A stretch of DNA of 64,000 nt, from the NCBI GenBank assembly GCA_031409655.1, contig JANNXQ010000239.1, positions 1 through 64,000 of the forward strand, written 5' to 3'. Under the pieces are notes generated by a model that saw only the letters and a list, made by a program, of their open reading frames with translations, was not told the origin of the DNA and searched no databases. Of the stretch, positions 1 to 64,000 are shown in pieces (within the stretch, counting starts at the first letter, position 1; the number at the start of each line of letters is the position of its first letter). A program made the position numbers and the translations under genes. The stretch comes from Chthoniobacteraceae bacterium (GTDB taxonomy: Bacteria > Verrucomicrobiota > Verrucomicrobiia > Chthoniobacterales > Chthoniobacteraceae).

Positions 1-140
1 AAGGTGAGCCGTTCATGATCGACGCCGAGCAGGTGCAGGATCGTCGCGTGCAGGTCGTGCGTGTCCATCACGCCCTGCTCGGCCGTCTTCCCGAGCGGAT
101 CCGTGGCTCCGTGGACGTAGCCACCTTTGACCCCGCCGCC
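1..140 (-). pseudogene. C-terminal fragment of a DUF1501-family protein (runs off the window edge; 5' part missing)
   Basis: Minus strand reads [46 protein letters not shown], the typical DUF1501 C-terminus. Upstream it degrades into C/G runs, with no room for the rest before the gene at 313. Confidence 0.65.
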
Positions 141-312
141 CCGGGCGCCAATCACCCCACCCGCGCCCCCCCACACCCCCCTTGTTAGGGCGCTCGGCGT
201 GGGGGCCGGGGGCCGCCGGGGGCGGGCGCCGCTCCCGGGTGCGGTGGCGTGAGACTTCTCTGGCACCGCGCGGCGGATCGGATACACACCGTGGTTCCGT
301 TCCCGCGTTTCT

Positions 313-2457
313 GTGAAAAAGGTGCTCACGCTCGCTGCCGTCATCGCCTTCCTCGGCGGGGGATTTTTCGTGCTGCGCACGCCAGAGCTGGTGGTCCGTG
401 AAGGGCCGTCGGCAGGGATCAAATCGACCGATGGGGTGAAGGCGGGCGAGCTGCGGCCGGGTCAGGTCGATGTGTTCTCCGCGCCGCGACTCATCGCCGG
501 GATGCAGCAGGGGAGCACCGTGACGCAGGAACTTTTCGCAAAAAAACGCTACGCGGAAGCGGAGACGCTGCTCGCGGAACTGGTCGCGGTGGAGCCGCGG
601 GTCGCGGAGAATCACTACAACCTCGCCTGCGCCCGAGCGCTCCAGGGCAAGACCCCGGAGGCGCTCGTAAGTCTGCGCTTGTCCGTCGAACGCGGCTTTC
701 GCAATCCGGTGCATATCGAGCAAGACGCGGATCTGGCGTCGCTCCGCGGGCAACCGGAATTTGCGGCGATCCTCGAGGAAGCGGCGCAGCCCGGGACGCG
801 GATCGAAATCCAGGCGCAGCCCCTGCCGCGGGTGATCCGCGATGGCGTGGCGCTGGTCGGCACGGAGAATACGACGGTGGATCTCCAGCTCGGCACGCTG
901 GTCACGTCGTTTGCGGTCGATCCCGAAGATCCGCGTCGCCAGGCCGACGCGGTGGCCGGGCAGGGAAGGGCGGGGGAGCTGGTCCGACAATGGCAGCGCG
1001 AAGGCACCGCGGTCGGTCTCCTCGGCGTGCTCTATGACAATCACGACCGCGACCACAGCGCTCTCCAGGCGCGGGATTTTCCGCAGTTGAGCTTCATCGA
1101 GTTCAGCCCGGAGGCGCGCCGCGAAAGTCTGGATCTCGGCCTGCAGGTGCGGCTGATTTTCAATCTCCCGACGATCGGAAATTCTTCGACGGCCCAGACC
1201 GGTGGAGCACTTTGGCGCAGCCAGGAACGCAGTGCGCAGACGACTCCCACGGCAATCGCCGTGCAGGCCGCGCAGTATTTAAGTAACCTGCTCTACGTCT
1301 ATCCCGAGCACCGCGACTACGATCCTGGCCGCAATGGCGCGGGCGGAGGATGGGGCGATGTCTTCCCCGCGAATACTCCCTACGCCATCATCTCGCAGGG
1401 TTCGTCCGGCTCGGATCAGGTCTTCCTCCGCGCGCTCGCGACCACGATCGCGGCCTTCCGTCCCGAAACTTTCGAGCGGCTGGTGACGGTGCGGCTGCTC
1501 GCGCCGACGGTGCAGATGATCCTCCGCCGCTGCTACCGGTCGTCGGAAAACGCGGAGGACTACTTTACCGGGCGCGCCCATCCGGTGGTCTTCGATGGCG
1601 CGCGGCTCGACGTGGTGCGCATGGTGGAAATGGCGCACGCCCTTTTGCCGACGGAAATCCCGCCGCTCGTGCGCCTCGCGGTGCGGGAGGAAGACGCGAC
1701 GGGGCCGGGTGCCGAGTATCCCGACGCGACGCCGGGCGAAGTGCTCTTTGCCACGAGCTGCGCCGTCGCGCGCGTCTGGCATGGCGGGGCGCGGGCGCGG
1801 CGGCTGATCGTGAATGTGGAAGGGAGCGTGGATCTCGACAACCGGCCCATGACTTATCGCTGGGCGCTGCTTCAGGGAAATCGCGAAGACGTGACGATCA
1901 CCCCGCTGACCCCGAATGGCTCGGTCGCCGAACTGCGCGTCGCCTGGCACAGCCGCTTCGCCATTTCCCCGGAAAGCAAACTCGCAAGCAACCGGGTGGA
2001 CATCGGGGTCTTCGCGAGCAGTGGCGAGCACTGGTCCGCGCCGGCGTTTGTGACCTTTTACTTTCCGGACAATCAGACGCGGCACTACGACGAGGCGGGC
2101 CGGCTGCAAAGCATCGAGAATCGCTCTCTCGCGAAAGGCGGGAACTACGCCGACCCACTCGCGCATACGCCGCGGGATTGGCGCGATGATCTGCGCTACG
2201 ACGCCACTGGCCATCTGCTTGGCTGGCGGCGCTCCCGGGGCACGGCGGTGGAAGACTTCACGGCGGACGGGCATCTGGTGATCGAGAAGGATGAGTACGG
2301 TCGCGCCACTCGCGCCTGCGTCGTGCAGTACGTCGCCGAGCACAGTCCGACGCGGGAGCCCACGATCCGGCAGATCTCCACGGATGTGGAATATCGCTAC
2401 GAGTACTTTTCGCCGGATGATCAGCGCGGGCACTCCATCGCGAGTCGGGAGCGCTAG
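313..2457 (+). CDS. Exported/membrane-anchored TPR-containing hypothetical protein
   Basis: 714-aa ORF; hydrophobic N-terminus; TPR-like [21 protein letters not shown] motif; YD-like motifs near C-terminus. Confidence 0.75.
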
Positions 2458-2533
2458 GAACGGGCCGCGCTGCCGCGCTGGCTGGGGATTTCGCGCTGGA
2501 AAGTCCCGCACTCACCGCTAGCCTCCCGCCCTC

Positions 2534-3382
2534 ATGTCCATCCCCCGGCTCTGCCTCATCGCCGTCCTTTTTCTCGCGCCTGACGCCGCGCGCGCCGCTG
2601 GCGATTCCGCGGATGCTGAGGAACTCGCGGGCCATGCCGCGGGGAACGCCGAGGCGAATACCTTGACCCCGGAGGAATCGGCGAGCGGGTGGAAACTGCT
2701 CTTCGACGGGAAGGTCGCAAGTGGCCTGCGCGGTTTGAAGAACCGGGAGTTTCTGAAGGCCGGTTGGAAGATCCAAAACGGTGCCCTGATCCTGCCGAAG
2801 GCGATCAGCGTCATGGGCAAAGTGACCGGGGGCGACCTGGCCACGAACGAGGCCTTCACCGACTTCGAGTTTGCCTTCCAGTGGAAGCTCGGCGTCTCCT
2901 CGAACGCGGGCATTCTCTATCTTGCGCGCAGCGGGGTCGGCAGCACCCGCCCGACCGGATGTGAATATCAGATCATCGACGACGTGCATCATCCCGATGG
3001 CCTCAAAGGCGGGCCCATCCGGCGGACCGGCGCGCTCTACGGCATCCTCCCGCCCGCCGCGGAGAAAACCGTGAACGAGCCCGGCCGCTGGAGTGCGGGA
3101 AAGATCCGGGTGCAGGGTAGCCAAGTGGAGCACTGGCTGAATGGAACCAAGGTGCTGGAATACGACCTTGGCAGCGCCGGGCTGCAAAGGGCGATCGTCG
3201 CAAGTAAGATGAAAGTCCCGACTGGCTTCGGAATGTCGAAGTTCAAAGCGCCGCTGGTGATCCTCGACGAAGGGGACGAACTCGCCCTGCGGGGCCTCAA
3301 GGTACGCGCCATCGTCGAGACCTCCGTGCCAGTGCCAGGTGCGGCGGCCGTCAATCGACCGGCCGTTCCGACCGCGCGTTAA
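2534..3382 (+). CDS. DUF1080 (3-keto-disaccharide hydrolase-like) protein
   Basis: Signal peptide; NTLTPEE..GWKLLFDG, EYQIIDD and VEHWLNG motifs. Confidence 0.88.
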   Translation: MSIPRLCLIAVLFLAPDAARAAGDSADAEELAGHAAGNAEANTLTPEESASGWKLLFDGKVASGLRGLKNREFLKAGWKIQNGALILPKAISVMGKVTGGDLATNEAFTDFEFAFQWKLGVSSNAGILYLARSGVGSTRPTGCEYQIIDDVHHPDGLKGGPIRRTGALYGILPPAAEKTVNEPGRWSAGKIRVQGSQVEHWLNGTKVLEYDLGSAGLQRAIVASKMKVPTGFGMSKFKAPLVILDEGDELALRGLKVRAIVETSVPVPGAAAVNRPAVPTAR

Positions 3383-3457
3383 ACGCGTGGCCGGCGCGAG
3401 TCGGTGAGGGTGATTTTGGTTCGCCTTGGGGAGTGGAAATTACGGACCAAAAAAAGA

Positions 3458-3475
3458 TTGTGAAAAATTTCACAA
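3458..3475. promoter_or_regulatory. Palindromic operator TTGTGAA-AAAT-TTCACAA (Rex-box / CRP-FNR type) upstream of atp operon
   Basis: Exact match to TTGTGAA-N4-TTCACAA and to TGTGA-N6-TCACA; AT-rich island just before a TTGCCT -35-like hexamer at 3481. Confidence 0.7.
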
Positions 3476-3625
3476 ACCTCTTGCCTCGCCCTCCGCTTCC
3501 TTGTTCCATCCGCGTCTTCTTCGGCTGAAGAACTGTGTTTTGCGCGTCGGTCCCCAACTTGATGCGCGTCGTGCGTAAGCCATCCGCACCCGGTTCTCCT
3601 TTCGAGTCTCCACTTTCACTCTGCA

Positions 3626-4537
3626 ATGAACGCTTCGAAACTCTCTTCCCGATTCGCTGGAATCTGCCTCGCGCTGATCGCGGTCGTGGGACTGTTTTCG
3701 AGCGTGGCGATGGCGGAGGAGGGCGGGGTACATCACGGCCTCACGCCGGACGCGCCGCGGATCCAGATCGGTCCGTTTTCGGTGACGAACTCGATGATCG
3801 TCACGTGGATCGTGGCCATCGCGGTCATCGGCTTCGCCCAGTATGCGACCCGCTCGATCAAGGAAGTGCCCGAGGGCGCGCAGAATTTTTGGGAGTGGCT
3901 TGTTGAGAGCCTGCACGACTTCCTCGAGAGCATCATCGGCAAGGATCTTGTGAAGAAGACCTTCTGGTTTTTCGCAACGCTCTTTATCTTCATCCTCTTT
4001 ACGAACTGGGCCGGACTCATCCCTGGAGTGGGTACGATTGGCTGGGGCATTCCGAATGCCCAAGGCGGGCTGGGGCATATCTCGCGCCCACTTTTCCGCG
4101 GCGTGAATGCCGACCTGAACATGACGCTCGGCATGGCGGTCATCTTCTTTGTCTGCTGGATCTGGTGGGCCCTGCAGGCGAATGGGCCCGGTGGATTTAT
4201 CCTCCATATTTTCGGACCCAAAGGAGACACCAAAGGCTTGATGAAGGTGCTGATGATCGGCGTCTTCGCGATCGTCGGCGTGCTCGAGGTCGTCTCTATT
4301 ATGTTCCGCCCGGTGTCGCTCAGCTTCCGACTCTACGGGAATGTCTTTGCCGGGGAGAACATGCTCGAGTCGATGGCCAATCTCGTGCCCGGCCTTTCAT
4401 GGCTGATCCCGGTACCCTTTTACTTCATGGAATTGCTCGTCGGCCTCGTGCAGGCGCTGGTGTTTATGCTGCTCACCGCAGTCTTTACGCTGCTCATCTG
4501 CCAGCACGACGAAAGCCACGACAAGGCGCACCATTAG
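3626..4537 (+). CDS. atpB: ATP synthase Fo subunit a
   Basis: RPVSLSFRLYGNVFAGE and ELLVGLVQALVF motifs; first gene of the operon. Confidence 0.97.
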   Translation: MNASKLSSRFAGICLALIAVVGLFSSVAMAEEGGVHHGLTPDAPRIQIGPFSVTNSMIVTWIVAIAVIGFAQYATRSIKEVPEGAQNFWEWLVESLHDFLESIIGKDLVKKTFWFFATLFIFILFTNWAGLIPGVGTIGWGIPNAQGGLGHISRPLFRGVNADLNMTLGMAVIFFVCWIWWALQANGPGGFILHIFGPKGDTKGLMKVLMIGVFAIVGVLEVVSIMFRPVSLSFRLYGNVFAGENMLESMANLVPGLSWLIPVPFYFMELLVGLVQALVFMLLTAVFTLLICQHDESHDKAHH

Positions 4538-4615
4538 ACTAGAAAAGATTTCGTCGATCTGACCGTGGGCAACCTGCGGGGGTCGTCGGGAAAACGCAGC
4601 AACAAACAAACCTAT

Positions 4616-4843
4616 ATGACACTCGTAACCATCCTCGCAGAAGCCGCCGCCGGACTTACCGGCAACCTTCACGTCGGTCTTGCAGCGCTCGGCGCTGCCC
4701 TCGGCGTGGGCTTCATCGGTATGAAGGCTTCGGAAGCAGTGGGCCGGAATCCCGGTGCCGCTACTCCGATCCTCGTGCAGGCGATCCTGAGCACCGCCTT
4801 CGCCGAAGGCATCGTGTTCTTCGCGATCTTCCTCGTGAAGTAA
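4616..4843 (+). CDS. atpE: ATP synthase Fo subunit c
   Basis: Two hydrophobic helices, GRNP loop, conserved Glu in AFAEGI; start set to ATG 4616. Confidence 0.96.
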   Translation: MTLVTILAEAAAGLTGNLHVGLAALGAALGVGFIGMKASEAVGRNPGAATPILVQAILSTAFAEGIVFFAIFLVK

Positions 4844-4910
4844 TTTGGCCAGCGCGGAGCCGTTCGCGGCTCCGCGCCCCAGCCTGCGTTGCGACCACCA
4901 GTTTGTAATC

Positions 4911-5471
4911 ATGCAATACCTCCCTCTCCTCGCCGCCGAAGGTGGCATCGTGCAAAGTCTCACCGAGAGTGCTCAGCGCACTGGCGAGACCTTCGGCTTC
5001 AATGCCTGGCTCTTCTTCTCGCAGATCATCAGCTTCTGCATCGTCGCCTTTCTGCTCCAGAAATTCGCCTATAAGCCGATTCTCACCGTGCTCGAAACAC
5101 GCCGGAAGAAGATTGCCGAAGGACTCCTGAATGCGGATAAGATCAAGCAGCAGCTTGCGGAGTCCGAGCAGCGTTATCAGGAGATTTTGACCAAAGCCAA
5201 TGGCGAGGCGCAAAAGATGATCGAAGAGGCCCGCGCCAGCGCCGCCGCGCTCAAGGACAAGGAGACCCAGCGGGCGATCAGTGAAGCGGAACAGATCCTC
5301 ACCAAAGCCCGCGAATCCGCGACGCTTGAGCATACTCGCATGCTCACTGAACTGAAGCGCGAGGTCGGTCGTCTGGTGGTGGAGACCACTTCGAAAGTCA
5401 CGGGCAAGGTGCTCAATCCAGACGATCAGCGTCGGATCAACGAAGAAGCCGCGCGCCAAGTCGCCGCCTGA
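4911..5471 (+). CDS. atpF: ATP synthase Fo subunit b
   Basis: N-terminal TM, KFAYKPI..LETRRKKIAEGL, coiled coil; start set to ATG 4911. Confidence 0.95.
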   Translation: MQYLPLLAAEGGIVQSLTESAQRTGETFGFNAWLFFSQIISFCIVAFLLQKFAYKPILTVLETRRKKIAEGLLNADKIKQQLAESEQRYQEILTKANGEAQKMIEEARASAAALKDKETQRAISEAEQILTKARESATLEHTRMLTELKREVGRLVVETTSKVTGKVLNPDDQRRINEEAARQVAA

Positions 5472-5484
5472 TTTCCCCCAAAAC

Positions 5485-5886
5485 ATGAAGCTCGACAAGG
5501 ATTCACGCAAACTCTCCAAGCAACTGTTCGAGGCCAGTCTGACGAACGGTCGCCTCGACGGCGGAAAGATCGGCGTTGTCGCCCGGCAGATCATCGCCAG
5601 CAAGCCCCGGCACTATGTCGGGATCATGAAAGAGTTTCAGCGCCTCGTGCGGCTCGAAGTCGAACGGCATCACGCCGTGATCGAAAGCGCGACCCCGCTC
5701 GACGGCGGCATGGCCGATCAACTCGTCAGCAATCTCCGTAGTAAGTATGGCGGCGATCTAACCACTGAATTCAAAGTCACGCCCGAGCTTCTCGGTGGAC
5801 TCCGCATCAAAATCGGCAGCGATGTCTTAGACGGCACCGTCCGCGAACGCCTGAACCGCCTCGAATCGCAACTTACCCACGCCTAA
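5485..5886 (+). CDS. atpH: ATP synthase F1 subunit delta (short form)
   Basis: PELLGGLRIKIGSDVLDGTVRERL OSCP/delta motif; operon position. Confidence 0.93.
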   Translation: MKLDKDSRKLSKQLFEASLTNGRLDGGKIGVVARQIIASKPRHYVGIMKEFQRLVRLEVERHHAVIESATPLDGGMADQLVSNLRSKYGGDLTTEFKVTPELLGGLRIKIGSDVLDGTVRERLNRLESQLTHA

Positions 5887-5898
5887 CCGCCCCATCTC

Positions 5899-7425
5899 AT
5901 GAGCAGCATCCTACAGGAACTCGAATCTCAAATCAGCGGCCTCAAGACCGCAACCACCCGCACCAATGTGGGCATCGTCCGCGAAGTCGGTGACGGTGTG
6001 GCCCGCATCGAAGGCTTGAGCGACGTCATGCTCAACGAAATGATCGAATTCCCCGGCGGGGTCTATGGTCTGGCGTTGAATCTGGAAGAGAGCGAAGTCG
6101 GTTGCATTTTGCTCGGTAGCGACCGCGATGTTGTCGAAGGCACCGAAGTGAAGACGACGGGCCGCCTGCTCTCCGTGCCGGTTGGTAAAGGATTGCTCGG
6201 TCGGGTGGTCGATACGCTCGGAAATCCGGTCGATGGCAAAGGTCCAATCACCGCCACCGCGACATACCCGGTCGAAAAAATCGCGCCCGGTATCATCAAG
6301 CGTAAGTCAGTAAGCCAGCCAGTGCAGACCGGCATCATGGCGATCGACGCGATGATTCCGATCGGCCGCGGTCAACGCGAATTGATCATCGGTGACCGGG
6401 CCACGGGAAAGACCACCATCGCCATCGACGCCATCATCAATCAGGCGCGGATCAACAAGCAGAACGAAGGCAAAGCTGGCTTTCGCCCGCTTTACTCCAT
6501 CTACGTCGCGATCGGGCAGAAGCAGTCGAATGTCGCCCGTTCACTCACCGTCCTCGAAGCTGCGGGTGCCCTCCAATACACCATCGTCGTCTGCGCCACC
6601 GCCTCGGATACCGCGGCGAATCAGTACCTCGCGCCCTTTGCCGGTGCTGCGATGGGCGAGTGGTTCATGGATAACGGGATGGATGCGCTGATCGTCTTCG
6701 ACGACCTTTCCAAGCACGCCGTTGCCTACCGCCAGGTCTCTCTCCTCCTCAAGCGCCCGTCCGGCCGCGAAGCCTATCCCGGTGACGTCTTCTATCTCCA
6801 CAGCCGCTTGCTCGAACGCAGTGCCCGCGTCAGCGAGCAGAATGGCAACGGATCGCTGACCGCGCTCCCGATCATCGAGACCCAGGCGGGTGACGTGTCT
6901 GCTTACATCCCGACGAACGTCATCTCGATCACCGACGGTCAGATCTATCTCGAAACCGACCTTTTCTACCAAGGCATCCGACCGGCGGTGTCCGTGGGTC
7001 TATCGGTGAGCCGGGTCGGTTCCGCCGCGCAGATCAAAGCGATGAAGCAGGTTGCTGGTAAGATCAAAGGTGACCTTGCCCAGTTCCGCGAATTGGCAGC
7101 GTTTGCGCAGTTTGGCAGCGATCTCGATGCCAAGACCAAGTCGATGCTCGATCGCGGGGCGCGCATCGTGGAACTCTTTAAGCAGATCCAATACAATCCG
7201 GTCGCCACTGAGGTGATGGTTTCGGTCCTCTGGTCGATGCAGAACGGCTTCCTCGATGACGTGCCAGTGGATAAGGTGAAAGACTTCCAACTCAAGCTTC
7301 AGGATTACCTTTCCACGCGAAAGGATGCACTCCTCGGAAAGATCCGCGACAAGGCTGCGATCGACGACGAAATCGCCGGTGAACTGAAAGTCGCCCTCGG
7401 CGAATTCAAGGCCAGCTACCGCTAA
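5899..7425 (+). CDS. atpA: ATP synthase F1 subunit alpha
   Basis: [36 protein letters not shown]. Confidence 0.99.
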
Positions 7426-7431
7426 ACCGCA

Positions 7432-8316
7432 ATGGCCGCGAATACCCGCGACATCCGCCGACGCATCAAGTCGGTCAAGAATACTTCGCAGATCACCAAG
7501 GCCATGCAGATGGTGGCCGCGGCGAAGATGCGCAAGGCCCAGAACGCGGCGATCGCGGGCCGGCCGTATGCGGAACTGCTCAGCAAGGTGCTCGGGTCCG
7601 TCGCGGCGCGGGCCAAGGATAGCTCGCACGAGTTGCTCGTTTCCCGGGAAGTGAAGAAGGAACTCGTGCTGGTCATCAGCACCGACAAGGGCCTTTGTGG
7701 CGCGCTGAATACCAACTTGCTCCGCGAAGTGGCGAAGTTTGATCCCGCAAAGACCGTCTTTGTGGCTGCCGGACGCAAGGCGATGCAGTATCTCGTCCGC
7801 GCGCAACGCACCCTTTTGGCCGAGTTCACGCTCAAGGAGCCGCTCAGTTTCCTGGAGTCCAAGCAGGTGTCCAAGTTCTGCATGGATCAGTTCACCAAGG
7901 GCGAGGTGGATAAGGTGACGGTCGTCTTTACAGATTACATCAACACCCTGACCCAGATTCCAAAGGCCCGAACGCTCCTGCCGCTCCAGTCCTTTGAAGT
8001 CAGCGCGGGCATCGGCGGGGCTTCTGAAAGTTCCTCGATCGTCGCCAAAGAAGACGCGACTGAATATCTTTTCGAGCCTGATATGGCTGGGGTCTTGGCC
8101 GGTATTCTCCCGCATTATGTGCATTTCCAAGTCTATCAAATGGCCCTCGATTCCCGGGCTTCTGAGCACTCCGCACGCATGGTCGCCATGAAGAGCGCCA
8201 CCGACAATGCGAAGCAGCTCATCAAGGACCTCACGCTCGAATACAACAAGATCCGCCAAGCCAGCATCACCACTGAGTTGCTCGAAATCACCACTGCCCA
8301 GATGGCCCTCGGCTAG
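7432..8316 (+). CDS. atpG: ATP synthase F1 subunit gamma
   Basis: ITKAMQMVAAAK, DKGLCG, RQASITTELLEI. Confidence 0.99.
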   Translation: MAANTRDIRRRIKSVKNTSQITKAMQMVAAAKMRKAQNAAIAGRPYAELLSKVLGSVAARAKDSSHELLVSREVKKELVLVISTDKGLCGALNTNLLREVAKFDPAKTVFVAAGRKAMQYLVRAQRTLLAEFTLKEPLSFLESKQVSKFCMDQFTKGEVDKVTVVFTDYINTLTQIPKARTLLPLQSFEVSAGIGGASESSSIVAKEDATEYLFEPDMAGVLAGILPHYVHFQVYQMALDSRASEHSARMVAMKSATDNAKQLIKDLTLEYNKIRQASITTELLEITTAQMALG

Positions 8317-9765
<1,449 letters not shown>

Positions 9766-9768
9766 GGC

Positions 9769-9859
9769 AATTAACAATTAGGATTTAGCATTTGTCCCTG
9801 ATTCGCGCGTTAGCGCCTTACTTCCAAATGCTAAATGTTGAATCCTAAATCCTAAATCC
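9769..9859. repeat. Inverted heptamer-array hairpin A (ATTTAGG / CCTAAAT type) between atpD and atpC
   Basis: Left AATTAAC AATTAGG ATTTAGC ATTTG; right CAAAT GCTAAAT GTTGAAT CCTAAAT CCTAAAT; 9783-9794 is the exact reverse complement of 9825-9836. Confidence 0.8.
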
Positions 9860-9861
9860 CG

Positions 9862-10275
9862 ATGGCCACACTCAGACTCGAAATCGTCACTCCTGAAACC
9901 AAGGCTTACAGCGACGACGTGGATATGGTCGTGCTGCCGGCGGTCGAGGGCGAGATGGGCGTGTATCCGATGCATGTTCCCTTGATGACCCAAATTCACC
10001 CCGGCGAACTGACCGTGATGAAAGGTGGTCAGCGCTCCTATCTCGCGGTGGGTGAAGGATTCGTGGAGATCACGCAAACGCGGGTGAGCGTGCTCACGGA
10101 CATGGCGATCGATGAGCAATCGATCGACGAGGGTGCTGCGGAGGCCGCGGTGAAGCGGGCGCAGGAATCCATGGCGAGGAAGGATCTGGGTGGCGAAGAA
10201 GGCGCGGCCGTGCAGGCTGCGCTCGCCAAGTCGCTCGCCCAACTCCACGTCAAACGGCGGCGGCGTGGTCTTTAA
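9862..10275 (+). CDS. atpC: ATP synthase F1 subunit epsilon
   Basis: LEIVTPE, EGEMGVYPMHVPL, GFVEI. Confidence 0.97.
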   Translation: MATLRLEIVTPETKAYSDDVDMVVLPAVEGEMGVYPMHVPLMTQIHPGELTVMKGGQRSYLAVGEGFVEITQTRVSVLTDMAIDEQSIDEGAAEAAVKRAQESMARKDLGGEEGAAVQAALAKSLAQLHVKRRRRGL

Positions 10276-10309
10276 GGTTGGGGGCGGGGCTTTGAGAGCC
10301 TGATCTGAC

Positions 10310-11266
10310 TCAGCGGAGATTCACCCACAGCGTCTGGGCGCATTGGTCGCTCGGGATGTCGGGGAGGGCGGCCTCAAGGTGGATGGCACCCGCTTTCCGG
10401 GTGGCTTTCAGGCCGAATCGCGCAATGGCTTCGAGCGCACGGCGGTTGAGCCGGGTGCAGTTTGTGGAGAGGAGGATGCGGGCCTGGGGCGTGGCGACTT
10501 CAAGAGCGGCGAGGAAGAGGGCTTCGAAGTCCTGCTCCACCTGAAATTTCCGGCCTTTGTGACCCCGAGAGAAAGTCGGTGGATCGAGGATGATGGCGTC
10601 GAATAACTCGCCTTTGCGGCTGAGTCGGGGGAGCACGTCGAGCACATCTTCGGCGAGGAAGCGGTGACCGCTCTCCGTACCGGACGGGATGTTGTTTAAG
10701 GCAAAGTTCTCCCGGCCGCGGTCGAGGGACTTCTTGGAGAGATCAATGCTCACGGTTTCCGCGCCGGCCAAGGCCGCGGCGAGGGAGAAGGAACAGGTGT
10801 AAGCGAAGGTATTGAGCAAGCGCTGGACGCCGCCATTCCGAACCTGAGCGCGGTTGGCTCGTTGATCCAGAAAGAGTCCGGCGGAATATCCGGCGCCGAA
10901 ATCGAGGCCGAAATTCATCCCGTTTTCCGAAACGGTGGTCGTGAGCGGGAGTCCGGTTTCGCCCGACAGAAGTAGAGGCGCGGCGCGTTCGTCATTTTGA
11001 CGCGGCAAAAACTTCCCAAAGACCCGCCGCGGCCGAAAGCCGTGTTCCGCCGACCAAGGGGCAAGCGCCGCGAGAGCATGGTCCCGAGCGGAGTCACTTT
11101 TATAGGAGAGCAGCAGATCCTCGCCGAAGCGCTCGAGCCAGGCTTCGGAGGAGGAAAAGAGCCGGTGGGCATCGGTGCCAGCGGCTTCGAAGGCCGCCAA
11201 TTGGGGGCCGGGAAGCCAGGATTTTGGCAGAGGACGCGAGGGTTCGCGGGGAGGGAATCGGTTCAC
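10310..11266 (-). CDS. RlmI/RlmK-like SAM-dependent rRNA methyltransferase
   Basis: GLFLDQRANR, LLNTFAYTCSFS, FDAIILDPPTFS motifs. Confidence 0.88.
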   Translation of the reverse strand: MNRFPPREPSRPLPKSWLPGPQLAAFEAAGTDAHRLFSSSEAWLERFGEDLLLSYKSDSARDHALAALAPWSAEHGFRPRRVFGKFLPRQNDERAAPLLLSGETGLPLTTTVSENGMNFGLDFGAGYSAGLFLDQRANRAQVRNGGVQRLLNTFAYTCSFSLAAALAGAETVSIDLSKKSLDRGRENFALNNIPSGTESGHRFLAEDVLDVLPRLSRKGELFDAIILDPPTFSRGHKGRKFQVEQDFEALFLAALEVATPQARILLSTNCTRLNRRALEAIARFGLKATRKAGAIHLEAALPDIPSDQCAQTLWVNLR

Positions 11267-11335
11267 GCGCGGCCCAAGAGAACTGATTGCACTGAAAAAT
11301 CAATCAACGTAGTCTCCCCGGCTCTCAAAGACCTT

Positions 11336-13789
11336 ATGCGAAATGTTTCCGCCCTCATCCTCATCGGATGCCTCTGCCTGCTGCAATCCGCGGCGCGCGC
11401 GCAGTCCTCGGCTGATCCGAGCGATCTGTTTCTGAACGTCTATACGGCGGTCCAACAGGCTGAGCGCTCGGAGGGGCAGGGGAACTTCAAGGCGGCGATG
11501 TCGAGGCTGCAGTATGCGGCGAAGGCGCTCGACCAGATCGCGGCCAAGTATCCGACCTGGCAGCCAGTGGTGGTGGAATTTCGCCGGACCGAAACCGGTA
11601 AAGCAATTCAGAGGGTGCAGGAAAAGCTCGCGAAATTTGGGCCGGGTAAAGAGGGGGAGGTGGGTGGAACGGTGGAGCCGGCACTGCCGGTCGATGATAC
11701 GAAGCTTCTCTTTACGCCGCCGGCGGAGGCAGCACCCGCGCCGGTTCCCATGCCGGACAGTCCAGCGGGACAACGGCCGTCCGGAGGGAGCGCGAGTTCA
11801 GGGAATCCGATTCGTGAAATCGAAGATCGGATGGATCGGCTGCAACGGGACCTCGGGAAGGCGCAGGAAGACTTGTCCAAATCGGAGGTGGAAAAGAGGC
11901 GGCTCGCGAAGGAACTCGAAGCGGCGGTGAAGGCCCGTGAGACCTCGGAGAGCAAGCAGCAACTCTTGCAGCAGCGCGCCGATCGCGCGGAGCAGGCGTT
12001 GATGGAGGCACTTTCCAAAGGCGACAATAATTCGGACGCGGTGAAGACGCTGCAAGCGCAGCTCGACAAGGCGAAGCGGCAACTGCGTGACGTGACGATC
12101 GACGGCGAAGCGGAGGCGGAGTTTCGCCAGCAGCTCAGCGATCGGCTAAAGTCTGCGCAGACGAAGATCGTGACTTTGATCGAGCAGCGCGACGCCGCGC
12201 AGAAGCTCACGACAGACACGCCCACGAAGATCGCGGGGATCCAGAAGGAGCTCGATAAGGCGCGGAAGGAAAAGGAAGATGTGCTCGCGCGCCTGACCAA
12301 GACGGAGACGCAACTGGCCGATGTGACCAAGCAGCGCGACGATGCGCTTCAGCAGATCGTGAAGATGAAGGAGGCGCAAAAGCAGGTGGACAAGCTCGTC
12401 GCCGAGAATGCGGACCTCATGACGAAGCTCACGGAGGCCGAGAAGAGCATCAAAGTTTTCAGGGCGGATGGTGTCGAGAAGGACAAGCAGATCGCCTCTC
12501 TCAAGGGCGAACTGGCCGACACGAAGAAGCAGCTTTCCAGCGCCAAGGAGCAGAGCGCCGATTACCAACGGCAGATGGCGGATCTCCAGACCAAGCTCGA
12601 CGAGCGCGGCAAGGAGCTCGCGAAGCTGAAGTCCGACAGCGCTGCCGGGGCCGAAGAGCGGAAGAAGCTGGAGGGCGAAAATCTCATCCTGCGCGGCATC
12701 GTGCTCCGCCAGCAGCGCGAGCAGGCGCGGCGCGACCAGACGCGGAAGCTGGTGCTCGGGGAACTCGCGAAGCTGGAGATCAAATCGAAATCGCTGATCA
12801 GCCAGATCGATTACCTGGGGCAGCCCGTGGTCCAGCTCTCGGCCAAAGAGCGCGCGCTTTTTAAACAGCCCGAACTCCAGATCAGCGACACGGAAATCTC
12901 CGTGGCCGCTGCGCAACCGGATGAACCGACGATGCTCGAAAAGGCCGCGCCGCCTGTGGAAACGCCTGCCGCGGCAAAGTCGGCGCCGATGCCGAAGCCC
13001 GATGATTCGCGGCCCACGCCCAAGCCTGCGGACGAACCGAAGACCACGACGCCGCAGGAAACGCCACCGCTTCCCCCGGTGCCAGCCGAGGAGCCGCCGA
13101 CACAGTTGGCGAAAAATACCGAGCCGACCATGCCGACGAAATCCCCGAGTGGAGATTCATCGGCGGCGAAAAAAACGGCAGATCCCAGCGGACCGACGCC
13201 GCCCGCGCCCGGCACGAGCAACACGCCGAATGTCCCGCCGGAACTCCTGCCGCTCGCGCGTGAAGGCAAGGAGCAGTTTGAACAGGGCAACTACCGCGAC
13301 GCGGAAAAAATCTACGAGCGCGTCCTGGCGAAGGCTCCGAACAATCTCTACATCCTCTCGAATCTCGGGGTCGTTCGCTTCCGCGCGGGCAAGCTGAAAC
13401 TCGCGGAGGAGGCATTGAAAAAGGCGACGCAGATCGCGCCGGAAGACGCCTTCTCCCACACCACGCTGGGCATTGTTTATTACAGCCAAGCCAAGTATGA
13501 CGACGCGGTCAATGAGCTGACGAAAGCCGTCGCCATCCAGCCGAAGAACGCCACTGCGCACAACTACCTCGGCATCACCGCGAGCCAGAAGGGCTGGCAG
13601 GAATCCGCGCAGAAGGAGCTCGAAACCGCCTGCGCGCTCGACCCGACTTATGCGGACGCGCATTTCAATCTTGCCGTCGTCTTCGCCACCCAGACCCCGC
13701 CGAACAAGGAAGAAGCGAAGAAGTATTACAAAAAAGCCATCGAACTCGGGGCCGATCCCGACAGCTCGCTCGAAGGCCTGATCAAGTAA
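11336..13789 (+). CDS. Secreted coiled-coil + Pro-rich linker + C-terminal TPR protein
   Basis: Signal peptide MRNVSALILIGCLCLLQSAARA, long coiled coil, several TPRs (AHNYLGI, AHFNLAV); start set to ATG 11336. Confidence 0.82.
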   Translation: MRNVSALILIGCLCLLQSAARAQSSADPSDLFLNVYTAVQQAERSEGQGNFKAAMSRLQYAAKALDQIAAKYPTWQPVVVEFRRTETGKAIQRVQEKLAKFGPGKEGEVGGTVEPALPVDDTKLLFTPPAEAAPAPVPMPDSPAGQRPSGGSASSGNPIREIEDRMDRLQRDLGKAQEDLSKSEVEKRRLAKELEAAVKARETSESKQQLLQQRADRAEQALMEALSKGDNNSDAVKTLQAQLDKAKRQLRDVTIDGEAEAEFRQQLSDRLKSAQTKIVTLIEQRDAAQKLTTDTPTKIAGIQKELDKARKEKEDVLARLTKTETQLADVTKQRDDALQQIVKMKEAQKQVDKLVAENADLMTKLTEAEKSIKVFRADGVEKDKQIASLKGELADTKKQLSSAKEQSADYQRQMADLQTKLDERGKELAKLKSDSAAGAEERKKLEGENLILRGIVLRQQREQARRDQTRKLVLGELAKLEIKSKSLISQIDYLGQPVVQLSAKERALFKQPELQISDTEISVAAAQPDEPTMLEKAAPPVETPAAAKSAPMPKPDDSRPTPKPADEPKTTTPQETPPLPPVPAEEPPTQLAKNTEPTMPTKSPSGDSSAAKKTADPSGPTPPAPGTSNTPNVPPELLPLAREGKEQFEQGNYRDAEKIYERVLAKAPNNLYILSNLGVVRFRAGKLKLAEEALKKATQIAPEDAFSHTTLGIVYYSQAKYDDAVNELTKAVAIQPKNATAHNYLGITASQKGWQESAQKELETACALDPTYADAHFNLAVVFATQTPPNKEEAKKYYKKAIELGADPDSSLEGLIK

Positions 13790-13907
13790 CGCCTGCCGGC
13801 ACTTGGAGACGGCGCCGGATTCCGGCCTGCTCGCCTTTGCCAATCGTTCAGCGGGGCTAAACTTCCGTTTTACACCCCGGACCCTTTCCTCCATATTCCG
13901 CGCCCTC

Positions 13908-14423
13908 ATGCTCCCTGTTGCCATCAATATCCTCCTCGCGATCCACGTGCTGGTGTCGCTTTTCATCGTGCTTCTTGTGTTGATGCAGCGGCCAAAGAAT
14001 GAGGGCCTCGGAGCGGCCTTTGGCGGCGGCATGACGGACAACCTTTTCGGCGCGCAGACCACGAATGTACTGCAGACGATGACGCGCTGGCTCGGCGGAC
14101 TTTTCTTTGCGCTGACGTTGCTGCTCTCCTTTCTCTATGTGAAGCAGACCGCGCAGAAGAGCGGCGTGCAACAGCGCCTGAGCGAAGCGCCTGCCGTGGT
14201 GCCAGCGACGCCGCCGACCGCCGCGAGCGAGCCGGTGCAAGTCGGCGACGTTCCCGCGGTTCCCGCCCCTGACGCCAAGACCACTCCTGCTCCCGCTGAC
14301 GGCGCCAAGCCAGCAGAACCCGCGAAGCCCGATGCCGTGACGCCAGTCCTCGCCCCCGCTCCCGAAGCTCCTGCCGCGAAGCCGGTCGACGCCCCGGCCC
14401 CGGCGGAGCCGCCGAAGAACTGA
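13908..14423 (+). CDS. secG: Preprotein translocase subunit SecG
   Basis: LVLMQRPKNEGLGAAFGGG motif, two TMs, Pro/Ala-rich tail. Confidence 0.95.
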   Translation: MLPVAINILLAIHVLVSLFIVLLVLMQRPKNEGLGAAFGGGMTDNLFGAQTTNVLQTMTRWLGGLFFALTLLLSFLYVKQTAQKSGVQQRLSEAPAVVPATPPTAASEPVQVGDVPAVPAPDAKTTPAPADGAKPAEPAKPDAVTPVLAPAPEAPAAKPVDAPAPAEPPKN

Positions 14424-14427
14424 GCCC

Positions 14428-14557
14428 CCGGGAGCGCCGCCGTCCTCGTGCGGCAATCCCCACATCGCGCGCAGCGCCTGAAGATTCGGCTTGGATGCGG
14501 CGAAGTTGGCGCTTCGCGGGTTGTTTGGTTTGCCCCACTGGACGGCTGCGCTCCCGG
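14428..14557. repeat. REPIN/MITE-like palindromic element, family GGGAGCGCCGCCGTCC, copy 1
   Basis: CCGGGAGCGCCGCCGTCC...GGACGGCTGCGCTCCCGG arms with internal CGCGCAGCGCC; homologous to 28688 and 51025. Confidence 0.8.
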
Positions 14558-14608
14558 CGTTGATCCCCTTGGACGGCGCGCATTTTTTGTGCAGATTCAC
14601 GGCTCGTT

Positions 14609-16201
14609 TTGCAAAGCACCCTTACTCGCACCCTTCTCGCCTCGCTTTTTGCGGCGCTCCTCGCTGGCTGCGGGCGGGTGCCGGATCGCGCGGATCTCGT
14701 CTTCATCAATGGCGCTGAATCCGAGCCGCTCGACCCACCGCTGATCACCGCGCAGGCCACGAGCCGCCTCGGTTACGCGGTCTTCGAAGGCCTCACCACC
14801 TTCGACCAAACGGGCACTGCCCAGCCGGGCGTCGCGGAGCGCTGGGAGGTCTCGCCGGACGGCTTGCGCTACACCTTTCATCTCCGCAAAGAGGCCTGCT
14901 GGAGCAATGGCGATCCGATCACGGCGGAGGACTTCGTTTACTCCTGGCGGCGCACAGCATCGCCGGAAACCGCCAGCGAATACGTGGGGCAGCTCCACTA
15001 CATTCGGGGCGTCCGCGACTTCAGCGAAGGCAAGCTCAAGGACTGGAGCGCGTGCGGGGTGAAGGCGCTCGATCCCGCCACGCTCGAGATCACGCTGGAA
15101 AATCCCACCTCGTTTTTCCTCGATCTCTGCGCCTTCTCCACCCTGCTTCCGGTGCATCGCGCGACGGTCGAGAAATACAGCGACTGGTCCACGAACCCTG
15201 CGCATCACATGGGCAACGGCGCCTTCATGCTCAAGGAATGGCGGCTCTTTGATCGCATCCGCATCGTGAAAAATCCGCGCTACTGGAATGCCGCCAAAGT
15301 CGCGCTGCAGAGTGTCGATGTCCTCCCGGCCGGCCGGCCGATGACGGCCTTCAATCTCTACGCCACCGGCGTCGCCGATCTCATGATGGACAAAGGCCTC
15401 GCGCCGACTTCGCTGATGCATGAGTTGAAGAAGCGCCCCGATTTCCACGCCGCACCTTTCCTCGGAAACTACTTCTTCCGCTTTAATTGCTCGCGAAAGC
15501 CTTTCAATGATTCGCGCGTGCGTCGCGCTTTCTGCCTGGCAGTGGACCGGGCGCACCTCACCGAATCCATCAGCCGCGCTGGGGAAGTGCCGGCTACGAG
15601 CTTTGTGCCGCCGGGGGCGGGCGGCGGATATCAGCCGCCGCCTGGTTACGAGCGTGATCCGGATCTGGCGAGAAAACTCCTCGCTGAAGCGGGCTTTCCG
15701 GGCGGCAAAGGCTTCCCGCTTTTCGCCTATCTCTACCGCGCGGATTCCGAACTCGATCAAGACATCGCCGTCGAACTCCAGGGCATCTTTCAGCGTGAAC
15801 TCGGCGTGAACATGCAACTCACCCGGCAGGAATGGACCGTGTATCTGAACACGCAGGTCGCGCTCGACTACGACCTCTGCCGCTCGTCGTGGGTCGGCGA
15901 TTACAACGATCCGAATACCTTCCTCGACATGTTCATCACCGACGGCGGCAATAACCGCACAGGATGGAGCCATAAGGAATACGACGCCTTCATCACCGCG
16001 GCCGGGCGCGAAGTGGACAATGCGAAACGCTTCGAGATCTTCCGGCAGGCGGAGAAAATCCTCGTCACTGACGAAGCGCCGATCTGCCCTCTCTACTATT
16101 ACGTCGGCATCCAATTCTACGACCCCGAGCGCCTCGGCGGCATCGAGCCCAACCTGCTCGACGAGCATCCGCTCAAGGCGATGTATTGGAAAAAGCGCTG
16201 A
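14609..16201 (+). CDS. Peptide ABC transporter substrate-binding lipoprotein (OppA family)
   Basis: Lipobox LLAGC; PGVAERWEVSPDGLRYTFHLRK; WVGDYNDPNTFLDMF. Confidence 0.92.
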   Translation: MQSTLTRTLLASLFAALLAGCGRVPDRADLVFINGAESEPLDPPLITAQATSRLGYAVFEGLTTFDQTGTAQPGVAERWEVSPDGLRYTFHLRKEACWSNGDPITAEDFVYSWRRTASPETASEYVGQLHYIRGVRDFSEGKLKDWSACGVKALDPATLEITLENPTSFFLDLCAFSTLLPVHRATVEKYSDWSTNPAHHMGNGAFMLKEWRLFDRIRIVKNPRYWNAAKVALQSVDVLPAGRPMTAFNLYATGVADLMMDKGLAPTSLMHELKKRPDFHAAPFLGNYFFRFNCSRKPFNDSRVRRAFCLAVDRAHLTESISRAGEVPATSFVPPGAGGGYQPPPGYERDPDLARKLLAEAGFPGGKGFPLFAYLYRADSELDQDIAVELQGIFQRELGVNMQLTRQEWTVYLNTQVALDYDLCRSSWVGDYNDPNTFLDMFITDGGNNRTGWSHKEYDAFITAAGREVDNAKRFEIFRQAEKILVTDEAPICPLYYYVGIQFYDPERLGGIEPNLLDEHPLKAMYWKKR

Positions 16202-16296
16202 TGCCAGTCACGGTGATGCGTGTATGGGAAGCGGATCGGCAGCTTGCCAAAGCGCCGGGCAAAAAAATTGCGCACCCATCTCGTTTCGCGGCGCAG

Positions 16297-16331
16297 CCGC
16301 TTTGGAGTGCGGCGCGTCCTCGCGCCGCTTT
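16297..16331. repeat. Solitary REP-like palindrome (TTTGGAGTGCGGCGCG-TCCT-CGCGCCGCTTT)
   Basis: GC-rich hairpin with GGAGTG foot in an intergenic spacer; single copy in this window. Confidence 0.5.
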
Positions 16332-16373
16332 ATTCACGCGGCCGCCAGTCAACGGTGCTCTGGCTCACGCGTG

Positions 16374-18386
16374 ATGGACCGCCTCGCCTACATTCTCTAC
16401 CGGATCGTTTCCGCGGTGATCCGCGCGCTCCCGCTGGCCGCCGGCTACAGGTGCGGCTACGCGCTCGGCACAGTGGCGTGGCACCTCGCGCTGCCCTATC
16501 GCCGGCTCGTCCGGGAGAATCTCCGCATCGCCTTTGGCCAGGAAAAATCGGAGTCGGAAACCGAAACGATCGCAAAGGCGCACTTCGCCATGCTCGGCGC
16601 GAATCTCTTCGCGAGCCTCAAGCTGCCAACCCTTTCTCGTGCGGAGATTGAAAGCGTCGTCACTGTCGAAGGCCTCGATCACATGGACGCTCAGATCGCC
16701 GCGCGCGGCGGTTTTGTCTTCGTCATCAGCCACATCGGAAACTGGGAAATGTTCGCCCAGCTCACGCCCTACATTTTCAAGTGCAAGACCGGCACGATCT
16801 ATCAGCGACTCGGGAATCCGTATCTCGATGCGGAAGTGCGCCGCTCGCGGGCCCGGCTCGGCATGGAGCTTTTCGAGCGGAAAGAGGGCTTCGTCGCTGC
16901 TTCCAAATTTCTGCGCGAAGGTGGAGCCGTCGGAGTGCTCGTCGATCAGCACGCAGGCGATGCCGGGCTGTGGTGTCCATTTTTCCGACGCCTCGCCTCG
17001 ACCAGCACGCTGGCCGCCACGCTCGGGCTGCGCACCGGCGCAAAGCTGATTCCTGCCGCGGTGTACAATGATGGCGCCGCCCGCTGGCGCATCGTCCTCC
17101 AGGCGCCGATGCCCACCAAGGACGCGACCGCCGAGTCGATCACCGTGCGGATCAACGAAGTCCTCGAAGCGCAAATCCGCCTGCAGCCCGAGGACTGGTT
17201 CTGGGTTCACAACCGTTGGAAAACACCGCGCCCGAAGTTTCTCCTGGCGACTTACAAGCGCGGGGTGGCCGGGGTAACTGATGTGCATAGTGACTCGGGA
17301 ATCGTAGATGGAGGCGGAGTGTCCGCACCCGATTCACCATTCACCAGTCACGATTCACTCTCCCCCTTCCGCATCTTGATTCGCGCGAGCAACTGGCTCG
17401 GCGACGCGGTGATGACTGTGCCCGCGGTGCGCGCCATCAAGGCCGGACGGCCCGATGCGCGCGTCACGATTCTTACGCAGGAGAAGCTTGCCGACTTTTG
17501 GCGAAGTGTCGCCGAGGTGGAGGAAGTCATCGGCATCGCCGCGGCAGAGACGGTCTTTGACGTTGCGCGCAAGCTGCGGGGAAAATTTGACGTCGCGATC
17601 CTTTTCCCAAACTCGTTGCGCACCGCCCTGGAAGTGTGGCTCGCTGGCATTCCCCGCCGCGTCGGCTCCCCGGGCCATCACCGCACTCGGCTGCTCAATC
17701 AGGTCTTCATCCCGAAGCGAAAGACCCCGGTGCCACGGCCTCGCCATCAGGTTCACGACTACCTCGCACTTGCCGAGTTCGTCGGCGCTGAAGTGAATGG
17801 TGACTTGGGAATCGTGAATGGGCGCGTGCCTTCCATCCACCAATCACCAGTCACCATTCACGACTGTCGCCCCCCCACCATCGGCCTCTGCGCTGGAGCC
17901 GAGTACGGTCCCACGAAACGCTGGATGCCCGAGCGTTTCGCCGAAGTCGTGAGCGCCGTCCGCGCTCGCACCGGCTGCGAGTGGAAGCTCTTCGGCGTCG
18001 ATAGGGATCTCCCGATCACGGACCAAATCCTGATGGCAGCAGGTGGCCCGCTGCGCTCGTTCGTAGGGCAGACCACGCTCGCCCAACTCATGGATGAACT
18101 GCGCACCTGCGACCTCCTCCTGACCAATGACACCGGCAGCATGCACCTCGCCGCGCACCTCGGCGTGCCGACCGTCGCGCTCTTCGGCTCCACCGAGCCG
18201 TCGCTCACCGGCCCGCTCGGCCCTGGCCATCGCATCGTGCGCCATCACGTCGATTGCAGTCCGTGCTTCCTGCGCGAGTGCCCGCGCGATTTTCGCTGCA
18301 TGAAGGCGATCACGTCGAGCGAGGTGATCGTCGCCGTCGAAAACGCACTCCGCGAAAAGACGGTTATTGGTTCCTTCGCATCGTGA
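16374..18386 (+). CDS. Fused lipid A late acyltransferase (LpxL-like) + LPS heptosyltransferase II (WaaF, GT9)
   Basis: N-domain SHIGNWE, LVDQHAG, DWFWVHNRWK; C-domain NWLGDAVM, GAEYGPTKRW, TNDTGSMHLAA; one uninterrupted ORF. Confidence 0.9.
   Translation: MDRLAYILYRIVSAVIRALPLAAGYRCGYALGTVAWHLALPYRRLVRENLRIAFGQEKSESETETIAKAHFAMLGANLFASLKLPTLSRAEIESVVTVEGLDHMDAQIAARGGFVFVISHIGNWEMFAQLTPYIFKCKTGTIYQRLGNPYLDAEVRRSRARLGMELFERKEGFVAASKFLREGGAVGVLVDQHAGDAGLWCPFFRRLASTSTLAATLGLRTGAKLIPAAVYNDGAARWRIVLQAPMPTKDATAESITVRINEVLEAQIRLQPEDWFWVHNRWKTPRPKFLLATYKRGVAGVTDVHSDSGIVDGGGVSAPDSPFTSHDSLSPFRILIRASNWLGDAVMTVPAVRAIKAGRPDARVTILTQEKLADFWRSVAEVEEVIGIAAAETVFDVARKLRGKFDVAILFPNSLRTALEVWLAGIPRRVGSPGHHRTRLLNQVFIPKRKTPVPRPRHQVHDYLALAEFVGAEVNGDLGIVNGRVPSIHQSPVTIHDCRPPTIGLCAGAEYGPTKRWMPERFAEVVSAVRARTGCEWKLFGVDRDLPITDQILMAAGGPLRSFVGQTTLAQLMDELRTCDLLLTNDTGSMHLAAHLGVPTVALFGSTEPSLTGPLGPGHRIVRHHVDCSPCFLRECPRDFRCMKAITSSEVIVAVENALREKTVIGSFAS
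17283..17358. repeat. Inverted heptamer-array hairpin B (GTGAATG / CATTCAC type), in-frame in the LpxL-WaaF linker
   Basis: GTGCATA GTGACTC GGGAATC GTAGATG ... GATTCAC CATTCAC CAGTCAC GATTCAC. Confidence 0.85.
17793..17861. repeat. Inverted heptamer-array hairpin C, in-frame in the WaaF inter-domain linker
   Basis: GTGAATG GTGACTT GGGAATC GTGAATG ... CATCCAC CAATCAC CAGTCAC CATTCAC. Confidence 0.88.
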
Positions 18387-18446
18387 TCCACTTGTAGTCT
18401 CCGCGGTCGAACGAACTCGCGCCCCGCCTGTCGAATCCCCGCCTTT

Positions 18447-19433
18447 ATGTCCCAAACCCAGGAACTCACCGACAAAGTCAAAGCCCAGAGCCATTGGATC
18501 AAACCGTTGCAGGATGAAATCTCCCGCGTCGTCGTGGGGCAGCGCTACCTTGTGGATGGGCTGCTCGTCGGCTTGCTCACGAATGGGCATATCCTGCTGG
18601 AAGGCGTGCCGGGGCTGGCGAAGACGCTGACCGTCAAGACGCTGGCGAACTGCATCAATACGGGATTCAGCCGCCTCCAGTTCACGCCCGATCTGCTGCC
18701 GGCGGATCTCATCGGCACGCTCATCTACAATCCGCGCAGCGGGGAATTCACGACAAAGAAGGGGCCGCTCTTTTCCAATCTCATCCTTGCGGATGAGATC
18801 AACCGCGCGCCGGCCAAGGTGCAGAGCGCGCTGCTCGAGGCGATGCAGGAGCGGCAGGTGACGATCGGCGATACCACGTATCCGCTGCCCGATCCCTTCC
18901 TCGTCCTCGCGACGCAAAATCCGCTCGAACAAGAGGGCACCTACCAGCTCCCCGAAGCGCAGCTCGACCGCTTCATGCTCAAGCTCAAGGTCGGCTACCC
19001 GAGCAAATCCGAGGAGCGGCAGATCCTCGACCTGATGGCTACGAGCGCACCGAATCTCAAGGTGCTGCCGATGCTCGATCCGGCGGACATTCTCCGCTCC
19101 CGCGAACTGGTGAACTCGATCTACGTGGATGATCGGGTGAAGGATTACATCGTGGATGTGGTCTTCGCGACGCGTGATCCGAAAGCTTACAAGCTCAAGC
19201 TCGAAGGCATGATCCGCTACGGCGCGAGCCCGCGCGCGACGATCAATCTCACCCTCGCCGCCCGCGCCCGCGCCTTCATGGCGGGCCGCGGCTACGTGAC
19301 GCCGCAGGATATCAAGAGCGTGGGACCGGATGTGCTCCGCCACCGCATCATCGTCAGCTACGAAGCGGAAGCGGAGGAGGTGACGAGCGAGCAGATTATC
19401 GAGACCATCTTTAATGGGCTGGCGGTGCCGTGA
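18447..19433 (+). CDS. moxR: MoxR-family AAA+ ATPase
   Basis: LLEGVPGLAKT, RLQFTPDLLPAD, DEINRAPAKVQSALLEAMQERQVT, GASPRA. Confidence 0.96.
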   Translation: MSQTQELTDKVKAQSHWIKPLQDEISRVVVGQRYLVDGLLVGLLTNGHILLEGVPGLAKTLTVKTLANCINTGFSRLQFTPDLLPADLIGTLIYNPRSGEFTTKKGPLFSNLILADEINRAPAKVQSALLEAMQERQVTIGDTTYPLPDPFLVLATQNPLEQEGTYQLPEAQLDRFMLKLKVGYPSKSEERQILDLMATSAPNLKVLPMLDPADILRSRELVNSIYVDDRVKDYIVDVVFATRDPKAYKLKLEGMIRYGASPRATINLTLAARARAFMAGRGYVTPQDIKSVGPDVLRHRIIVSYEAEAEEVTSEQIIETIFNGLAVP

Positions 19434-19444
19434 GGTGGGGCTGC

Positions 19445-19926
19445 GTGATTGGTGATCGGTGAATGGTGATTGGTATGGCCGTTGCAAAATCGTTTCGTGA
19501 CTTGAATGTCTACCGCCTTGCGCGGGAAGCGGCGCAGGAGGTTTTTCGCGTTTCCAAGGCGTTTCCAAAGGAGGAGCGGTTTTCGCTCACGGATCAGATT
19601 CGGCGCAGCTCGCGAGCGGTGAATGCCATGATCGCCGAAGCCTGGGCGCGGCGGCGCTACAAGGCGGCATTCATCAACAAGATCGACGAGGCCCTAGGGG
19701 AAGCGATGGAGACGCAGGCGTGGCTAGACCATGCTCTGGATGCCGAATACCTGACGCAGCAGAATTTTGCGAAGCTGGATGCAAATTGTCGTTCCGTCAG
19801 TGCCATGCTCGCGCGCATGATCGATCGCGCTGCGGACTTCTGCAAAAACGCATCGGATACGGACTACCGCGCGCTGGCGGCAGGCGACGCTGAACCACCA
19901 ATCACCACTCACTAATCACCAATCAC
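19445..19926. mobile_element. Putative inserted element D: four-helix-bundle gene bracketed by inverted 4x7-bp arrays
   Basis: Left 19445-19472 GTGATTG GTGATCG GTGAATG GTGATTG; right 19899-19926 CAATCAC CACTCAC TAATCAC CAATCAC; separates moxR and DUF58, which are usually adjacent. Mobility is inferred. Confidence 0.6.
19475..19915 (+). CDS. Four helix bundle protein (23S rRNA intervening-sequence protein family)
   Basis: SFRDLNVYR, FPKEERFSLTDQIRRSSRAV, IAEAW, EAMETQAWL motifs; alternative ATG at 19463. Confidence 0.93.
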   Translation: MAVAKSFRDLNVYRLAREAAQEVFRVSKAFPKEERFSLTDQIRRSSRAVNAMIAEAWARRRYKAAFINKIDEALGEAMETQAWLDHALDAEYLTQQNFAKLDANCRSVSAMLARMIDRAADFCKNASDTDYRALAAGDAEPPITTH

Positions 19927-19934
19927 ATTCCCGA

Positions 19935-20837
19935 ATGGAATCCGCCCGCGAAATCCTGAAGAAGATCCGCCGCCTCGAGCTGAAAACTCGCGGGATGGTC
20001 GAGGCTGCTTTCGCGGGGCAGTATCGCAGCGTCTTCAAGGGACGCGGGATGAACTTTGATGAGGTGCGCGAGTATCAGCCGGGGGATGAAGTGCGGACGA
20101 TTGATTGGAATGTGACGGCGCGCCTCGGCGAGGTGCGCGGCGAGGCTTACGTGAAAAAGTTCACCGAAGAGCGCGAGCTCACGGTGATGCTCATCGTCGA
20201 TGTGAGCGCGTCGGGGGATTTCGGGAGCGTGAATCTGAGCAAGCGCGAACTGGCCGCGGAAGTGGCGTGTCTGCTGGCCTTCAGCGCCATTCGCAATAAC
20301 GACAAAGTCGGGCTCTTACTTTTTTCGGATCATGTCGAACTCTTCATCGCTCCGAAAAAAGGCCGCATTCACACGCTCCGGCTCATTCGCGAGATTTTAT
20401 TCTTCGAGCCGGAAGGGCGGGGGACCGAGCCGGCGCTCGCACTCGATTTCCTGAACCGGGTCCTGCATCGCCGTTCCGTGGTATTCCTGATCTCGGATTT
20501 TCAGGCACCCGATTTTTCCAAGCAGCTCGCGATCACCGGACGGCGGCACGACTTGATCGCCATCCCGATCGTCGATCCGCGCGAGGAGGAGTTGCCCGAT
20601 GTCGGACGCGTGACCTTTGAGGACGCGGAGACCGGGGAGCAGATCGAAATAAATACTTCCGACCGGCTGACCCGGCTGAGGTATGAGCAAACTTTCGGCA
20701 TGCTGGCCGATGACCGCATGCGCGATTTCCGGCGCAAGCGCGTCGATACGATTTCGCTCAAGACCGACGTGGATTACCTCCCGGCCTTGCGTAATTTTTT
20801 CCGCGTCCGCGAACGGAGGCTCCAGCTCCGCGCATGA
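19935..20837 (+). CDS. DUF58 protein (MoxR-associated)
   Basis: FKGRGMNFDEVREYQPGDEVRTIDWNVTAR, VDVSAS, VFLISDF. Confidence 0.95.
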   Translation: MESAREILKKIRRLELKTRGMVEAAFAGQYRSVFKGRGMNFDEVREYQPGDEVRTIDWNVTARLGEVRGEAYVKKFTEERELTVMLIVDVSASGDFGSVNLSKRELAAEVACLLAFSAIRNNDKVGLLLFSDHVELFIAPKKGRIHTLRLIREILFFEPEGRGTEPALALDFLNRVLHRRSVVFLISDFQAPDFSKQLAITGRRHDLIAIPIVDPREEELPDVGRVTFEDAETGEQIEINTSDRLTRLRYEQTFGMLADDRMRDFRRKRVDTISLKTDVDYLPALRNFFRVRERRLQLRA

Positions 20838-21388
20838 TCGCCGCCCTTTCGACCCCGCCGCCAGCCCCTCCGGCTCCGCCGACTGGACCCTTCCCGCCAG
20901 AGCCGCCGGATCTCCGCGACATCGCACCACCCGTGGATGTCTTTCCGTGGCCGACCTGGATGGTCGTAGTCGCGGCCATTGTCGTGCTGCTCCTGCTGGC
21001 GGCCCTCGTCTATTTCATAGTGCGCTGGATTCGAAACCGCCCGCCACCGATCCCTCCGAGCCCGCAGTCCATTGCCTTGCGCGAGCTGCGGAAGCTGCAA
21101 CCCCAGACGGCGCGCACCGAGCCGCACGAGTTCACCTTCGCCGTCTCCGATGTCCTGCGCACGTATGTCAGCGCCGAGTATCGAGTGCGCGCCACCGAGC
21201 AGACCTCGCCGGAGTTCCTTGCCGTCATCGGCCAGTCGGTAAAGTTCGCCGACGCCGAGCGCACCCTGCTCGCGGACTTCCTCGAGCGTTGCGACCTCAT
21301 CAAGTTTGCCCGCATCGACGCGGATTCGACGGACAATGAACGTCTGCTCGAAAGCGCGCTGCGTTTCGTGGAAGGAGGCCGGGCGTGA
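20834..21388 (+). CDS. Single-TM Bat-operon accessory protein (DUF4381-like)
   Basis: LRDIAPP followed by a TM helix; EQTSPEFL and CDLIKFA motifs; operon position. Confidence 0.8.
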   Translation: MIAALSTPPPAPPAPPTGPFPPEPPDLRDIAPPVDVFPWPTWMVVVAAIVVLLLLAALVYFIVRWIRNRPPPIPPSPQSIALRELRKLQPQTARTEPHEFTFAVSDVLRTYVSAEYRVRATEQTSPEFLAVIGQSVKFADAERTLLADFLERCDLIKFARIDADSTDNERLLESALRFVEGGRA

Positions 21389-22404
21389 ACAATCTGAAGT
21401 TCGACTCATTTTCATTCGCCCAGCCGTGGTGGCTTTTGCTCCTCCTCCTGGTGCCGCTCCTCGCCTTTTTGAAAGGCGGGCGCGGGGCGGCGCCGGCGGT
21501 GGTCTTCTCTTCTTTGCGGCCGATGCACGGGGTGGGGAAGGTGCGGAAATCGCGCGCGGGCGGGTGGCTGGCGAGTTTGCTCCTGCTCGGGCTGGCGCTG
21601 CTGCTCGCGGCCTTGGCGCGGCCGCAGATGGGGAAGACGCTGAGCCGGGTGGAGGCGAGTGGGATCGATGTGATCCTGGCGCTGGATGTCTCGCGCTCGA
21701 TGTTTGCGGAGGATTTCATCATCGGCGGGCAGCGGGCAAATCGTCTCGATGCGGTGAAGCAGGTGACGCAAAAATTCATCGAAGGCCGCCCGCATGATCG
21801 GATCGGGATCGTGTGCTTTGCCGGTCGTCCGTATCTCGTGAGCCCGCTGACGCTGGATCACGATTGGCTGCTGCAAAATTTGGAGCGCATCCGCATCGGG
21901 CTCGTGGAAGATGGCACGGCGATCGGGTCGGCGATCGCCTCGGCGTCGAATCGCCTGAAGGACCGCGAGTCGAAGAGCAAGATCATCGTGCTGCTGACGG
22001 ACGGCGATAACAACGCGGGGAAGGTGCCGCCGCCCACGGCGGCGGAGGCGGCGGCGGCGCTGGGGATCAAGATCTACACGATCGGCGCGGGTACGCGTGG
22101 CTATGCGCCGATCCCGGTCCAGGACGCTTTCGGTCGCACGGTGTATCGGAACATCAAAGTCGAGGTGAACGAACCGATGCTGAAAGAGATCGCGACGAAG
22201 GCGAATGGGCAATTTTACCGAGCGACGGATGCGGAATCGCTGGAGCGGATCTACAGCGAGATCGATCAACTGGAAAAATCGACGGTCGAGCTCAGCCAGT
22301 ACAAACAGTATCGCGAACTCTTCCCGTGGTTTGTGGCGGCGGGGCTGGCGGCGCTGGCGCTCGGTGCGGTCTTGGGGGAGACGGTGTGGAGGCGGCTACC
22401 ATGA
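21385..22404 (+). CDS. batA: VWA domain protein BatA
   Basis: FAQPWWL, ALARPQ, MIDAS DVSRSM, SPLTLDH, GTAIG, LLTDGDNNAG. Confidence 0.93.
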   Translation: MNNLKFDSFSFAQPWWLLLLLLVPLLAFLKGGRGAAPAVVFSSLRPMHGVGKVRKSRAGGWLASLLLLGLALLLAALARPQMGKTLSRVEASGIDVILALDVSRSMFAEDFIIGGQRANRLDAVKQVTQKFIEGRPHDRIGIVCFAGRPYLVSPLTLDHDWLLQNLERIRIGLVEDGTAIGSAIASASNRLKDRESKSKIIVLLTDGDNNAGKVPPPTAAEAAAALGIKIYTIGAGTRGYAPIPVQDAFGRTVYRNIKVEVNEPMLKEIATKANGQFYRATDAESLERIYSEIDQLEKSTVELSQYKQYRELFPWFVAAGLAALALGAVLGETVWRRLP

Positions 22405-22544
22405 GGAAAATGGGGAACGCCAAACTTCAAACTTCAAACTTCAAACGCCAAACGAATCTGTCTGGACGCTTGGACCGACGTTTGGCGTTTGAAGTTTGGC
22501 GTTTGAAGTTTGGCGTTCATGGGGCAGCGAGGAGGTTCATCTGA
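22401..22544 (+). CDS. 47-aa repeat-derived mini-ORF bridging the batA stop and batB start
   Basis: ATG overlaps batA TGA (ATGA); its own TGA overlaps batB ATG (TGATG); MRKMGNAKLQTSNFKRQTNLSGRLDRRLAFEVWRLKFGVHGAARRFI. Translation not shown. Confidence 0.5.
   Translation: MRKMGNAKLQTSNFKRQTNLSGRLDRRLAFEVWRLKFGVHGAARRFI
22416..22517. repeat. Inverted heptamer-array hairpin E (AACTTCA/AACGCCA type); 39-bp arms, 24-nt loop
   Basis: 22416-22454 vs 22479-22517 are reverse complements at 37 of 39 positions. Confidence 0.95.
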
Positions 22545-24499
22545 TGACTTTCGCCCATCCTCAATGGTTCTGGGCTCTGGCCCTGCTACCCCTGCTCCTG
22601 GTCATCTTTCTGAATAACGAAATGCGGCGGGCAAAGCTGCTCCGACAACTCGTCGCGGCGCGCTTGCAGGATCGGCTGGTCGGCAGCGTCAGCGTCATCC
22701 GGCGGCGGGTGCGTTTTTCCCTGCTCCTGCTCGCTCTGGCTTGCGCGGTCGTCACGCTCGCCCAGCCGCGGTATGGATTTTCCTGGCAGGAGAGTCAGCG
22801 GCGGGGACGCGACATTATCCTCGCGATCGATACCTCGCGCAGCATGCTGGCCACGGATCTGGCGCCGAGCCGGCTGAAGCGGGCGAAGCTCGCGGCGCAG
22901 GATCTCATCGGGCTGCTCGAGGGGGACCGGGTGGGGCTCGTGGCGTTTGCGGGTTCGGCCTTTCTCCAAGCACCGCTCACGGCGGACTATGGCGCGGTGA
23001 TCACGGCGCTGGAGGAACTGGACACGGAGATCATCCCGCAGGGCGGCACGAATATCGAAGAGGCGGTAAAGGCGGCGCTGGATGCCTTTGGCAAAGGCGA
23101 GAGCGATCACCGCTGCCTGATCCTTTTCACCGATGGTGAGGAACTCGACGCAAACGGGGTGCGCGCAGCGGAGCGGGCAAAGGACTCGATGCGGATCTTC
23201 ACCGTGGGGCTGGGCTCAAGGGACGGCAGCTTCATCCCGCTGCCCCGCGAAGGGGGCGGAACGAATTTCGTGCAGGATGGTCAGGGGCAGTATGTCAAAT
23301 CGCGTCTCGATGAAGATCGTCTGCGGAGCATTGCGGAAGCGACCGGAGGCTTCTACCTTCACCTCCTTAATGGCCCCGCGGAGATGCAGCAGATCGTCCG
23401 CGACGGCCTTGGATCCATGACCGAAAAAGACATCGACGCCAAATCCTCCCGCCAGCCAATCGAGCGCTACCAGTGGCCGCTCGGTGCGGGGATCCTTTTT
23501 CTGGTGGCCTCGCTGCTCATCGGCGAGCGCAAGCGGGCCGGGCGCCTCGTCGTGCCGCGCCGTTTGGCGAAGGCCGCCGCGGCATTGATCTTCCTCCTGC
23601 CGGCGCTGGCGGAGGCGAAAAATTCCGGGGTGACGAAATACGAAAAGGAAGACTTCAAGGGCGCGCTGGAGACCTTCACGAAACAGCTCAGCCGGAAGCC
23701 GGACTCGGAGGCCTTGCACTTTAATCTGGGGGCCGCGGCCTACAAAGCGGGGGAGCTGGATCGCGCGTTGGATTCATTTGCCAAAGCCGTGACGACGTCT
23801 GACCCACAGCTCCGCGCCAAGGCCGAGTACAATATCGGCAACACTCTCTTCCAGCGCGGCACGGGACAAAAGGAAACGGACGCGAAACTGCAGGAGTGGC
23901 GCGGGGCGCTTCAGCATTACGAAGAGGCGTTAAAAGTGGAGCCGACGGATGGCAATGCGGAGCACAATCGAGATCTCGTGAAGAGGATGATCGAGGATCT
24001 CGAGAAGCAGCAGCAGCAGCAGCAGTCCAAAGATCAGCAGAAAAAGGATCAGGAGAAAAAGAAGGGCGACGAAAAGAAGGATGGGGAGAAGTCCGAAGGT
24101 GACGAGCCACAGGAGGGTGAGGGGAGTGAATCGAAGGACGGCAAGTCGAAGGATGGTCAGAAGAAGGAGAAGGGCGACGGCGAGAAGAAGGAGAAGGACG
24201 AGGCGGGCAAGGATGGGGAGAAAAAGAAGGACAAGGACGGTGACAAAAAAGGCGAGCCAACGCCCGAGGAGGCGGCCAAGAAGAAGGAGGGCGAGATGAA
24301 GGCTGCGCCGCAGTACGAGCAGGGGGAGGGTGATCCGGAGAAGCAGGAAGCGGAAGATGCCGCCGCCGCCGCGATGGGGAAGATGACGGAACAGCAGGCC
24401 GTGGCCTTGCTCGAATCACTGAAGGCCGAGGACGACCGGGTGCAACTCCGTGAGCGCACCGATCGGCCGGCGCCGGGTCGAACTTTTCGTGATTGGTGA
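22544..24499 (+). CDS. batB: BatB-BatC-like fusion: VWA + TM + TPR + charged low-complexity tail
   Basis: DTSRSMLATDLAPSRL, FTDGEE; TPR LHFNLGAAAY and AEYNIGNTLF; Q/K/D/E-rich tail ending FRDW; GGAGG SD at 22531. Confidence 0.9.
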   Translation: MTFAHPQWFWALALLPLLLVIFLNNEMRRAKLLRQLVAARLQDRLVGSVSVIRRRVRFSLLLLALACAVVTLAQPRYGFSWQESQRRGRDIILAIDTSRSMLATDLAPSRLKRAKLAAQDLIGLLEGDRVGLVAFAGSAFLQAPLTADYGAVITALEELDTEIIPQGGTNIEEAVKAALDAFGKGESDHRCLILFTDGEELDANGVRAAERAKDSMRIFTVGLGSRDGSFIPLPREGGGTNFVQDGQGQYVKSRLDEDRLRSIAEATGGFYLHLLNGPAEMQQIVRDGLGSMTEKDIDAKSSRQPIERYQWPLGAGILFLVASLLIGERKRAGRLVVPRRLAKAAAALIFLLPALAEAKNSGVTKYEKEDFKGALETFTKQLSRKPDSEALHFNLGAAAYKAGELDRALDSFAKAVTTSDPQLRAKAEYNIGNTLFQRGTGQKETDAKLQEWRGALQHYEEALKVEPTDGNAEHNRDLVKRMIEDLEKQQQQQQSKDQQKKDQEKKKGDEKKDGEKSEGDEPQEGEGSESKDGKSKDGQKKEKGDGEKKEKDEAGKDGEKKKDKDGDKKGEPTPEEAAKKKEGEMKAAPQYEQGEGDPEKQEAEDAAAAAMGKMTEQQAVALLESLKAEDDRVQLRERTDRPAPGRTFRDW

Positions 24500-26316
24500 T
24501 GGACGTGCGAAGTCAGATTTCCGGGGAGGGCCGCGCGCGCTTGCTCGTTTACCTGCTTTTCCTCGCCAGTTTCCTGGCAGGCGCGCAGGGCCAGATCAGC
24601 GTGAGCACCGCGCTCACACGTTCCTCGGCAAGCGTCGGCGAACCGATCCAGCTTCAGCTTCAGATCAATGGTGGGCTGCAATTGACGCAGCCGCCAAACA
24701 TCGCCGTGGATGGTCTGGACATCCGCTATCTCGGCCCCTTCACCTTGCAACAGGACATCAACGGCGTGCGCACCGTGACCGTGACGCACACCTATCAGGT
24801 GATCGCGCAACGCCCGGGTGTCTTCACCATCCCGGCGATCGAGGTGGAGGCGGGAGGGCAGCGCTTTCGCGCTGCGCCGCTGACCCTGAAAGTGGAGCCG
24901 GGGAATCCCGCCCAGCCCGCCGGTGAGCAGCCGCTCGACAAGATTGCTTTCGCGGAAATCTTCCTCCCGAAGACCACGGCCTACGTCGGTCAAGCGCTGC
25001 AAGCGGAGATCCGGCTCTACATCGACGCGCGGGTGAATGCCCAACTCGAGCAGATGCCGCTCCTGCCTGGCGATGGCTTTACCAAGACCAAGCTCACGGA
25101 GCCACGAACCGAAGCCGTGCAACGCGACGGGCGGGAGTATAAAGTGGTGATTTTCCGCACGGCAATCACGCCGAGCAAGGCGGGCAAGATCGGCATTGGG
25201 CCGAGTGATTTTAGTTTCATCGCGCAGGTGCCGAGAGCCCAACGGAGGCGGGCTCAGACGGGCATGGATTTGTTCGACGATTTTTTCAACAACGGCGGCT
25301 TCGGCGTCCAGCAGCAGCGGATGACGGCACAGGCCCCGGCGGTCGAACTCGAAGTGAAGCCGCTCCCGGCGAAGGGACGGCCCGCGGACTTTTCCGGCGC
25401 GGTCGGCGAGTTTAGCTTCGAGGCCAATGGCTCGCCGGCGCTGGTGAAAGTGGGCGATCCGGTGACGATGCGGTTGCGGATCACAGGTGAGGGAAATTTT
25501 GACCGAGTCTCCGCGCCGGTGATGGTGGATACGGAAGGTTGGCGCGCCTATCCGGCTTCGCCCGGCGCGTTTCAGACCGGCGACGATTGGGGGACGAGGG
25601 GGATGAAGACTTTCGAAATGCCGGTGATCCCGGAAAAGCCGCAGACCGCGATGCCGAAGTTTCACTTCTCCTACTTTGATCCGAAGGCGGAGAAGTACGT
25701 GACCCTGCAGAGCGACACCGTGCCGCTCGTGGTCGAGGGCGGGCCACCGCCGCCGCCGCCAAAGGTTACAACCGCGGATGTCGCTCCGGCACCGGAGGAG
25801 AACGCTCTGCCGTCGCAGCCCACAGATATTTTCGGCCTGCACTACGAATTTGGAAAAGTGCGGCAGACCTTCGAGCCGCTCTGCCTGCGCCGCGAATTTC
25901 TGCTCGCGCAGTTCGTCCCGGCGGCACTGCTGCTGATCGTCATCGGACGAAGGCTGTTTCGGCGGAGCGATGAGGAACGTCGTGTCGCGGACCTGCGGCA
26001 GGAGAAAGGTGAACTCCTCCGCAAGCTGCGCACGGAATCGGCACACGCGGAATTTTTCGATATGGCTGCGCGGGTCATTCAACTCGAAACGGCGCTGCGC
26101 ACTGGGCGCAGGCCGGGCAGCGTGGATGCGGCCACGGCGTGCGACTCCCGACGGCTCGCTGCGGAAACGGCGGACGCGGTGGCGGATATTTTCAACGCGC
26201 GGGCCGAACTGCTCTACGCCGGCGGCGGTGGCGGTGACGGCGGCATCTCTCCGGCGGCGCGCGATCTGGCGCTGGCCACGATCAAAAACTTTTCCTCGGC
26301 GAATGGAAGCACGTAG
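24499..26316 (+). CDS. batD: BatD family protein
   Basis: Signal peptide; PGVFTIPAIEV, PADFSGAVGEF, FSYFDPKAEKYVTL; C-terminal TM. Confidence 0.9.
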   Translation: MDVRSQISGEGRARLLVYLLFLASFLAGAQGQISVSTALTRSSASVGEPIQLQLQINGGLQLTQPPNIAVDGLDIRYLGPFTLQQDINGVRTVTVTHTYQVIAQRPGVFTIPAIEVEAGGQRFRAAPLTLKVEPGNPAQPAGEQPLDKIAFAEIFLPKTTAYVGQALQAEIRLYIDARVNAQLEQMPLLPGDGFTKTKLTEPRTEAVQRDGREYKVVIFRTAITPSKAGKIGIGPSDFSFIAQVPRAQRRRAQTGMDLFDDFFNNGGFGVQQQRMTAQAPAVELEVKPLPAKGRPADFSGAVGEFSFEANGSPALVKVGDPVTMRLRITGEGNFDRVSAPVMVDTEGWRAYPASPGAFQTGDDWGTRGMKTFEMPVIPEKPQTAMPKFHFSYFDPKAEKYVTLQSDTVPLVVEGGPPPPPPKVTTADVAPAPEENALPSQPTDIFGLHYEFGKVRQTFEPLCLRREFLLAQFVPAALLLIVIGRRLFRRSDEERRVADLRQEKGELLRKLRTESAHAEFFDMAARVIQLETALRTGRRPGSVDAATACDSRRLAAETADAVADIFNARAELLYAGGGGGDGGISPAARDLALATIKNFSSANGST

Positions 26317-27064
26317 CCCCGAGCCCGCAGTCCGAGGCCGCACTTTGCGCCTGGCGATGATGCTCCTGCTGCTCTGCGTCCGCGCGCAGGCGGGTGATTT
26401 TGAAAAGGCGAATGACTTGTATGACGGTGGCCAATTTGCCGACGCGAAGAAGCTCTACGAGAAGCTCAGCGAAGCTGGCGAGCGCAGTGCGAATCTCTTC
26501 CACAATCTGGGCAACGCGGAGTATCGCATTGGCTCTCCTGGACGCGCGGCCCTTGGCTACGAGCGAGCGCTGGCGCTGGCGCCGCGTCATGCGGAGGCAA
26601 GGGCAAATCTGGCGTTTGTGCGCGAGCAGACGCGGGCGAGCGGGCTCGATGTCATGCTCGCCGATCGGGCGCTCCGCTGGCTTTCGGCGGATGCGTGGAC
26701 GGTGATCGGGGCGGTGGCAGCGTGGGCAGTGCTGATCAGTCTCGCCGCGATCTTCACCACGGCGCGGGCGGCTCGCGGCAGCCTTTGGATTGCGACCATT
26801 GCCGGGGTGTTGATCGCCGCGTGCGCGATTTTCGGGGTGCGACTGCATCAGCGCGACCGCGCGCTGGCGATCGTCACGGCCAAGGAGATCGAGGCGCACC
26901 TCGCCCCAGCGAAGAGCGCGGCCCTGGCCGGGGTGCTGCCCGCGGGGAGCCGCGTGCGGGTGCTGAGCGAGCGCGGGCCGTGGATTTTCTGCGAGCTGCC
27001 GGGTGAACGTCGGGGCTGGGTCGAGGCCGGCACCATCGAGCGGATCGACCCTTCGCGCTCGTGA
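26303..27064 (+). CDS. batE: BatE-like TPR + TM + SH3-like protein
   Basis: FEKANDLY, LFHNLGNAEYR, YERALALAP, two TMs, C-terminal RRGWV; start uncertain (26303 or 26357). Confidence 0.82.
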   Translation: MEARSPEPAVRGRTLRLAMMLLLLCVRAQAGDFEKANDLYDGGQFADAKKLYEKLSEAGERSANLFHNLGNAEYRIGSPGRAALGYERALALAPRHAEARANLAFVREQTRASGLDVMLADRALRWLSADAWTVIGAVAAWAVLISLAAIFTTARAARGSLWIATIAGVLIAACAIFGVRLHQRDRALAIVTAKEIEAHLAPAKSAALAGVLPAGSRVRVLSERGPWIFCELPGERRGWVEAGTIERIDPSRS

Positions 27065-27852
27065 AAGTCTGGCTCGCTGTCGCCCTGCTTGCCGTCGCCA
27101 GGCCGGCGTTTGCGGGTGACTGGCGCGAGTCCCTCACGCCTTCCAAGCCAGGGAAATTTGCGCCGCTGCCGCCGCTCAAGGCCACCTATCGGTTTGGCTG
27201 GGGAGCGCTCTCAGCAGCCCGCGCACAGTTTGATTTTTCCAAGCTGCCGCGGGGCGAACTCCGGCTGACCGTCTCCACGGCTACGAGCGGGGCGGTGCGC
27301 GCGCTCTGGCGGATGGACGCCCGGCACGAAGCCATCTGCAGGCAGGCGGCGCTGCGGCCAGTGAGTCTCGTGCAGACGGAGACTTACAGTGATGAAAGTC
27401 TCCGGACGCGGGTGACTTTCGATGCCGAAGGAGTGTCCCGCCTGCGCGAATCCGTGCCCGCGAATGGCAAGCCGGCGAGGACGAAGCGCTTTGAGTGCCC
27501 GAATGTTTTCGATCTCCAGACCGGGCTCCTCTTTGTGCGCAGCCAGCCGCTCCGGACCGGGGACATCTACCGCTTCGTCGTCTATCCCGCGGTCGGGGCC
27601 TACCTCGCGCGGGTGAGTGTGGTCGGCTCGGAGAAAATGCAGGCGGCCGGCCGCTCTTACGAGGCGGTGAAGCTCGAGATCCAGCTTCAGGCCGTGGAAA
27701 AAAATCTCCGGCTCGCCGCGCACAAGAAATTCAAACGCGCCACCGCCTGGCTCTCGGATGATCGCGATCGGCTGCTCCTGAAGATCGCGGCCGATGTCGC
27801 TGTCGGCAGCGTCTGGGCGGAGTTGGAGAAGGTGGAGATCGCCGCGCGTTGA
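27061..27852 (+). CDS. DUF3108-like exported protein
   Basis: Signal peptide; YRFGWG and AWLSDDRDRLLLKI motifs. Confidence 0.75.
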   Translation: MKVWLAVALLAVARPAFAGDWRESLTPSKPGKFAPLPPLKATYRFGWGALSAARAQFDFSKLPRGELRLTVSTATSGAVRALWRMDARHEAICRQAALRPVSLVQTETYSDESLRTRVTFDAEGVSRLRESVPANGKPARTKRFECPNVFDLQTGLLFVRSQPLRTGDIYRFVVYPAVGAYLARVSVVGSEKMQAAGRSYEAVKLEIQLQAVEKNLRLAAHKKFKRATAWLSDDRDRLLLKIAADVAVGSVWAELEKVEIAAR

Positions 27853-27915
27853 GGCGGGATGTTTCCGCTTGTGGCGAATGTTCGCGGTCCTAAACTCCCG
27901 CGTTTTTCGCACTCC

Positions 27916-28686
27916 ATGTCCGCATCCTGCAAACGCATCGTCCTGAAATTCGGCTCCGGCATCCTGGCGAATACCCGCGGAAACACGCTCGATGAACGGC
28001 AGTTCACGCGCATCGCCGCGGATATCGCCGCGCTGGTGAAAGCGGGTCATCAGTGTGTGCTCGTCTCGAGTGGCGCGGTGGCGGCGGGCCTCGGCGCGCT
28101 CGGTTTGAAAGAGCGGCCGGAGGCGCTCGCGGTGCGGCAGGCGTGTGCGGCGGTGGGGCAGTCCCAGCTCATGCAGATGTATGGGGAGAAATTTGCCGCG
28201 CATCGCCTGAACGTCGCGCAGCTTTTGCTCACGCACGGGGACCTCGATAGCCGCACGCGTTCGGCCAATGTCCGCAACACTCTGGACCGGATCTTTGAGC
28301 GGAAGTCGGTGGTGCCGATCATCAATGAGAACGACACGGTGGCAGTCGAGGAGTTGCGCTTCGGGGACAATGACCGGCTCTCCGCGGAAGTCGCGGTGCT
28401 GGTGCAGGCGCAGATGCTCATCCTGCTGACGAGCGTCGATGGCCTCCTCGATGAACGCGGGCGCACCGTGCCCGTGGTCGAAGACATCGACGACGTGGCG
28501 AAGTTGGCGCGGCAGGAAAAGGGACGCTTCTCCGTCGGCGGGATGGTCTCGAAACTGCAGGCGGTGCGGCTCGCGGTCGAGGCCGGCATCCCCACGTACG
28601 TGGCGAGCGGACGGAAAGCCGGGCAGATCGCGGCGATCGTCGCGGGGCGCCGGGCTGGCACGCGGTTTGTGGCGGCAGGTGAGTGA
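27916..28686 (+). CDS. proB: Glutamate 5-kinase (no PUA domain)
   Basis: IVLKFGS, VSSGAVAAG, PIINENDTVAVEELRFGDNDRLSA, GGMVSKL. Confidence 0.96.
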   Translation: MSASCKRIVLKFGSGILANTRGNTLDERQFTRIAADIAALVKAGHQCVLVSSGAVAAGLGALGLKERPEALAVRQACAAVGQSQLMQMYGEKFAAHRLNVAQLLLTHGDLDSRTRSANVRNTLDRIFERKSVVPIINENDTVAVEELRFGDNDRLSAEVAVLVQAQMLILLTSVDGLLDERGRTVPVVEDIDDVAKLARQEKGRFSVGGMVSKLQAVRLAVEAGIPTYVASGRKAGQIAAIVAGRRAGTRFVAAGE

Positions 28687-28687
28687 G

Positions 28688-28794
28688 CCTGGGAGCGCCG
28701 CCGTCCCGAGCGGCATCCTTTCAATCGCGCAGCGCCAATTCGTGCGCGCTACGCGCGAATGGCACGATGCCGCACGGGACGGCGGCGCTCCCGG
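28688..28794. repeat. REPIN/MITE-like palindromic element, copy 2 (between proB and proA)
   Basis: CCTGGGAGCGCCGCCGTCCCG...CGGGACGGCGGCGCTCCCGG. Confidence 0.88.
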
Positions 28795-28833
28795 GGATGA
28801 CTTTCCGCGCATTCCGTGTATCTCGTGGACTTC

Positions 28834-30111
28834 ATGACCACGCTCACTGAACAGATCCACGATTTCGGCCAGCGCGCCCGCGCCGCGGCGCGCGTGCTCG
28901 CCCGGACCAGCGCGGAGCAGAAAAATCGCGGCCTGCTCGCGATGGCGGACGAACTCGGGAGTGACGCGCCGGCCATCCTGGCGGCCAATGCGCAGGATCT
29001 GGCGAAAGCCAAGGCCGGCGGGCTTTCCGCAGCGATGCTCGATCGACTGGCGCTGGACGAAAAGCGCCTCGCGAAAATGGCGGATGGCATCCGCGAGGTC
29101 GCCGCCTTGGGCGATCCGGTGGGGGAGATCATCCGCGATTGGACCCGCCCCAATGGCCTGCGCATCCAGAAGGTGCGCGTGCCGATCGGCGTGGTCGGGA
29201 TCATCTACGAATCGCGGCCGAATGTGACGAGCGACGCCGCCGTGCTCTGCACGAAGACGGGCAATGCCACGATCCTCCGCGGCGGTTCGGAGTCGATTCA
29301 CTCGAATGTCGCGATCGCCGCCGCACTCAGTCGGGGCGGGGCGCGCGCGGGGTTGCCGGCGGACAGCGTGCTCCTCATCCCGAGCACGGATCGCGAAGCG
29401 GTGAAAATTCTCTGCGGCATGGATCGCTGGCTCGACGTGATCGTGCCGCGCGGCGGCAAAGGTTTGATCGAAGCCGTGGTCAGTCACGCCCGGATGCCGG
29501 TGATCAAACACTACGACGGCATCTGCATCGTCTATGTGGACCAGGAGGCCGACCTAGCGATGGCCGAGGCCATCGTGCTCAATGCCAAGTGCCAGCGCCC
29601 CGGCGTCTGCAATGCCATCGAAACCGTGCTCGTGCATCATGCTGTGGCGAAAGAGTTCTTCGCCAGCACGGGCCGCGCGCTTCTCGAAAAGGGGGTTCAG
29701 CTCCGCTGCGATGAGGCCGCGCTGCCGCTGGCCTCCGCACTTCCAGCGGGGGACCAGGTCGTCCTGGCCACGCCGGAAGATTTTCGCACCGAGTTCCTCG
29801 ACCTGATCCTCGCGGTGAAGATCGTCGCTTCGCTCGACGAGGCGATCGCGCACATCGAGGAGCATGGCTCGCATCACAGTGACGGCATCGTCACGCGGGA
29901 TGCTGGCCACGGCGAACGGTTCCTGGCCGAGGTCGATAGCGCCACGGTCTATTGGAATGCCAGCACCCGCTTTACCGACGGAGGGGAATTTGGCTTCGGG
30001 GCGGAGATCGGGATCTCGACTGATAAGCTGCACGCCCGTGGACCGATGGGGCTGGAAGAACTCACGACCTATAAGTACGTGCTGCGGGGCGACGGCCAGG
30101 TGCGCAGCTAG
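28834..30111 (+). CDS. proA: Gamma-glutamyl phosphate reductase
   Basis: IIYESRPNVT, GVCNAIET, NASTRFTDGGEFGFGAEIGIST. Confidence 0.98.
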   Translation: MTTLTEQIHDFGQRARAAARVLARTSAEQKNRGLLAMADELGSDAPAILAANAQDLAKAKAGGLSAAMLDRLALDEKRLAKMADGIREVAALGDPVGEIIRDWTRPNGLRIQKVRVPIGVVGIIYESRPNVTSDAAVLCTKTGNATILRGGSESIHSNVAIAAALSRGGARAGLPADSVLLIPSTDREAVKILCGMDRWLDVIVPRGGKGLIEAVVSHARMPVIKHYDGICIVYVDQEADLAMAEAIVLNAKCQRPGVCNAIETVLVHHAVAKEFFASTGRALLEKGVQLRCDEAALPLASALPAGDQVVLATPEDFRTEFLDLILAVKIVASLDEAIAHIEEHGSHHSDGIVTRDAGHGERFLAEVDSATVYWNASTRFTDGGEFGFGAEIGISTDKLHARGPMGLEELTTYKYVLRGDGQVRS

Positions 30112-30181
30112 GTCCGGAGGGGACTTCGCGGGGAGGGCTGGCCCGGAATTGGCTTCCCGAGAGGAGAAGCCTGCCTGCCCT

Positions 30182-32245
30182 GTGAATCTTCCTCCACCAA
30201 CGGACGCCCCTGACTGTCCCAAACTCAGGGTAACGCCTCCGGACGCGCGTCTGGGGGCGGAACTTGCGGCGATCGCCAGCGTGCCGGTGGCTTCCGCGGA
30301 GGAACGCCGTCTTTTCCGTGCGCTCATCGATGCGATTCCTGACCCCATTTTCGTCAAGGACTGCGCGGGTCGCTACGTGCTGATCAATACGGCCGATCAG
30401 CGGATGTTCCATGCGGCGGATGGCGAGGTCGTCGGCAAGACCGTTTTCGATTTTCCAGGGCTCCAGGAAAATGCCGTGCAGTATTTTGCGGATGACATGG
30501 CGGTCTTGAAGACGGGCAAGGCGGTGGTGGATCGCGAGGAGCCGATCACTTTCTCCGACGGACGAAAAGGCTGGCTGCTGACGAGCAAGTATCCGATGCG
30601 CGGTGCCGATGGGCAGATCATCGGACTCGTGGGATATGCGCGCGACATCACCGCAGCAAGACTGACCAGCAGCGAACTTGCGGAGACTCGCCGCCGGCTC
30701 GCCGATCACGTCGAAAATTCCGCCCTCGCGATCGTGGAGTGGGGCCCGGACATGCGCGTGCATCGCTGGGCAGGGCAGGCCGAGGCGATCTTTGAGTGGA
30801 AGTCCAGTGAGGTGGTGGGATTGCACTTCAATGAGTTTCAACTCGTGCATCTGGAGGATAGCGCGCGGGTCGGGGAGGTGGCGCTGCGGCTCATCGAAGG
30901 TCGCGAGCACCGGAACGTTTCGCACAATCGGAATCTGACCAAGACGGGCCGGACCATTCACTGCACCTGGCAAAACTCCGTGCTGCACGACTCCGATGGG
31001 GGCGTCGTGTCGGTCCTTTCGCTGGTGCAGGATGTGACGGAACGCGTGCTGGCCGAAGGAGCCAGCCGGCGCGCTGAGGAGGAACGGCAGGCGCTCGGGA
31101 GGAAGCTGCAGGAGTCCCAAAAACTCGAAAGCCTCGGCGTGCTCGCGGGCGGCATTGCGCACGATTTTAATAATCTCCTGACCGGTGTTCTCGGCAATGC
31201 CAGCCTCGCCCGGATGACGCTGCCGCTGGATTGCTCGGTCGCACCCTACCTTGACGAAATCGAGATGGCGGCGACCCGTGCGGCGGAACTCTGCAAGCAG
31301 ATGCTCGCCTATTCGGGCAAGGGGCGCTTCGTCGTCCTGCGAGTCGATGTGAATGCGCTCATCGAGGAAACGGCGAAGTTGCTGGCGGCTTCGATCAGCA
31401 AGAAGGCGGTGCTGCAATTTGAGCTTACGCCAGGGCTTCCAATGGTCGTCGCGGATGCCACTCAGATCCGTCAGGTCGTGATGAATTTGGTGATCAACGC
31501 GTCCGAAGCGATCGGCGATCGGAGCGGTTTCATCACGCTCCGGAGCGGCCTCGTGCGCGCGGATCGGGCCTATCTGGAGAGCACGCTGTTGGCGCCCGAT
31601 ATTGCGCCTGGGGATTATCTTTTTCTGGAAGTCACGGACACCGGACATGGGATGTCGCGGGAGGTGCAGGGAAAGATCTTCGAGCCGTTTTTCACGACGA
31701 AGTTCACCGGCCGCGGCCTCGGTTTGGCGGCGGTGCTCGGCATCGTGCGCGGTCACAAGGGCGCACTCAAAGTCTTCAGTGAAGAAGGGTGGGGGACGAC
31801 TTTCAAGGTGCTCCTGCCCTTCACCGATGGACTGGCGGAGGTCACCCCCGTGTCCGCTGATCCGCTGCCAGATTGGCGCGGCGCGGGGACGGTGCTCGTG
31901 GTCGATGACGAGGAGACGGTGCGCTTGAGTACGGCGCGAATGCTTGAGTACTCAGGATTCCAGACGGTGCTCGCGGAGAATGGGCGCGTCGGCGTGGAGA
32001 TATTCCGCAAACAGCAAGACGACATCTCGCTGGTACTCCTCGATCTCACGATGCCGCAGATGGATGGCGCCGAAGCCTTTCGCGAGATCACCGCCTTGAA
32101 TCCGGAAACGCGAGTGCTGCTGATGAGCGGCTACAATGAGCAGGATGCCATCGCGCGCTTCACGGGGAAAGGTCTTGCGGGATTTATCCAGAAGCCTTTC
32201 ACGCTGCCGGCGTTGCGGGAGCGCCTGCAGGGGATCCTGAGCTGA
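30182..32245 (+). CDS. Hybrid PAS-PAS histidine kinase / receiver (CckA-like)
   Basis: LAGGIAHDFNNLLT, IFEPFFTTKFTGRGLGLA, receiver VVDDE..LLDLTMP..KPF; start uncertain. Confidence 0.92.
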   Translation: MNLPPPTDAPDCPKLRVTPPDARLGAELAAIASVPVASAEERRLFRALIDAIPDPIFVKDCAGRYVLINTADQRMFHAADGEVVGKTVFDFPGLQENAVQYFADDMAVLKTGKAVVDREEPITFSDGRKGWLLTSKYPMRGADGQIIGLVGYARDITAARLTSSELAETRRRLADHVENSALAIVEWGPDMRVHRWAGQAEAIFEWKSSEVVGLHFNEFQLVHLEDSARVGEVALRLIEGREHRNVSHNRNLTKTGRTIHCTWQNSVLHDSDGGVVSVLSLVQDVTERVLAEGASRRAEEERQALGRKLQESQKLESLGVLAGGIAHDFNNLLTGVLGNASLARMTLPLDCSVAPYLDEIEMAATRAAELCKQMLAYSGKGRFVVLRVDVNALIEETAKLLAASISKKAVLQFELTPGLPMVVADATQIRQVVMNLVINASEAIGDRSGFITLRSGLVRADRAYLESTLLAPDIAPGDYLFLEVTDTGHGMSREVQGKIFEPFFTTKFTGRGLGLAAVLGIVRGHKGALKVFSEEGWGTTFKVLLPFTDGLAEVTPVSADPLPDWRGAGTVLVVDDEETVRLSTARMLEYSGFQTVLAENGRVGVEIFRKQQDDISLVLLDLTMPQMDGAEAFREITALNPETRVLLMSGYNEQDAIARFTGKGLAGFIQKPFTLPALRERLQGILS

Positions 32246-32327
32246 CCGCAGACGCGCAGCGGGGCGGCGGCGATCCTCCACCTCTGCGCTTGAGCCGCGG
32301 CCGCTTCCCCGCCAGATTCCGCGGGCC

Positions 32328-33437
32328 ATGCGAAAACTCCTCCCTCTAGCCATTTTCCTCTCCATCAGCAGCGCCGCGCTCGCCGCCGATGCCACCTTCT
32401 ACCTCGGCACTTATACCCGGGCCGGGATGAGCAAGGGAATCTACGTCGGCAAGCTGAACACCGACACCGGCAAGCTTGGGCTTGTGGAACTCGCGGGTGA
32501 GGCCACCAACCCGAGCTTCGTGGCGCTTTCTCCGAATGGGAAAAATCTCTACGCCGTCGCAGAAGCAGGCGGTGGGGGAGTCGCGGCCTTCGCGGTGGGG
32601 GCCGATGGGAAATTGGTGAAGCTCAACGAGCAACCGACGGGCGGCGCGGGGACCTGCCATGTGTGGGTGGACGCGACGGGGCGGAATGTCTTCGCCGCAA
32701 ACTACTCGGGCGGCAGCATCGCGGCCTTTCAGGTGAAGGCGGACGGTTCGCTCGGAGAGCGCACGGCCTTCGTGCAGTTCGAAGGCTCGGGCCCCGATCC
32801 GCGGCGGCAAAAGAAATCCTACGGCCATTCCATTTACACCGATGCGGCGAACAAGTTCGTCTATAGCTGCGACCTCGGGAGCGACAGCGTGTGGATCTTC
32901 GCGCTCGATGCCCCCAAAGGCACGCTCACGCCCGCGAATCCGCCTTCGGGAAAAGTGCCGCCCGGTGGCGGGCCGCGGCATTTCGCCATTCATCCGAACG
33001 GCAAATTCGCCTACACGAACAATGAGATGGGCATGAGTGTCACGACCTTTGCCCGCGACGGCGGGACTGGCGCACTCACGGCGCTCGAGACGGTCTCGAC
33101 ATTACCTGAGGGCACGGCAACCGCAGGATTGTCCACGGCGGAAATTTTCTGCCATCCGAATGGCCGGTGGCTCTACGTCTCGAATCGCACCCATGACACG
33201 ATCGCCGTCTTTTCGATCGCCGCGGATGGGAAGCTGAAGTGGCTCGAAGCGGCTCCCGCGATGGTGAAGGTGCCGCGGGGGTTTGCGATCGATCCGACGG
33301 GGAAGTGGATCATTGCCGGAGGCCAGAATGACAACCGCATCGCGGTGCTGAAGATCGATCAGACGACCGGCCGGCTCTCGGCCACCGATCAAAGCGCCGA
33401 AGTGGGCGCGCCGGTCTGCGTGCTCTTCCAGCCTTAG
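32328..33437 (+). CDS. Exported 6-phosphogluconolactonase / lactonase-family beta-propeller
   Basis: YLGTYT, NPSFVA, ANYSGGS, DLGSD, GGGPRH, YVSNR; signal peptide. Confidence 0.92.
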   Translation: MRKLLPLAIFLSISSAALAADATFYLGTYTRAGMSKGIYVGKLNTDTGKLGLVELAGEATNPSFVALSPNGKNLYAVAEAGGGGVAAFAVGADGKLVKLNEQPTGGAGTCHVWVDATGRNVFAANYSGGSIAAFQVKADGSLGERTAFVQFEGSGPDPRRQKKSYGHSIYTDAANKFVYSCDLGSDSVWIFALDAPKGTLTPANPPSGKVPPGGGPRHFAIHPNGKFAYTNNEMGMSVTTFARDGGTGALTALETVSTLPEGTATAGLSTAEIFCHPNGRWLYVSNRTHDTIAVFSIAADGKLKWLEAAPAMVKVPRGFAIDPTGKWIIAGGQNDNRIAVLKIDQTTGRLSATDQSAEVGAPVCVLFQP

Positions 33438-33444
33438 CCGGACG

Positions 33445-34017
33445 ATGACGACCTTGGAGAAAGCCACCGCGGATGCCGTCGCGACCCTGCAAGGCCTCGC
33501 CTCACTCAGCGCCACGATCGAGCGCGCCGCCGTGCTCATGGGCGAGTGCCTGACCCGCGGGGGCAAGCTCCTGGTGTGCGGCAATGGAGGCAGCGCCGCG
33601 GATGGCGCGGATTTCGCCACGGAGTTCACCTGCCGGTTTTCGCGAGATCGCCAGCCGTATCCGGCGATCAATCTCGCGGCCTGCGGCAGCGCGCTCACGG
33701 CAATCGGGAACGACTACGGCTTCGAGCAGGTCTTCGCGCGGCAGGTTCGGGCTTTTGCGCAACGCGGCGACGTGCTCGTGGCCGTCACGACGAGTGGCAA
33801 CTCGGCCAATATTCTCGCCGCCCTCACGACTGCGCGGGAACTCGGGATCACGAGCATCGCCCTCCTCGGAGGCACTGGCGGCAAAGCCGTCGGACTGGCC
33901 GCGCTGGAACTCATCGTGCCGACCACCAGCACCGCGCGCATCCAGGAGGGGCACAAATTCCTTTTTCACGTCCTCTGCGAAATGATCGATGAAAGCTGGC
34001 TGCTCGCGCGCGGCTAA
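33445..34017 (+). CDS. gmhA: Phosphoheptose isomerase (SIS domain)
   Basis: CGNGGSAAD, TAIGNDYGFEQVFARQV, TSGNSAN, TARIQEGH. Confidence 0.93.
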   Translation: MTTLEKATADAVATLQGLASLSATIERAAVLMGECLTRGGKLLVCGNGGSAADGADFATEFTCRFSRDRQPYPAINLAACGSALTAIGNDYGFEQVFARQVRAFAQRGDVLVAVTTSGNSANILAALTTARELGITSIALLGGTGGKAVGLAALELIVPTTSTARIQEGHKFLFHVLCEMIDESWLLARG

Positions 34018-34052
34018 TGCGCAACTCCGCACCCGCTCGCCAAGTCCATCCA

Positions 34053-34081
34053 TTGACAAAGGCCACCCCGGTTTCGATACT
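34053..34081 (+). promoter_or_regulatory. Putative sigma70 promoter (near-leaderless)
   Basis: TTGACA-17 nt-GATACT, ending 9 nt before ATG 34091. Confidence 0.5.
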
Positions 34082-34090
34082 GCGCACACG

Positions 34091-34840
34091 ATGAGTCTCG
34101 ACCTGAATGACCTGCTCCGGGATTGGCCGCACGAGCCTGGAATGCTGAAAGTTCGGCGAATTCTCGGCACTGACGGTAAGGAGAAAATTCAACTGCGCAT
34201 CGATCTGGGGCTCATTCAGATGGAGACCGCAGGGCGCCCTGACGGACAGCGTCCGCACAACTGCGAGAGCCTGCTCGAGTGGCATCTCGGCCGGTCGCGT
34301 CGGGCGGAAAAGAAGAGCGACACCTACACCCTTTCCGCCGAAGAAGTGGGCGATGTGCAGCAGGAAGGCATCCAGTATTACCACCGCTACATCTCGCTCT
34401 TTCAGCTCGGCGATTTCTCCGGCGTGATGCGCGATACCCAGCGGAATCTGGACATGTTCGACTTCGTGGCCGCGCACGCGCCGGAGGAGCTTTCCGGGTC
34501 CGTGGAGCAGTTCACACCCTACGTGCTGATGATGAATACGCGGGCCAAAGCCTCGATCGAGATCGAGCGCGAGGAGTTTGCCGGCGCGGTGCGGGTGATC
34601 GAACGGGGGATGGGAAAGATCCGCGCCTTCTACGACAAGAACGGCGGGCCGGAGGCGGCCACGTCCAGTCCAGAACTCGGCTTTCTGAGCGAGTGGCTCG
34701 ATGAAGTGAAAGGCAAGCAGCCCGTCTCGAAGCTGGAGAAGATGCAGCGTGAGATGGATAACGCCATCGCGGCGGAGGCTTACGAAAAAGCCGCGGAATT
34801 GCGGGATGCCATTCGGCGAATCACGACCCGTAAGTCGTGA
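34091..34840 (+). CDS. UvrB/UvrC-motif-containing protein
   Basis: QLRIDLGLIQMETAGRPDGQRP N-domain; C-terminal AIAAEAYEKAAELRDAI UVR motif. Confidence 0.85.
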   Translation: MSLDLNDLLRDWPHEPGMLKVRRILGTDGKEKIQLRIDLGLIQMETAGRPDGQRPHNCESLLEWHLGRSRRAEKKSDTYTLSAEEVGDVQQEGIQYYHRYISLFQLGDFSGVMRDTQRNLDMFDFVAAHAPEELSGSVEQFTPYVLMMNTRAKASIEIEREEFAGAVRVIERGMGKIRAFYDKNGGPEAATSSPELGFLSEWLDEVKGKQPVSKLEKMQREMDNAIAAEAYEKAAELRDAIRRITTRKS

Positions 34841-36861
34841 TCCGACGGCCGACTTCAACCGCCAAACTTCAACCGCCAAACTGCAAAGGGCGGGACGAAA
34901 TGTGGGCTTCACATTTTGTGTTTCGCGTTTGGTGTTTGGCGTTTGCCGTTCTCCTTTTTGCCGGCTGCGGCAATGACCCGAATCCTGAGCCCCTCCACAA
35001 GACTCGCGCCGACGGCAAACCTTGGGTGACGAGGTATGCTGGGTTGACTGAAGACCCGCGCTCCTTTGATCCGCAGTTCTCGTATGATCAGATGAGCCGG
35101 CGCGTGCTCGAAGCGGTGTACGACACGCTGCTCGAGTATCACCCGATGAAAACGGATCCTTACGAGGTCCGGCCGGCGCTGCTTGCGGACCTGCCGGTGA
35201 AGGAGGTCTCCGCCGAGGGCAAGATCAGCTACCTCTGCCGGCTGAAGACTTCCGCTCGCTTCCACGATGATGTTTGTTTCCCCGGAGGCAAAGGTCGTCA
35301 GGTCGTGGCGGGCGACGTTCTCTACGGCTTCCAGCGGCTTTGCGATCCGAAGGTCGAGTCGCCCTTCCTTTCCAATCTCGCGGAATACATTCCCGGCTTG
35401 CAGCAAGCGCACGACGCCGCGGAAAAGAGCGGCACTTTCGACTACGCCGCCATACTCCCTGGTATTGAAGTTCTGGATGCGCAGAGTTTCCGTATCCATC
35501 TGACCAAGCCGTATCCCCAGCTCAGCTACTGGCTGGCGATGCACTGCACCACGCCGGTCGCGCGCGAAGCGGTCGAATACTACGATGGCAAGGAGCACGA
35601 TGGGGTGGTGCGGCCCGACTTCCACAAATTTTACGCCGTCGGCACTGGTCCTTACCGCGTTCGCGAATACACCCCGCGGCAGCGGGTGCGCCTGGAGCGG
35701 GTGGAAGGTTACGCCACCACGACTTTCCCGAGTGACGGTTTTCCGCCGGAGAAAGCCGCGTGGCTGCAGCAGTTTGCCGGCAAACCATTACCCCTCTCGG
35801 ATGAAGTCAACCTCGCCATCATCCGCGAAAACATCCCCATCTTCATCCTCACGCGGCAGGGTTATCTCGATGGCATGGCGGTCAATAAGGATGCCTTTAA
35901 CGCCATGCTCACGCCGACCCGCGAACTGGCACCCAAGTACAAGCAGCGCGGGATGTTTCTGGAGAAAGATATCGAACCCAGCACCTTCTGGATCAGCTTC
36001 AATATGGAAGACCCGATCGTGGGGCAGAATAAGAAGCTGCGCCAGGCGCTCTCCTGCTCCTACGATGCGCAGACTTACTCGGATATCTTCTATAGTTCCG
36101 TCGCGCCCGTCGCGGAGCAACTGATCCCGCCCGGCCTCTTCGGCTTCGATCACGCCTGGCGCAATCCCTACGGGCACGATCCCGAGCGTGCGAAACGCCT
36201 GCTGGCCGAGGCTGGCTATCCAGGAGGACGCGATGCCAGTGGGAAGCAACTCGAACTGACGCTCGATTGCGCCGCGGTCGGCAGCGAAGACCGGCAGCGC
36301 GTGGAGTTCGTGCAGCGCGGCATGGAGCGACTCGGAGTGAAGGTCCGCGTCATTGAAAACACCTTCGCCCATCTTTTGCGGAAACAGGACACCGGTGACT
36401 TCCAGATGGCCGACGGCACCGGCTGGGGCGCGGACTATCCCGATCCAGAGAATTTCTTCTTCCTCCTCTACTCGAAGAATGTGCCCCCGGCCGGCAAGAA
36501 CATCAGCCGCTTTCGCAATCCGGAGTTCGACCGGCTCTTTGAGCAAATGGCCACCATGGAAAACGGTCCCGAAAGGCTGGCGATTGTGCAACAGATCACG
36601 ACGCTGGTCGGAGAGGAGGTCCCGCAGATCCTCAATTTTCACAAAGCCTTTTACAGCACGGTGCAGCCTTGGGCTCCGCGGACGCACAATAACTTGATGC
36701 TGGAAGGCGGCTTGAGGTTTCTCACCATCGACCCCGTGTTGCGGGAGAAATTACGCGGTGAGTGGAATCGCCGGCCACTTTGGCCACTGGCGCTCCTTGG
36801 CGTCCTGCTTGCCGCGGCGATCGGCTACGCGGTGCGTTGGAATCGGAGGATGAATGCTTAA
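34837..36861 (+). CDS. Peptide/nickel-family ABC substrate-binding lipoprotein with C-terminal TM helix
   Basis: Lipobox LFAGC; VGTGPY, GWGADYPDPENFFFLLY; C-terminal hydrophobic helix; start GTG 34837 or ATG 34900. Confidence 0.88.
   Translation: MIRRPTSTAKLQPPNCKGRDEMWASHFVFRVWCLAFAVLLFAGCGNDPNPEPLHKTRADGKPWVTRYAGLTEDPRSFDPQFSYDQMSRRVLEAVYDTLLEYHPMKTDPYEVRPALLADLPVKEVSAEGKISYLCRLKTSARFHDDVCFPGGKGRQVVAGDVLYGFQRLCDPKVESPFLSNLAEYIPGLQQAHDAAEKSGTFDYAAILPGIEVLDAQSFRIHLTKPYPQLSYWLAMHCTTPVAREAVEYYDGKEHDGVVRPDFHKFYAVGTGPYRVREYTPRQRVRLERVEGYATTTFPSDGFPPEKAAWLQQFAGKPLPLSDEVNLAIIRENIPIFILTRQGYLDGMAVNKDAFNAMLTPTRELAPKYKQRGMFLEKDIEPSTFWISFNMEDPIVGQNKKLRQALSCSYDAQTYSDIFYSSVAPVAEQLIPPGLFGFDHAWRNPYGHDPERAKRLLAEAGYPGGRDASGKQLELTLDCAAVGSEDRQRVEFVQRGMERLGVKVRVIENTFAHLLRKQDTGDFQMADGTGWGADYPDPENFFFLLYSKNVPPAGKNISRFRNPEFDRLFEQMATMENGPERLAIVQQITTLVGEEVPQILNFHKAFYSTVQPWAPRTHNNLMLEGGLRFLTIDPVLREKLRGEWNRRPLWPLALLGVLLAAAIGYAVRWNRRMNA
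34851..34950. repeat. Inverted heptamer-array hairpin F (same family as E) overlapping the signal-peptide coding region
   Basis: GACTTCA ACCGCCA AACTTCA ACCGCCA AACTGCA ... TTGTGTT TCGCGTT TGGTGTT TGGCGTT TGCCGTT. Confidence 0.85.
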
Positions 36862-37795
36862 CTACATCATCCGCCGAACGCTCTACGCGGTGCCGATTGT
36901 CCTCGGTGTGATCGTGCTCACGTTCCTGCTCTTCCGCGTGGTGCAGACGCCGGAGTCCATCGCCACCATGGTCCTCGGGCCGAAAGCCACCCGGCAGGCC
37001 AAGGACGACTTCATCAAGCGCGAGGGATTGGACAAACCAAAGGCCGTGCAACTCGCCGAGCATGTGCGGAAGCTTGTGACCTTCGAGCTTGGCACGTCCT
37101 GGAAAACCGGGCGCGATTTGAGCGAGGTCTTCATCAAAGGCGCCGGGCCTTCGCTGATGATCACCGTGCCCGGATTTTTCGTCGGACTCATCACCGCCGT
37201 GGGACTCGCGCTCTATCAAGTATTCGTCCGAAACTCCGCCCTCGATCGCGGCATGACCGTCGCCGCCGTGGCCCTGATGAGCGTGCCCACCGTGGTCTAT
37301 ATCATCGTGCTCCAGGCCATCGGCGCGCTGCTGCTCAATTACTTTCCCGCGTCGGGTTTTGATTGGCGCGGACTCGGGACTCTAAAGTTTGTGGCCCTGC
37401 CGATCCTCGTCATCGTCATCGTGAATCTCGGTTACGACGCCCGCCTTTACCGCGCCATTTTCATCGAGGAGATCGGCCAGGATTACATCCGCACCGCCCG
37501 GGCAAAGGGCGTCTCGCCGACCCGCGTGCTGACCGTCCATGTGCTGAAGAATGGCATGATCGCGCTCATCACCCTCACCGTCGCGCACCTCCCGGCTCTG
37601 ATCATGGGTTCGCTGCTTATCGAGAATTTCTTTGGCATCCCCGGTCTTGGTAACACCCTCGTGATGGCGATCCAGACCGGCGATCTTCCCGTCGTCATGG
37701 CCAGCGTTTATCTCGGTTCGCTGCTTTACGTCGCGAGCCTCATCCTCACGGATATCGCCTACGCCCTGGCCGATCCGCGCATCCGTCTGAGTTAG
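36854..37795 (+). CDS. Peptide ABC transporter permease (OppB/DppB-like)
   Basis: DYIRTARAKG EAA motif, ENFFGIPGLG, DPRIRL. Confidence 0.93.
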   Translation: MLNYIIRRTLYAVPIVLGVIVLTFLLFRVVQTPESIATMVLGPKATRQAKDDFIKREGLDKPKAVQLAEHVRKLVTFELGTSWKTGRDLSEVFIKGAGPSLMITVPGFFVGLITAVGLALYQVFVRNSALDRGMTVAAVALMSVPTVVYIIVLQAIGALLLNYFPASGFDWRGLGTLKFVALPILVIVIVNLGYDARLYRAIFIEEIGQDYIRTARAKGVSPTRVLTVHVLKNGMIALITLTVAHLPALIMGSLLIENFFGIPGLGNTLVMAIQTGDLPVVMASVYLGSLLYVASLILTDIAYALADPRIRLS

Positions 37796-37798
37796 CCC

Positions 37799-38812
37799 AT
37801 GTCCAAGCTCCTCGAACACTGGCTCACCCAAGACCTCCTGGTCCTGGCTGGCTTTGCTTTGCTCGGATGGGTGCTCTGGAGCGGCTCGCATCATGAACGC
37901 TGGCAGCGCGCCTGGCGGCGTTTTCGCGCGGATCGCTCGGGTCTCATTTCCCTTTGGATCGTCGCTCTCTACCTCTTCATCGGTGCGCTGGAGGTGCTCC
38001 ATTTCCCGGATGGAAAAGGTGGCACCTCCAGCGTGCTCGATCGTTTCGTCGGCGGCATCCCGATCGAGAAAAGCTACAGCGCGCCGCTCGCCACGAAGCT
38101 CCTCTCTGAAGCCAAGCCCGAGCCGCTCCTTGGCCGCCACCTGCTCGGCACTGACGCGCTCGGAAAGGATGTGTTCACGGAGACCCTGAAGGCCTGCAAG
38201 ACCGCGCTCATCATCGGCGGTCTCACCAGCGCCATCTACATCCCGCTCGGCACGCTTTTCGGCATCCTCGCCGGCTACTTCCGCCGCCGCGTGGACGATG
38301 CCATCCAGTACATTTACAGCACCATCGCGTCGATCCCTTCGATCCTCCTGCTCATCTCCATCATCCTCGTGTTGGGCAAAGGGCTCGGCACCATGTCCAT
38401 CGCCCTCGGCCTCACGGCCTGGGTGGGCCTCTGCCGCCTCATCCGCGGCGAGACCATGAGGCAGGCGGAGCAGCCTTACGTGGCCGGCGCGCGCGCCCTC
38501 GGGCAGACCCACTGGAATATCATCACGCATCACCTGCTGCCGAATGTGCTGCACCTCGTCGTCATCAATTTCGTCCTCGGCTTCTCGAATATCGTGCTCG
38601 TCGAAGCCGTGCTCAGCTACCTCGGCGTCGGCACGCCCGTCGGCACGGCAAGTTGGGGAAACATGATCGATAGCGGCCGCTCCGAACTCAGCCGCGATCC
38701 GCTGGTCTGGTGGAATCTAACCTCCGCCACCGTTGCTCTCTTCGGCCTCGTCCTTGCGCTGAATCTCTTCGGCGATGCCCTCCGGCGCGCCTTCGATCCG
38801 AAACGCGGCTGA
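37799..38812 (+). CDS. Peptide ABC transporter permease (OppC/DppC-like)
   Basis: HLLGTDALGKDV, YVAGARALG, HLLPN, LFGDALRRAFDP. Confidence 0.93.
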   Translation: MSKLLEHWLTQDLLVLAGFALLGWVLWSGSHHERWQRAWRRFRADRSGLISLWIVALYLFIGALEVLHFPDGKGGTSSVLDRFVGGIPIEKSYSAPLATKLLSEAKPEPLLGRHLLGTDALGKDVFTETLKACKTALIIGGLTSAIYIPLGTLFGILAGYFRRRVDDAIQYIYSTIASIPSILLLISIILVLGKGLGTMSIALGLTAWVGLCRLIRGETMRQAEQPYVAGARALGQTHWNIITHHLLPNVLHLVVINFVLGFSNIVLVEAVLSYLGVGTPVGTASWGNMIDSGRSELSRDPLVWWNLTSATVALFGLVLALNLFGDALRRAFDPKRG

Positions 38813-38821
38813 TCATCCGGC

Positions 38822-39262
38822 ATGCGTTGGCACATCTTCGCGATCGGCAAACCGAAGCTCGATTTCGCCCGCCTCGGCATCGACGAATACGCCGCCCGGC
38901 TGCGGCCCTTCGCGCCCGTCACCATCCAGTATCTCAAAGGCTCCTCGCCGGACGCCGAGAGCGAGATCTTGCTCGAGCGCAGCAAGTCCATGTTCCGCGT
39001 CGTGCTCGACGAGCGCGGCGAGCAACTGCGCAGTCCCGAACTCGCGAAAAAAATTACCGACTGGGAGATGAGCGGCCCGCGCGACATCGCCCTGCTCATC
39101 GGCGGCGCCGAAGGACACCGCAACGCCCTGCGCAAAGCCGCCGCCTGGCGCTGGTCGCTCAGCACGCTCACCCTCCAGCACGAACTCGCGCTGGTCGTCG
39201 CACTCGAGCAGCTTTACCGCGCCTATACGATCAAAGCCGGGATGCCCTACCACCGCGATTGA
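38822..39262 (+). CDS. rlmH: 23S rRNA pseudouridine-1915 N3-methyltransferase
   Basis: SPOUT motifs LIGGAEG, LSTLTLQHELA, LEQLYRAYTI..GMPYHR. Confidence 0.95.
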   Translation: MRWHIFAIGKPKLDFARLGIDEYAARLRPFAPVTIQYLKGSSPDAESEILLERSKSMFRVVLDERGEQLRSPELAKKITDWEMSGPRDIALLIGGAEGHRNALRKAAAWRWSLSTLTLQHELALVVALEQLYRAYTIKAGMPYHRD

Positions 39263-39368
39263 GCGCGAGCCGCTCCCCGGAGCCAAAAATCCCCTTTGCG
39301 CACCGGATCACTTGTGACATAAGAACCGCCCCTTTTCGCCGGAGCAAAACTCCCTCCCAAGGGCCCCA

Positions 39369-39584
39369 ATGGAAAACGTCATCGCCAGCCACACGCTCCA
39401 AGTTGAGCGCAAAACTTTCACCATCGAATTCCGCGAAAACGATCGCGGACGCTTCCTCCGTATCACCGAGGATGCGGGGGGGCGGCGCAATACCGTGATC
39501 ATTCCCTCGACTGGGATCAACGAATTCAACTCCGCGGTGGACGCCGTCGTCGTCGCCGCCAATAACGCCGCGCCTGCCGCGTAA
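39369..39584 (+). CDS. PUR-repeat (Pur-alpha-like) nucleic-acid-binding protein
   Basis: [25 protein letters not shown]...RRNTVIIP single PUR repeat. Confidence 0.85.
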
Positions 39585-39652
39585 CCGGCGCCTCCTCACC
39601 GCCGCCGGGCATCCGCCACGGATCGTCCTTTTCCTTTACCCACCAACCACTC

Positions 39653-42415
39653 ATGGCAAAAGCAACCAACAACACCAAATCCACGAAATCCCCAAAGTAC
39701 GTTTACACCTGGGGCAACAATAAAGCAGACGGCGACGGTTCGATGAAGCCGCTCCTCGGCGGCAAAGGCGCGAACCTCGCGGAGATGACCCGCATCGGGC
39801 TTCCCGTGCCTCCCGGCTTCACCATCACCACGGAAGTCTGCACCTACTTCTACGCTCACAAGCGCACCTATCCCGCCACGCTCCAGGCGGAGATGGAAAA
39901 GGGCGTGGCGAACATGGAGAAGATCATGGGCACGAAATTCGGCGACACCCAGAAGATGCCGCTGCTCGTCGCGGTGCGCTCCGGCGCGCGCGACTCCATG
40001 CCGGGCATGATGGACACCATCCTCAACCTCGGGCTCAACGACGAAACCGTGAAGGCGCTCGTCGCCGCGACGAAGAACGAGCGCTTCGCGTGGGATTGCT
40101 ACCGCCGCTTCATCCAGATGTATGGCGACGTCGTCATGGGCGTGCAGAAGCGCGAGGGCGAAGATCACGATCCGTTTGAATCCGTGATCGAGCACTACAA
40201 GGACGAAAAGTACCAGCAGCACGACATCGATGACTCGAAGCTCGTCGCCGCCGACTACCAGGAACTCGTCGCGCGCTTTAAGAAGCTCGTGAAGGAGCGC
40301 ACCGGGAAAGCCTTCCCGAACAATCCGTGGGACCAGCTCCGCGGAGCCTCGGGCGCCGTCTTCGGCTCCTGGATGAATGACCGCGCGATCGTCTATCGCC
40401 GGAAGTACAACATCCCGCAGGAGTGGGGCACCGCCGTGAACGTGCAGGCGATGGTCTATGGCAACACCGGCGAAACCTCCGGCAGCGGCGTCGCTTTCAC
40501 CCGCAATCCGGCGAACGGCGCGAACGAATTCTACGGCGAGTTTTTGATCAATGCGCAGGGCGAGGACGTGGTGGCTGGCGTGCGCACGCCCGAGCCGGTG
40601 TCCGAGCTGAAGAAGCAGATGCCGAAGTCATACGCTGAACTAATGAAGGTCCGCGCGACTCTGGAGAAGCACTTCAAGGACGTGCAGGACGTGGAGTTCA
40701 CGGTGCAGGAGGGGAAGCTCTTCATGCTCCAGACGCGCAACGGCAAGCGCACCGCCGCGGCGGCGCTGAAATTCTCCATGGATATGTACAAGGAGAAGCT
40801 CATCGACTGGGAAACCGCGGTGATGCGGAACCCCGCCGATCAGCTCGACCAGCTCCTCGCACCGATCTTCGACGTCGCCGACGTGAAGAAGGCCAAGGCG
40901 CTCGCGACTGGCCTCCCCGCGGGTCCAGGTGCTGCCTCCGGCAAGATCTACCTCAATGCCGACCGCGCCGCCGCGGCTGCCGAGAAGGGCGAAAAAGTCC
41001 TCCTCGTCCGCAACGAAACGTCGCCCGAAGATCTCCGCGGCATGATCGCCGCGGAAGGCATCCTGACCGCGAAAGGCGGCGTCTCCTCGCATGCCGCGCT
41101 CGTCGCGCGCCAGATGGGCAAGGTCTGTATCTGCGGCGCCAGCGCGTTGCAGATCGACTACAAGGCGAAGACCGTGAAGGTCGCCGGCCAGACCTTCAAG
41201 GAAGGCGACTTCGTCTCGATCGATGGCACCAGCGGCATCGTCTATGGCGGCCAGCTTGCCACCCAGCCGAGCGAGATCATCACCGGCATGCTGCACGGTG
41301 ATAAGCGCGCGCAGAAGACCGAGCAATTCGCCGCCTTCAACCAGCTCATGAAATGGTGTGGCCAGGCCACCCGCATGGAAGTCCGCACCAATGCCGACAA
41401 CCCCGAGCAGACCCAGAACGCCCTCGCCTTCGGTGCCACCGGCATCGGCCTGACCCGCACCGAACACATGTTCTTCGAGGGCGACCGCATCGACGCCATG
41501 CGCGAGATGATTCTCGCCGACAAAACCGCCGACCGCATCGCCGCGCTGAAGAAACTCCTGCCCTACCAGCGCAAGGATTTCACCGGCATCTTCAAAGCCC
41601 TCAAAGGCTTCCCGGCGACCATCCGCTTCCTCGATCCGCCGCTCCACGAGTTCCTGCCGCACGATCACGCCTCGCAGCAGTCGCTCGCTGAGAAGATCGG
41701 GATCAGCTCCGAGAAAATCTCTCAGCGCGTCAAGGACCTGCACGAGTTCAATCCCATGCTCGGCCACCGCGGCTGCCGCCTCGGCATCGCGTATCCTGAG
41801 ATCACCGAGATGCAAGCCCGCGCCGTCTTCGAAGCCGCCGCCGATGTGGTGAAGCTGAAGATCAAGGTGAAGCCCGAGATCATGATCCCGCTCGTCGGAT
41901 TCAAGAAGGAACTCGATTTGCAGGTCGAGATCGTCCACCGCGTCGCGAAGGAAGTCATGGCCGCGAAGAAAGTGAAGTTCGACTACATGGTCGGCACCAT
42001 GATCGAAGTTCCCCGCGGCGCCCTCACCGCCGACGAGATCGCGCAGACCGCTGAGTTCTTCAGCTTCGGCACGAACGACCTCACCCAGACCGCGCTCGGC
42101 ATCAGCCGCGACGACATGGGGAACTTCCTCATGCCTTATGTGGAAAATGAGATCTTCAAAAAGAACCCCTTCGCCAGCCTCGATCAGGTCGGTGTCGGCC
42201 TGCTCATGAAGATGGCCGTGGAAAAAGGCCGGAGCAGTCGCCCGAACATCAAGCTCGGCATCTGCGGCGAACACGGCGGCGATCCCGACAGCGTGAAGTT
42301 CTGCCACAAGCTCGGCCTGAACTACGTGAGCTGCTCACCTTACCGTGTGCCCGTCGCCCGCCTCGCCGCCGCTCAAGCCGCGATCGAGGAAAAGCGCGCC
42401 GCGAAGAAGAAGTAA
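39653..42415 (+). CDS. ppdK: Pyruvate, phosphate dikinase
   Basis: [56 protein letters not shown]. Confidence 0.99.
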
Positions 42416-42508
42416 CTCCACCACTTTCACCGCAAGGTGAACTTGTACCATGCGCTTCGGCGCAAGAGTACGCAGGGCTCCCTCACCCCCGCGGTGAGCG
42501 CCCACTAC

Positions 42509-42546
42509 AGCCGCCCCGGTCGCAAGACTGGGGCGGCTCTGTGTTT
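42509..42546 (+). terminator. Probable intrinsic terminator after ppdK
   Basis: AGCCGCCCCGGTC-GCAA-GACTGGGGCGGCT hairpin followed by CTGTGTTT. Confidence 0.6.
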
Positions 42547-42640
42547 GTCGGGCATGCTCCCTCGTCCCCGGGCCTCGGCGGTGCCTGGGTTTTCCGGAAA
42601 GATGGTGTGGGTGGGCGCGACGGTGGATGTTACCTCCCAC

Positions 42641-43351
42641 ATGCACCCTTTCGCCCTTCCTTCCGACTACCCTCGCATCAAGGTGGTGAGCAGTTTTCAG
42701 GAACTGGTCGCGACGCCGTTTGTTGCTGGCGTGAATGCGCTCTGCTGGCCGCGGACCCTCCCGGGGGATTTCCGCGAGGTGGTGGAGCAGTTGGGTGCGG
42801 GCGTGGGGATCAGCACGCTCGATGACGCCCGCCTGAACAGTCTGCCAGTGAGCGCCGCGGGCCGGGTGGCCATCGACATTCTCCTCGAAGATCAGCGACT
42901 GCTCCGGGCTCAGGATCGCGACCCCGTGCTCAACTGCATCCACGGCTACCCGCGCGACGAAAGTCCGGTGCCCGTCCGCACGGACGTCTTTTCCTTCCAT
43001 GCCGACAGCGCGCCGGTGGAAGCCGACACCTGGCTTTGCACTTACCACGGGCCGCCAAGCGAGGGCCTGCGCAACGACGAGGCGCAAAGGCGCGTGGAGA
43101 TCCCTGACACCCGCGCCGCCCTGCTCGATGTTTTCGCTGGTAAAGATGACGACGACTTCCGCGAATACCTGAGTGAGCACTGCTATGACCTCCACTACGC
43201 GCCGCTGGCGCAGGCCCGGCCTTTTTCCTTCGGCCTGGGGCATCTCTGGCGCATCGCCGTGGACTGGCCCGGCAGTTCCGTTCCCCCATGCCTCCATCGC
43301 GCTCCGGAGACGCTCCCCGAGCAGCCGCCCCGCTTGCTCCTGATCAGTTGA
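42641..43351 (+). CDS. DUF1826-like hypothetical protein
   Basis: NALCWPR, SFHADSAP..DTWLCTYHG, CLHRAP...PRLLLIS motifs; start set to ATG 42641. Confidence 0.65.
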   Translation: MHPFALPSDYPRIKVVSSFQELVATPFVAGVNALCWPRTLPGDFREVVEQLGAGVGISTLDDARLNSLPVSAAGRVAIDILLEDQRLLRAQDRDPVLNCIHGYPRDESPVPVRTDVFSFHADSAPVEADTWLCTYHGPPSEGLRNDEAQRRVEIPDTRAALLDVFAGKDDDDFREYLSEHCYDLHYAPLAQARPFSFGLGHLWRIAVDWPGSSVPPCLHRAPETLPEQPPRLLLIS

Positions 43352-43654
43352 GACTCAGCAGCGTGATAGTCGCTCCGCGCCCTTTGTCCAGGAGGTGTTG
43401 CGGCGCTTCCGCACGCGCACCTTCCGCCGTCAACGGTTTCGCGGAGGTGGCCGTGAGCCGCAGTCGCTTTGATCAACTTTCGATTTCCCACTTTTCGCCG
43501 AGTTTGAAGGAAACCCCACATCTGGCCAGATGTGAGTTGACCCGCGGGAGCGCTGGCCGGAGGTTCGGAGTGTTTCGTCCAGGACTGCTCGCCGCGTGGC
43601 GGGTGAACCGTCGCTGCCACTGTGAGGCGCTCGAAATCCCCCGATCTCGACGCC

Positions 43655-45937
43655 ATGGCTCAGCCTCCCAATACCAAAAACATCGCCTTCCTCGGCGACT
43701 ACGTGCCCCGGCGTTGTGGCATCGCGACTTTCACGGCGGATATCTGCGAGGCGGTGGCGGCGGAGTTTCCGCAGACGCAGTGCATCGTGGGGTCGGTGAA
43801 TGACCGGCCCGAGGGCTACGATTACCCGGAGCGGGTTCGATTTGAGATTGATGAGCGCGAACTCGATTCCTACCGGCGGGCGGCCGGATTCCTGAACATC
43901 AACAACGTGGAAGTGGTCTCCGTGCAGCACGAATTCGGGATCTACGGGGGACCGGCGGGGAGTCATCTGCTGGATTTTTTGCGGGAGGTGCGAAAGCCGG
44001 TGGTGACGACGCTGCACACCGTACTCAGCGAGCCGAACGCGGATCAGCGCATGGTCATGGAGCAACTCGATCTGCTTTCCAATCGCTTCATCGTGATGGC
44101 GGAGCGCGGGCAGCGGATGCTGGAGAGCATCTACGGCATCGATCCCGCGAAGATCGACCTGATCCCGCATGGGGTGATCGACATGCCGTTTATCGATTCA
44201 AACTTCTTTAAGGATGTCTTCGGGGTGGAGGGGAAGACGGTGCTGCTGACCTTTGGCCTGCTCTCGCCGAATAAGGGGATCGAGTATGTGATCGAGGCGC
44301 TGCCGGCGATCCTGAAGCGGCATCCGAATATCGTCTATCTCGTGCTCGGGGCCACCCATCCGCACTTACTCGCGCAGGAGGGGGAGGTGTACCGTCGGCG
44401 GTTGGAGCGGCTCGCGGTAGAGCGCGGGGTGGCGAAGCAGGTGATCTTTCACGACCGTTTCGTGATGATCGAAGAGCTCAAGGAATTCATCGGGGCGGCG
44501 GATATTTACATTACTCCCTACCTGAATGAGGCGCAGGTGACGTCGGGCACACTGGCTTATACTTTTGGCGCAGGGAAGGCGGTGATCTCCACGCCTTACT
44601 GGCATGCCCAGGAATTACTCGCGGGTGAACGCGGCGTGCTCGTCCCTTTCCGGGATTCGAGTGCGATCGCGGACGGGGTGAACCATTTCCTCTCGAATCC
44701 CACGCTGATGACGGCGATGCGCAAACGCGCGTGGAAAGCAGGTCGGGAGATGATCTGGCCGGTGGTGGCGCGGCGGTACATGGAGAGTTTTGAGCGGGCG
44801 CGGGCGGGTCTCAGCGTGCCGTCGATCGAGACGGTGGCAGAGCGGAAGATCGAGAATGCCAACTACCCGATGCCCGCGTTGAAGCTCGATCACCTCATGA
44901 AGATGAGTGATCACACGGGCATCTTTCAGCACGCGATCTATAACGTGCCAAACTATCATGAGGGTTACTGCACGGATGACAACGCGCGTGCTTTCATCCT
45001 GACGGTGCTGCTGCAGGAGCACACGGCGCCACAGCCGGATATTGAGCGACTGGCGAGCAGTTACCTCGCTTTTCTTTGGTATGCCTTTGACGCGAACACC
45101 TGCCGCTTTCGCAACTTCATGAATCACCACCGAGAGTGGATCGAGCGTGCTGGGTCGGAGGATAGTCATGCGCGCGCGCTTTGGGCCGTGGGCACAGCCC
45201 TCGGGCGTTCGCACGATCATGGACATCGGAATCTCTGCGCGTTGTTGTTTCAGCGAGGGCTTCCGCCAGTCGCGCGCTTTAGTTCACCGCGGGCGTGGGC
45301 TTTTGCCCTGCTCGCCATTCACGAATATCTCCGGGCCTTTGCCGGAGATCGAGCGGTGGGGCAGATGCGGGATGTGCTGGCGGGACAGTTGGTCGGCCTT
45401 TATCGCGCAAATTCTTCGCCGGGCTGGCAGTGGTTTGAGCGCATCGCCACTTACGATAATGCAAAGCTCTCGCACGCTTTGATCCTCAGTGGTCACTGGA
45501 CTTCGCATGGGGAAATGCTCGAGATCGGGCTCACTTCGCTGCGCTGGTTGCTGGAGGCGCAGACGGCGGAGAGCGGTCACTTTACGCCCATCGGCTGCCA
45601 TGGCTTTTGGCAGCAGGGTGGACAGCGGGCGCGCTTCGATCAGCAACCGCTTGAGGCGCACGCCACGGTTTCGGCCTGCCTGGAGGCTTATGCCGTGACG
45701 CGCGATGAATTCTGGCGGCGCGGGGCCCAGCGTTGTTTCGATTGGTTTCTCGGGCGCAACGATCTCGGTCTGCCCCTTTACGACGAGCGCACCGGGGGCT
45801 GCCGCGATGCCCTTTTGCAAGATCACCTCAATCAAAACCAGGGAGCGGAATCGAGTCTCGCCTTCTATCTCTCCCGCACCGAACTTGCGCGCGCTTCCAG
45901 CGGCCAAATCCAGCTCCTCCAGCCATGCGCCGCCTGA
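43655..45937 (+). CDS. GT4 glycosyltransferase with C-terminal helical glycosidase-like domain
   Basis: PRRCGIATFT, QHEFGIYGG, FGLLSPNKGIEY, ISTPYWHA; C-domain GYCTDDNARA, FDQQPLEA, NQNQGAES. Confidence 0.9.
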   Translation: MAQPPNTKNIAFLGDYVPRRCGIATFTADICEAVAAEFPQTQCIVGSVNDRPEGYDYPERVRFEIDERELDSYRRAAGFLNINNVEVVSVQHEFGIYGGPAGSHLLDFLREVRKPVVTTLHTVLSEPNADQRMVMEQLDLLSNRFIVMAERGQRMLESIYGIDPAKIDLIPHGVIDMPFIDSNFFKDVFGVEGKTVLLTFGLLSPNKGIEYVIEALPAILKRHPNIVYLVLGATHPHLLAQEGEVYRRRLERLAVERGVAKQVIFHDRFVMIEELKEFIGAADIYITPYLNEAQVTSGTLAYTFGAGKAVISTPYWHAQELLAGERGVLVPFRDSSAIADGVNHFLSNPTLMTAMRKRAWKAGREMIWPVVARRYMESFERARAGLSVPSIETVAERKIENANYPMPALKLDHLMKMSDHTGIFQHAIYNVPNYHEGYCTDDNARAFILTVLLQEHTAPQPDIERLASSYLAFLWYAFDANTCRFRNFMNHHREWIERAGSEDSHARALWAVGTALGRSHDHGHRNLCALLFQRGLPPVARFSSPRAWAFALLAIHEYLRAFAGDRAVGQMRDVLAGQLVGLYRANSSPGWQWFERIATYDNAKLSHALILSGHWTSHGEMLEIGLTSLRWLLEAQTAESGHFTPIGCHGFWQQGGQRARFDQQPLEAHATVSACLEAYAVTRDEFWRRGAQRCFDWFLGRNDLGLPLYDERTGGCRDALLQDHLNQNQGAESSLAFYLSRTELARASSGQIQLLQPCAA

Positions 45938-47382
45938 CCATTCATCCTTCTGGAATTCTGCTGCGACCAAATAGCGCACGCGTTCTCGTCCGACCATTCA
46001 TCCCCTCAGATGCCACGCGGATCGTTCACGTCATCGGGCGCGCGCTCGCGCTCAGTGAGCCGGAGGTCGAGGTTCAGTTGGCTGCGGTGCTTGCGGATTT
46101 CGGCGATCGGCATGTGGATCTTCGCGGAGTGTGGCGGCAAAATTACCAACGCGTGCGCGCCCACGTCTTCAGCGGGCGTCCGCTCTCGGAGACCCGCCAG
46201 CTCTACATCGGCGCGCTTTTCTCCGGCGAATACGCACTCGAATCCGCCGCGCTTTTCAACCCCTCGATCGTCGCGCATCCCGATCAATCCAGCCTCCCGG
46301 AGGGTGCGCTGCGTTTTATCATGAGCCTGCGCGCGACCGGGGAGGGGCATATCTCGTCGATCGAATTTCGCACGGGCGTCATCGACGCCGAGCACACCAT
46401 CACGCTCGATGAACCTTCGGGCTTTGTGACGGCGCCCGCGCTCAATCCGAACCCGACCTATCGTAAGACGGTCTTCCTCCACAAGTTGATGGAGATGGGT
46501 TTTGAGAACGAGTGGTCCACGGAGGTGATGCGTTCGCTCAACAAAGACTTTACTCTGAGTGAACTCGAGGCCGCCATCCGCGGAGCCTCGAGCGACCTCG
46601 GGCCGCTGCCGCGCGAAGTGCAGCGCACTACTGAGTGCATCCGCTGGCTGGCCGAGTCGAATTACGAAGTCCACTTCGCACCCGGAGTTGCTGTTTCCGA
46701 GCGCATCATTTTTCCCGTCTCTTCGAATGAGAGCAATGGCATGGAAGACGCGCGCTTTGTGCGCTTCGTCGAGGACGACGGCACCGTCATCTACTACGCG
46801 ACTTACACCGCCTACAATGGGCGCGCGATCCTGCCGCAGCTTTTGGAAACTTCTGACTTCCTCAGCTTCCGCGCGCGCACGCTGAATGGCCGGGCGGTGC
46901 AGAACAAAGGGATGGCTTTCTTCCCGCGGCGCGTCGGTGGCCGCTATGCCATGATTTCACGGCAGGATGACGAGAATCTTTTCCTGATGTTCTCCGACAA
47001 CCCGCACTTTTGGAGTGAACCCCGCATCCTGCGTCGGCCGAGTCATCCGTGGGAGATGGTGAAGATCGGCAATTGCGGTTCGCCGATGGAGACGGAAGCA
47101 GGCTGGCTGGTCATCACCCACGGGGTCGGCCCGATGCGGAAGTATTCCCTCGGCGCGCTGCTGCTCGACTTGCAGGACCCGACAAAGGTGCTCGGCGAAT
47201 CCGTGACGCCACTCGTTTCGCCAGAGGGCAATGGTCGCGAAGGCTACGTGCCGAATGTGGTTTACACGTGCGGCGCGCTGCTGCATCGCGGTCGTGTCGT
47301 CCTGCCCTACGGCCTGAGTGATACCGCGTGTACGATCGCGACGATTCCTCTGGCTGAATTGCTTGCGGATTTGATGGGCTGA
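45925..47382 (+). CDS. GH130-family glycosidase/phosphorylase with N-terminal extension
   Basis: ESAALFNPS, SLRATGEGHISSI, EDARFVRF, YYATYTAYNG, YVPNVVYTCG. Confidence 0.88.
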   Translation: MRRLTIHPSGILLRPNSARVLVRPFIPSDATRIVHVIGRALALSEPEVEVQLAAVLADFGDRHVDLRGVWRQNYQRVRAHVFSGRPLSETRQLYIGALFSGEYALESAALFNPSIVAHPDQSSLPEGALRFIMSLRATGEGHISSIEFRTGVIDAEHTITLDEPSGFVTAPALNPNPTYRKTVFLHKLMEMGFENEWSTEVMRSLNKDFTLSELEAAIRGASSDLGPLPREVQRTTECIRWLAESNYEVHFAPGVAVSERIIFPVSSNESNGMEDARFVRFVEDDGTVIYYATYTAYNGRAILPQLLETSDFLSFRARTLNGRAVQNKGMAFFPRRVGGRYAMISRQDDENLFLMFSDNPHFWSEPRILRRPSHPWEMVKIGNCGSPMETEAGWLVITHGVGPMRKYSLGALLLDLQDPTKVLGESVTPLVSPEGNGREGYVPNVVYTCGALLHRGRVVLPYGLSDTACTIATIPLAELLADLMG

Positions 47383-47491
47383 CGAGAGCAGGTAGTTGCC
47401 CGCGGCACTCGGGGAGGCGTCATTGCTGCGCAGCGCGTCTGGCCGCATCCGCCGGCGCGTTCTTGCCACTTCTCTGCCGGATCTCTACACG

Positions 47492-48775
47492 ATGCCGGCC
47501 ATGAATCGTTCCCCTCGCTTCCGCCTCTTCCTGATGATGGTGCTGCAGTTCTTCATCTGGGGGGCGTGGCTGCCGCCGCTTTTCCATCTGATGGGGGCGA
47601 AGGAGGGGCTCAATTTCACCGCCACGCAGCAGACCTTGATTGGGAGCTGCTTTGCCATCGCGTCGGTGCTGGGCATCTTTTTTTCCAATCAATTCGCGGA
47701 TCGGAATTTCGCTTCGGAACGGTTCATGGCCTTCAGTCATTTGGTCAGCGGCTTGGCGCTGATCGGGCTCTTTTTCGTGAAGAGCTTCGGGCCGTTTTTC
47801 ACCCTGATGCTTATTCATTCGATCTTGTACGTGCCGACGATTTCGGTCGGGAACTCGCTCGCCTTTGCCAACCTGAAGGATCCGGCAAAGGAGTTTGGCC
47901 TCGTGCGGATGGGTGGGACGATCGGGTGGATCATGGCGTCGTGGCCCTTTGTTTTCATTCTTAAAGGCAAGACGGGGCAGGCCTTGGCGGACGCGGAGAT
48001 GTACGCCTTTGTCGTCGCGGGGATTGCTTCCCTGGTGCTGGCGGGATTTTGCCTGACGCTACCGCACACGCCGCCGAAGACGGCGGCGGAGGGTGCGGGT
48101 GAATCGCTCGCCTGGCTCGAGGCGATGCGGCTGCTCCGGCTGCCCTTTGTCTTCGTGCTCTTTCTCGTCACTTTCATTGATGCAACCATTCACAACGGTT
48201 ACTTTGTCATGGCCTTCGGCTTTCTCGCGGACATCGGGTTCAAGCCAGAGAGCATCATGCCGATCATGAGCATCGGGCAGGTTGCGGAGATCGCGACGAT
48301 GGCCATCCTCGGCGGGGTGCTGGCGAAGTTCGGTTGGCGCACCACGATGATCATTGGCATCCTCGGTCACGCGGCGCGGTATGCGGTCTTTGCCTTCTTT
48401 GCGCAGAACCTTGCGGTCATCGTCGTCATCCAGGTGCTCCACGGCATCTGCTACGCGTTCTTTTTTGCCACGGTGTACATCTTCATCGACGCGGCTTTCC
48501 CGAAGGATGTCCGCGCCAGCGCGCAGGGCCTTTTCAATCTGCTCATTCTCGGGCTCGGCGATCTCGCGGCAAAGTGGATCTTCATCCCGCTGATGAATCA
48601 GTGGAAAGTGAGCGTGGCGCTCGAGGGCGGGGGAACGCGGGAGATGATCGACTACCACAAACTCTTCCTCGTGCCGGTGGGTCTGGCGCTGGGCGCGACG
48701 ATCCTGCTGGCGGTGGCGTTTCATCCGCCGAAAGAAATCTCCGCGCAGGGCGGTCCCGCGAAGGCGCCGCACTAA
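47492..48775 (+). CDS. MFS nucleoside:H+ symporter (NupG/XapB-like)
   Basis: MMVLQFFIWGAW, FADRNFASER, VRMGGTIGWI, IGQVAEI, RASAQGL. Confidence 0.9.
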   Translation: MPAMNRSPRFRLFLMMVLQFFIWGAWLPPLFHLMGAKEGLNFTATQQTLIGSCFAIASVLGIFFSNQFADRNFASERFMAFSHLVSGLALIGLFFVKSFGPFFTLMLIHSILYVPTISVGNSLAFANLKDPAKEFGLVRMGGTIGWIMASWPFVFILKGKTGQALADAEMYAFVVAGIASLVLAGFCLTLPHTPPKTAAEGAGESLAWLEAMRLLRLPFVFVLFLVTFIDATIHNGYFVMAFGFLADIGFKPESIMPIMSIGQVAEIATMAILGGVLAKFGWRTTMIIGILGHAARYAVFAFFAQNLAVIVVIQVLHGICYAFFFATVYIFIDAAFPKDVRASAQGLFNLLILGLGDLAAKWIFIPLMNQWKVSVALEGGGTREMIDYHKLFLVPVGLALGATILLAVAFHPPKEISAQGGPAKAPH

Positions 48776-48826
48776 GGTTCCGAGCGTTGACAGATTGATG
48801 CCCGGCAACGCAGATTCCAAATTCTT

Positions 48827-50209
48827 ATGAATCCCTCCCCATTCGCCCAAGCCACCACGCGCCGCCGCTTCCTCCAAACGACCGGCACCGCCGCCACTGC
48901 TTCGGTGCTCGCGGGCGTGAAAATTCCCTTCGTCCACGCGGCCGAGGACAATACCCAACAGCTCGCCATCGTGGGCTGCGGCGGACGCGGCACGGGCGCC
49001 ATTGCGAATGCGCTCACGGTCACTGGCCCGCCGGTGAAGCTCATGGCTATGGGCGACATCGCGGAGAGCAAAATCAAGAACTGCCTCAACGGCATCAAGA
49101 CGAAGTTCCCGACGCAGGTCGATGTGCCGGAAGAGCGGCAGTTCACGGGCTTCGACGCCTACAAGCACGTCATCGACGCGCTGCCGAAGAATGGCATCGT
49201 CATCTTCACCACCCCGCCGGCGTTTCGCTGGGTGTTCTTTAAGTACGCGATCGATAAAGGACTGCAAAACGTCTTCATGGAAAAGCCCGTCTGCACGGAT
49301 GGGCCGACGGCGCGCCGGATGCTGGCGCTCAATGAAGAGGCGAAGGCGAAAGGGATGCGGGTCGCGGTGGGCCTCATGGTCCGCCACTGCAAGGCGCGCA
49401 AGGAACTCGCCAACCGCATCCATCAAGGCGAACTCGGCGAGATCCTGCTCATCCGCGCCTATCGTCAGCAGGGGCCGGTCGCTTCCTTCCGCACGAAGAA
49501 GCGCGATCCGGAAAAAGACCCGAACGAATTGCTCTATCAGATCAAAAACTTCCACAGCTTCATGTGGATCAGCGGCGGCGCTTTCAGCGACTACAACATT
49601 CACAACATCGACGAGAGCTGCTGGGTGAAGAACGACTGGCCGGTCGAAGCGAAGGGCAGCGGTGGACGGCATTACCGGGACGAATGGGTGGATCAAAACT
49701 TTGACAACTACACCGTCGAGTACACCTTTGGCGACGGCACGAAGCTGATGTGGCAGAGCGGCAACATGCAGGGCACGCAGACGCAATTCTGCACGCACGC
49801 GCATGGCACCAAGGGGATGGCGATCTTCTCCACGGCGGGGCATCTGCCGGCAAAGTCGCGCATCTTCAAAGGGCAGTCGCTGAAGAGCGAGGATGTGATC
49901 TGGTCCTATCCGCAGCCGGAGCCAAATCCGTATGATGTGGAGTGGGAAGATTTCCTCGAAGCCATCCGCGGAAACCAGCCGTACAACGAAGTGGAGCGCT
50001 CGGTGAAATCCAGTCTCGTCACGGCAATGGGCCGTCTCTCCTCGCACACCGGACAGACGATCAGCTACGAAGACGCGCTGAACTGGCAGTCGGAGTTTGC
50101 GCCGGATGTGGACAAGCTCACGATGGACAGTCCCGCGCCGGTCCTCGCGGACGCCGAAGGCAAGTACCCCTTGCCGGAGCCGGGAATCAAAAAGAAGACC
50201 GAGTACTGA
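48827..50209 (+). CDS. Tat-exported Gfo/Idh/MocA oxidoreductase
   Basis: TRRRFLQ Tat motif; VGCGGRGTGA, FMEKP, NIHNID. Confidence 0.92.
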   Translation: MNPSPFAQATTRRRFLQTTGTAATASVLAGVKIPFVHAAEDNTQQLAIVGCGGRGTGAIANALTVTGPPVKLMAMGDIAESKIKNCLNGIKTKFPTQVDVPEERQFTGFDAYKHVIDALPKNGIVIFTTPPAFRWVFFKYAIDKGLQNVFMEKPVCTDGPTARRMLALNEEAKAKGMRVAVGLMVRHCKARKELANRIHQGELGEILLIRAYRQQGPVASFRTKKRDPEKDPNELLYQIKNFHSFMWISGGAFSDYNIHNIDESCWVKNDWPVEAKGSGGRHYRDEWVDQNFDNYTVEYTFGDGTKLMWQSGNMQGTQTQFCTHAHGTKGMAIFSTAGHLPAKSRIFKGQSLKSEDVIWSYPQPEPNPYDVEWEDFLEAIRGNQPYNEVERSVKSSLVTAMGRLSSHTGQTISYEDALNWQSEFAPDVDKLTMDSPAPVLADAEGKYPLPEPGIKKKTEY

Positions 50210-50231
50210 GCAGGCCCGGCATGACTTTCGG

Positions 50232-50271
50232 AGCCGCCGTCTTCCACGAAGGCGGCGGCTTCCGTTTTTTT
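50232..50271 (+). terminator. Intrinsic terminator
   Basis: GAGCCGCCGTCTTC-CAC-GAAGGCGGCGGCTT hairpin followed by a T7 run. Confidence 0.8.
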
Positions 50272-50282
50272 CTGGAAGCGGC

Positions 50283-51023
50283 ATGAAGCGTTCGCCATTC
50301 AAACATCTGCGACGGCTGGTCAATGCGTGGCATCTGGGCGTGTCGTTTGGGCGGCGCTCGACGTTTCGAATGCCGGCGAAGATCCGGCTCGGCGGGCGGG
50401 AGGTCGCGATCACGGCGCCGGAGGAACAGGGGGCGCGGTGCGATTTTGTGACGTGCTTTTTGAGCGACGAGTACGCGCTCGGGAAGATCCGGTTTCCCGT
50501 CGCCACGATCGCGGACATCGGCGCGAATGTGGGCTTCTTCTCGATGGCCGCGAGCGCGCGTTTTCCGGCAGCGAAGATCCACGCTTATGAACCGAATCCG
50601 CGCGTGCATCCTTTTCTCCGCGCGAATCTCGGCGCGGTGAATGTGCCCATGTATCCCGAGGCAGTCGGAGCGCGCCCGGGCTGGGTGCAAATTCAAGACA
50701 CTGCCGAATCGAATGCGGCTTCGACGGTGCCGGTATCGGGCGAGGGAAATGGCGTGCCGCAGGTGTCGCTCGGGGAGGTGATCGAGCGACTCGGGGGGCA
50801 CGTCGATCTGGTGAAGATGGACTGCGAAGGGGCGGAGTGGGAGATGTTCACGGAGCCGGGACCGTGGCAGCGGATCAGGGAGGTGCGGATGGAATATCAT
50901 CTGCACGGTGGGCGCAGTTATTCCGACGTGCGCGCGGCGCTCGGCGGGCTCGGCTTTGCGATCTACCACCATCGTCCGGAGGACGGGATGGGGACGGTCT
51001 TCGCGAAGAATCGCGCGGGATGA
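50283..51023 (+). CDS. FkbM-family methyltransferase
   Basis: IADIGANVGFFS, HAYEPNP, DLVKMDCEGAEW. Confidence 0.9.
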   Translation: MKRSPFKHLRRLVNAWHLGVSFGRRSTFRMPAKIRLGGREVAITAPEEQGARCDFVTCFLSDEYALGKIRFPVATIADIGANVGFFSMAASARFPAAKIHAYEPNPRVHPFLRANLGAVNVPMYPEAVGARPGWVQIQDTAESNAASTVPVSGEGNGVPQVSLGEVIERLGGHVDLVKMDCEGAEWEMFTEPGPWQRIREVRMEYHLHGGRSYSDVRAALGGLGFAIYHHRPEDGMGTVFAKNRAG

Positions 51024-51024
51024 A

Positions 51025-51144
51025 CCTGGGAGCGCCGCCGTCCCCGTGCGGCAACCACGCACGCGCGCAGCGCCACTTTGCTTTCTAGAGGTGGCGCGGT
51101 GCGCGGAGGGGCACGATGCCGCACGGGACGGCGGCGCTCCCAGG
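51025..51144. repeat. REPIN/MITE-like palindromic element, copy 3
   Basis: CCTGGGAGCGCCGCCGTCCCCGTGCGGCA...TGCCGCACGGGACGGCGGCGCTCCCAGG. Confidence 0.9.
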
Positions 51145-51160
51145 ATGGCGCATCCTGCTA

Positions 51161-52201
51161 CTACGCCTTCGTCGCCCAGCGGAGTTTCGCGCTGCTGGAG
51201 CGGGGATTGGCGCGCGTTTCTTCCGGCGAAGCACGCAGCGGATCGGGCGCGATGGCGCTGTAGTAGCCGTCGAGCGCGCCGTATTTGAAGGCCTGTTTCA
51301 CCCGGCGGTCTTCTCCCGAGTGAAAGCTGAGGATGGCGACGCGCCCGCCGGGTTTCAGGCACTGCGGGAGGATGCGGAGGAAGGTGTCGAGCGCGCTGAA
51401 TTCATCATTCACCGCGATGCGCAGCGCCTGGAAGACGCGGCGCACGGAGTCTTCAATGTCCTGCCGCTGGCCGCGCGGATGGATGGTCAGGGTCTGGCGG
51501 ATCGCCTCCACGAGTGCGGTCGTCGTGGCGGGCGCCGCGCGAAGCAGGGCCGGGGCGAGGATCGCGGCGTGCGGTTCGTCGCTATGTTCGGTGAGGAGGC
51601 GTTCGAGTTGCGGGGCGCTCACCTTGGTGAGCCACTCGGAGGCGGGCTGGCCGCGCAGGGGATTCATGCGGAGATCGAGCGGGCCTTCGGTCTTGAAGGT
51701 GAAGCCGCGCGCGGGATCGTCGAGCTGCATGGAAGAGACGCCGAGATCCGCGAGGATCGCATCCGCGCCCCCCGGAGCTTCGATGGCGAGCACTTGCGCG
51801 AGGCCGGCGAAGTTTGTCTGCCGCACGATGAGCGCTTCTTCCGGCAGGCCGAGCGCCCGCAGACGCCCCTCCGTCTTGGGCAACTCGATGGGATCGACGT
51901 CCAGCGCGATCAGTCGTCCACGGGGCTGCACGGCGTGCAGCAGTTCCTGCGCGTGGCCGCCGTAGCCGAGCGTGCAGTCCACGGCGATCTCACCGGGGTG
52001 CGGCGTGAGCGCGGCGAGGATCTCGCGAACCATGATCGGACGATGCATGCCGGCTGGCGTCTTGCCGCTGGCGAGCACCTTCGCGACGTCCTCCGCGTAG
52101 CGCTCGGGTTGATGCTCTTTGTATTTTTCCGCAAAGCTGCGCGGATTTTTCCCCGAGTAACGCGGGCGCCGTTTCGGCTTCTCGGGAGGGAGGTCACTCA
52201 C
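51161..52201 (-). CDS. rsmH: 16S rRNA m4C1402 methyltransferase (variant with N-terminal extension)
   Basis: HRPIM, DCTLGYGGH, DLGVSSMQLD, FQALRIAVNDE, SFHSGEDRRVK, NPRSSSAKLR. Confidence 0.93.
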   Translation of the reverse strand: MSDLPPEKPKRRPRYSGKNPRSFAEKYKEHQPERYAEDVAKVLASGKTPAGMHRPIMVREILAALTPHPGEIAVDCTLGYGGHAQELLHAVQPRGRLIALDVDPIELPKTEGRLRALGLPEEALIVRQTNFAGLAQVLAIEAPGGADAILADLGVSSMQLDDPARGFTFKTEGPLDLRMNPLRGQPASEWLTKVSAPQLERLLTEHSDEPHAAILAPALLRAAPATTTALVEAIRQTLTIHPRGQRQDIEDSVRRVFQALRIAVNDEFSALDTFLRILPQCLKPGGRVAILSFHSGEDRRVKQAFKYGALDGYYSAIAPDPLRASPEETRANPRSSSAKLRWATKA

Positions 52202-53139
52202 TTGGCAAGAGCGCGAATCTGGACTTCGATCTCCGCGGCTTTCGCCTGCGCTTCCGCGACGGGCAGACCTTTCTCGGCGGTGCCGGGGCGAAGATGGCCG
52301 GCGTCCTTGATCCAGGCATCGGCAAGCAGCCTTCCGCGTTTGCGGATGAGGGTCATGAGTTCGGGCGCGAGTTTGGTCTGGCGAAATTTATCCGCGCTTT
52401 CCGGATCGAGTGCGGTGAGCAGATTCAGGGCGATCAGTTCGTGGCCCGCGGCGTCCGCGTGCACGCCGTCTTTGGCGAAGGTGAAGGTCGCGTTCGTTTC
52501 CCGCGCCTTCGCGATCGCGGCCTTCATCGGCGGATGGATGTCGATGACCTTCCAACCCGCCGAGCGCTGCTCCACGAGCCAGGCACCGTAGCGGGTGAGC
52601 ACTTCGTCGTAGCCTTCATACGGAGAGTTTGCGGACTCCTGGCCAGCGGGCGCGACCTTGCCACTGATCGGCACGGAATCGAAGACCGGCGGGGTGAGAT
52701 GGATCACCTGTGCACCGATCTTCGCGGCCTTTTCGCGGAGCTTGCGGATGCCGTCTTTGTAGCGCTGCGCCCGCACTTCGTCGTAGGGCTTGTAGATGCC
52801 GTCATTCATGCCGTAGCACGCGAAGATGAGATCGGGCTTGGTCTTCGCGAGCACGCGATCGAGGCGCTCGTGGAGGTCGGGGCGCGGAAATTTTCCACCC
52901 GCATGGCCGATCTCCGAAAGCCCCGAGACGGTCTCGCTCGGCAACCCGCAGTCGATGACCTCGAACTTTCGATCCGGGAATCGCGTGAAGAGGAAAGCCT
53001 CGAAGAGATCCACGTATTGCCCCGCGTAGGTGATGCTGTCGCCGAGGAAGACGATGCGCTTCACGCCCGGCAGGAAGTCGGCGGCTTGGAGTGGTGCGGC
53101 CAAGAGAAGGAACGAAAGGAGCAGGGGAGGGATTCGCAT
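52198..53139 (-). CDS. Exported SGNH/GDSL hydrolase
   Basis: FLGDSIT, YGMNDG, DGVH motifs; signal peptide from ATG 53139. Confidence 0.92.
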   Translation of the reverse strand: MRIPPLLLSFLLLAAPLQAADFLPGVKRIVFLGDSITYAGQYVDLFEAFLFTRFPDRKFEVIDCGLPSETVSGLSEIGHAGGKFPRPDLHERLDRVLAKTKPDLIFACYGMNDGIYKPYDEVRAQRYKDGIRKLREKAAKIGAQVIHLTPPVFDSVPISGKVAPAGQESANSPYEGYDEVLTRYGAWLVEQRSAGWKVIDIHPPMKAAIAKARETNATFTFAKDGVHADAAGHELIALNLLTALDPESADKFRQTKLAPELMTLIRKRGRLLADAWIKDAGHLRPGTAEKGLPVAEAQAKAAEIEVQIRALAK

Positions 53140-53238
53140 CGGAGGATTAAAAAGGGGAGTGGTGATAAAGGGCGAGTGTTTCCGTTCGGTGGGTTCGTCG
53201 GGCTTGATTTCACCCGGGAAACGAGCAGCCTGCGCGGC

Positions 53239-53451
53239 ATGACCGAGATCATCTTTGAAGTCCGGGAAGACACTGTGGACGGAGGACTCGCGGCTTCGGC
53301 GCTGGGGTTTGGCATCCACACGCAGGCCGAAAGCATCGAGGAGTTGCGGGTCAATGTGCGGGAGGCGGTGGATTGCTATTTCGACGAGTCGATGGAGGCG
53401 CCAAAGACGATTCGCCTGCACTTTGTGCGGGACGAAGTGCTCGCCCGATGA
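53239..53451 (+). CDS. hicB: HicB-like antitoxin
   Basis: 70 aa; EIIFEV..DGG..A, IHTQAESIEELRVNVREAVDCYF; ATGA overlap with hicA. Confidence 0.8.
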   Translation: MTEIIFEVREDTVDGGLAASALGFGIHTQAESIEELRVNVREAVDCYFDESMEAPKTIRLHFVRDEVLAR

Positions 53452-53690
53452 GGTTGCCGCGCGATGTGACGGGCACCGCGCTTGTGCAAGCGTTGCGCAC
53501 GTTCGGATACTCCGTCACGCGCCAGGAGGGTTCGCACATCCGCATCACCACGCAACGGGATGGCGAACACCACGAAGTCATTCCCGCTCACGACCCGATC
53601 AAAGTCGGGACACTCCACGGGATTCTCTCGACCGTCGCAGCCCATCATCGCTGCACGATGGAGAATCTGCTCCGTGAACTCGACCTGTAA
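53448..53690 (+). CDS. hicA: HicA-family toxin
   Basis: LRTFGYSVTRQEGSHIRI..IPAH..IKVGTLHGIL. Confidence 0.9.
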   Translation: MRLPRDVTGTALVQALRTFGYSVTRQEGSHIRITTQRDGEHHEVIPAHDPIKVGTLHGILSTVAAHHRCTMENLLRELDL

Positions 53691-53696
53691 CTCTCC

Positions 53697-55433
53697 ATGA
53701 AACGCTTACTCGCCCTCGTCCTTCCGCTCACCCTCTGCGCCCAGACCGATTATCCACCGCCGCCCGAGGCTACGCCGCGCGAGGGCGTGCCGAAAGGGGA
53801 ACTCATCAAGTTCGACTTCGACGGCTCGAAGATCTTCCCCGGGACCACGCGCGCCGTGACCATCTATGTGCCGCGCCAATACGACGGGACCAAGCCCGCG
53901 TGCGTCTATGTGAATCAAGACGGACTGCAGTGGAAGGCGGACACGGTCTTCGATAACCTGCTGGCGAAAGGCGAGCTGCCGGTGCTCATCGGCGTCTTTG
54001 TGATGCACGGACGGGTCAAGGCGGCGGATGAAACGAAGGCTCTGGATAGGTTCAATCGCAGCCTCGAATACGATGGCCTCGGTCCGGACTATGCGCGCTT
54101 CGTCCTCGAAGAGTTGCTGCCCGAGGTGGAGAAAAAGACGACCGCGGATGGCCGCAAAATTCTCCTCAGCAAATCCGGCAACGATCGCGCCATCGGTGGA
54201 TCGAGCTCCGGCGCGATCTGCGCTTTCACTGCGGCGTGGGAGCGGCCCGATGCTTTCTCCCGGGTCTTCAGCAATGTCGGCACTTTCGTGAGTCTGCGCG
54301 GCGGCGACACCTTGCCGGGGCTCATCCGCAAGTATGAGCCGAAGCCACTGCGCGTCTTCCAGGTCGATGGCTCGAATGACAACAACATCTACGCCGGCGA
54401 CTGGTGGATGGCGAACCAGATGCTGGACCGCGCGCTGACCTTTGCGGGCTACGATCACTGGAGCGTCTGGGGCGATGGCGGGCACAATGGGAAACACGGC
54501 ACGGCGGTCTTTCCCGATGCCATGCGTTACCTGTGGAAAGGCTGGCCGGCACCGGTGAAAGGCGGTCCTTCGCAGAACCGGATGCTCAATGAAATCCTCA
54601 TCGCCGGCGAAGAGTGGCAGCAGGTCTGGGAGGGCGGGAAATTCACCGAAGGTCCGGCGGCGAATGCGCAGGGCGAAGTCTTCTTCAACGACGTGCCGAA
54701 CTCGAAGACTTACAAGATCGCGCTCGACGGAAAGGTCACGGAATTCGTTGCCGACTCGAAGCGCGCGAATGGGATGGCCTTCGGGCCGGACGGACGCCTT
54801 TTCGCCGTCGCGGCGGGAGAGGAGAAGGTCGTGACTTTCGACTCCGCGGGAAAAGCCACGGAGATCGCGGGCGGGATCAAAGGCAACGACCTCGTCGCGC
54901 TGCACAATGGTGACCTCTACGTGACCGCGCCGAGCGCGGACCCGAAGCAGCCGAGTCAGGTGATCCTCATCAAACCGGACGGCACCAGGAAGGTCGTCGA
55001 TAGCGGCCTGAAGTTCACGAACGGCATCACCGCGAGCCCGGATCAGACGCTGCTCTATGTCGCCGATTCGCGGACCCGCTGGGTGTACAGTTACCAGATC
55101 CAGCGGGATGGTTCGCTGCGGCACAAGCAGCGTTACTTTTGGCTCCACGAGCCGGATGCCGCCGATGACTCGGGCGCGGATGGCATGGAGGTGGATGCGG
55201 ATGGCCGCCTCTATGTCGCGAGCCGCCTCGGGGTGCAAGTCTGCGACCAGGCGGGCCGCGTGAATGTGATCCTGCCGACGCCGAACGGAAAGGTGAGTAA
55301 CGTGACCTTCGGCGGCCCCGCGCATGACACGCTCTACGTCACAGCCGGGGACAAAGTCTTCAAACGCAAGCTCAAGGTAAAAGCCGCCGCGAGCTTTGAG
55401 GCGCCGATCAAACCGAAGGCTCCGGGACTTTAG
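53697..55433 (+). CDS. Fes-like esterase fused to SMP-30/gluconolactonase domain, exported
   Basis: GGSSSGAICAF nucleophile elbow; FTEGPA, NGITASPDQ, ADGMEVD propeller motifs. Confidence 0.88.
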   Translation: MKRLLALVLPLTLCAQTDYPPPPEATPREGVPKGELIKFDFDGSKIFPGTTRAVTIYVPRQYDGTKPACVYVNQDGLQWKADTVFDNLLAKGELPVLIGVFVMHGRVKAADETKALDRFNRSLEYDGLGPDYARFVLEELLPEVEKKTTADGRKILLSKSGNDRAIGGSSSGAICAFTAAWERPDAFSRVFSNVGTFVSLRGGDTLPGLIRKYEPKPLRVFQVDGSNDNNIYAGDWWMANQMLDRALTFAGYDHWSVWGDGGHNGKHGTAVFPDAMRYLWKGWPAPVKGGPSQNRMLNEILIAGEEWQQVWEGGKFTEGPAANAQGEVFFNDVPNSKTYKIALDGKVTEFVADSKRANGMAFGPDGRLFAVAAGEEKVVTFDSAGKATEIAGGIKGNDLVALHNGDLYVTAPSADPKQPSQVILIKPDGTRKVVDSGLKFTNGITASPDQTLLYVADSRTRWVYSYQIQRDGSLRHKQRYFWLHEPDAADDSGADGMEVDADGRLYVASRLGVQVCDQAGRVNVILPTPNGKVSNVTFGGPAHDTLYVTAGDKVFKRKLKVKAAASFEAPIKPKAPGL

Positions 55434-55439
55434 GCGGCG

Positions 55440-57827
55440 ATGCCTGGCCCAAAGCAACCAGCAACCGGACGGCGGGCGCGGAAAGGCCCGCGGGTCGTGG
55501 CAATCGTGCCGCCAGTCGCCTCCGTGGGTCCAGCGGAGATCGAAGCCTGCTATGACCGGGCCCCCATCGGCATGTGCGTGGTCGATCTTCAGTTCCGCTA
55601 TTTGCGGATCAATGAACTGCTCGCCGAGATGAATGGACGGAGCGTCGCGGAGCATCTCGGGCGGACGATCCGCGAGGTCATCCCGCAGATCGCGCCTTTG
55701 ATCGAGCGAATGCTGCGGCGGGTGATGCGCACCGGACGGCCCATCTTGAACCTGGAAGTGACTGGCGAGACCCCCGCCCACCCTGGGGAGACCCGCACTT
55801 GGCTGGCGAGTTGGCATCCGCTGAAAAATCACGCCGGTCGCATCGTCGCCCTCAGTTGCATGGCTCACGAGATCACCGAGCAGAAGCGGGCGGAAGGTGA
55901 GCGCGACCGCCTGCTCGAAACGCTCGAACTTGAACGCGCGCGGCTGACCACCGTGCTGGAACAGATGCCTGCGGGCGTGATCATCGTGGAGGCTCCGAGT
56001 GGGCGCAGCCTCTTTGACAATAAGGAGAGCGCCCGCATTTTCCGACACCCTTTCCGCCCGGCGGAGGAGATCGCCGAGTACGGGTGCTGGAAGCTTTTCC
56101 GCCCCGATGGTTCGCCGCTGCCCCTGGCGGAGTATCCGCTGGCCCGCGCCGTCCTCCGCGGAGCGACCACGACGGACGAGGAACTCATGATCGAGCGCGG
56201 CGACGGCAGCCGCGGGGTGATCTCCGCGAATGCCGCGCCCGTCCGCGATCGGCAGCGGAAGATCGTCGCCGCCGTGGTCACGTTTTTCGACATCACCGAG
56301 CAGCGCGAGACCCTCGGGGCGCTGCGCGAGAGCGAGGAAAAATTCCGCAAGATCGCGGAGAATTCTCCGCTCGGCCTCGGCATCTACAACACCGCGGGCA
56401 AGATCCACTTTTTGAATCCGAAGCTCCTCGAGATCGTCGGATGGCGACCGCGCGAGGTGCCGGATTTGCAGACTTGGTTTTCGAAGGTGTATCCCGATCC
56501 CGTCTATCGGCGGGAGGTGGAAGACACCTGGAAAGGGGACATCCGGCGCGTCCAGCGCGGCGAACTCACCCACTCACCGGTGCGGGAGTATCGGGTGACC
56601 TGCCGCGACGGGAGCGAGAAAATCTGCGAGGTCACTTTTGCCCTCGGGGCCGATCACACTTACGCCGTCTTTAGCGATGTGACTTCCCGCATCCGCGCGA
56701 CCGAGGCCCTGCGCGAGGCCACGGAATTCATGCGCGCGCTGCTCGAGTCCGCGCCCATCCCGATCTACGTCCGCGATGCCGCGCATCGCTACCGGCTGGT
56801 TAACCGGGAATGGGAAAGGCTCTTCCGCAGGAAGCGCGCGGAGGTGATCGGCCGCGCCATCACGGAGGTGCTCCCCGCAAAGCTGGCGGAATCCCTGGAG
56901 AAAGCGAATCGCCAGGTGCTCGCGCGGGAACGGACGGTTTCCACGGAGGAGACGGTCGACTTTCCCGAAGGCCGGCAGGTCTTTCACACCGTCAAATTTC
57001 CCCTGCGCAATGCCGCCGGGCGGGTCGATGCGGTGGGTGGAATTTCGATCGATATGACTCAGCGGATTCGCGCCGAGGAGGAATTTTTGCGGCTCAATGC
57101 GGAGCTGGAAGAGCGCGTGCTCGAGCGCACCGAGGAACTCGCGACGGCCAACCAGGAGCTGCGGCGGGAGATTGGCGAGCGGGTGCGGCTGCAGAGCGAA
57201 CTGCTGGAGATCAGCGAGCGCGAGCAGCGGCGGCTGGGGCAGGATTTGCACGATGAACTCGGCCAGCAGCTCACGGGGCTGGGCCTGATGCTGGCTGCCT
57301 TTGAGCAGGAGCTCAAGGTGGCCGGGCATCCGCGGGCGGCCCTCGTCACGGAATTCAGCGAACTCCTGCGCAAGGCGGTGACGGCGACGCGCGATCTGGC
57401 CAAGGGATTTTACCCCGTGGTGCTCGAAGAGGGCGGGCTGCTCGTGGCGCTGCAGGATCTCGCGCACCGCACGAACGCGATCGCGGGCGTGCGCTGTGCA
57501 ATCCGGCATCGCGGCAGTTTTCGCTTCAAGAAGGCGCAGGCCATCCACCTTTACCGGATCGCCCAGGAGGCGGTGAGCAATGCGCTCAAGCACGGGAAGC
57601 CGCGGACGATCGAGATTGTGCTCACGGTCCAGCGCGGACGCTCCGTGATGCGGATCTTCAATGACGGTCGCGCCTTCAAACCACCGGCCGCGGGCAACGG
57701 TGGCTTTGGCTTGCAGCTCATGCGCTATCGCGGCCGCTCCATCGGTGCGGAAGTGGCCTTCAGTTGCGGACCGAAGGGCGGCTGCGAAGTCGTGTGTACG
57801 CTCGGACCCTCGGTCGCCGGGGCCTGA
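55440..57827 (+). CDS. Multi-PAS sensor histidine kinase (HisKA_3)
   Basis: Four PAS-like segments; EQRRLGQDLHDELGQQLT, LYRIAQEAVSNALKHG; start uncertain. Confidence 0.9.
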   Translation: MPGPKQPATGRRARKGPRVVAIVPPVASVGPAEIEACYDRAPIGMCVVDLQFRYLRINELLAEMNGRSVAEHLGRTIREVIPQIAPLIERMLRRVMRTGRPILNLEVTGETPAHPGETRTWLASWHPLKNHAGRIVALSCMAHEITEQKRAEGERDRLLETLELERARLTTVLEQMPAGVIIVEAPSGRSLFDNKESARIFRHPFRPAEEIAEYGCWKLFRPDGSPLPLAEYPLARAVLRGATTTDEELMIERGDGSRGVISANAAPVRDRQRKIVAAVVTFFDITEQRETLGALRESEEKFRKIAENSPLGLGIYNTAGKIHFLNPKLLEIVGWRPREVPDLQTWFSKVYPDPVYRREVEDTWKGDIRRVQRGELTHSPVREYRVTCRDGSEKICEVTFALGADHTYAVFSDVTSRIRATEALREATEFMRALLESAPIPIYVRDAAHRYRLVNREWERLFRRKRAEVIGRAITEVLPAKLAESLEKANRQVLARERTVSTEETVDFPEGRQVFHTVKFPLRNAAGRVDAVGGISIDMTQRIRAEEEFLRLNAELEERVLERTEELATANQELRREIGERVRLQSELLEISEREQRRLGQDLHDELGQQLTGLGLMLAAFEQELKVAGHPRAALVTEFSELLRKAVTATRDLAKGFYPVVLEEGGLLVALQDLAHRTNAIAGVRCAIRHRGSFRFKKAQAIHLYRIAQEAVSNALKHGKPRTIEIVLTVQRGRSVMRIFNDGRAFKPPAAGNGGFGLQLMRYRGRSIGAEVAFSCGPKGGCEVVCTLGPSVAGA

Positions 57828-57885
57828 TTATGAGATTGCCGCGCCCGTCTCGCGGCGGCATGTAGGACGTCCGCTTCCACTCCCA

Positions 57886-58725
57886 ATGAAAACCCCACTC
57901 CTCTCGCTCCTCGCTTGCACCGCACTCACCGCCGCCGCCTCCGCCGCCGAGGGCAAAGGCATCGGCCACCAGGACACGCCGATCATCCCCGGCACCAAAT
58001 GGCACGTACATGATGGCGAGCGTCCGCAACCGCCGATCGTCACGCCCGGGGCGCCGAGCACGATCGAAAAAGCCGGGACCGCGCCGAGCGATGCGACGGT
58101 GCTTTTCGATGGGAAGGATCTCGCAAAGTGGCGGAAGGGAGATGGCTCTGATGCGCCGTGGAAGGTGGAGAATGGCTACGTGGAAGTCGTCCCGAAGAGC
58201 GGTGACCTTTTCACCCGCGACGAGTTCGGGCCGGACGTGCAGTTGCACATTGAATTTGCCACGCCGCCGCCGGTCGGTAACAGCCAGGGCCGTGGAAACA
58301 GCGGCGTCTTCTTTTACGGGAAGTACGAGATCCAGATCCTGGACAGCTACGAAAATCCCACCTACCCGGATGGCCAGGCCACCGGCATCTACGGCTACAT
58401 GGCACCGCAGGTGAATACCTCGCGCCCGCCGGGTGTCTGGCAGATGTATGACATCATTTTCGAAGGGCCGCAGTTTGCGGAAGGGAAGCTCACGAAGGCC
58501 GCCGTCGTGACCGTGCTGCACAATGGAGTGGTGACGCAGAATCGCACCGTCCTGATTGGCGAGACCCCGCATAAGAAGGTTGGCACCTACAAGGCTCATG
58601 GAGAGAAGGGCTCCATCAAATTGCAGGATCACGGCAACCCAATGCGTTTCCGCAATATCTGGATTCGCAACCTGCGGATGCCGTCGGCGGAAGATGTCGG
58701 CAGCGGACCCGAAATCGGAAAGTAA
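57886..58725 (+). CDS. DUF1080 protein
   Basis: PSDATVLFDGKDL, RGNSGV, YEIQILDS, LQDHGNPMRFRNIW. Confidence 0.92.
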   Translation: MKTPLLSLLACTALTAAASAAEGKGIGHQDTPIIPGTKWHVHDGERPQPPIVTPGAPSTIEKAGTAPSDATVLFDGKDLAKWRKGDGSDAPWKVENGYVEVVPKSGDLFTRDEFGPDVQLHIEFATPPPVGNSQGRGNSGVFFYGKYEIQILDSYENPTYPDGQATGIYGYMAPQVNTSRPPGVWQMYDIIFEGPQFAEGKLTKAAVVTVLHNGVVTQNRTVLIGETPHKKVGTYKAHGEKGSIKLQDHGNPMRFRNIWIRNLRMPSAEDVGSGPEIGK

Positions 58726-58746
58726 ACGTAGGCATAAAACCATCCT

Positions 58747-59289
58747 ATGAAACTCATCCTTACCGCCCTCGCTCTTATGGTTGCACCCCTCTTCGCCGCT
58801 GACTCCCCGCTTTACGCGATCCCGCTCAAGGATATCGAAGGCAAGGAAACGTCCTTAAAGGCCTACTCTGGGAAAGCGCTGCTCGTGGTCAACGTGGCCT
58901 CGCAGTGTGGCTATACGCGGCAATACACCGGCCTCGAAGCGCTCTGGCGGAAGTATCAGGACAAGGGCTTGGTGGTCCTCGGCTTTCCTTGCAATGACTT
59001 CGGCGGACAGGAGCCTGGCTCCACGGAGGAGATCAAGAAATTCTGCACGTCGAAGTACGACGTGACGTTCCCGATGTTTGACAAGGTGAGCGTGAAAGGC
59101 ACGGAGCAACATCCGCTCTTCACCGCGCTCTCCGGTCCGGCGTCGGCGTTTCCGGGAAATGTGAAGTGGAACTTCGGCAAGTTTCTGATCGGTCGCGATG
59201 GTAAGCTCCTCTCGCGCTATGGCTCGGATACCGAACCGGAATCGCCGGAGCTGGAGAAGGCTGTGGAGGCTGCCCTTGCGGTGAAGTAG
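58747..59289 (+). CDS. Glutathione peroxidase (Cys type, exported)
   Basis: VNVASQCGYT, LGFPCNDFGGQEPG, KWNFGKFL. Confidence 0.95.
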   Translation: MKLILTALALMVAPLFAADSPLYAIPLKDIEGKETSLKAYSGKALLVVNVASQCGYTRQYTGLEALWRKYQDKGLVVLGFPCNDFGGQEPGSTEEIKKFCTSKYDVTFPMFDKVSVKGTEQHPLFTALSGPASAFPGNVKWNFGKFLIGRDGKLLSRYGSDTEPESPELEKAVEAALAVK

Positions 59290-59294
59290 CGCCA

Positions 59295-59407
59295 GTAGTA
59301 GCGCAGGCATCCTTGCCTGTAGGGGGCGCAGGCTTCCAGCCTGCCGGGGAAGAAAGCAGGCAAGGATGCCTGCGGCACTCCTACAGGCTGGAAGCCTGCG
59401 CTACTAC
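59295..59407. repeat. GTAG-type REP cluster of four palindromic units
   Basis: GTAGCGCAGGCATCCTTGCCTG, GCGCAGGCTTCCAGCCTGC, GCAGGCAAGGATGCCTGCG, CAGGCTGGAAGCCTGCGCTAC. Confidence 0.88.
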
Positions 59408-59425
59408 GCGGACGCCTCATTTCCA

Positions 59426-60388
59426 ATGAGCACGCCTGCCGCCGCCCGCCCCCGCCTTGCGTGGCTCGATCTCTTCCGCGGCGCGTGTGTCCTGGGGATG
59501 ATCGAGACGCACGTCTTGAATACCTTCCTCGCCGGCTCCTTCCGCGGGATGCCGTGGTTTGGCTGGCTGACTTACTTTGATGGCTTGATCGCCCCGGCGT
59601 TTCTCTTCATCGCTGGCTACGCGCAGGGTCTCGGGATGCGGCACTCGGACGGCGTCCGGCGAGGATGGGGGAGAAAGGTGCGGCGTCTCGGGGAAGTCTG
59701 GCTCCTGGGTTACGCGCTCCATTTTCCCGCGCCGCAACTCTTCGCCGGACAATGGAGCGAAGCGGTGCGGATCGGGACGCAGGTCGATGTCCTGCAATGC
59801 CTCGCCGTCTCGCTCGCCGTGCTCCTCGCCTGCGAATGCTGGGCCCGGCGCGGGGTGGATGCGCTCGCCAAAATCCTCGGCGCACTCGCCGTCTTCGCGA
59901 CGCCGTGGGTGGCGGGCTGGCGTTTCGAGCCTGATTGGCTTCTCGGTTACTTCAATGCGAGCACCGGCTCGCTTTTCCCGCTGCTGCCGTGGGCCGGATT
60001 CGTCTGCGCTGGTTTCCTCGCGAGTTCCGCAGTGCGTTGGTTTTCCTGCGAGTCGCTGCTGAACTTCGCGCTCCTCGCGGTGCTCGCGTTTCTCCTCCCA
60101 GGTTCTTCGGGCTTCTTTGTGCAGCGTCTTTTGTGGCTCCTCGCGGCGGTGCCGCTCGTGCAGTGGATCGCGGCCCGCTGGCAGCCAGGCTGGCTGCTCT
60201 TCATCGGCCGCGAATCACTGGTCATCTACGCTGCGCACCTTCTGCTCATCGAAGTCCTGGTGATGACTATGGTGCCGCGGAGCAGTCTCGGAATTCCCAG
60301 TTGCGTCGCGCTTCTGATCATAGTGGCGGCGGCGGCCTATGGTGTTGCTGTCCTGTGGCGCAAGTGGCGGTCGGGAACTCCATCTTAG
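59426..60388 (+). CDS. DUF1624/HGSNAT-like membrane acyltransferase
   Basis: RLAWLDLFRG..MIETH, APAFLFIAG, DVLQC, FPLLPW, GRESLVIY. Confidence 0.8.
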   Translation: MSTPAAARPRLAWLDLFRGACVLGMIETHVLNTFLAGSFRGMPWFGWLTYFDGLIAPAFLFIAGYAQGLGMRHSDGVRRGWGRKVRRLGEVWLLGYALHFPAPQLFAGQWSEAVRIGTQVDVLQCLAVSLAVLLACECWARRGVDALAKILGALAVFATPWVAGWRFEPDWLLGYFNASTGSLFPLLPWAGFVCAGFLASSAVRWFSCESLLNFALLAVLAFLLPGSSGFFVQRLLWLLAAVPLVQWIAARWQPGWLLFIGRESLVIYAAHLLLIEVLVMTMVPRSSLGIPSCVALLIIVAAAAYGVAVLWRKWRSGTPS

Positions 60389-60396
60389 AGCAAGTA

Positions 60397-60451
60397 TGCC
60401 GACAGGCCACTCGCTGCTCCGCGCCAGGTAAAGCGAGCGGGCCTGTCGGCA
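60397..60451. terminator. Long hairpin between convergent genes
   Basis: TGCCGACAGGCC-ACTCGCT ... AGCGAGCG-GGCCTGTCGGCA. Confidence 0.5.
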
Positions 60452-60473
60452 CACTCGATCTACGCATTTCCCA

Positions 60474-61013
60474 TCACCGTCGCATTTCCACGCTCGAATC
60501 TACCCGCATCGGTTCATCGAGAACGAAGCGATGATCGAAGCCCAAAGGGAAACGGAAGGTGGGATCGGCGTGGACCCACATGTGATACTCGTTGGCGGTG
60601 TCCACGAGGCGGCTCTCTGCCGGGAAAAGTTCCATGGCCTCGTATTCCGGTCCCACTAGCTCGTTCTTGATCCGCTGGAGATGCCTCCACTCCTTGCACG
60701 CGCCGCCGTCGTGCCGGCAGATGTCGAGGTGGATGAAGGGCGGCGAGTTTTTCACTTCCACGCGATAGATGTTGTTCACGTAGATGTTCAGGGAAGTCAT
60801 CCGGAGGAGGGCTTGCTCAATCCAGAACAACTTCTCCTCGACGGAAGGCACGCGGCCTCCGAAGAAGTCTTTGAAGAACTCGAGGGGCTTGGTGAGGAAG
60901 GCTTGGCGCTGGATCATCGGGGTGGCGGGATCGAGGGCCATTCTCTGGAACGGGGTCATGCTTGCGACGCCTGAACCAACGGTGCTTGGGGAGGGGGAGG
61001 GGGCGGTTTCCAT
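60474..61013 (-). CDS. Hypothetical protein with WxxLQxIKNExxG..EAxExxP..SRLVD..NxYHxW domain
   Basis: Coherent codon usage and a recognisable conserved small-domain motif; start uncertain. Confidence 0.7.
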   Translation of the reverse strand: METAPSPSPSTVGSGVASMTPFQRMALDPATPMIQRQAFLTKPLEFFKDFFGGRVPSVEEKLFWIEQALLRMTSLNIYVNNIYRVEVKNSPPFIHLDICRHDGGACKEWRHLQRIKNELVGPEYEAMELFPAESRLVDTANEYHMWVHADPTFRFPLGFDHRFVLDEPMRVDSSVEMRR

Positions 61014-61110
61014 TTGGGAGGCACGATTGAACCGCGCCACCACTTGCCTGGCAAAAGACATGCCATGTAGGGGAAACCGCCACAAACCTCGCTCCTCCGC
61101 TACAAAGTCA

Positions 61111-61782
61111 TCAGGACTCTTGTGCGTCCACCCACTTGGCTGCGTGCTGGTAGAGGTCCGCTGCGTTCCTCAAGCCGAGCTTCTCCTTGATCCGCGCGCG
61201 ATAGGTTTCGACGGTCGATTCGCCCAGATGGAGTTGCTGAGCGATTTCGCGTGAGTTATGGCCGCGGCCAACGAGCTGAAAGACCTCCAGTTCGCGATCC
61301 GCGAGTTGCGCGATGCCAAACTGGGCCTGGGGCGTGCGCCGGCCCGTGACCTTCTCCAGCATCGCCGCAGTCATGGCTTCACTGAGATAAACCTGACCGG
61401 CGAGCACATGGAGGATCGCACGGGTCAGGGTCGAGGAGGCTTCGTGCTTGGAGATGTAGCCGCGCGCCCCGGCGCGCAAGGCACGCTCTGCGTAGAGCGA
61501 CTCGTCGTGCATTGAGAGCACCAGCACCGGCACGGTGAGATCGTGAGCTTTCAGATCTTTGATCAGTTCCAGCCCGCTCGAACCGCGCAAGGTGAGGTCA
61601 ATGATGGCGATGTCGGGCTTTGAACTTTGAATAAGTCGAAGTCCGTCGGTGATATTGTCCGCCTCGCCGCAAACGCTCAAGCCAGGCTCACGAACGATCA
61701 TGTGAGCCAGCCACTCGCGAAACATCTCGTGGTCTTCGACGATGACCACGCGCCTAGTTTCCTGCTCAATCGGTGGCTTCAT
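61111..61782 (-). CDS. NarL/LuxR-family response regulator
   Basis: IVEDHEMFR, LVLSMHDE, LADRELEVFQL, TVETYRARIKEKL. Confidence 0.95.
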   Translation of the reverse strand: MKPPIEQETRRVVIVEDHEMFREWLAHMIVREPGLSVCGEADNITDGLRLIQSSKPDIAIIDLTLRGSSGLELIKDLKAHDLTVPVLVLSMHDESLYAERALRAGARGYISKHEASSTLTRAILHVLAGQVYLSEAMTAAMLEKVTGRRTPQAQFGIAQLADRELEVFQLVGRGHNSREIAQQLHLGESTVETYRARIKEKLGLRNAADLYQHAAKWVDAQES

Positions 61783-62788
61783 AGGAGAGAGGGATGATGC
61801 ATCGAATCACGGTGCCGCCGGCGGGTTGACTTTCAATGGTAAACTCCCCGCTGATGGCTTCCGTTCGGTAGCGCATGGTGTTCAGGCCGAGTCCTCGAGA
61901 GCGCGCGGCGTCTGGGGCGAAGCCCTTGCCGTCATCGGTGATCGTCAGTAATAAAGCCGGGCCTGTTGTCTTGAGGTTGATGGTGACTTGACTGGCGCGC
62001 CCATGCTTGAGCGCGTTACTCACGGCTTCCTGAGTGATTCGATAGAGGTGCAGGGCTGCCTCGTCCGGGATCTCAGGGAGAGATGGGTCAATCTCTGCGG
62101 TCACGGTGATCCGCCCCGCTATGCAGGTGCTGTTCGCCAGATCTTCGAGTGCTGTTGGCAGCCCGTCGCCAGCGAGTTGTGGGGGGTAAATGCCGCGGGC
62201 GAGGTTGCGCGCTTCGATTAACGCATTTTTCAGCAGTTTTTGAATCACGCCAGCCGCTGCGGCATCAGGGAGGGACTGCGCTTCGAGATTGGCGCGCAGG
62301 CATTCCGCGGCGCAGTCGATGGCTGCCAGGTTCTGGCAGAGTCCATCGTGCAAGTCCTGGCCGATGCGCATGCGCTCGCGTTCGCTCGTGCGCAAAATCT
62401 CCTGCTCCAGTTCACGCGCCCGGCTCATCGCCTCGACGCGCGCTCGACTCTCGTCCCGATAGTGCCTCATCGCGGTGGCACCTACGGCCACGAAGACGAA
62501 GTAAGCCCCCCGATTCATGGATGCCCAGACGTAGGTGCCGCGACTGGGATATGGTTGGTCCGTGAGATTCGCCATGAACCAGGCGATCCCGCAGAAGAGG
62601 GCGATGAGAATAGCGGAAGTTTGGTTGGCAAACCAAACCACAATCAGGATGGGCACTGCATAGAAAACGAAGAAGCTGTACCCCCAACCGGTGGCGAAAT
62701 CGAGCAAGGCGATGACCACTACGGTGATCGTCGCCGCGAGGAGGATCCAAGCCTTGTGATGGGCCAGCAGGATGGGGCTCAAATTCAT
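61766..62788 (-). CDS. Membrane sensor histidine kinase (HisKA_3)
   Basis: N-terminal TMs; ERMRIGQDLHDGLCQ, LYRITQEAVSNALKHG, DDGKGF, GLGL. Confidence 0.92.
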   Translation of the reverse strand: MNLSPILLAHHKAWILLAATITVVVIALLDFATGWGYSFFVFYAVPILIVVWFANQTSAILIALFCGIAWFMANLTDQPYPSRGTYVWASMNRGAYFVFVAVGATAMRHYRDESRARVEAMSRARELEQEILRTSERERMRIGQDLHDGLCQNLAAIDCAAECLRANLEAQSLPDAAAAGVIQKLLKNALIEARNLARGIYPPQLAGDGLPTALEDLANSTCIAGRITVTAEIDPSLPEIPDEAALHLYRITQEAVSNALKHGRASQVTINLKTTGPALLLTITDDGKGFAPDAARSRGLGLNTMRYRTEAISGEFTIESQPAGGTVIRCIIPLSYEATD

Positions 62789-62907
62789 GAGATAACGGCT
62801 TTCGGGGGGGCGCACGGCGCGCGATCCATCACTGGGAAAACTCATAGTTGAAGGGCTCGTCTGAGGGCGAGCCTAAACTTGAAAAGCGCGCAGGATCTTC
62901 TGAGTCG

Positions 62908-63819
62908 CTACCGCCGCGCCCGGGGGTCGAGCGCGTCGCGGAGGGCGTCGCCCAGAAAATTCAGCGCCAGCAACGTGATGGACATAACTCCGGCGGGGAA
63001 GACGAGCAGCCACCAGTGACTGCGGATGGGATTGATGGCCAGCGCGCCTTCCGCCAGCATGCTGCCCCAACTGGCCTGGGGCGCCTGCACGCCGAGGCCG
63101 AGGAAGCTGAGGAAACTTTCATCCAGGATGACCGCCGGGATGGTCAGCGTGAGATAGACGACCACGATGCCGACGAGATTCGGGAGCAGATGACGAAGGA
63201 TGATTTTCGGGTGGCTTTGCCCGAGGCTGCGCGCGGCGACGACGAACTGCTGCGCTTTCAGCGCGAGCACCTGGCCACGGACGATGCGCGCCATGGTGAG
63301 CCATTCGATGAGGCCGAGGCTGACGATGAGGATGAGCACTTTCGAGTAACCGACGAGCGCTCCACCGGCGATCCCCGCGAGCCATTCCTTGACCTTCGGA
63401 TCGAAGATGAAGCTCACGAGAATGATGATGATCAGGCGCGGGATGGCGTAGAGGATTTCCACGAGGCGCATCATCAGCGCGTCGGTCTTGCCGCCAACGT
63501 AGCCGGAGATCATGCCGTAAGTGGTGCCGACGAAGAAGCTGACCATGGCGCCGCAAAAGCCGACGAGCAGCGAGATGCGCGCGCCTTCGATGGTGCGGGC
63601 GAAGACGTCGCGGCCATTCACATCCGTCCCGAAAAGATGCGTGCGATCCGGTGGAAAAAACTGATCGCCCGAGAGCGCGTGCGGTTGGGTGCGGAAGATC
63701 GTCGGACCGAAGATCGCGATGAAGGCGATGAAGGCGAGGATGGCCATCGAAGCGACGGCGACGGGATTGCGCAGCAGGCGGCGCCAGGCTCCCGGCGGGG
63801 GAGGCAGGGCGTCAGTCAT
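62908..63819 (-). CDS. oppC: Oligopeptide ABC permease OppC
   Basis: HLFGTDVNGRDV, FVVAARSLG, RHLLPN, NFLGDALRDALDP. Confidence 0.93.
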   Translation of the reverse strand: MTDALPPPPGAWRRLLRNPVAVASMAILAFIAFIAIFGPTIFRTQPHALSGDQFFPPDRTHLFGTDVNGRDVFARTIEGARISLLVGFCGAMVSFFVGTTYGMISGYVGGKTDALMMRLVEILYAIPRLIIIILVSFIFDPKVKEWLAGIAGGALVGYSKVLILIVSLGLIEWLTMARIVRGQVLALKAQQFVVAARSLGQSHPKIILRHLLPNLVGIVVVYLTLTIPAVILDESFLSFLGLGVQAPQASWGSMLAEGALAINPIRSHWWLLVFPAGVMSITLLALNFLGDALRDALDPRARR

Positions 63820-64000
63820 AGAGTTTGATGCGGCGATCGAGCAGGGTATAAGCGAGATCGACGGCGAGATTCAGCACCACGAGCAGCGCGCAATAGACGA
63901 TGATGATGCCGCTGAGCAGGAAGACATCGCGGTTGATGATCGAGTTCACAAAGAAGCTGCCCGCACCGGGGATGGCGAAGATGGCTTCGATGACGATGGA
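63812..64000 (-). CDS. oppB: Oligopeptide ABC permease OppB, 3' end (partial)
   Basis: Minus strand IEAIFAIPGAGSFFVNSIINRDVFLLSG...VDLAYTLLDRRIKLYD*, overlapping the oppC start. Confidence 0.88.
   Translation of the reverse strand, partial: SIVIEAIFAIPGAGSFFVNSIINRDVFLLSGIIIVYCALLVVLNLAVDLAYTLLDRRIKLYD

Follow-up and report, generated by a model that had tools for sequence, protein, structure and literature searches.

In a Chthoniobacteraceae genome, genes for a four-helix-bundle (FHB) protein are bracketed by inverted arms of short tandem repeats, a pattern indicative of a repeat system that is gained and lost at gene junctions and has no dedicated enzyme. The window analysed here comprises 64,000 nucleotides of contig JANNXQ010000239.1, in which a first-pass annotation had reported six hairpin elements; a check of the sequence confirmed all six, in position and in heptamer type (Table 1). 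They share one design, mirror-image runs of 4-5 tandem 7-base repeats with a spacer between them, and all lie in or between protein genes, none in an rRNA gene. In element D the spacer is, as had been claimed, a whole FHB gene, whose reading frame matches PF05635 and TIGR02436 and whose stop codon lies inside the 3' arm. Hairpin folding of elements A, B, C, E and F gave z values of -2.9 to -12.7, and in D the arms form the closing stem of the predicted fold (z -2.9). Contigs of runs X1 and X2, which are perhaps those of the source study and not independent, span element D with zero differences, so that D is no assembly artefact.

Element B lies in the linker that joins the lipid A acyltransferase and heptosyltransferase domains of a fusion ORF, and element F lies not between genes but within the 5' end of an ORF for an ABC substrate-binding lipoprotein (SBP_bac_5), where its 3' arm, judged from the translation, would encode the hydrophobic part of a putative signal peptide. 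The arms of B, C and D had been described as identical; they share one family but differ, and the left arm of B is degenerate. Elements A, E and F belong to families other than that of D. B, C and D lie close together, as do two elements on contig C47 of the same genome.

Table 1 Hairpin elements of the window and the genes around them
Feature	Position	Strand	Remarks
Element A	9769..9859	.	gene-less hairpin, ATTTAGG/ATTTAGC family; fills atpD-atpC junction
atpD	8356-9765		flanks element A
atpC	9862-10275		flanks element A
Element B	17283..17358	+	gene-less hairpin in frame, GTGA-W/C-TG family
Fusion ORF	16020-18386		contains element B
Element C	17793..17861	+	gene-less hairpin in frame, GTGA-W/C-TG family; within GT9 heptosyltransferase domain
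moxR	18447-19433		neighbour of element D
Element D, 5' arm	19445..19474	+	four GTGA(T/A)(T/C)G units; abuts FHB start codon
Element D, FHB gene	19475..19915	+	PF05635/TIGR02436, 146 aa
Element D, 3' arm	19896..19926	-	inverted array; ends 8 nt upstream of DUF58 start codon
DUF58 gene	19935-20837		neighbour of element D
batA-like vWA gene	21385-22404		flanks element E
Element E	22416..22517	.	gene-less hairpin, AAACGCC/AAACTTC family
batB-like vWA gene	start 22544		flanks element E
SBP_bac_5 ORF	34837-36861		contains element F
Element F	34851..34950	+	degenerate hairpin, AAACGCC family; read in frame

Profile searches assigned the D protein to PF05635 (E 2e-30, 105.5 bits, cut-off 33.8) and TIGR02436 (94.6 bits, cut-off 24). 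Its structure model (pLDDT 97) matches 2RLD and 2GSC, each with five chains, at a TM of about 0.9, and XCC0516 has been described as a homopentamer (PMC4990558). Structure comparison also agrees with the earlier statement that the fold is shared with Avd, the accessory protein of diversity-generating retroelements (DGRs): TM values against 4DWL and 8UB7 were 0.82-0.84, at only 8-10% identity. In Avd, five protomers hold the RNA, whose bases are flipped out into crevices of the protein (bioRxiv 2023.10.23.563531), and by likeness to its solved relatives the D protein would likewise be a homopentamer. In DGRs, however, the Avd gene accompanies a reverse transcriptase (RT) and template/variable repeats, whereas the D protein scores below the cut-off of the Avd family model (27 against 80 bits) and no PF00078 match was found in this assembly, which is 95% complete. 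The FHB protein retains 82% amino acid identity where synonymous sites are saturated, and is therefore under strong purifying selection.

The enrichment beside FHB genes that the first-pass annotation had proposed to look for is strong. By eye, all ten PF05635/TIGR02436 genes of this genome carry arms. In a survey of 367 FHB loci from many phyla, 17 of which were left out for incomplete flanks or scores below 30 bits, arms were found at 261 of the remaining 350, whereas among 150 equally sized control genes one had them; direct-orientation and cross-locus controls gave 11/150 and 12/150. Plasmid FHB loci of cyanobacteria and Gemmatirosa had arrays on both sides in six of eight cases (by eye). 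Among 458 cross-phylum pairs of FHB proteins at least 60% identical, the similarity of the repeat units was 0.70 (ceiling 0.81, baseline 0.47), and only 0.29 of their fourfold-degenerate sites were identical; a spot check gave 0.25-0.45 in comparisons with more than 30 sites. The repeat unit thus follows the FHB protein across phyla while synonymous sites are saturated. Gene-bearing and gene-less elements are members of one design, as had been supposed, with a strong tie to FHB genes, but they are not one family, since every heptamer type is associated with an FHB clade of its own. Two family patterns occur patchily among 31 genomes and are absent from all eight that lack a PF05635 hit, profiles that overstate the case because related genomes are not independent. 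No exactly matching FHB gene was found in this 95%-complete assembly for the large families AAACGCC, GAGAGTT and GATTTCA.

A genome-wide scan for inverted period-7 arrays, likewise suggested beforehand, revealed a large excess over other periods. Tandem arrays numbered 502 at period 7 against 45 at period 5 and 53 at period 8, and 147 of 750 period-7 arrays had a reverse-complement partner within 150 nt, compared with 1 direct, 0 reversed and 19 complement-only partners. A relaxed scan returned 223 period-7 pairs, a figure that is approximate because the scan overlooked element F and mispaired B with C, against 6, 25, 28, 39, 3 and 1 at periods 5, 6, 8, 9, 10 and 11. We estimate about 150-220 inverted pairs in at least ten repeat families, the arrays being mostly paired as inverted doublets with a spacer, with roughly 20 gene-less hairpins per gene-bearing cassette. 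Arm size is narrowly distributed: 324 of 414 arms have 4-6 units and only 16 have more than six. In some clades the unit is 6 or 8 bases long instead of 7, and the median number of full units per arm is 5 for 6-mers and 4 for both 7-mers and 8-mers.

Alignment to relatives, from which empty sites and exact ends had been expected, yielded the first and not the second. Each of the six sites is without an element in some relatives, and five of them carry another heptamer family in others; neither exact insertion ends nor a target duplication could be fixed from the relatives compared, because divergence among them is too great and strain-level variants did not turn up. The moxR-DUF58 gap measures 12 nt in genome G001, whose moxR is 94.8% identical, and in 19 of 28 relatives it does not exceed 68 nt; it holds an orthologous cassette in G002 and apparent decayed hairpins in G011 and G029 despite no PF05635 hit in the latter two. 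The atpD-atpC junction shows five unit types in 7 genomes and is shorter than 40 nt in 17 of 28. Turnover at B, C, E and F is similar: site B spans 168 nt from anchor to anchor here, while 22 of 24 relatives have 93-117 nt, site C has arrays of four families in 6 of the 12 relatives having both anchors, and at site E the batA-like and batB-like genes overlap (ATGA/GTGA) in 5 of 16 relatives and are separated by different heptamer families in three others. Filled alleles at E show the 4-nt stop/start overlap on both sides, which a target duplication and selection for intact genes would alike give, and lone 3' arms are retained at several orthologous sites. Presence is patchy, and the same stop/start junctions and protein linkers have been repeatedly re-occupied by different families. 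Empty alleles, association with FHB genes and arrays in excess of controls, on whose absence the original proposal would have foundered, were all found. Among the joints listed in sequencing-run DNA contigs (85% likeness), none removes exactly one element, and one across A with 33 other letters is probably the atp junction of another organism.

The placement of the elements is not random with respect to genes. Of 145 co-directional elements, 94 begin no more than 15 nt from a stop codon, convergent junctions are under-used (11 seen, 28-30 expected), and nine of the ten FHB genes are co-oriented with both neighbours. Distances to start codons are approximate, since the gene caller used here places starts imprecisely. 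About nine true copies lie mid-gene and in frame. The idea that the elements are tolerated by staying translatable was borne out at B and C, where all measured alleles are in frame and the sole unit whose TGA would be in frame is altered in both.

The 3' part of element A matches the 3' end of the FHB cassette G000:C47:38672 in 55 of 62 columns, inner flank included, and this inner flank is also retained in a second element, C47:36978. Most spacers, however, are no remnants of known cassettes (mean score 10.75 against 10.28 for shuffled sequences), and simple deletion as the source of the empties was rejected, only 12 versus 7 of 198 spacers scoring at least 13 against cassette inner flanks. 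Nor are spacers copies of each other, with 7 similar pairs among the 198, unlike MITEs and non-autonomous IS elements, whose copies are near-identical including the inner sequence; such unique spacers fit recent clonal amplification poorly. Local hopping was rejected as well, since neighbouring elements are not significantly of the same family (P 0.77, 0.36 and 0.09). Neither an RT nor any other mobility enzyme turned up in the cassettes, and RT-driven spread was dismissed because no PF00078 match was obtained in this genome or in G001, the domain being present in three of five genomes. Phage carriage was likewise rejected, no match being found in the phage collection searched; two weak viral contigs turned up.

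The nearly unique spacers and the single arms could also be read as a mutational by-product, with slippage, template switching and gene conversion giving rise to arrays in spacers that tolerate them and homogenising these, while FHB genes only hitch-hike between such arrays. An arm with a stop codon could not have been inserted in frame into an essential gene at a single stroke (B and C needed a change), and the arm-gene-arm-spacer-arm layout of locus L140 (by eye, among the loci listed) suggests recombination between arms. We nevertheless give this account little probability: it does not account for the lack of arms at other, equally sized genes (1/150), for the way in which the unit follows the protein across phyla or for the sharp drop in arm sizes above six units.

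A role in RNA processing through stem pairing, which had been put forward for the elements, has so far gained no support. In the transcribed orientation G·U pairs are as frequent as A·C mismatches (148 against 153; 56 against 53 elements), cognate arms show no pairing advantage over arms exchanged between members of a family (six families, P 0.08-1.0), and perfect units are equally frequent in 5' and 3' arms (2.41 and 2.58, P 0.33); together these results give no sign of selection on RNA pairing. They weigh against the view that the elements are intervening sequences (IVS) of mRNA, with the hairpin serving excision by RNase III and the protein as passenger or excision helper. The same anatomy does occur in the RNase III-excised Coxiella IVS (PMC4990558), whose GACAGAT unit is carried by a D-clade relative (L242, 52% identity; by eye, among the loci listed), and all six elements can fold. 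Cutting without re-ligation would, however, break the in-frame elements B, C and F, and lone 3' arms persist at several orthologous sites; we regard this view as quite improbable.

A host-serving post-transcriptional regulon, in which the FHB pentamer would be an RNA-binding regulator and the arrays its operators, is in our judgement unlikely, if less far-fetched. TRAP offers the analogy for such a pentamer. Arrays kept at translation starts would tune coupling or initiation, and the FHB gene would be autoregulated by its own 5' arm, which in D ends at the ATG. Arms adjoin starts and stops, the co-orientation of FHB genes and the strong purifying selection on the protein would fit, and regulator sites have been proposed for Geobacter and Beggiatoa (PMC2700814, PMC4679880). 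Against it, core junctions change family or lose the element among close kin, which is unexpected for a conserved regulon, 5' and 3' arms are equally faithful and thus show no strand asymmetry, and some copies lie mid-gene in frame.

The reading that we favour, at somewhat better than even confidence, is that the elements are REPIN-like small selfish or commensal cassettes whose pentameric FHB protein binds its own arms, the 23S rRNA IVS being one case. Each cassette consists of an FHB gene between two inverted arms of 4-5 units specific to the protein's clade. The protein would form a homopentameric ring like its solved relatives and bind one arm in single-stranded form, with about one repeat unit to each subunit, and this recognition may keep the arms true to type. 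In this way a few gene-bearing copies would sustain many gene-less ones, much as RAYTs sustain REPINs. As no recognisable catalyst is encoded in the cassette, spread may take place at the DNA level by host enzymes, conceivably by recombination or repair at protein-bound hairpins; gene-less hairpins might stem from gene loss and in some cases from copying of empties. Tolerance could come from the folded stem bringing upstream stop and downstream start together or, alternatively, from stop-free arms translated as flexible linkers. A bolder version, offered tentatively and with more doubt than belief, is that of a categorically new self-propagating element. A ring of five subunits, itself non-catalytic, would read five tandem 6-8-mers with clade-diversified specificity and, through host enzymes, write hairpins into stop/start junctions and protein linkers, or move them there, in many phyla. 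The long-unexplained bacterial heptamer repeats and ORF-bearing rRNA IVS would then share it as their origin, and it would provide a natural family of re-targetable single-strand binders.

Like REPIN/RAYT systems, the elements comprise many gene-less inverted doublets that fall into several families within a genome, every family being linked to a single protein gene flanked by the same repeats (PMC3116915). REPIN arms are single REP palindromes, whereas those described here are tandem 7-mer arrays with the gene inside the hairpin loop, and the RAYT is a Y1/HUH tyrosine transposase, whereas PF05635 is an all-helical Avd-like bundle with no Y1/HUH match; the 13 separate PF01797 hits of this genome lie at places other than the cognate FHB gene. 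ORF-bearing 23S rRNA IVS resemble D in carrying a PF05635 gene in a stem of terminal inverted repeats, and they too are patchy and horizontally spread (PMC4990558). In Coxiella burnetii, tandem GACAGAT heptamers, taken as a local feature, stand right before the S23p start codon of an IVS that RNase III excises from RNA (PMC4990558). The cassettes reported here instead sit in mRNA operons and protein genes, and are outnumbered about 20:1 by gene-less copies. Dispersed arrays of 4-5 tandem 7- or 8-mers, often in inverted pairs near stops and starts and sometimes inside genes, are described for Geobacter metallireducens (paired heptamers/octamers; PMC2700814), Xanthomonas and Nostoc (GGGAATC, 70 inverted pairs in Xcc; PMC4692102) and Beggiatoaceae (TAACTGA; PMC4679880). 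Unlike here, they are interpreted there as regulator sites or G-quadruplexes, and the passages and term searches consulted show no link to S23/FHB genes. The pieces are thus published separately, the Coxiella IVS heptamers on one side and the paired arrays of Geobacter and Xanthomonas on the other, and the general link between heptamer arrays and FHB genes was not found in the literature searched. The cyanobacterial STRR heptamers and small dispersed repeats are also dispersed tandem heptamers, described to our knowledge without a cognate protein; cyanobacterial FHB genes carry heptamer arms in our survey.

The link would connect two questions of long standing, what the widespread PF05635 proteins do and where dispersed heptamer repeats come from, and would open both to test by a straightforward binding assay. 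Core operons, including those for ATP synthase and LPS synthesis, are reshaped by the elements, which by adding linkers and putative signal-peptide segments are a source of protein sequence and also lead to miscalled starts. Should every clade read a unit of its own, the FHB family would be a natural library of sequence-specific ring binders. Mutual information over 181 dereplicated 7-mer loci revealed no single-residue code (best z 3.7), and 82 disjoint neighbour pairs gave a best partial r of 0.28 (P = 0.55), results that do not disprove a code because the units were phased automatically and imperfectly. In the code test, five of the eight highest-ranking columns lie where helix 3 begins, a pattern no more than suggestive.

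Tandem arrays in the genome were about tenfold more frequent at period 7 (502) than at period 5 (45) or period 8 (53), and a strict scan yielded 155 inverted period-7 pairs, a relaxed scan 223 inverted pairs at period 7 against 1–39 at other periods. Among 750 arrays for which a partner was sought within 150 nt, 147 had a reverse-complementary partner, one a direct partner, and none a reversed one. The arrays, comprising at least ten unit families, form a real, non-random, genome-wide system. A reading of the repeats as a mutational by-product is quite improbable. Elements were located at co-directional (145), divergent (52) and convergent (11) gene junctions and inside genes (10, including one mispairing of B with C); convergent junctions were used less than expected, and in 94 of the 145 co-directional cases a stop codon lay within 15 nt of the element start. 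That the elements constitute a host regulon seems unlikely to us.

The six inverted-heptamer hairpins of the window, A to F, were found as the first-pass annotation had described them, and computed folding gave hairpins. The loop of D is a four-helix-bundle (FHB) gene (PF05635/TIGR02436; 146 aa) that starts directly after the 5' arm and stops inside the 3' arm, and the nearest named kin of its product are in Chthoniobacter MAGs, at the same site, which makes a verrucomicrobial host probable. In the gene-less elements B and C, the unit whose TGA would otherwise be read in frame is altered in both. The fusion that hosts these two is a single open frame in most relatives searched, and at the F site of one relative (G003) another heptamer family fills the same signal-peptide role.

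Location of the window elements and of related features (G000, this assembly; C, contig)
Feature	Coordinates	Location or content	Basis
A		atpD-atpC junction	Pfam
B + C		In frame in lipid A acyltransferase–heptosyltransferase fusion	Pfam
D		moxR/DUF58 gene interval	Pfam
E		Amid batA-like and batB-like genes	Pfam
F		Start of ABC substrate-binding lipoprotein gene	Pfam
Fusion ORF	window 16020-18386	Single ORF joining lipid A acyltransferase to heptosyltransferase II	
Interval with 3' arm of F	window 34837-34970	3' arm codes hydrophobic core of putative lipoprotein signal peptide	
Indel-rich interval	window about 14440-14465	secG/first ABC binding-protein gene interval	
Nested hairpins	G000:C8:14573-14700	Two families, one within the other	
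Shared-spacer hairpins, set 1	G000:C4:13079, C127:87252, C195:93703		
Shared-spacer hairpins, set 2	G000:C39:39235, C289:45678		

The proposed association of inverted period-7 arrays with FHB genes held well beyond the window. An inverted-array score of 15 was reached by 261 of 350 FHB loci with full flanks (from relatives, a phylum sample, and GTDB and metagenome hits), against 1/150 size-matched genes, 11/150 direct-orientation and 12/150 cross-locus controls. Units at the 212 loci scoring at least 18 were mostly 7-mers (175), followed by 8-mers (24), 6-mers (12) and one 9-mer. Inspection by eye showed inverted arrays bracketing all ten FHB genes of this genome, hexamer arrays at one of them; nine of the ten are co-oriented with both neighbours, and a custom-built profile search of the genome found no others. 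Unit similarity rose with protein identity, from 3.3 of 7 below 50% to 5.3 at 70–85%. Across 458 cross-phylum pairs, which share ancestry and are not independent, units remained alike (0.70, ceiling 0.81) while fourfold-degenerate sites were at chance (0.29), which means that the arms are constrained jointly with the protein. No residue-level protein-to-unit code was resolved in the FHB loci, and three large families of the genome have no exactly matching FHB gene.

The fold of the D protein matches solved relatives 2RLD and 2GSC (five chains each) and the DGR accessory protein Avd, for which RNA binding has been described (bioRxiv 2023.10.23.563531). Arms contained 4–6 units, partial units included, in 324 of 414 cases, a range whose lower end is partly set by the detection threshold; more units were rare, and the median number of full units was five for 6-mers and four for 7-mers and 8-mers. 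These lengths would fit a five-subunit ring in which each subunit reads one unit of a single strand. The Coxiella IVS has three tandem heptamers ahead of its S23p ORF and terminal inverted repeats, and is excised by RNase III (PMC4990558). The system here has the anatomy of ORF-bearing rRNA IVSs but does not belong among them, and that its elements are RNase III-excised mRNA inserts is the least probable of the readings weighed. The arms showed neither G·U excess nor compensatory pairing, and 5' and 3' arms were equal in fidelity, which argues that they act as two independent consensus matches, not as a selected RNA stem. This negative evidence on RNA-pairing selection is new from the locus, as is the repeated turnover of families at the same core-operon sites.

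Empty alleles, anticipated by the first-pass annotation, were seen at every one of the six sites in some relatives. Between moxR and the DUF58 gene, G001 has a gap of 12 nt, G002 the orthologous cassette and G003 an unrelated repeat; in 19 of 28 relatives this interval does not exceed 68 nt. The atpD–atpC interval is occupied by five unit types across 7 genomes and is shorter than 40 nt in 17/28 relatives. G001 is without B, and the C site carries four families across 6/12 relatives, in frame every time. The genes flanking E overlap in 5/16 relatives, with other families in three; at F, the lipoprotein gene is next in 5/16 relatives, with another family in one, a decayed copy in one and no element in three. 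Such differing occupancy shows that the same sites have been filled, emptied and refilled. Two family patterns, each present in 8/31 genomes, were absent from all 8 genomes without a PF05635 match, although two of these 8 have apparent decayed hairpins at moxR–DUF58. Unrelated inserts at this junction in other genomes (REP-like palindromes and small ORFs; L003, L010, L017, L007, L024) mark it as a general insertion hot spot.

Empties appear to arise through gene loss as well as through duplication of other empties, since A and a second empty element retain inner-flank sequence from a cassette that has its gene, and a few spacers, most being unique, are common to several empties. We marginally favor a REPIN-like selfish cassette in which the FHB protein would recognize the arms without catalysis and the host would supply the chemistry; no mobility enzyme was recognized in the cassettes and no reverse transcriptase in the assembly. 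The system works like REPIN/RAYT (REPINs are defined in PMC3116915) but is not a member. Dispersed 4–5-unit arrays, often paired, have been reported (PMC2700814, PMC4692102, PMC4679880), in main texts that gave no matches for S23 or helix-bundle terms, and no paper that ties FHB genes in general to heptamer arms was found among open-licence papers and bioRxiv preprints.

Several further observations were made. The shared-spacer gene-less hairpins form a small MITE-like subfamily. At locus L140 (G003:C269:5700-6830), an FHB gene between two arms is followed by a spacer and an inverted arm, an arrangement that recombination of the gene into an empty hairpin, or next to one, might have produced. 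Several cassettes of one clade (G000:C63, C66, C179; L133, L136, L143) seem, on visual inspection of the DNA around them, to be set among restriction-modification-like genes, possibly a route of horizontal spread. Several contigs of G007, another genome, give 24 reverse-transcriptase matches, most scoring identically, which probably reflect a recent burst of group II introns. Aligned contigs show raised depth and many indels in the indel-rich interval, suggesting another dispersed repeat. An Anabaena plasmid (L457, NC_019429.1) carries an FHB gene with decayed repeats in its cas6/cas4 interval.

Follow-up and report, generated by a model that had tools for sequence, protein, structure and literature searches.

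Short multi-copy hairpins, such as REP and MITE-like palindromes and the palindromic elements of Rickettsia (which are inserted in frame), lie mostly between genes. The mycobacterial MIRUs are a further group of short repeats; these reportedly lack dyad symmetry and are said to target DTGA sites. According to the available text of a review, a MIRU occupies a start codon and brings along a short ORF that is coupled at −4 to the next gene, whose expression is little disturbed (Supply et al. 1997, PMID 9426136, as summarised in PMC12548453). A comparable arrangement is known from integron attC sites, where, as summarised in the accessible part of PMC8876359, the stem blocks ribosomes and a short ORF inside it restores downstream translation by termination-reinitiation (Jacquier et al. 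2009). Intergenic heptamer repeats have been described in the accessible portions of a Geobacter genome paper (PMC2700814) and of MacGregor 2015 (PMC4679880; the term 'translational coupling' occurs 0 times in that portion). In the literature covered (most subscription papers and supplements lie outside it), we found no description of ORFs that bridge palindromic or heptamer inserts where genes are coupled.

Here we describe such an arrangement between a batA-like and a batB-like gene in a Chthoniobacteraceae bacterium. All coordinates refer to the window, the 64,000-nucleotide stretch that was analysed, and all features listed lie on its forward strand.

A bridged hairpin insert at the batA/batB junction

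The batA-like gene (21385..22404; stop codon at 22402–22404) encodes 339 aa with a BatA N-terminal domain and a VWA domain (PF07584 and PF00092, both above cut-off); its best match is VWA_BatA_Lepto (E 3e-56, under that model's cut-off), and its nearest relatives are titled Chthoniobacteraceae or Chthoniobacterales. The batB-like gene (22544..24499) encodes 651 aa with a BatA N-terminal domain, VWA and TPR. The Pfam BatA model starts at batB residue 1, which supports the ATG at 22544; an N-terminal extension from TTG 22496 was rejected, as that frame closes at 22490 and it is with the later ATG that the Pfam domain starts.

The two genes are separated by a 143-bp insert containing a 40-bp heptamer-repeat hairpin. 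The left arm (22415..22454) comprises roughly 5.6 CAAAC-class heptamer units, the 24-nt spacer (22455..22478) prolongs the stem imperfectly, and the right arm (22479..22518) is a perfect 14-bp tandem of alternating heptamers, complementary to the left arm at 38/40 positions. The initial annotation gave 39-bp arms matching at 37/39, which is equivalent, and its statement that only two mismatches exist also holds: these are adjacent (left 22433–22434 opposite right 22500–22499), amount to one heptamer type swapped for the other, and permit G-U pairing at one of the two positions. The insert folds at −91.6 kcal/mol (z = −8.6), a value equalled by 0/200 shuffles; the fold is far beyond chance. No Rfam match at gathering score was obtained within the window. 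ATGA occurs at both ends of the insert (22401 and 22544), and removing the 143 bp in silico restores, as had been claimed, a plain ATGA overlap between batA and batB.

Across the hairpin runs a mini-ORF of 47 codons (22401..22544), hereafter the relay ORF. Frame reading bears out that it starts in the batA stop (ATGA, −4) and ends over the batB start (TGATG at 22542, −1); a second in-frame TGA follows at 22545. The relay frame is stop-free, while the remaining two sense frames have one stop each within the insert. Both hand-overs thus stand at spacings described as favoured for termination-reinitiation coupling (−4 and −1; available text of PMC12548453). The 47-aa relay peptide has no Pfam match. 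Taken as an observation, the bridged hairpin insert is confirmed.

A public DNA contig matches 21900–22445, including the left arm and its mismatch, with zero differences; the sequencing run concerned may be the source sample, so this match is not independent support. The contigs of four DNA runs show no joint skipping the insert, but none of the pieces listed reaches across the entire stretch, so this absence carries no weight. No RNA run is listed as a holder of the sequence, which says nothing about expression.

Relatives carry unrelated structured inserts that are almost always bridged

We compared 190 batA loci, leaving out nine without a usable batB and one without an intact batA end. 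One locus with masked bases (L044) was excluded, one (L013) was scored as directly overlapping (−1), and each set of identical inserts contributed a single count, giving 40 inserts. The 114 distinct insert-free junctions comprise 55 with a −4 overlap, the commonest state, and 50 with a −19 overlap; inserts of at least 25 nt are absent from the clade showing the latter (53 sequences). The direct ATGA overlap that the initial annotation proposed to look for in relatives corresponds to this commonest insert-free state, the −4 overlap. On the batA tree, lineages that bear an insert intermingle with those showing a direct −4 overlap, in agreement with the proposal of insertion at a coupled ATGA junction. 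There are at least 18 insert gain/loss changes on the 156-sequence tree, and near-identical batA genes can be followed by unrelated inserts (L119/L058, L188/L157).

Bridging by a stop-free ORF, or by a chain of two to three ORFs, is seen in 32/33 distinct structured inserts, where shuffling expects 3.1. Counted per sequence cluster, 13/14 are fully bridged against 1.57 expected (P = 2.5e-13); related genomes are not independent, and clustering lessens but does not abolish the effect of kinship. In 29 cases the bridge is a single ORF with a gap of 1 mod 3, and these bridging frames hold 0 stops, compared with 51 and 35 for the two alternative frames. For three inserts whose length is wrong (L043, L128 and L052), chains of two to three overlapping ORFs provide the rescue. 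The single unbridged structured insert (L024) has an ORF reaching from 3 nt past the batA stop to 9 nt before batB. Unstructured spacers are linked in 2/7 cases vs 32/33 for structured inserts (Fisher p = 1.8e-4), and 10 loci having a 16-nt spacer without a hairpin keep a 7-codon bridge.

Insert lengths range from 46 to 280 across 14 clusters, within which indels preserve frame; one cluster has several members of length 112. The batA gene ends with a Pro codon and TGA, and batB mostly begins ATG-A. Near-identical inserts show nine non-synonymous vs two synonymous codon differences (in four overlapping pairwise comparisons). The relay peptides are not conserved.

That nearly all strong hairpins at batA/batB are spanned suggests that only insertions passing ribosomes onward survive, and selection against non-bridging inserts is shown statistically by these comparisons. 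The initial annotation had proposed selection for letting ribosomes traverse and melt the stem. The maintenance of open frames agrees with the first part; the second part needs amending, since in 29/33 structured inserts the bridge terminates precisely at the start of batB, a pattern that favours ribosome hand-over above stem melting alone.

Start signals around the insert

A GGAGG motif (22388..22392) lies within the last batA codons, 8 nt before ATG 22401. It may be the initiation signal that batB formerly used and that the relay ORF uses now; an SD-like motif occupies the equivalent place in 14/33 structured inserts. The initial annotation missed a second SD-like motif, AGGAGGT (22530..22536), 7 nt before the batB ATG. 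As in 11/33 structured inserts, batB thus has its own SD-like motif directly before it and might initiate without the relay ORF. By the analysis's own start calls, SD-like motifs precede 3.5% of 1435 free-standing starts vs 15.7% of 434 starts at −4; a short-motif search of the assembly did not find the 16S rRNA 3' end. The rarity of such motifs at free starts, and their enrichment at −4, suggests that coupling may carry more weight in this lineage.

The arm mismatch

The sole right-arm heptamer beginning in the relay frame (22497..22503) has Trp as its first codon and contains both arm mismatches. As the initial annotation noted, a right arm made fully complementary has an in-frame TGA at 22497. 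When the left arm is made complementary instead, the relay frame stays open, and the change could have been in the left arm, the right one being a perfect 14-bp tandem repeat. As a population test, in-silico repair of arm mismatches creates 12 stops in the bridging frame vs seven and six in the others, which is not significant in any of three sets (p = 0.26, 0.31, 0.26). The removal of a stop by the mismatch is true of this locus and no significant rule beyond it; selection of this particular mismatch for that effect is not shown.

Control junctions and the genome-wide pattern

In the same operon, the normally non-overlapping moxR/DUF58 junction (direct overlap in 1/28 short junctions) serves as a negative control. 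Strong hairpins here are linked in 4/29 cases (1.7 expected; an overlapping start codon is present in 29/29), and the fact that similar hairpins are mostly unbridged indicates that bridging is set by the site rather than by the element. The DUF4381/batA junction has 3/7 strong restart cases linked (0.55 expected), too few inserts to test; its four misses have gaps of ~980 nt, apparently with a second VWA gene.

Across this genome, 60/119 hairpin junctions after RTGA are linked vs 19–30 expected, leaving 59/119 unlinked. The rate is 35/54 after ATGA (8.5–14 expected), where gaps of 0 mod 3, the one non-coupling class, number only 3/54, and 25/65 after GTGA (10.3–16 expected). Junctions without a restart codon are linked in 22/119 cases (15–30 expected), slightly more than the shuffle null predicts (22 vs 15.2, P = 0.04). 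In-frame fusions make up 25 of the 60 linked RTGA junctions, and may partly reflect start codons miscalled by the analysis's gene finder. CAAAC-class copies after RTGA are linked in only 6/14 cases. Genome-wide, the bridging rule is leaky.

The element family

Of the CAAAC arrays in this genome, 143/155 lie between genes, and the reading frame of a gene runs through some hairpin copies. At junctions lacking RTGA, copies of the CAAAC class carry a TGA unit in the equivalent frame, and both orientations occur. The moxR/DUF58 junction of the window holds a heptamer-flanked region (19445..19926) with inverted arrays of another unit type around a four-helix-bundle gene (19463–19915; TIGR02436, 94.5 bits, cut-off 24), and this region is a gene-bearing form of the heptamer-repeat element type. 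The 10 TIGR02436 genes of this genome have inverted 7-mer repeats alongside, and a family scan found at least eight inverted 7-mers shared across the gene in 18/30 TIGR02436 loci. The batA/batB insert looks like a gene-less version of this heptamer-armed cassette. Narrow searches for a gene-bearing, CAAAC-armed partner found none in 15 widely spaced arm pairs of this genome, 41 genomes (one exact pattern), 190 loci or 30 TIGR02436 loci.

Discussion

The observations can be arranged into a sequence of events. Comparison with relatives shows that batA and batB were formerly coupled by an RTGA stop/start overlap. A dispersed heptamer-repeat hairpin copy then arrived at this overlap, leaving RTGA in front and ATGA behind. 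A filler ORF now begins in the old batB start context. A ribosome ending batA would restart on the relay ORF, unwind the 40-bp stem while translating, terminate on the batB ATG and restart there. Inserts whose length mod 3 is wrong, or whose in-frame stop no further overlapping start rescues, would presumably reduce batB output and be purged. Such a filter would work at the site, on any repeat arriving there; what the relay peptide consists of probably does not matter. The sequence comparisons support insertion into a coupled ATGA junction together with selection for an open frame, and we consider the account as a whole—insertion at the old overlap, hand-over through a relay ORF, purging of non-bridging inserts—probable.

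The ORF could also be kept so that ribosomes cover the hairpin and shield the operon mRNA from RNase III or Rho termination, with hand-over to batB secondary. A 40-bp near-perfect stem is a plausible RNase III substrate, and the genome encodes RNase III together with two Rho-like proteins just below the TIGR00767 cut-off. Bridging does follow hairpin strength and, according to the accessible text of PMC4990558, heptamer-flanked rRNA intervening sequences are cut by RNase III. Coverage needs no stop on the batB start, yet 29/33 bridges have one, and no restart-bearing bridge runs far past it; furthermore, equally strong moxR/DUF58 hairpins of the same operon are mostly unbridged, while the 10 hairpin-free loci with a 16-nt spacer keep their 7-codon bridge. 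Protection of the mRNA is thus an unlikely primary cause.

Alternatively, bridging might be a by-product of history or element design: a leftover start and stop around a pre-built open frame of RTGA-suited length, as proposed for MIRUs, with no host selection. Both ends are indeed inherited (the batA Pro codon and TGA, the usual ATG-A of batB), and the length 112 is common to several inserts of one cluster. This is hard to reconcile with lengths of 46 to 280 over 14 clusters, frame-keeping indels, ORF chains that rescue wrong lengths, and CAAAC copies that, away from RTGA, carry a TGA unit in the equivalent frame and occur in both orientations; with similar moxR/DUF58 elements left unbridged, the idea is largely refuted and retains a slim chance. 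A role of the hairpin as regulatory attenuator or leader, with the 47-aa peptide or a ribosome stall tuning the batB:batA ratio, we regard as very improbable. Repeated hits on the junction (at least 18 changes) could mean a tunable site, and some copies add an SD-like motif; the inserts, however, conserve neither sequence, length nor peptide, most relatives have none, substitutions are mostly non-synonymous, and neither Rfam nor Pfam gives a match.

Returning to hand-over through a relay ORF, there is perhaps an even chance that a broader version applies. Coupled RTGA junctions would then be a general filter on selfish palindromes in a low-SD lineage, where strong hairpins of any family persist only if an ORF or ORF chain carries the terminating ribosome across. 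Mobile heptamer-armed elements (gene-less four-helix-bundle cassettes) would repeatedly target these junctions and replace one another there, and their 7-bp unit, by sampling all three frames, would let unit swaps or slippage re-tune the relay. If so, the junctions are a natural experiment in which post-termination ribosomes cross short unstructured gaps and not stems. How coupling itself works (same-ribosome reinitiation, scanning or RNA unfolding) is a question that a 2025 review still leaves open in its available text (PMC12548453), and one junction with >30 natural inserts and a same-operon negative control offers a ready allele series for testing it. The finding also reveals a constraint on where repeats can spread. 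Catalogues of small proteins and the calling of start codons are affected too, since a class of unannotated small ORFs between genes is explained as relays indifferent to the peptide they encode.

Comparison with known systems

REP, MITE-like and Rickettsia palindromes resemble the present elements in being multi-copy, mostly intergenic hairpins (143/155 CAAAC arrays), some in frame with a gene. The elements here differ in being heptamer arrays with variable loops and no fixed consensus and, relative to the Rickettsia type, in that the ORF is separate and coupled on either side, not part of a protein fusion. Cassettes of the TIGR02436 family (23S rRNA intervening-sequence proteins; accessible text of PMC4990558) share the inverted 7-bp unit arrays, but the insert has a 24-nt spacer between its arms in place of a four-helix-bundle gene, and lies at an mRNA junction, not in rRNA.

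Like an integron attC site, the insert is a palindromic stem crossed by a short ORF, with support that is evolutionary here, not experimental; attC sites are gene-cassette recombination sites, whereas Rfam matching of the window at gathering score gave 0 hits, with no integron or attC family among them. The likeness to MIRUs lies in a relay ORF that overlaps both neighbours in the same direction, and in a −4 (DTGA-type) coupled site, with ATGA at both insert ends and −4 in 55/114 insert-free junctions. The insert has a 40-bp stem (z = −8.6), while MIRUs are said to be without dyad symmetry. MIRUs are one mycobacterial repeat group whose ORF is presented, in the available text of PMC12548453, as part of the element; here, many unrelated kinds of strong palindrome make up the inserts, and their bridging is site-dependent. 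The principle has already been published for both mycobacterial MIRUs and the ORFs of integron attC sites; what is new is its occurrence with unrelated palindromic elements, at one orthologous site, and with a negative control.

The batA/batB insert and its arms

The 143-bp insert at the batA/batB junction is a hairpin whose arms, arrays of 7-bp units, occupy positions 22415–22454 and 22479–22518; 38 of 40 positions pair, and the two mismatches are adjacent. Its RNA is predicted to fold at −91.6 kcal/mol (z = −8.6). A 47-codon ORF crosses it, from an ATG overlapping the batA TGA (22401) to a TGA overlapping the batB ATG (22542–22544). The neighbouring genes encode BatA-like and BatB-like VWA proteins, in a cluster ordered moxR–DUF58–DUF4381–batA–batB–batD; the closest batA relatives carry the titles Chthoniobacteraceae or Chthoniobacterales. 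The hairpin, ORF and coordinates of the initial annotation agree with the sequence, and deletion of the 143 bp does yield a plain ATGA overlap.

It was also proposed that the arm mismatch removes an in-frame stop. This holds at the index locus, where making the right arm fully complementary creates a TGA at 22497, but does not reach significance as a rule: in silico repair of mismatches in three sets gave 2, 6 and 4 stops in the bridging frame versus 1, 5 and 1 and 0, 3 and 3 elsewhere, a pooled 12/25 (p ~0.09 by our normal approximation, index case included). The same mismatch type occurs in relative L009 and in two other bridges of the CAAAC class (the unit type of the index arms), and the effect may be real. 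At the index locus the right arm repeats perfectly with a 14-bp period, so either arm may be the one that changed.

Inserts at the batA/batB junction of relatives

Of 190 batA loci examined, 180 had a usable batB. Among 114 distinct junctions with gaps below 25 nt, 55 show a −4 overlap, of the kind anticipated for insert-free relatives, and 50 a −19 overlap. Longer spacers (40 distinct once duplicates, a locus with masked bases and a case of direct overlap had been set aside) comprise 33 structured inserts, folding at −10 kcal/mol or better, and seven unstructured ones. An ORF or chain of ORFs links batA stop to batB start in 32 of the 33 structured inserts, where shuffling combined with random shifts in length predicts 3.1; this excess supports the proposed selection for an open frame. 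All 29 single-ORF bridges have a gap of 1 mod 3, and contain no stops in the bridging frame versus 51 and 35 in the other two. In three inserts of 'wrong' length (L043, L128, L052) a chain of two or three ORFs makes the crossing, and every restart lies at an RTGA (ATGA or GTGA) stop/start overlap; L052 overlaps batB by 10 nt. The only unlinked structured insert, L024, lacks a start in the batA stop, and its ORF begins at +3 and stops 9 nt short of batB.

The inserts form 14 BLAST clusters, which comprise REP-like palindromes as well as heptamer arrays with various kinds of unit. In thirteen of the clusters every member is linked (1.57 expected, P = 2.5e-13), while two of the seven unstructured spacers are linked (p = 1.8e-4). 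Ten loci (L092, L156, L160, L162, L164, L174, L175, L178, L183, L189) have a 16-nt spacer with no hairpin and keep a 7-codon bridge. In L149 the spacer opens with these 16 nt and continues into an 81-nt hairpin block, which means that a hairpin was gained or lost there in frame.

On a batA tree (156 sequences, FastTree, midpoint root, several weak nodes), inserts were gained or lost 18 times or more, unrelated inserts occur in very close relatives, and the clade of 53 sequences to which the −19 overlaps belong is free of inserts. At the level of sequence, these comparisons show that overlap is the common insert-free state and that inserts are recurrent. They also show an unconstrained relay peptide: near-identical inserts differ by 9 non-synonymous and 2 synonymous changes over four overlapping pairs.

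The moxR/DUF58 junction and the genome-wide survey

Short moxR/DUF58 junctions overlap directly in only 1/28 cases. Strong hairpins there are linked in 4/29 (1.7 expected) although an overlapping start codon precedes all 29; hairpin and overlapping start codon are therefore insufficient alone for a bridge. Sixteen of the 29 are cassettes above 400 nt, and two of the 13 shorter ones are linked (manual count). Comparison of the two junctions shows frame and length to be constrained, as far as these sequences go, only where the junction normally overlaps.

Within the window, this junction holds a four-helix-bundle cassette with inverted heptamer arms (19430–19935), and a 10-codon ORF begins at the GTG within the moxR stop (19430) and closes with a TGA directly adjoining the ATG at 19463. 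Cassettes of this kind, ~500–550 nt long, occupy the junction in L033, L035, L052, L111, L157, L171 and others. In L108 (437–856), L081, L090, L166 and L167 the cassette is 430–500 nt with REP-like arms; the small ORF inside that of L108 resembles a GIY-YIG nuclease, judging by motif. Short batA/batB hairpins have similar arms, suggesting a second gene-bearing/gene-less element pair. In L035, L045, L161 and L182, ~980 nt separate DUF4381 from the best batA match; a further VWA gene apparently lies in this interval, which would make a tandem batA-like pair.

Across the index genome, using our own gene calls, 254 co-directional junctions contain a strong inverted repeat. ATGA precedes it in 54, versus 7 of 194 convergent ends (p = 2e-8). 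Links were found in 35/54 cases after ATGA and 25/65 after GTGA; these 60/119 RTGA links compare with 18.8 expected by shuffling and 30 by frame-shifting. Other restart codons gave 2/16, and junctions with no restart codon, the start rule waived, 22/119 (15.2 and 30 expected). However, about half of the RTGA hairpin junctions lack a link, in-frame fusions dependent on start calls make up 25 of the 60 links, and only 6/14 CAAAC-class copies after RTGA are linked, all of which counts against the relay reading.

Element type

By our own filter, the genome contains 528 period-7 arrays, with 145 inverted pairs (spacer ≤60 nt in 119); 143 of 155 CAAAC-class arrays are intergenic. There are ten TIGR02436 four-helix-bundle genes, one in the same operon 2.5 kb upstream of the insert, all flanked by 6- or 7-bp repeats (read by eye), and 18/30 loci in a family-wide scan share at least eight inverted 7-mers across the gene. 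Because the insert's arms are 7-bp arrays and TIGR02436 genes have inverted 7-mer flanks, the insert appears to belong, as a form lacking a gene, to a group of heptamer-armed, putatively mobile elements. Searches of 15 widely spaced arm pairs in this genome, 41 genomes (for one exact pattern), the 190 loci and 30 TIGR02436 loci yielded no gene-bearing partner built on the CAAAC unit. At three TIGR02436 loci (contigs C12, C63 and C184) the flanking 7-bp unit contains ATGA, a stop/start overlap in every unit; such arrays could form self-coupling ORF chains.

Other hairpins occur in the window. At 34845–34955 lies another CAAAC-class element, degenerate and carrying additional short hairpins, and two heptamer-type hairpins (17278–17366, 17788–17876) are inserted in frame within a fused lipid A acyltransferase/heptosyltransferase II gene. 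A REP-like hairpin with 43-bp arms (28688–28795) separates amino-acid-kinase and aldehyde-dehydrogenase genes, probably proB/proA; a frame from GTGA crosses it and stops 17 nt beyond the predicted ATG. A related arm lies at 51115–51144.

Proposed mechanism

The comparisons strongly support selection on the relay ORF, for which we infer the following mechanism. The former batB start context (GGAGG in the last batA codons) would now open the filler ORF; a ribosome translating it would open the stem, terminate on the batB ATG and restart. Bridges might instead shield the mRNA from cleavage by RNase III or from termination by Rho; the genome apparently encodes both proteins (two Rho-like genes score just below the TIGR00767 cut-off). 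We favour ribosome hand-over because bridges end on the batB start codon, not just anywhere beyond the stem.

By our own gene calls, start contexts in this genome are poor in G and rich in C and show little Shine-Dalgarno signal outside −4 overlaps: an SD-like motif stands before 3.5% of free-standing ATG starts versus 15.7% of −4 starts. The AGGAGGT before batB therefore fits a coupled start; it may permit independent initiation but does not prove it.

Comparison with known systems

No published account of bridging for palindromic or heptamer inserts was found in the literature searched. The MIRU, according to a 2025 review (PMC12548453), is a repeat that inserts at start codons and carries an ORF coupled at −4, and to that extent the index insert would work alike. 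We reject identity with MIRU: the index insert is strongly palindromic, and bridging is common to unrelated elements and varies with the site. In integrons, attC hairpins are described as relieved by short ORFs (PMC8876359), which the index relay would likewise resemble.
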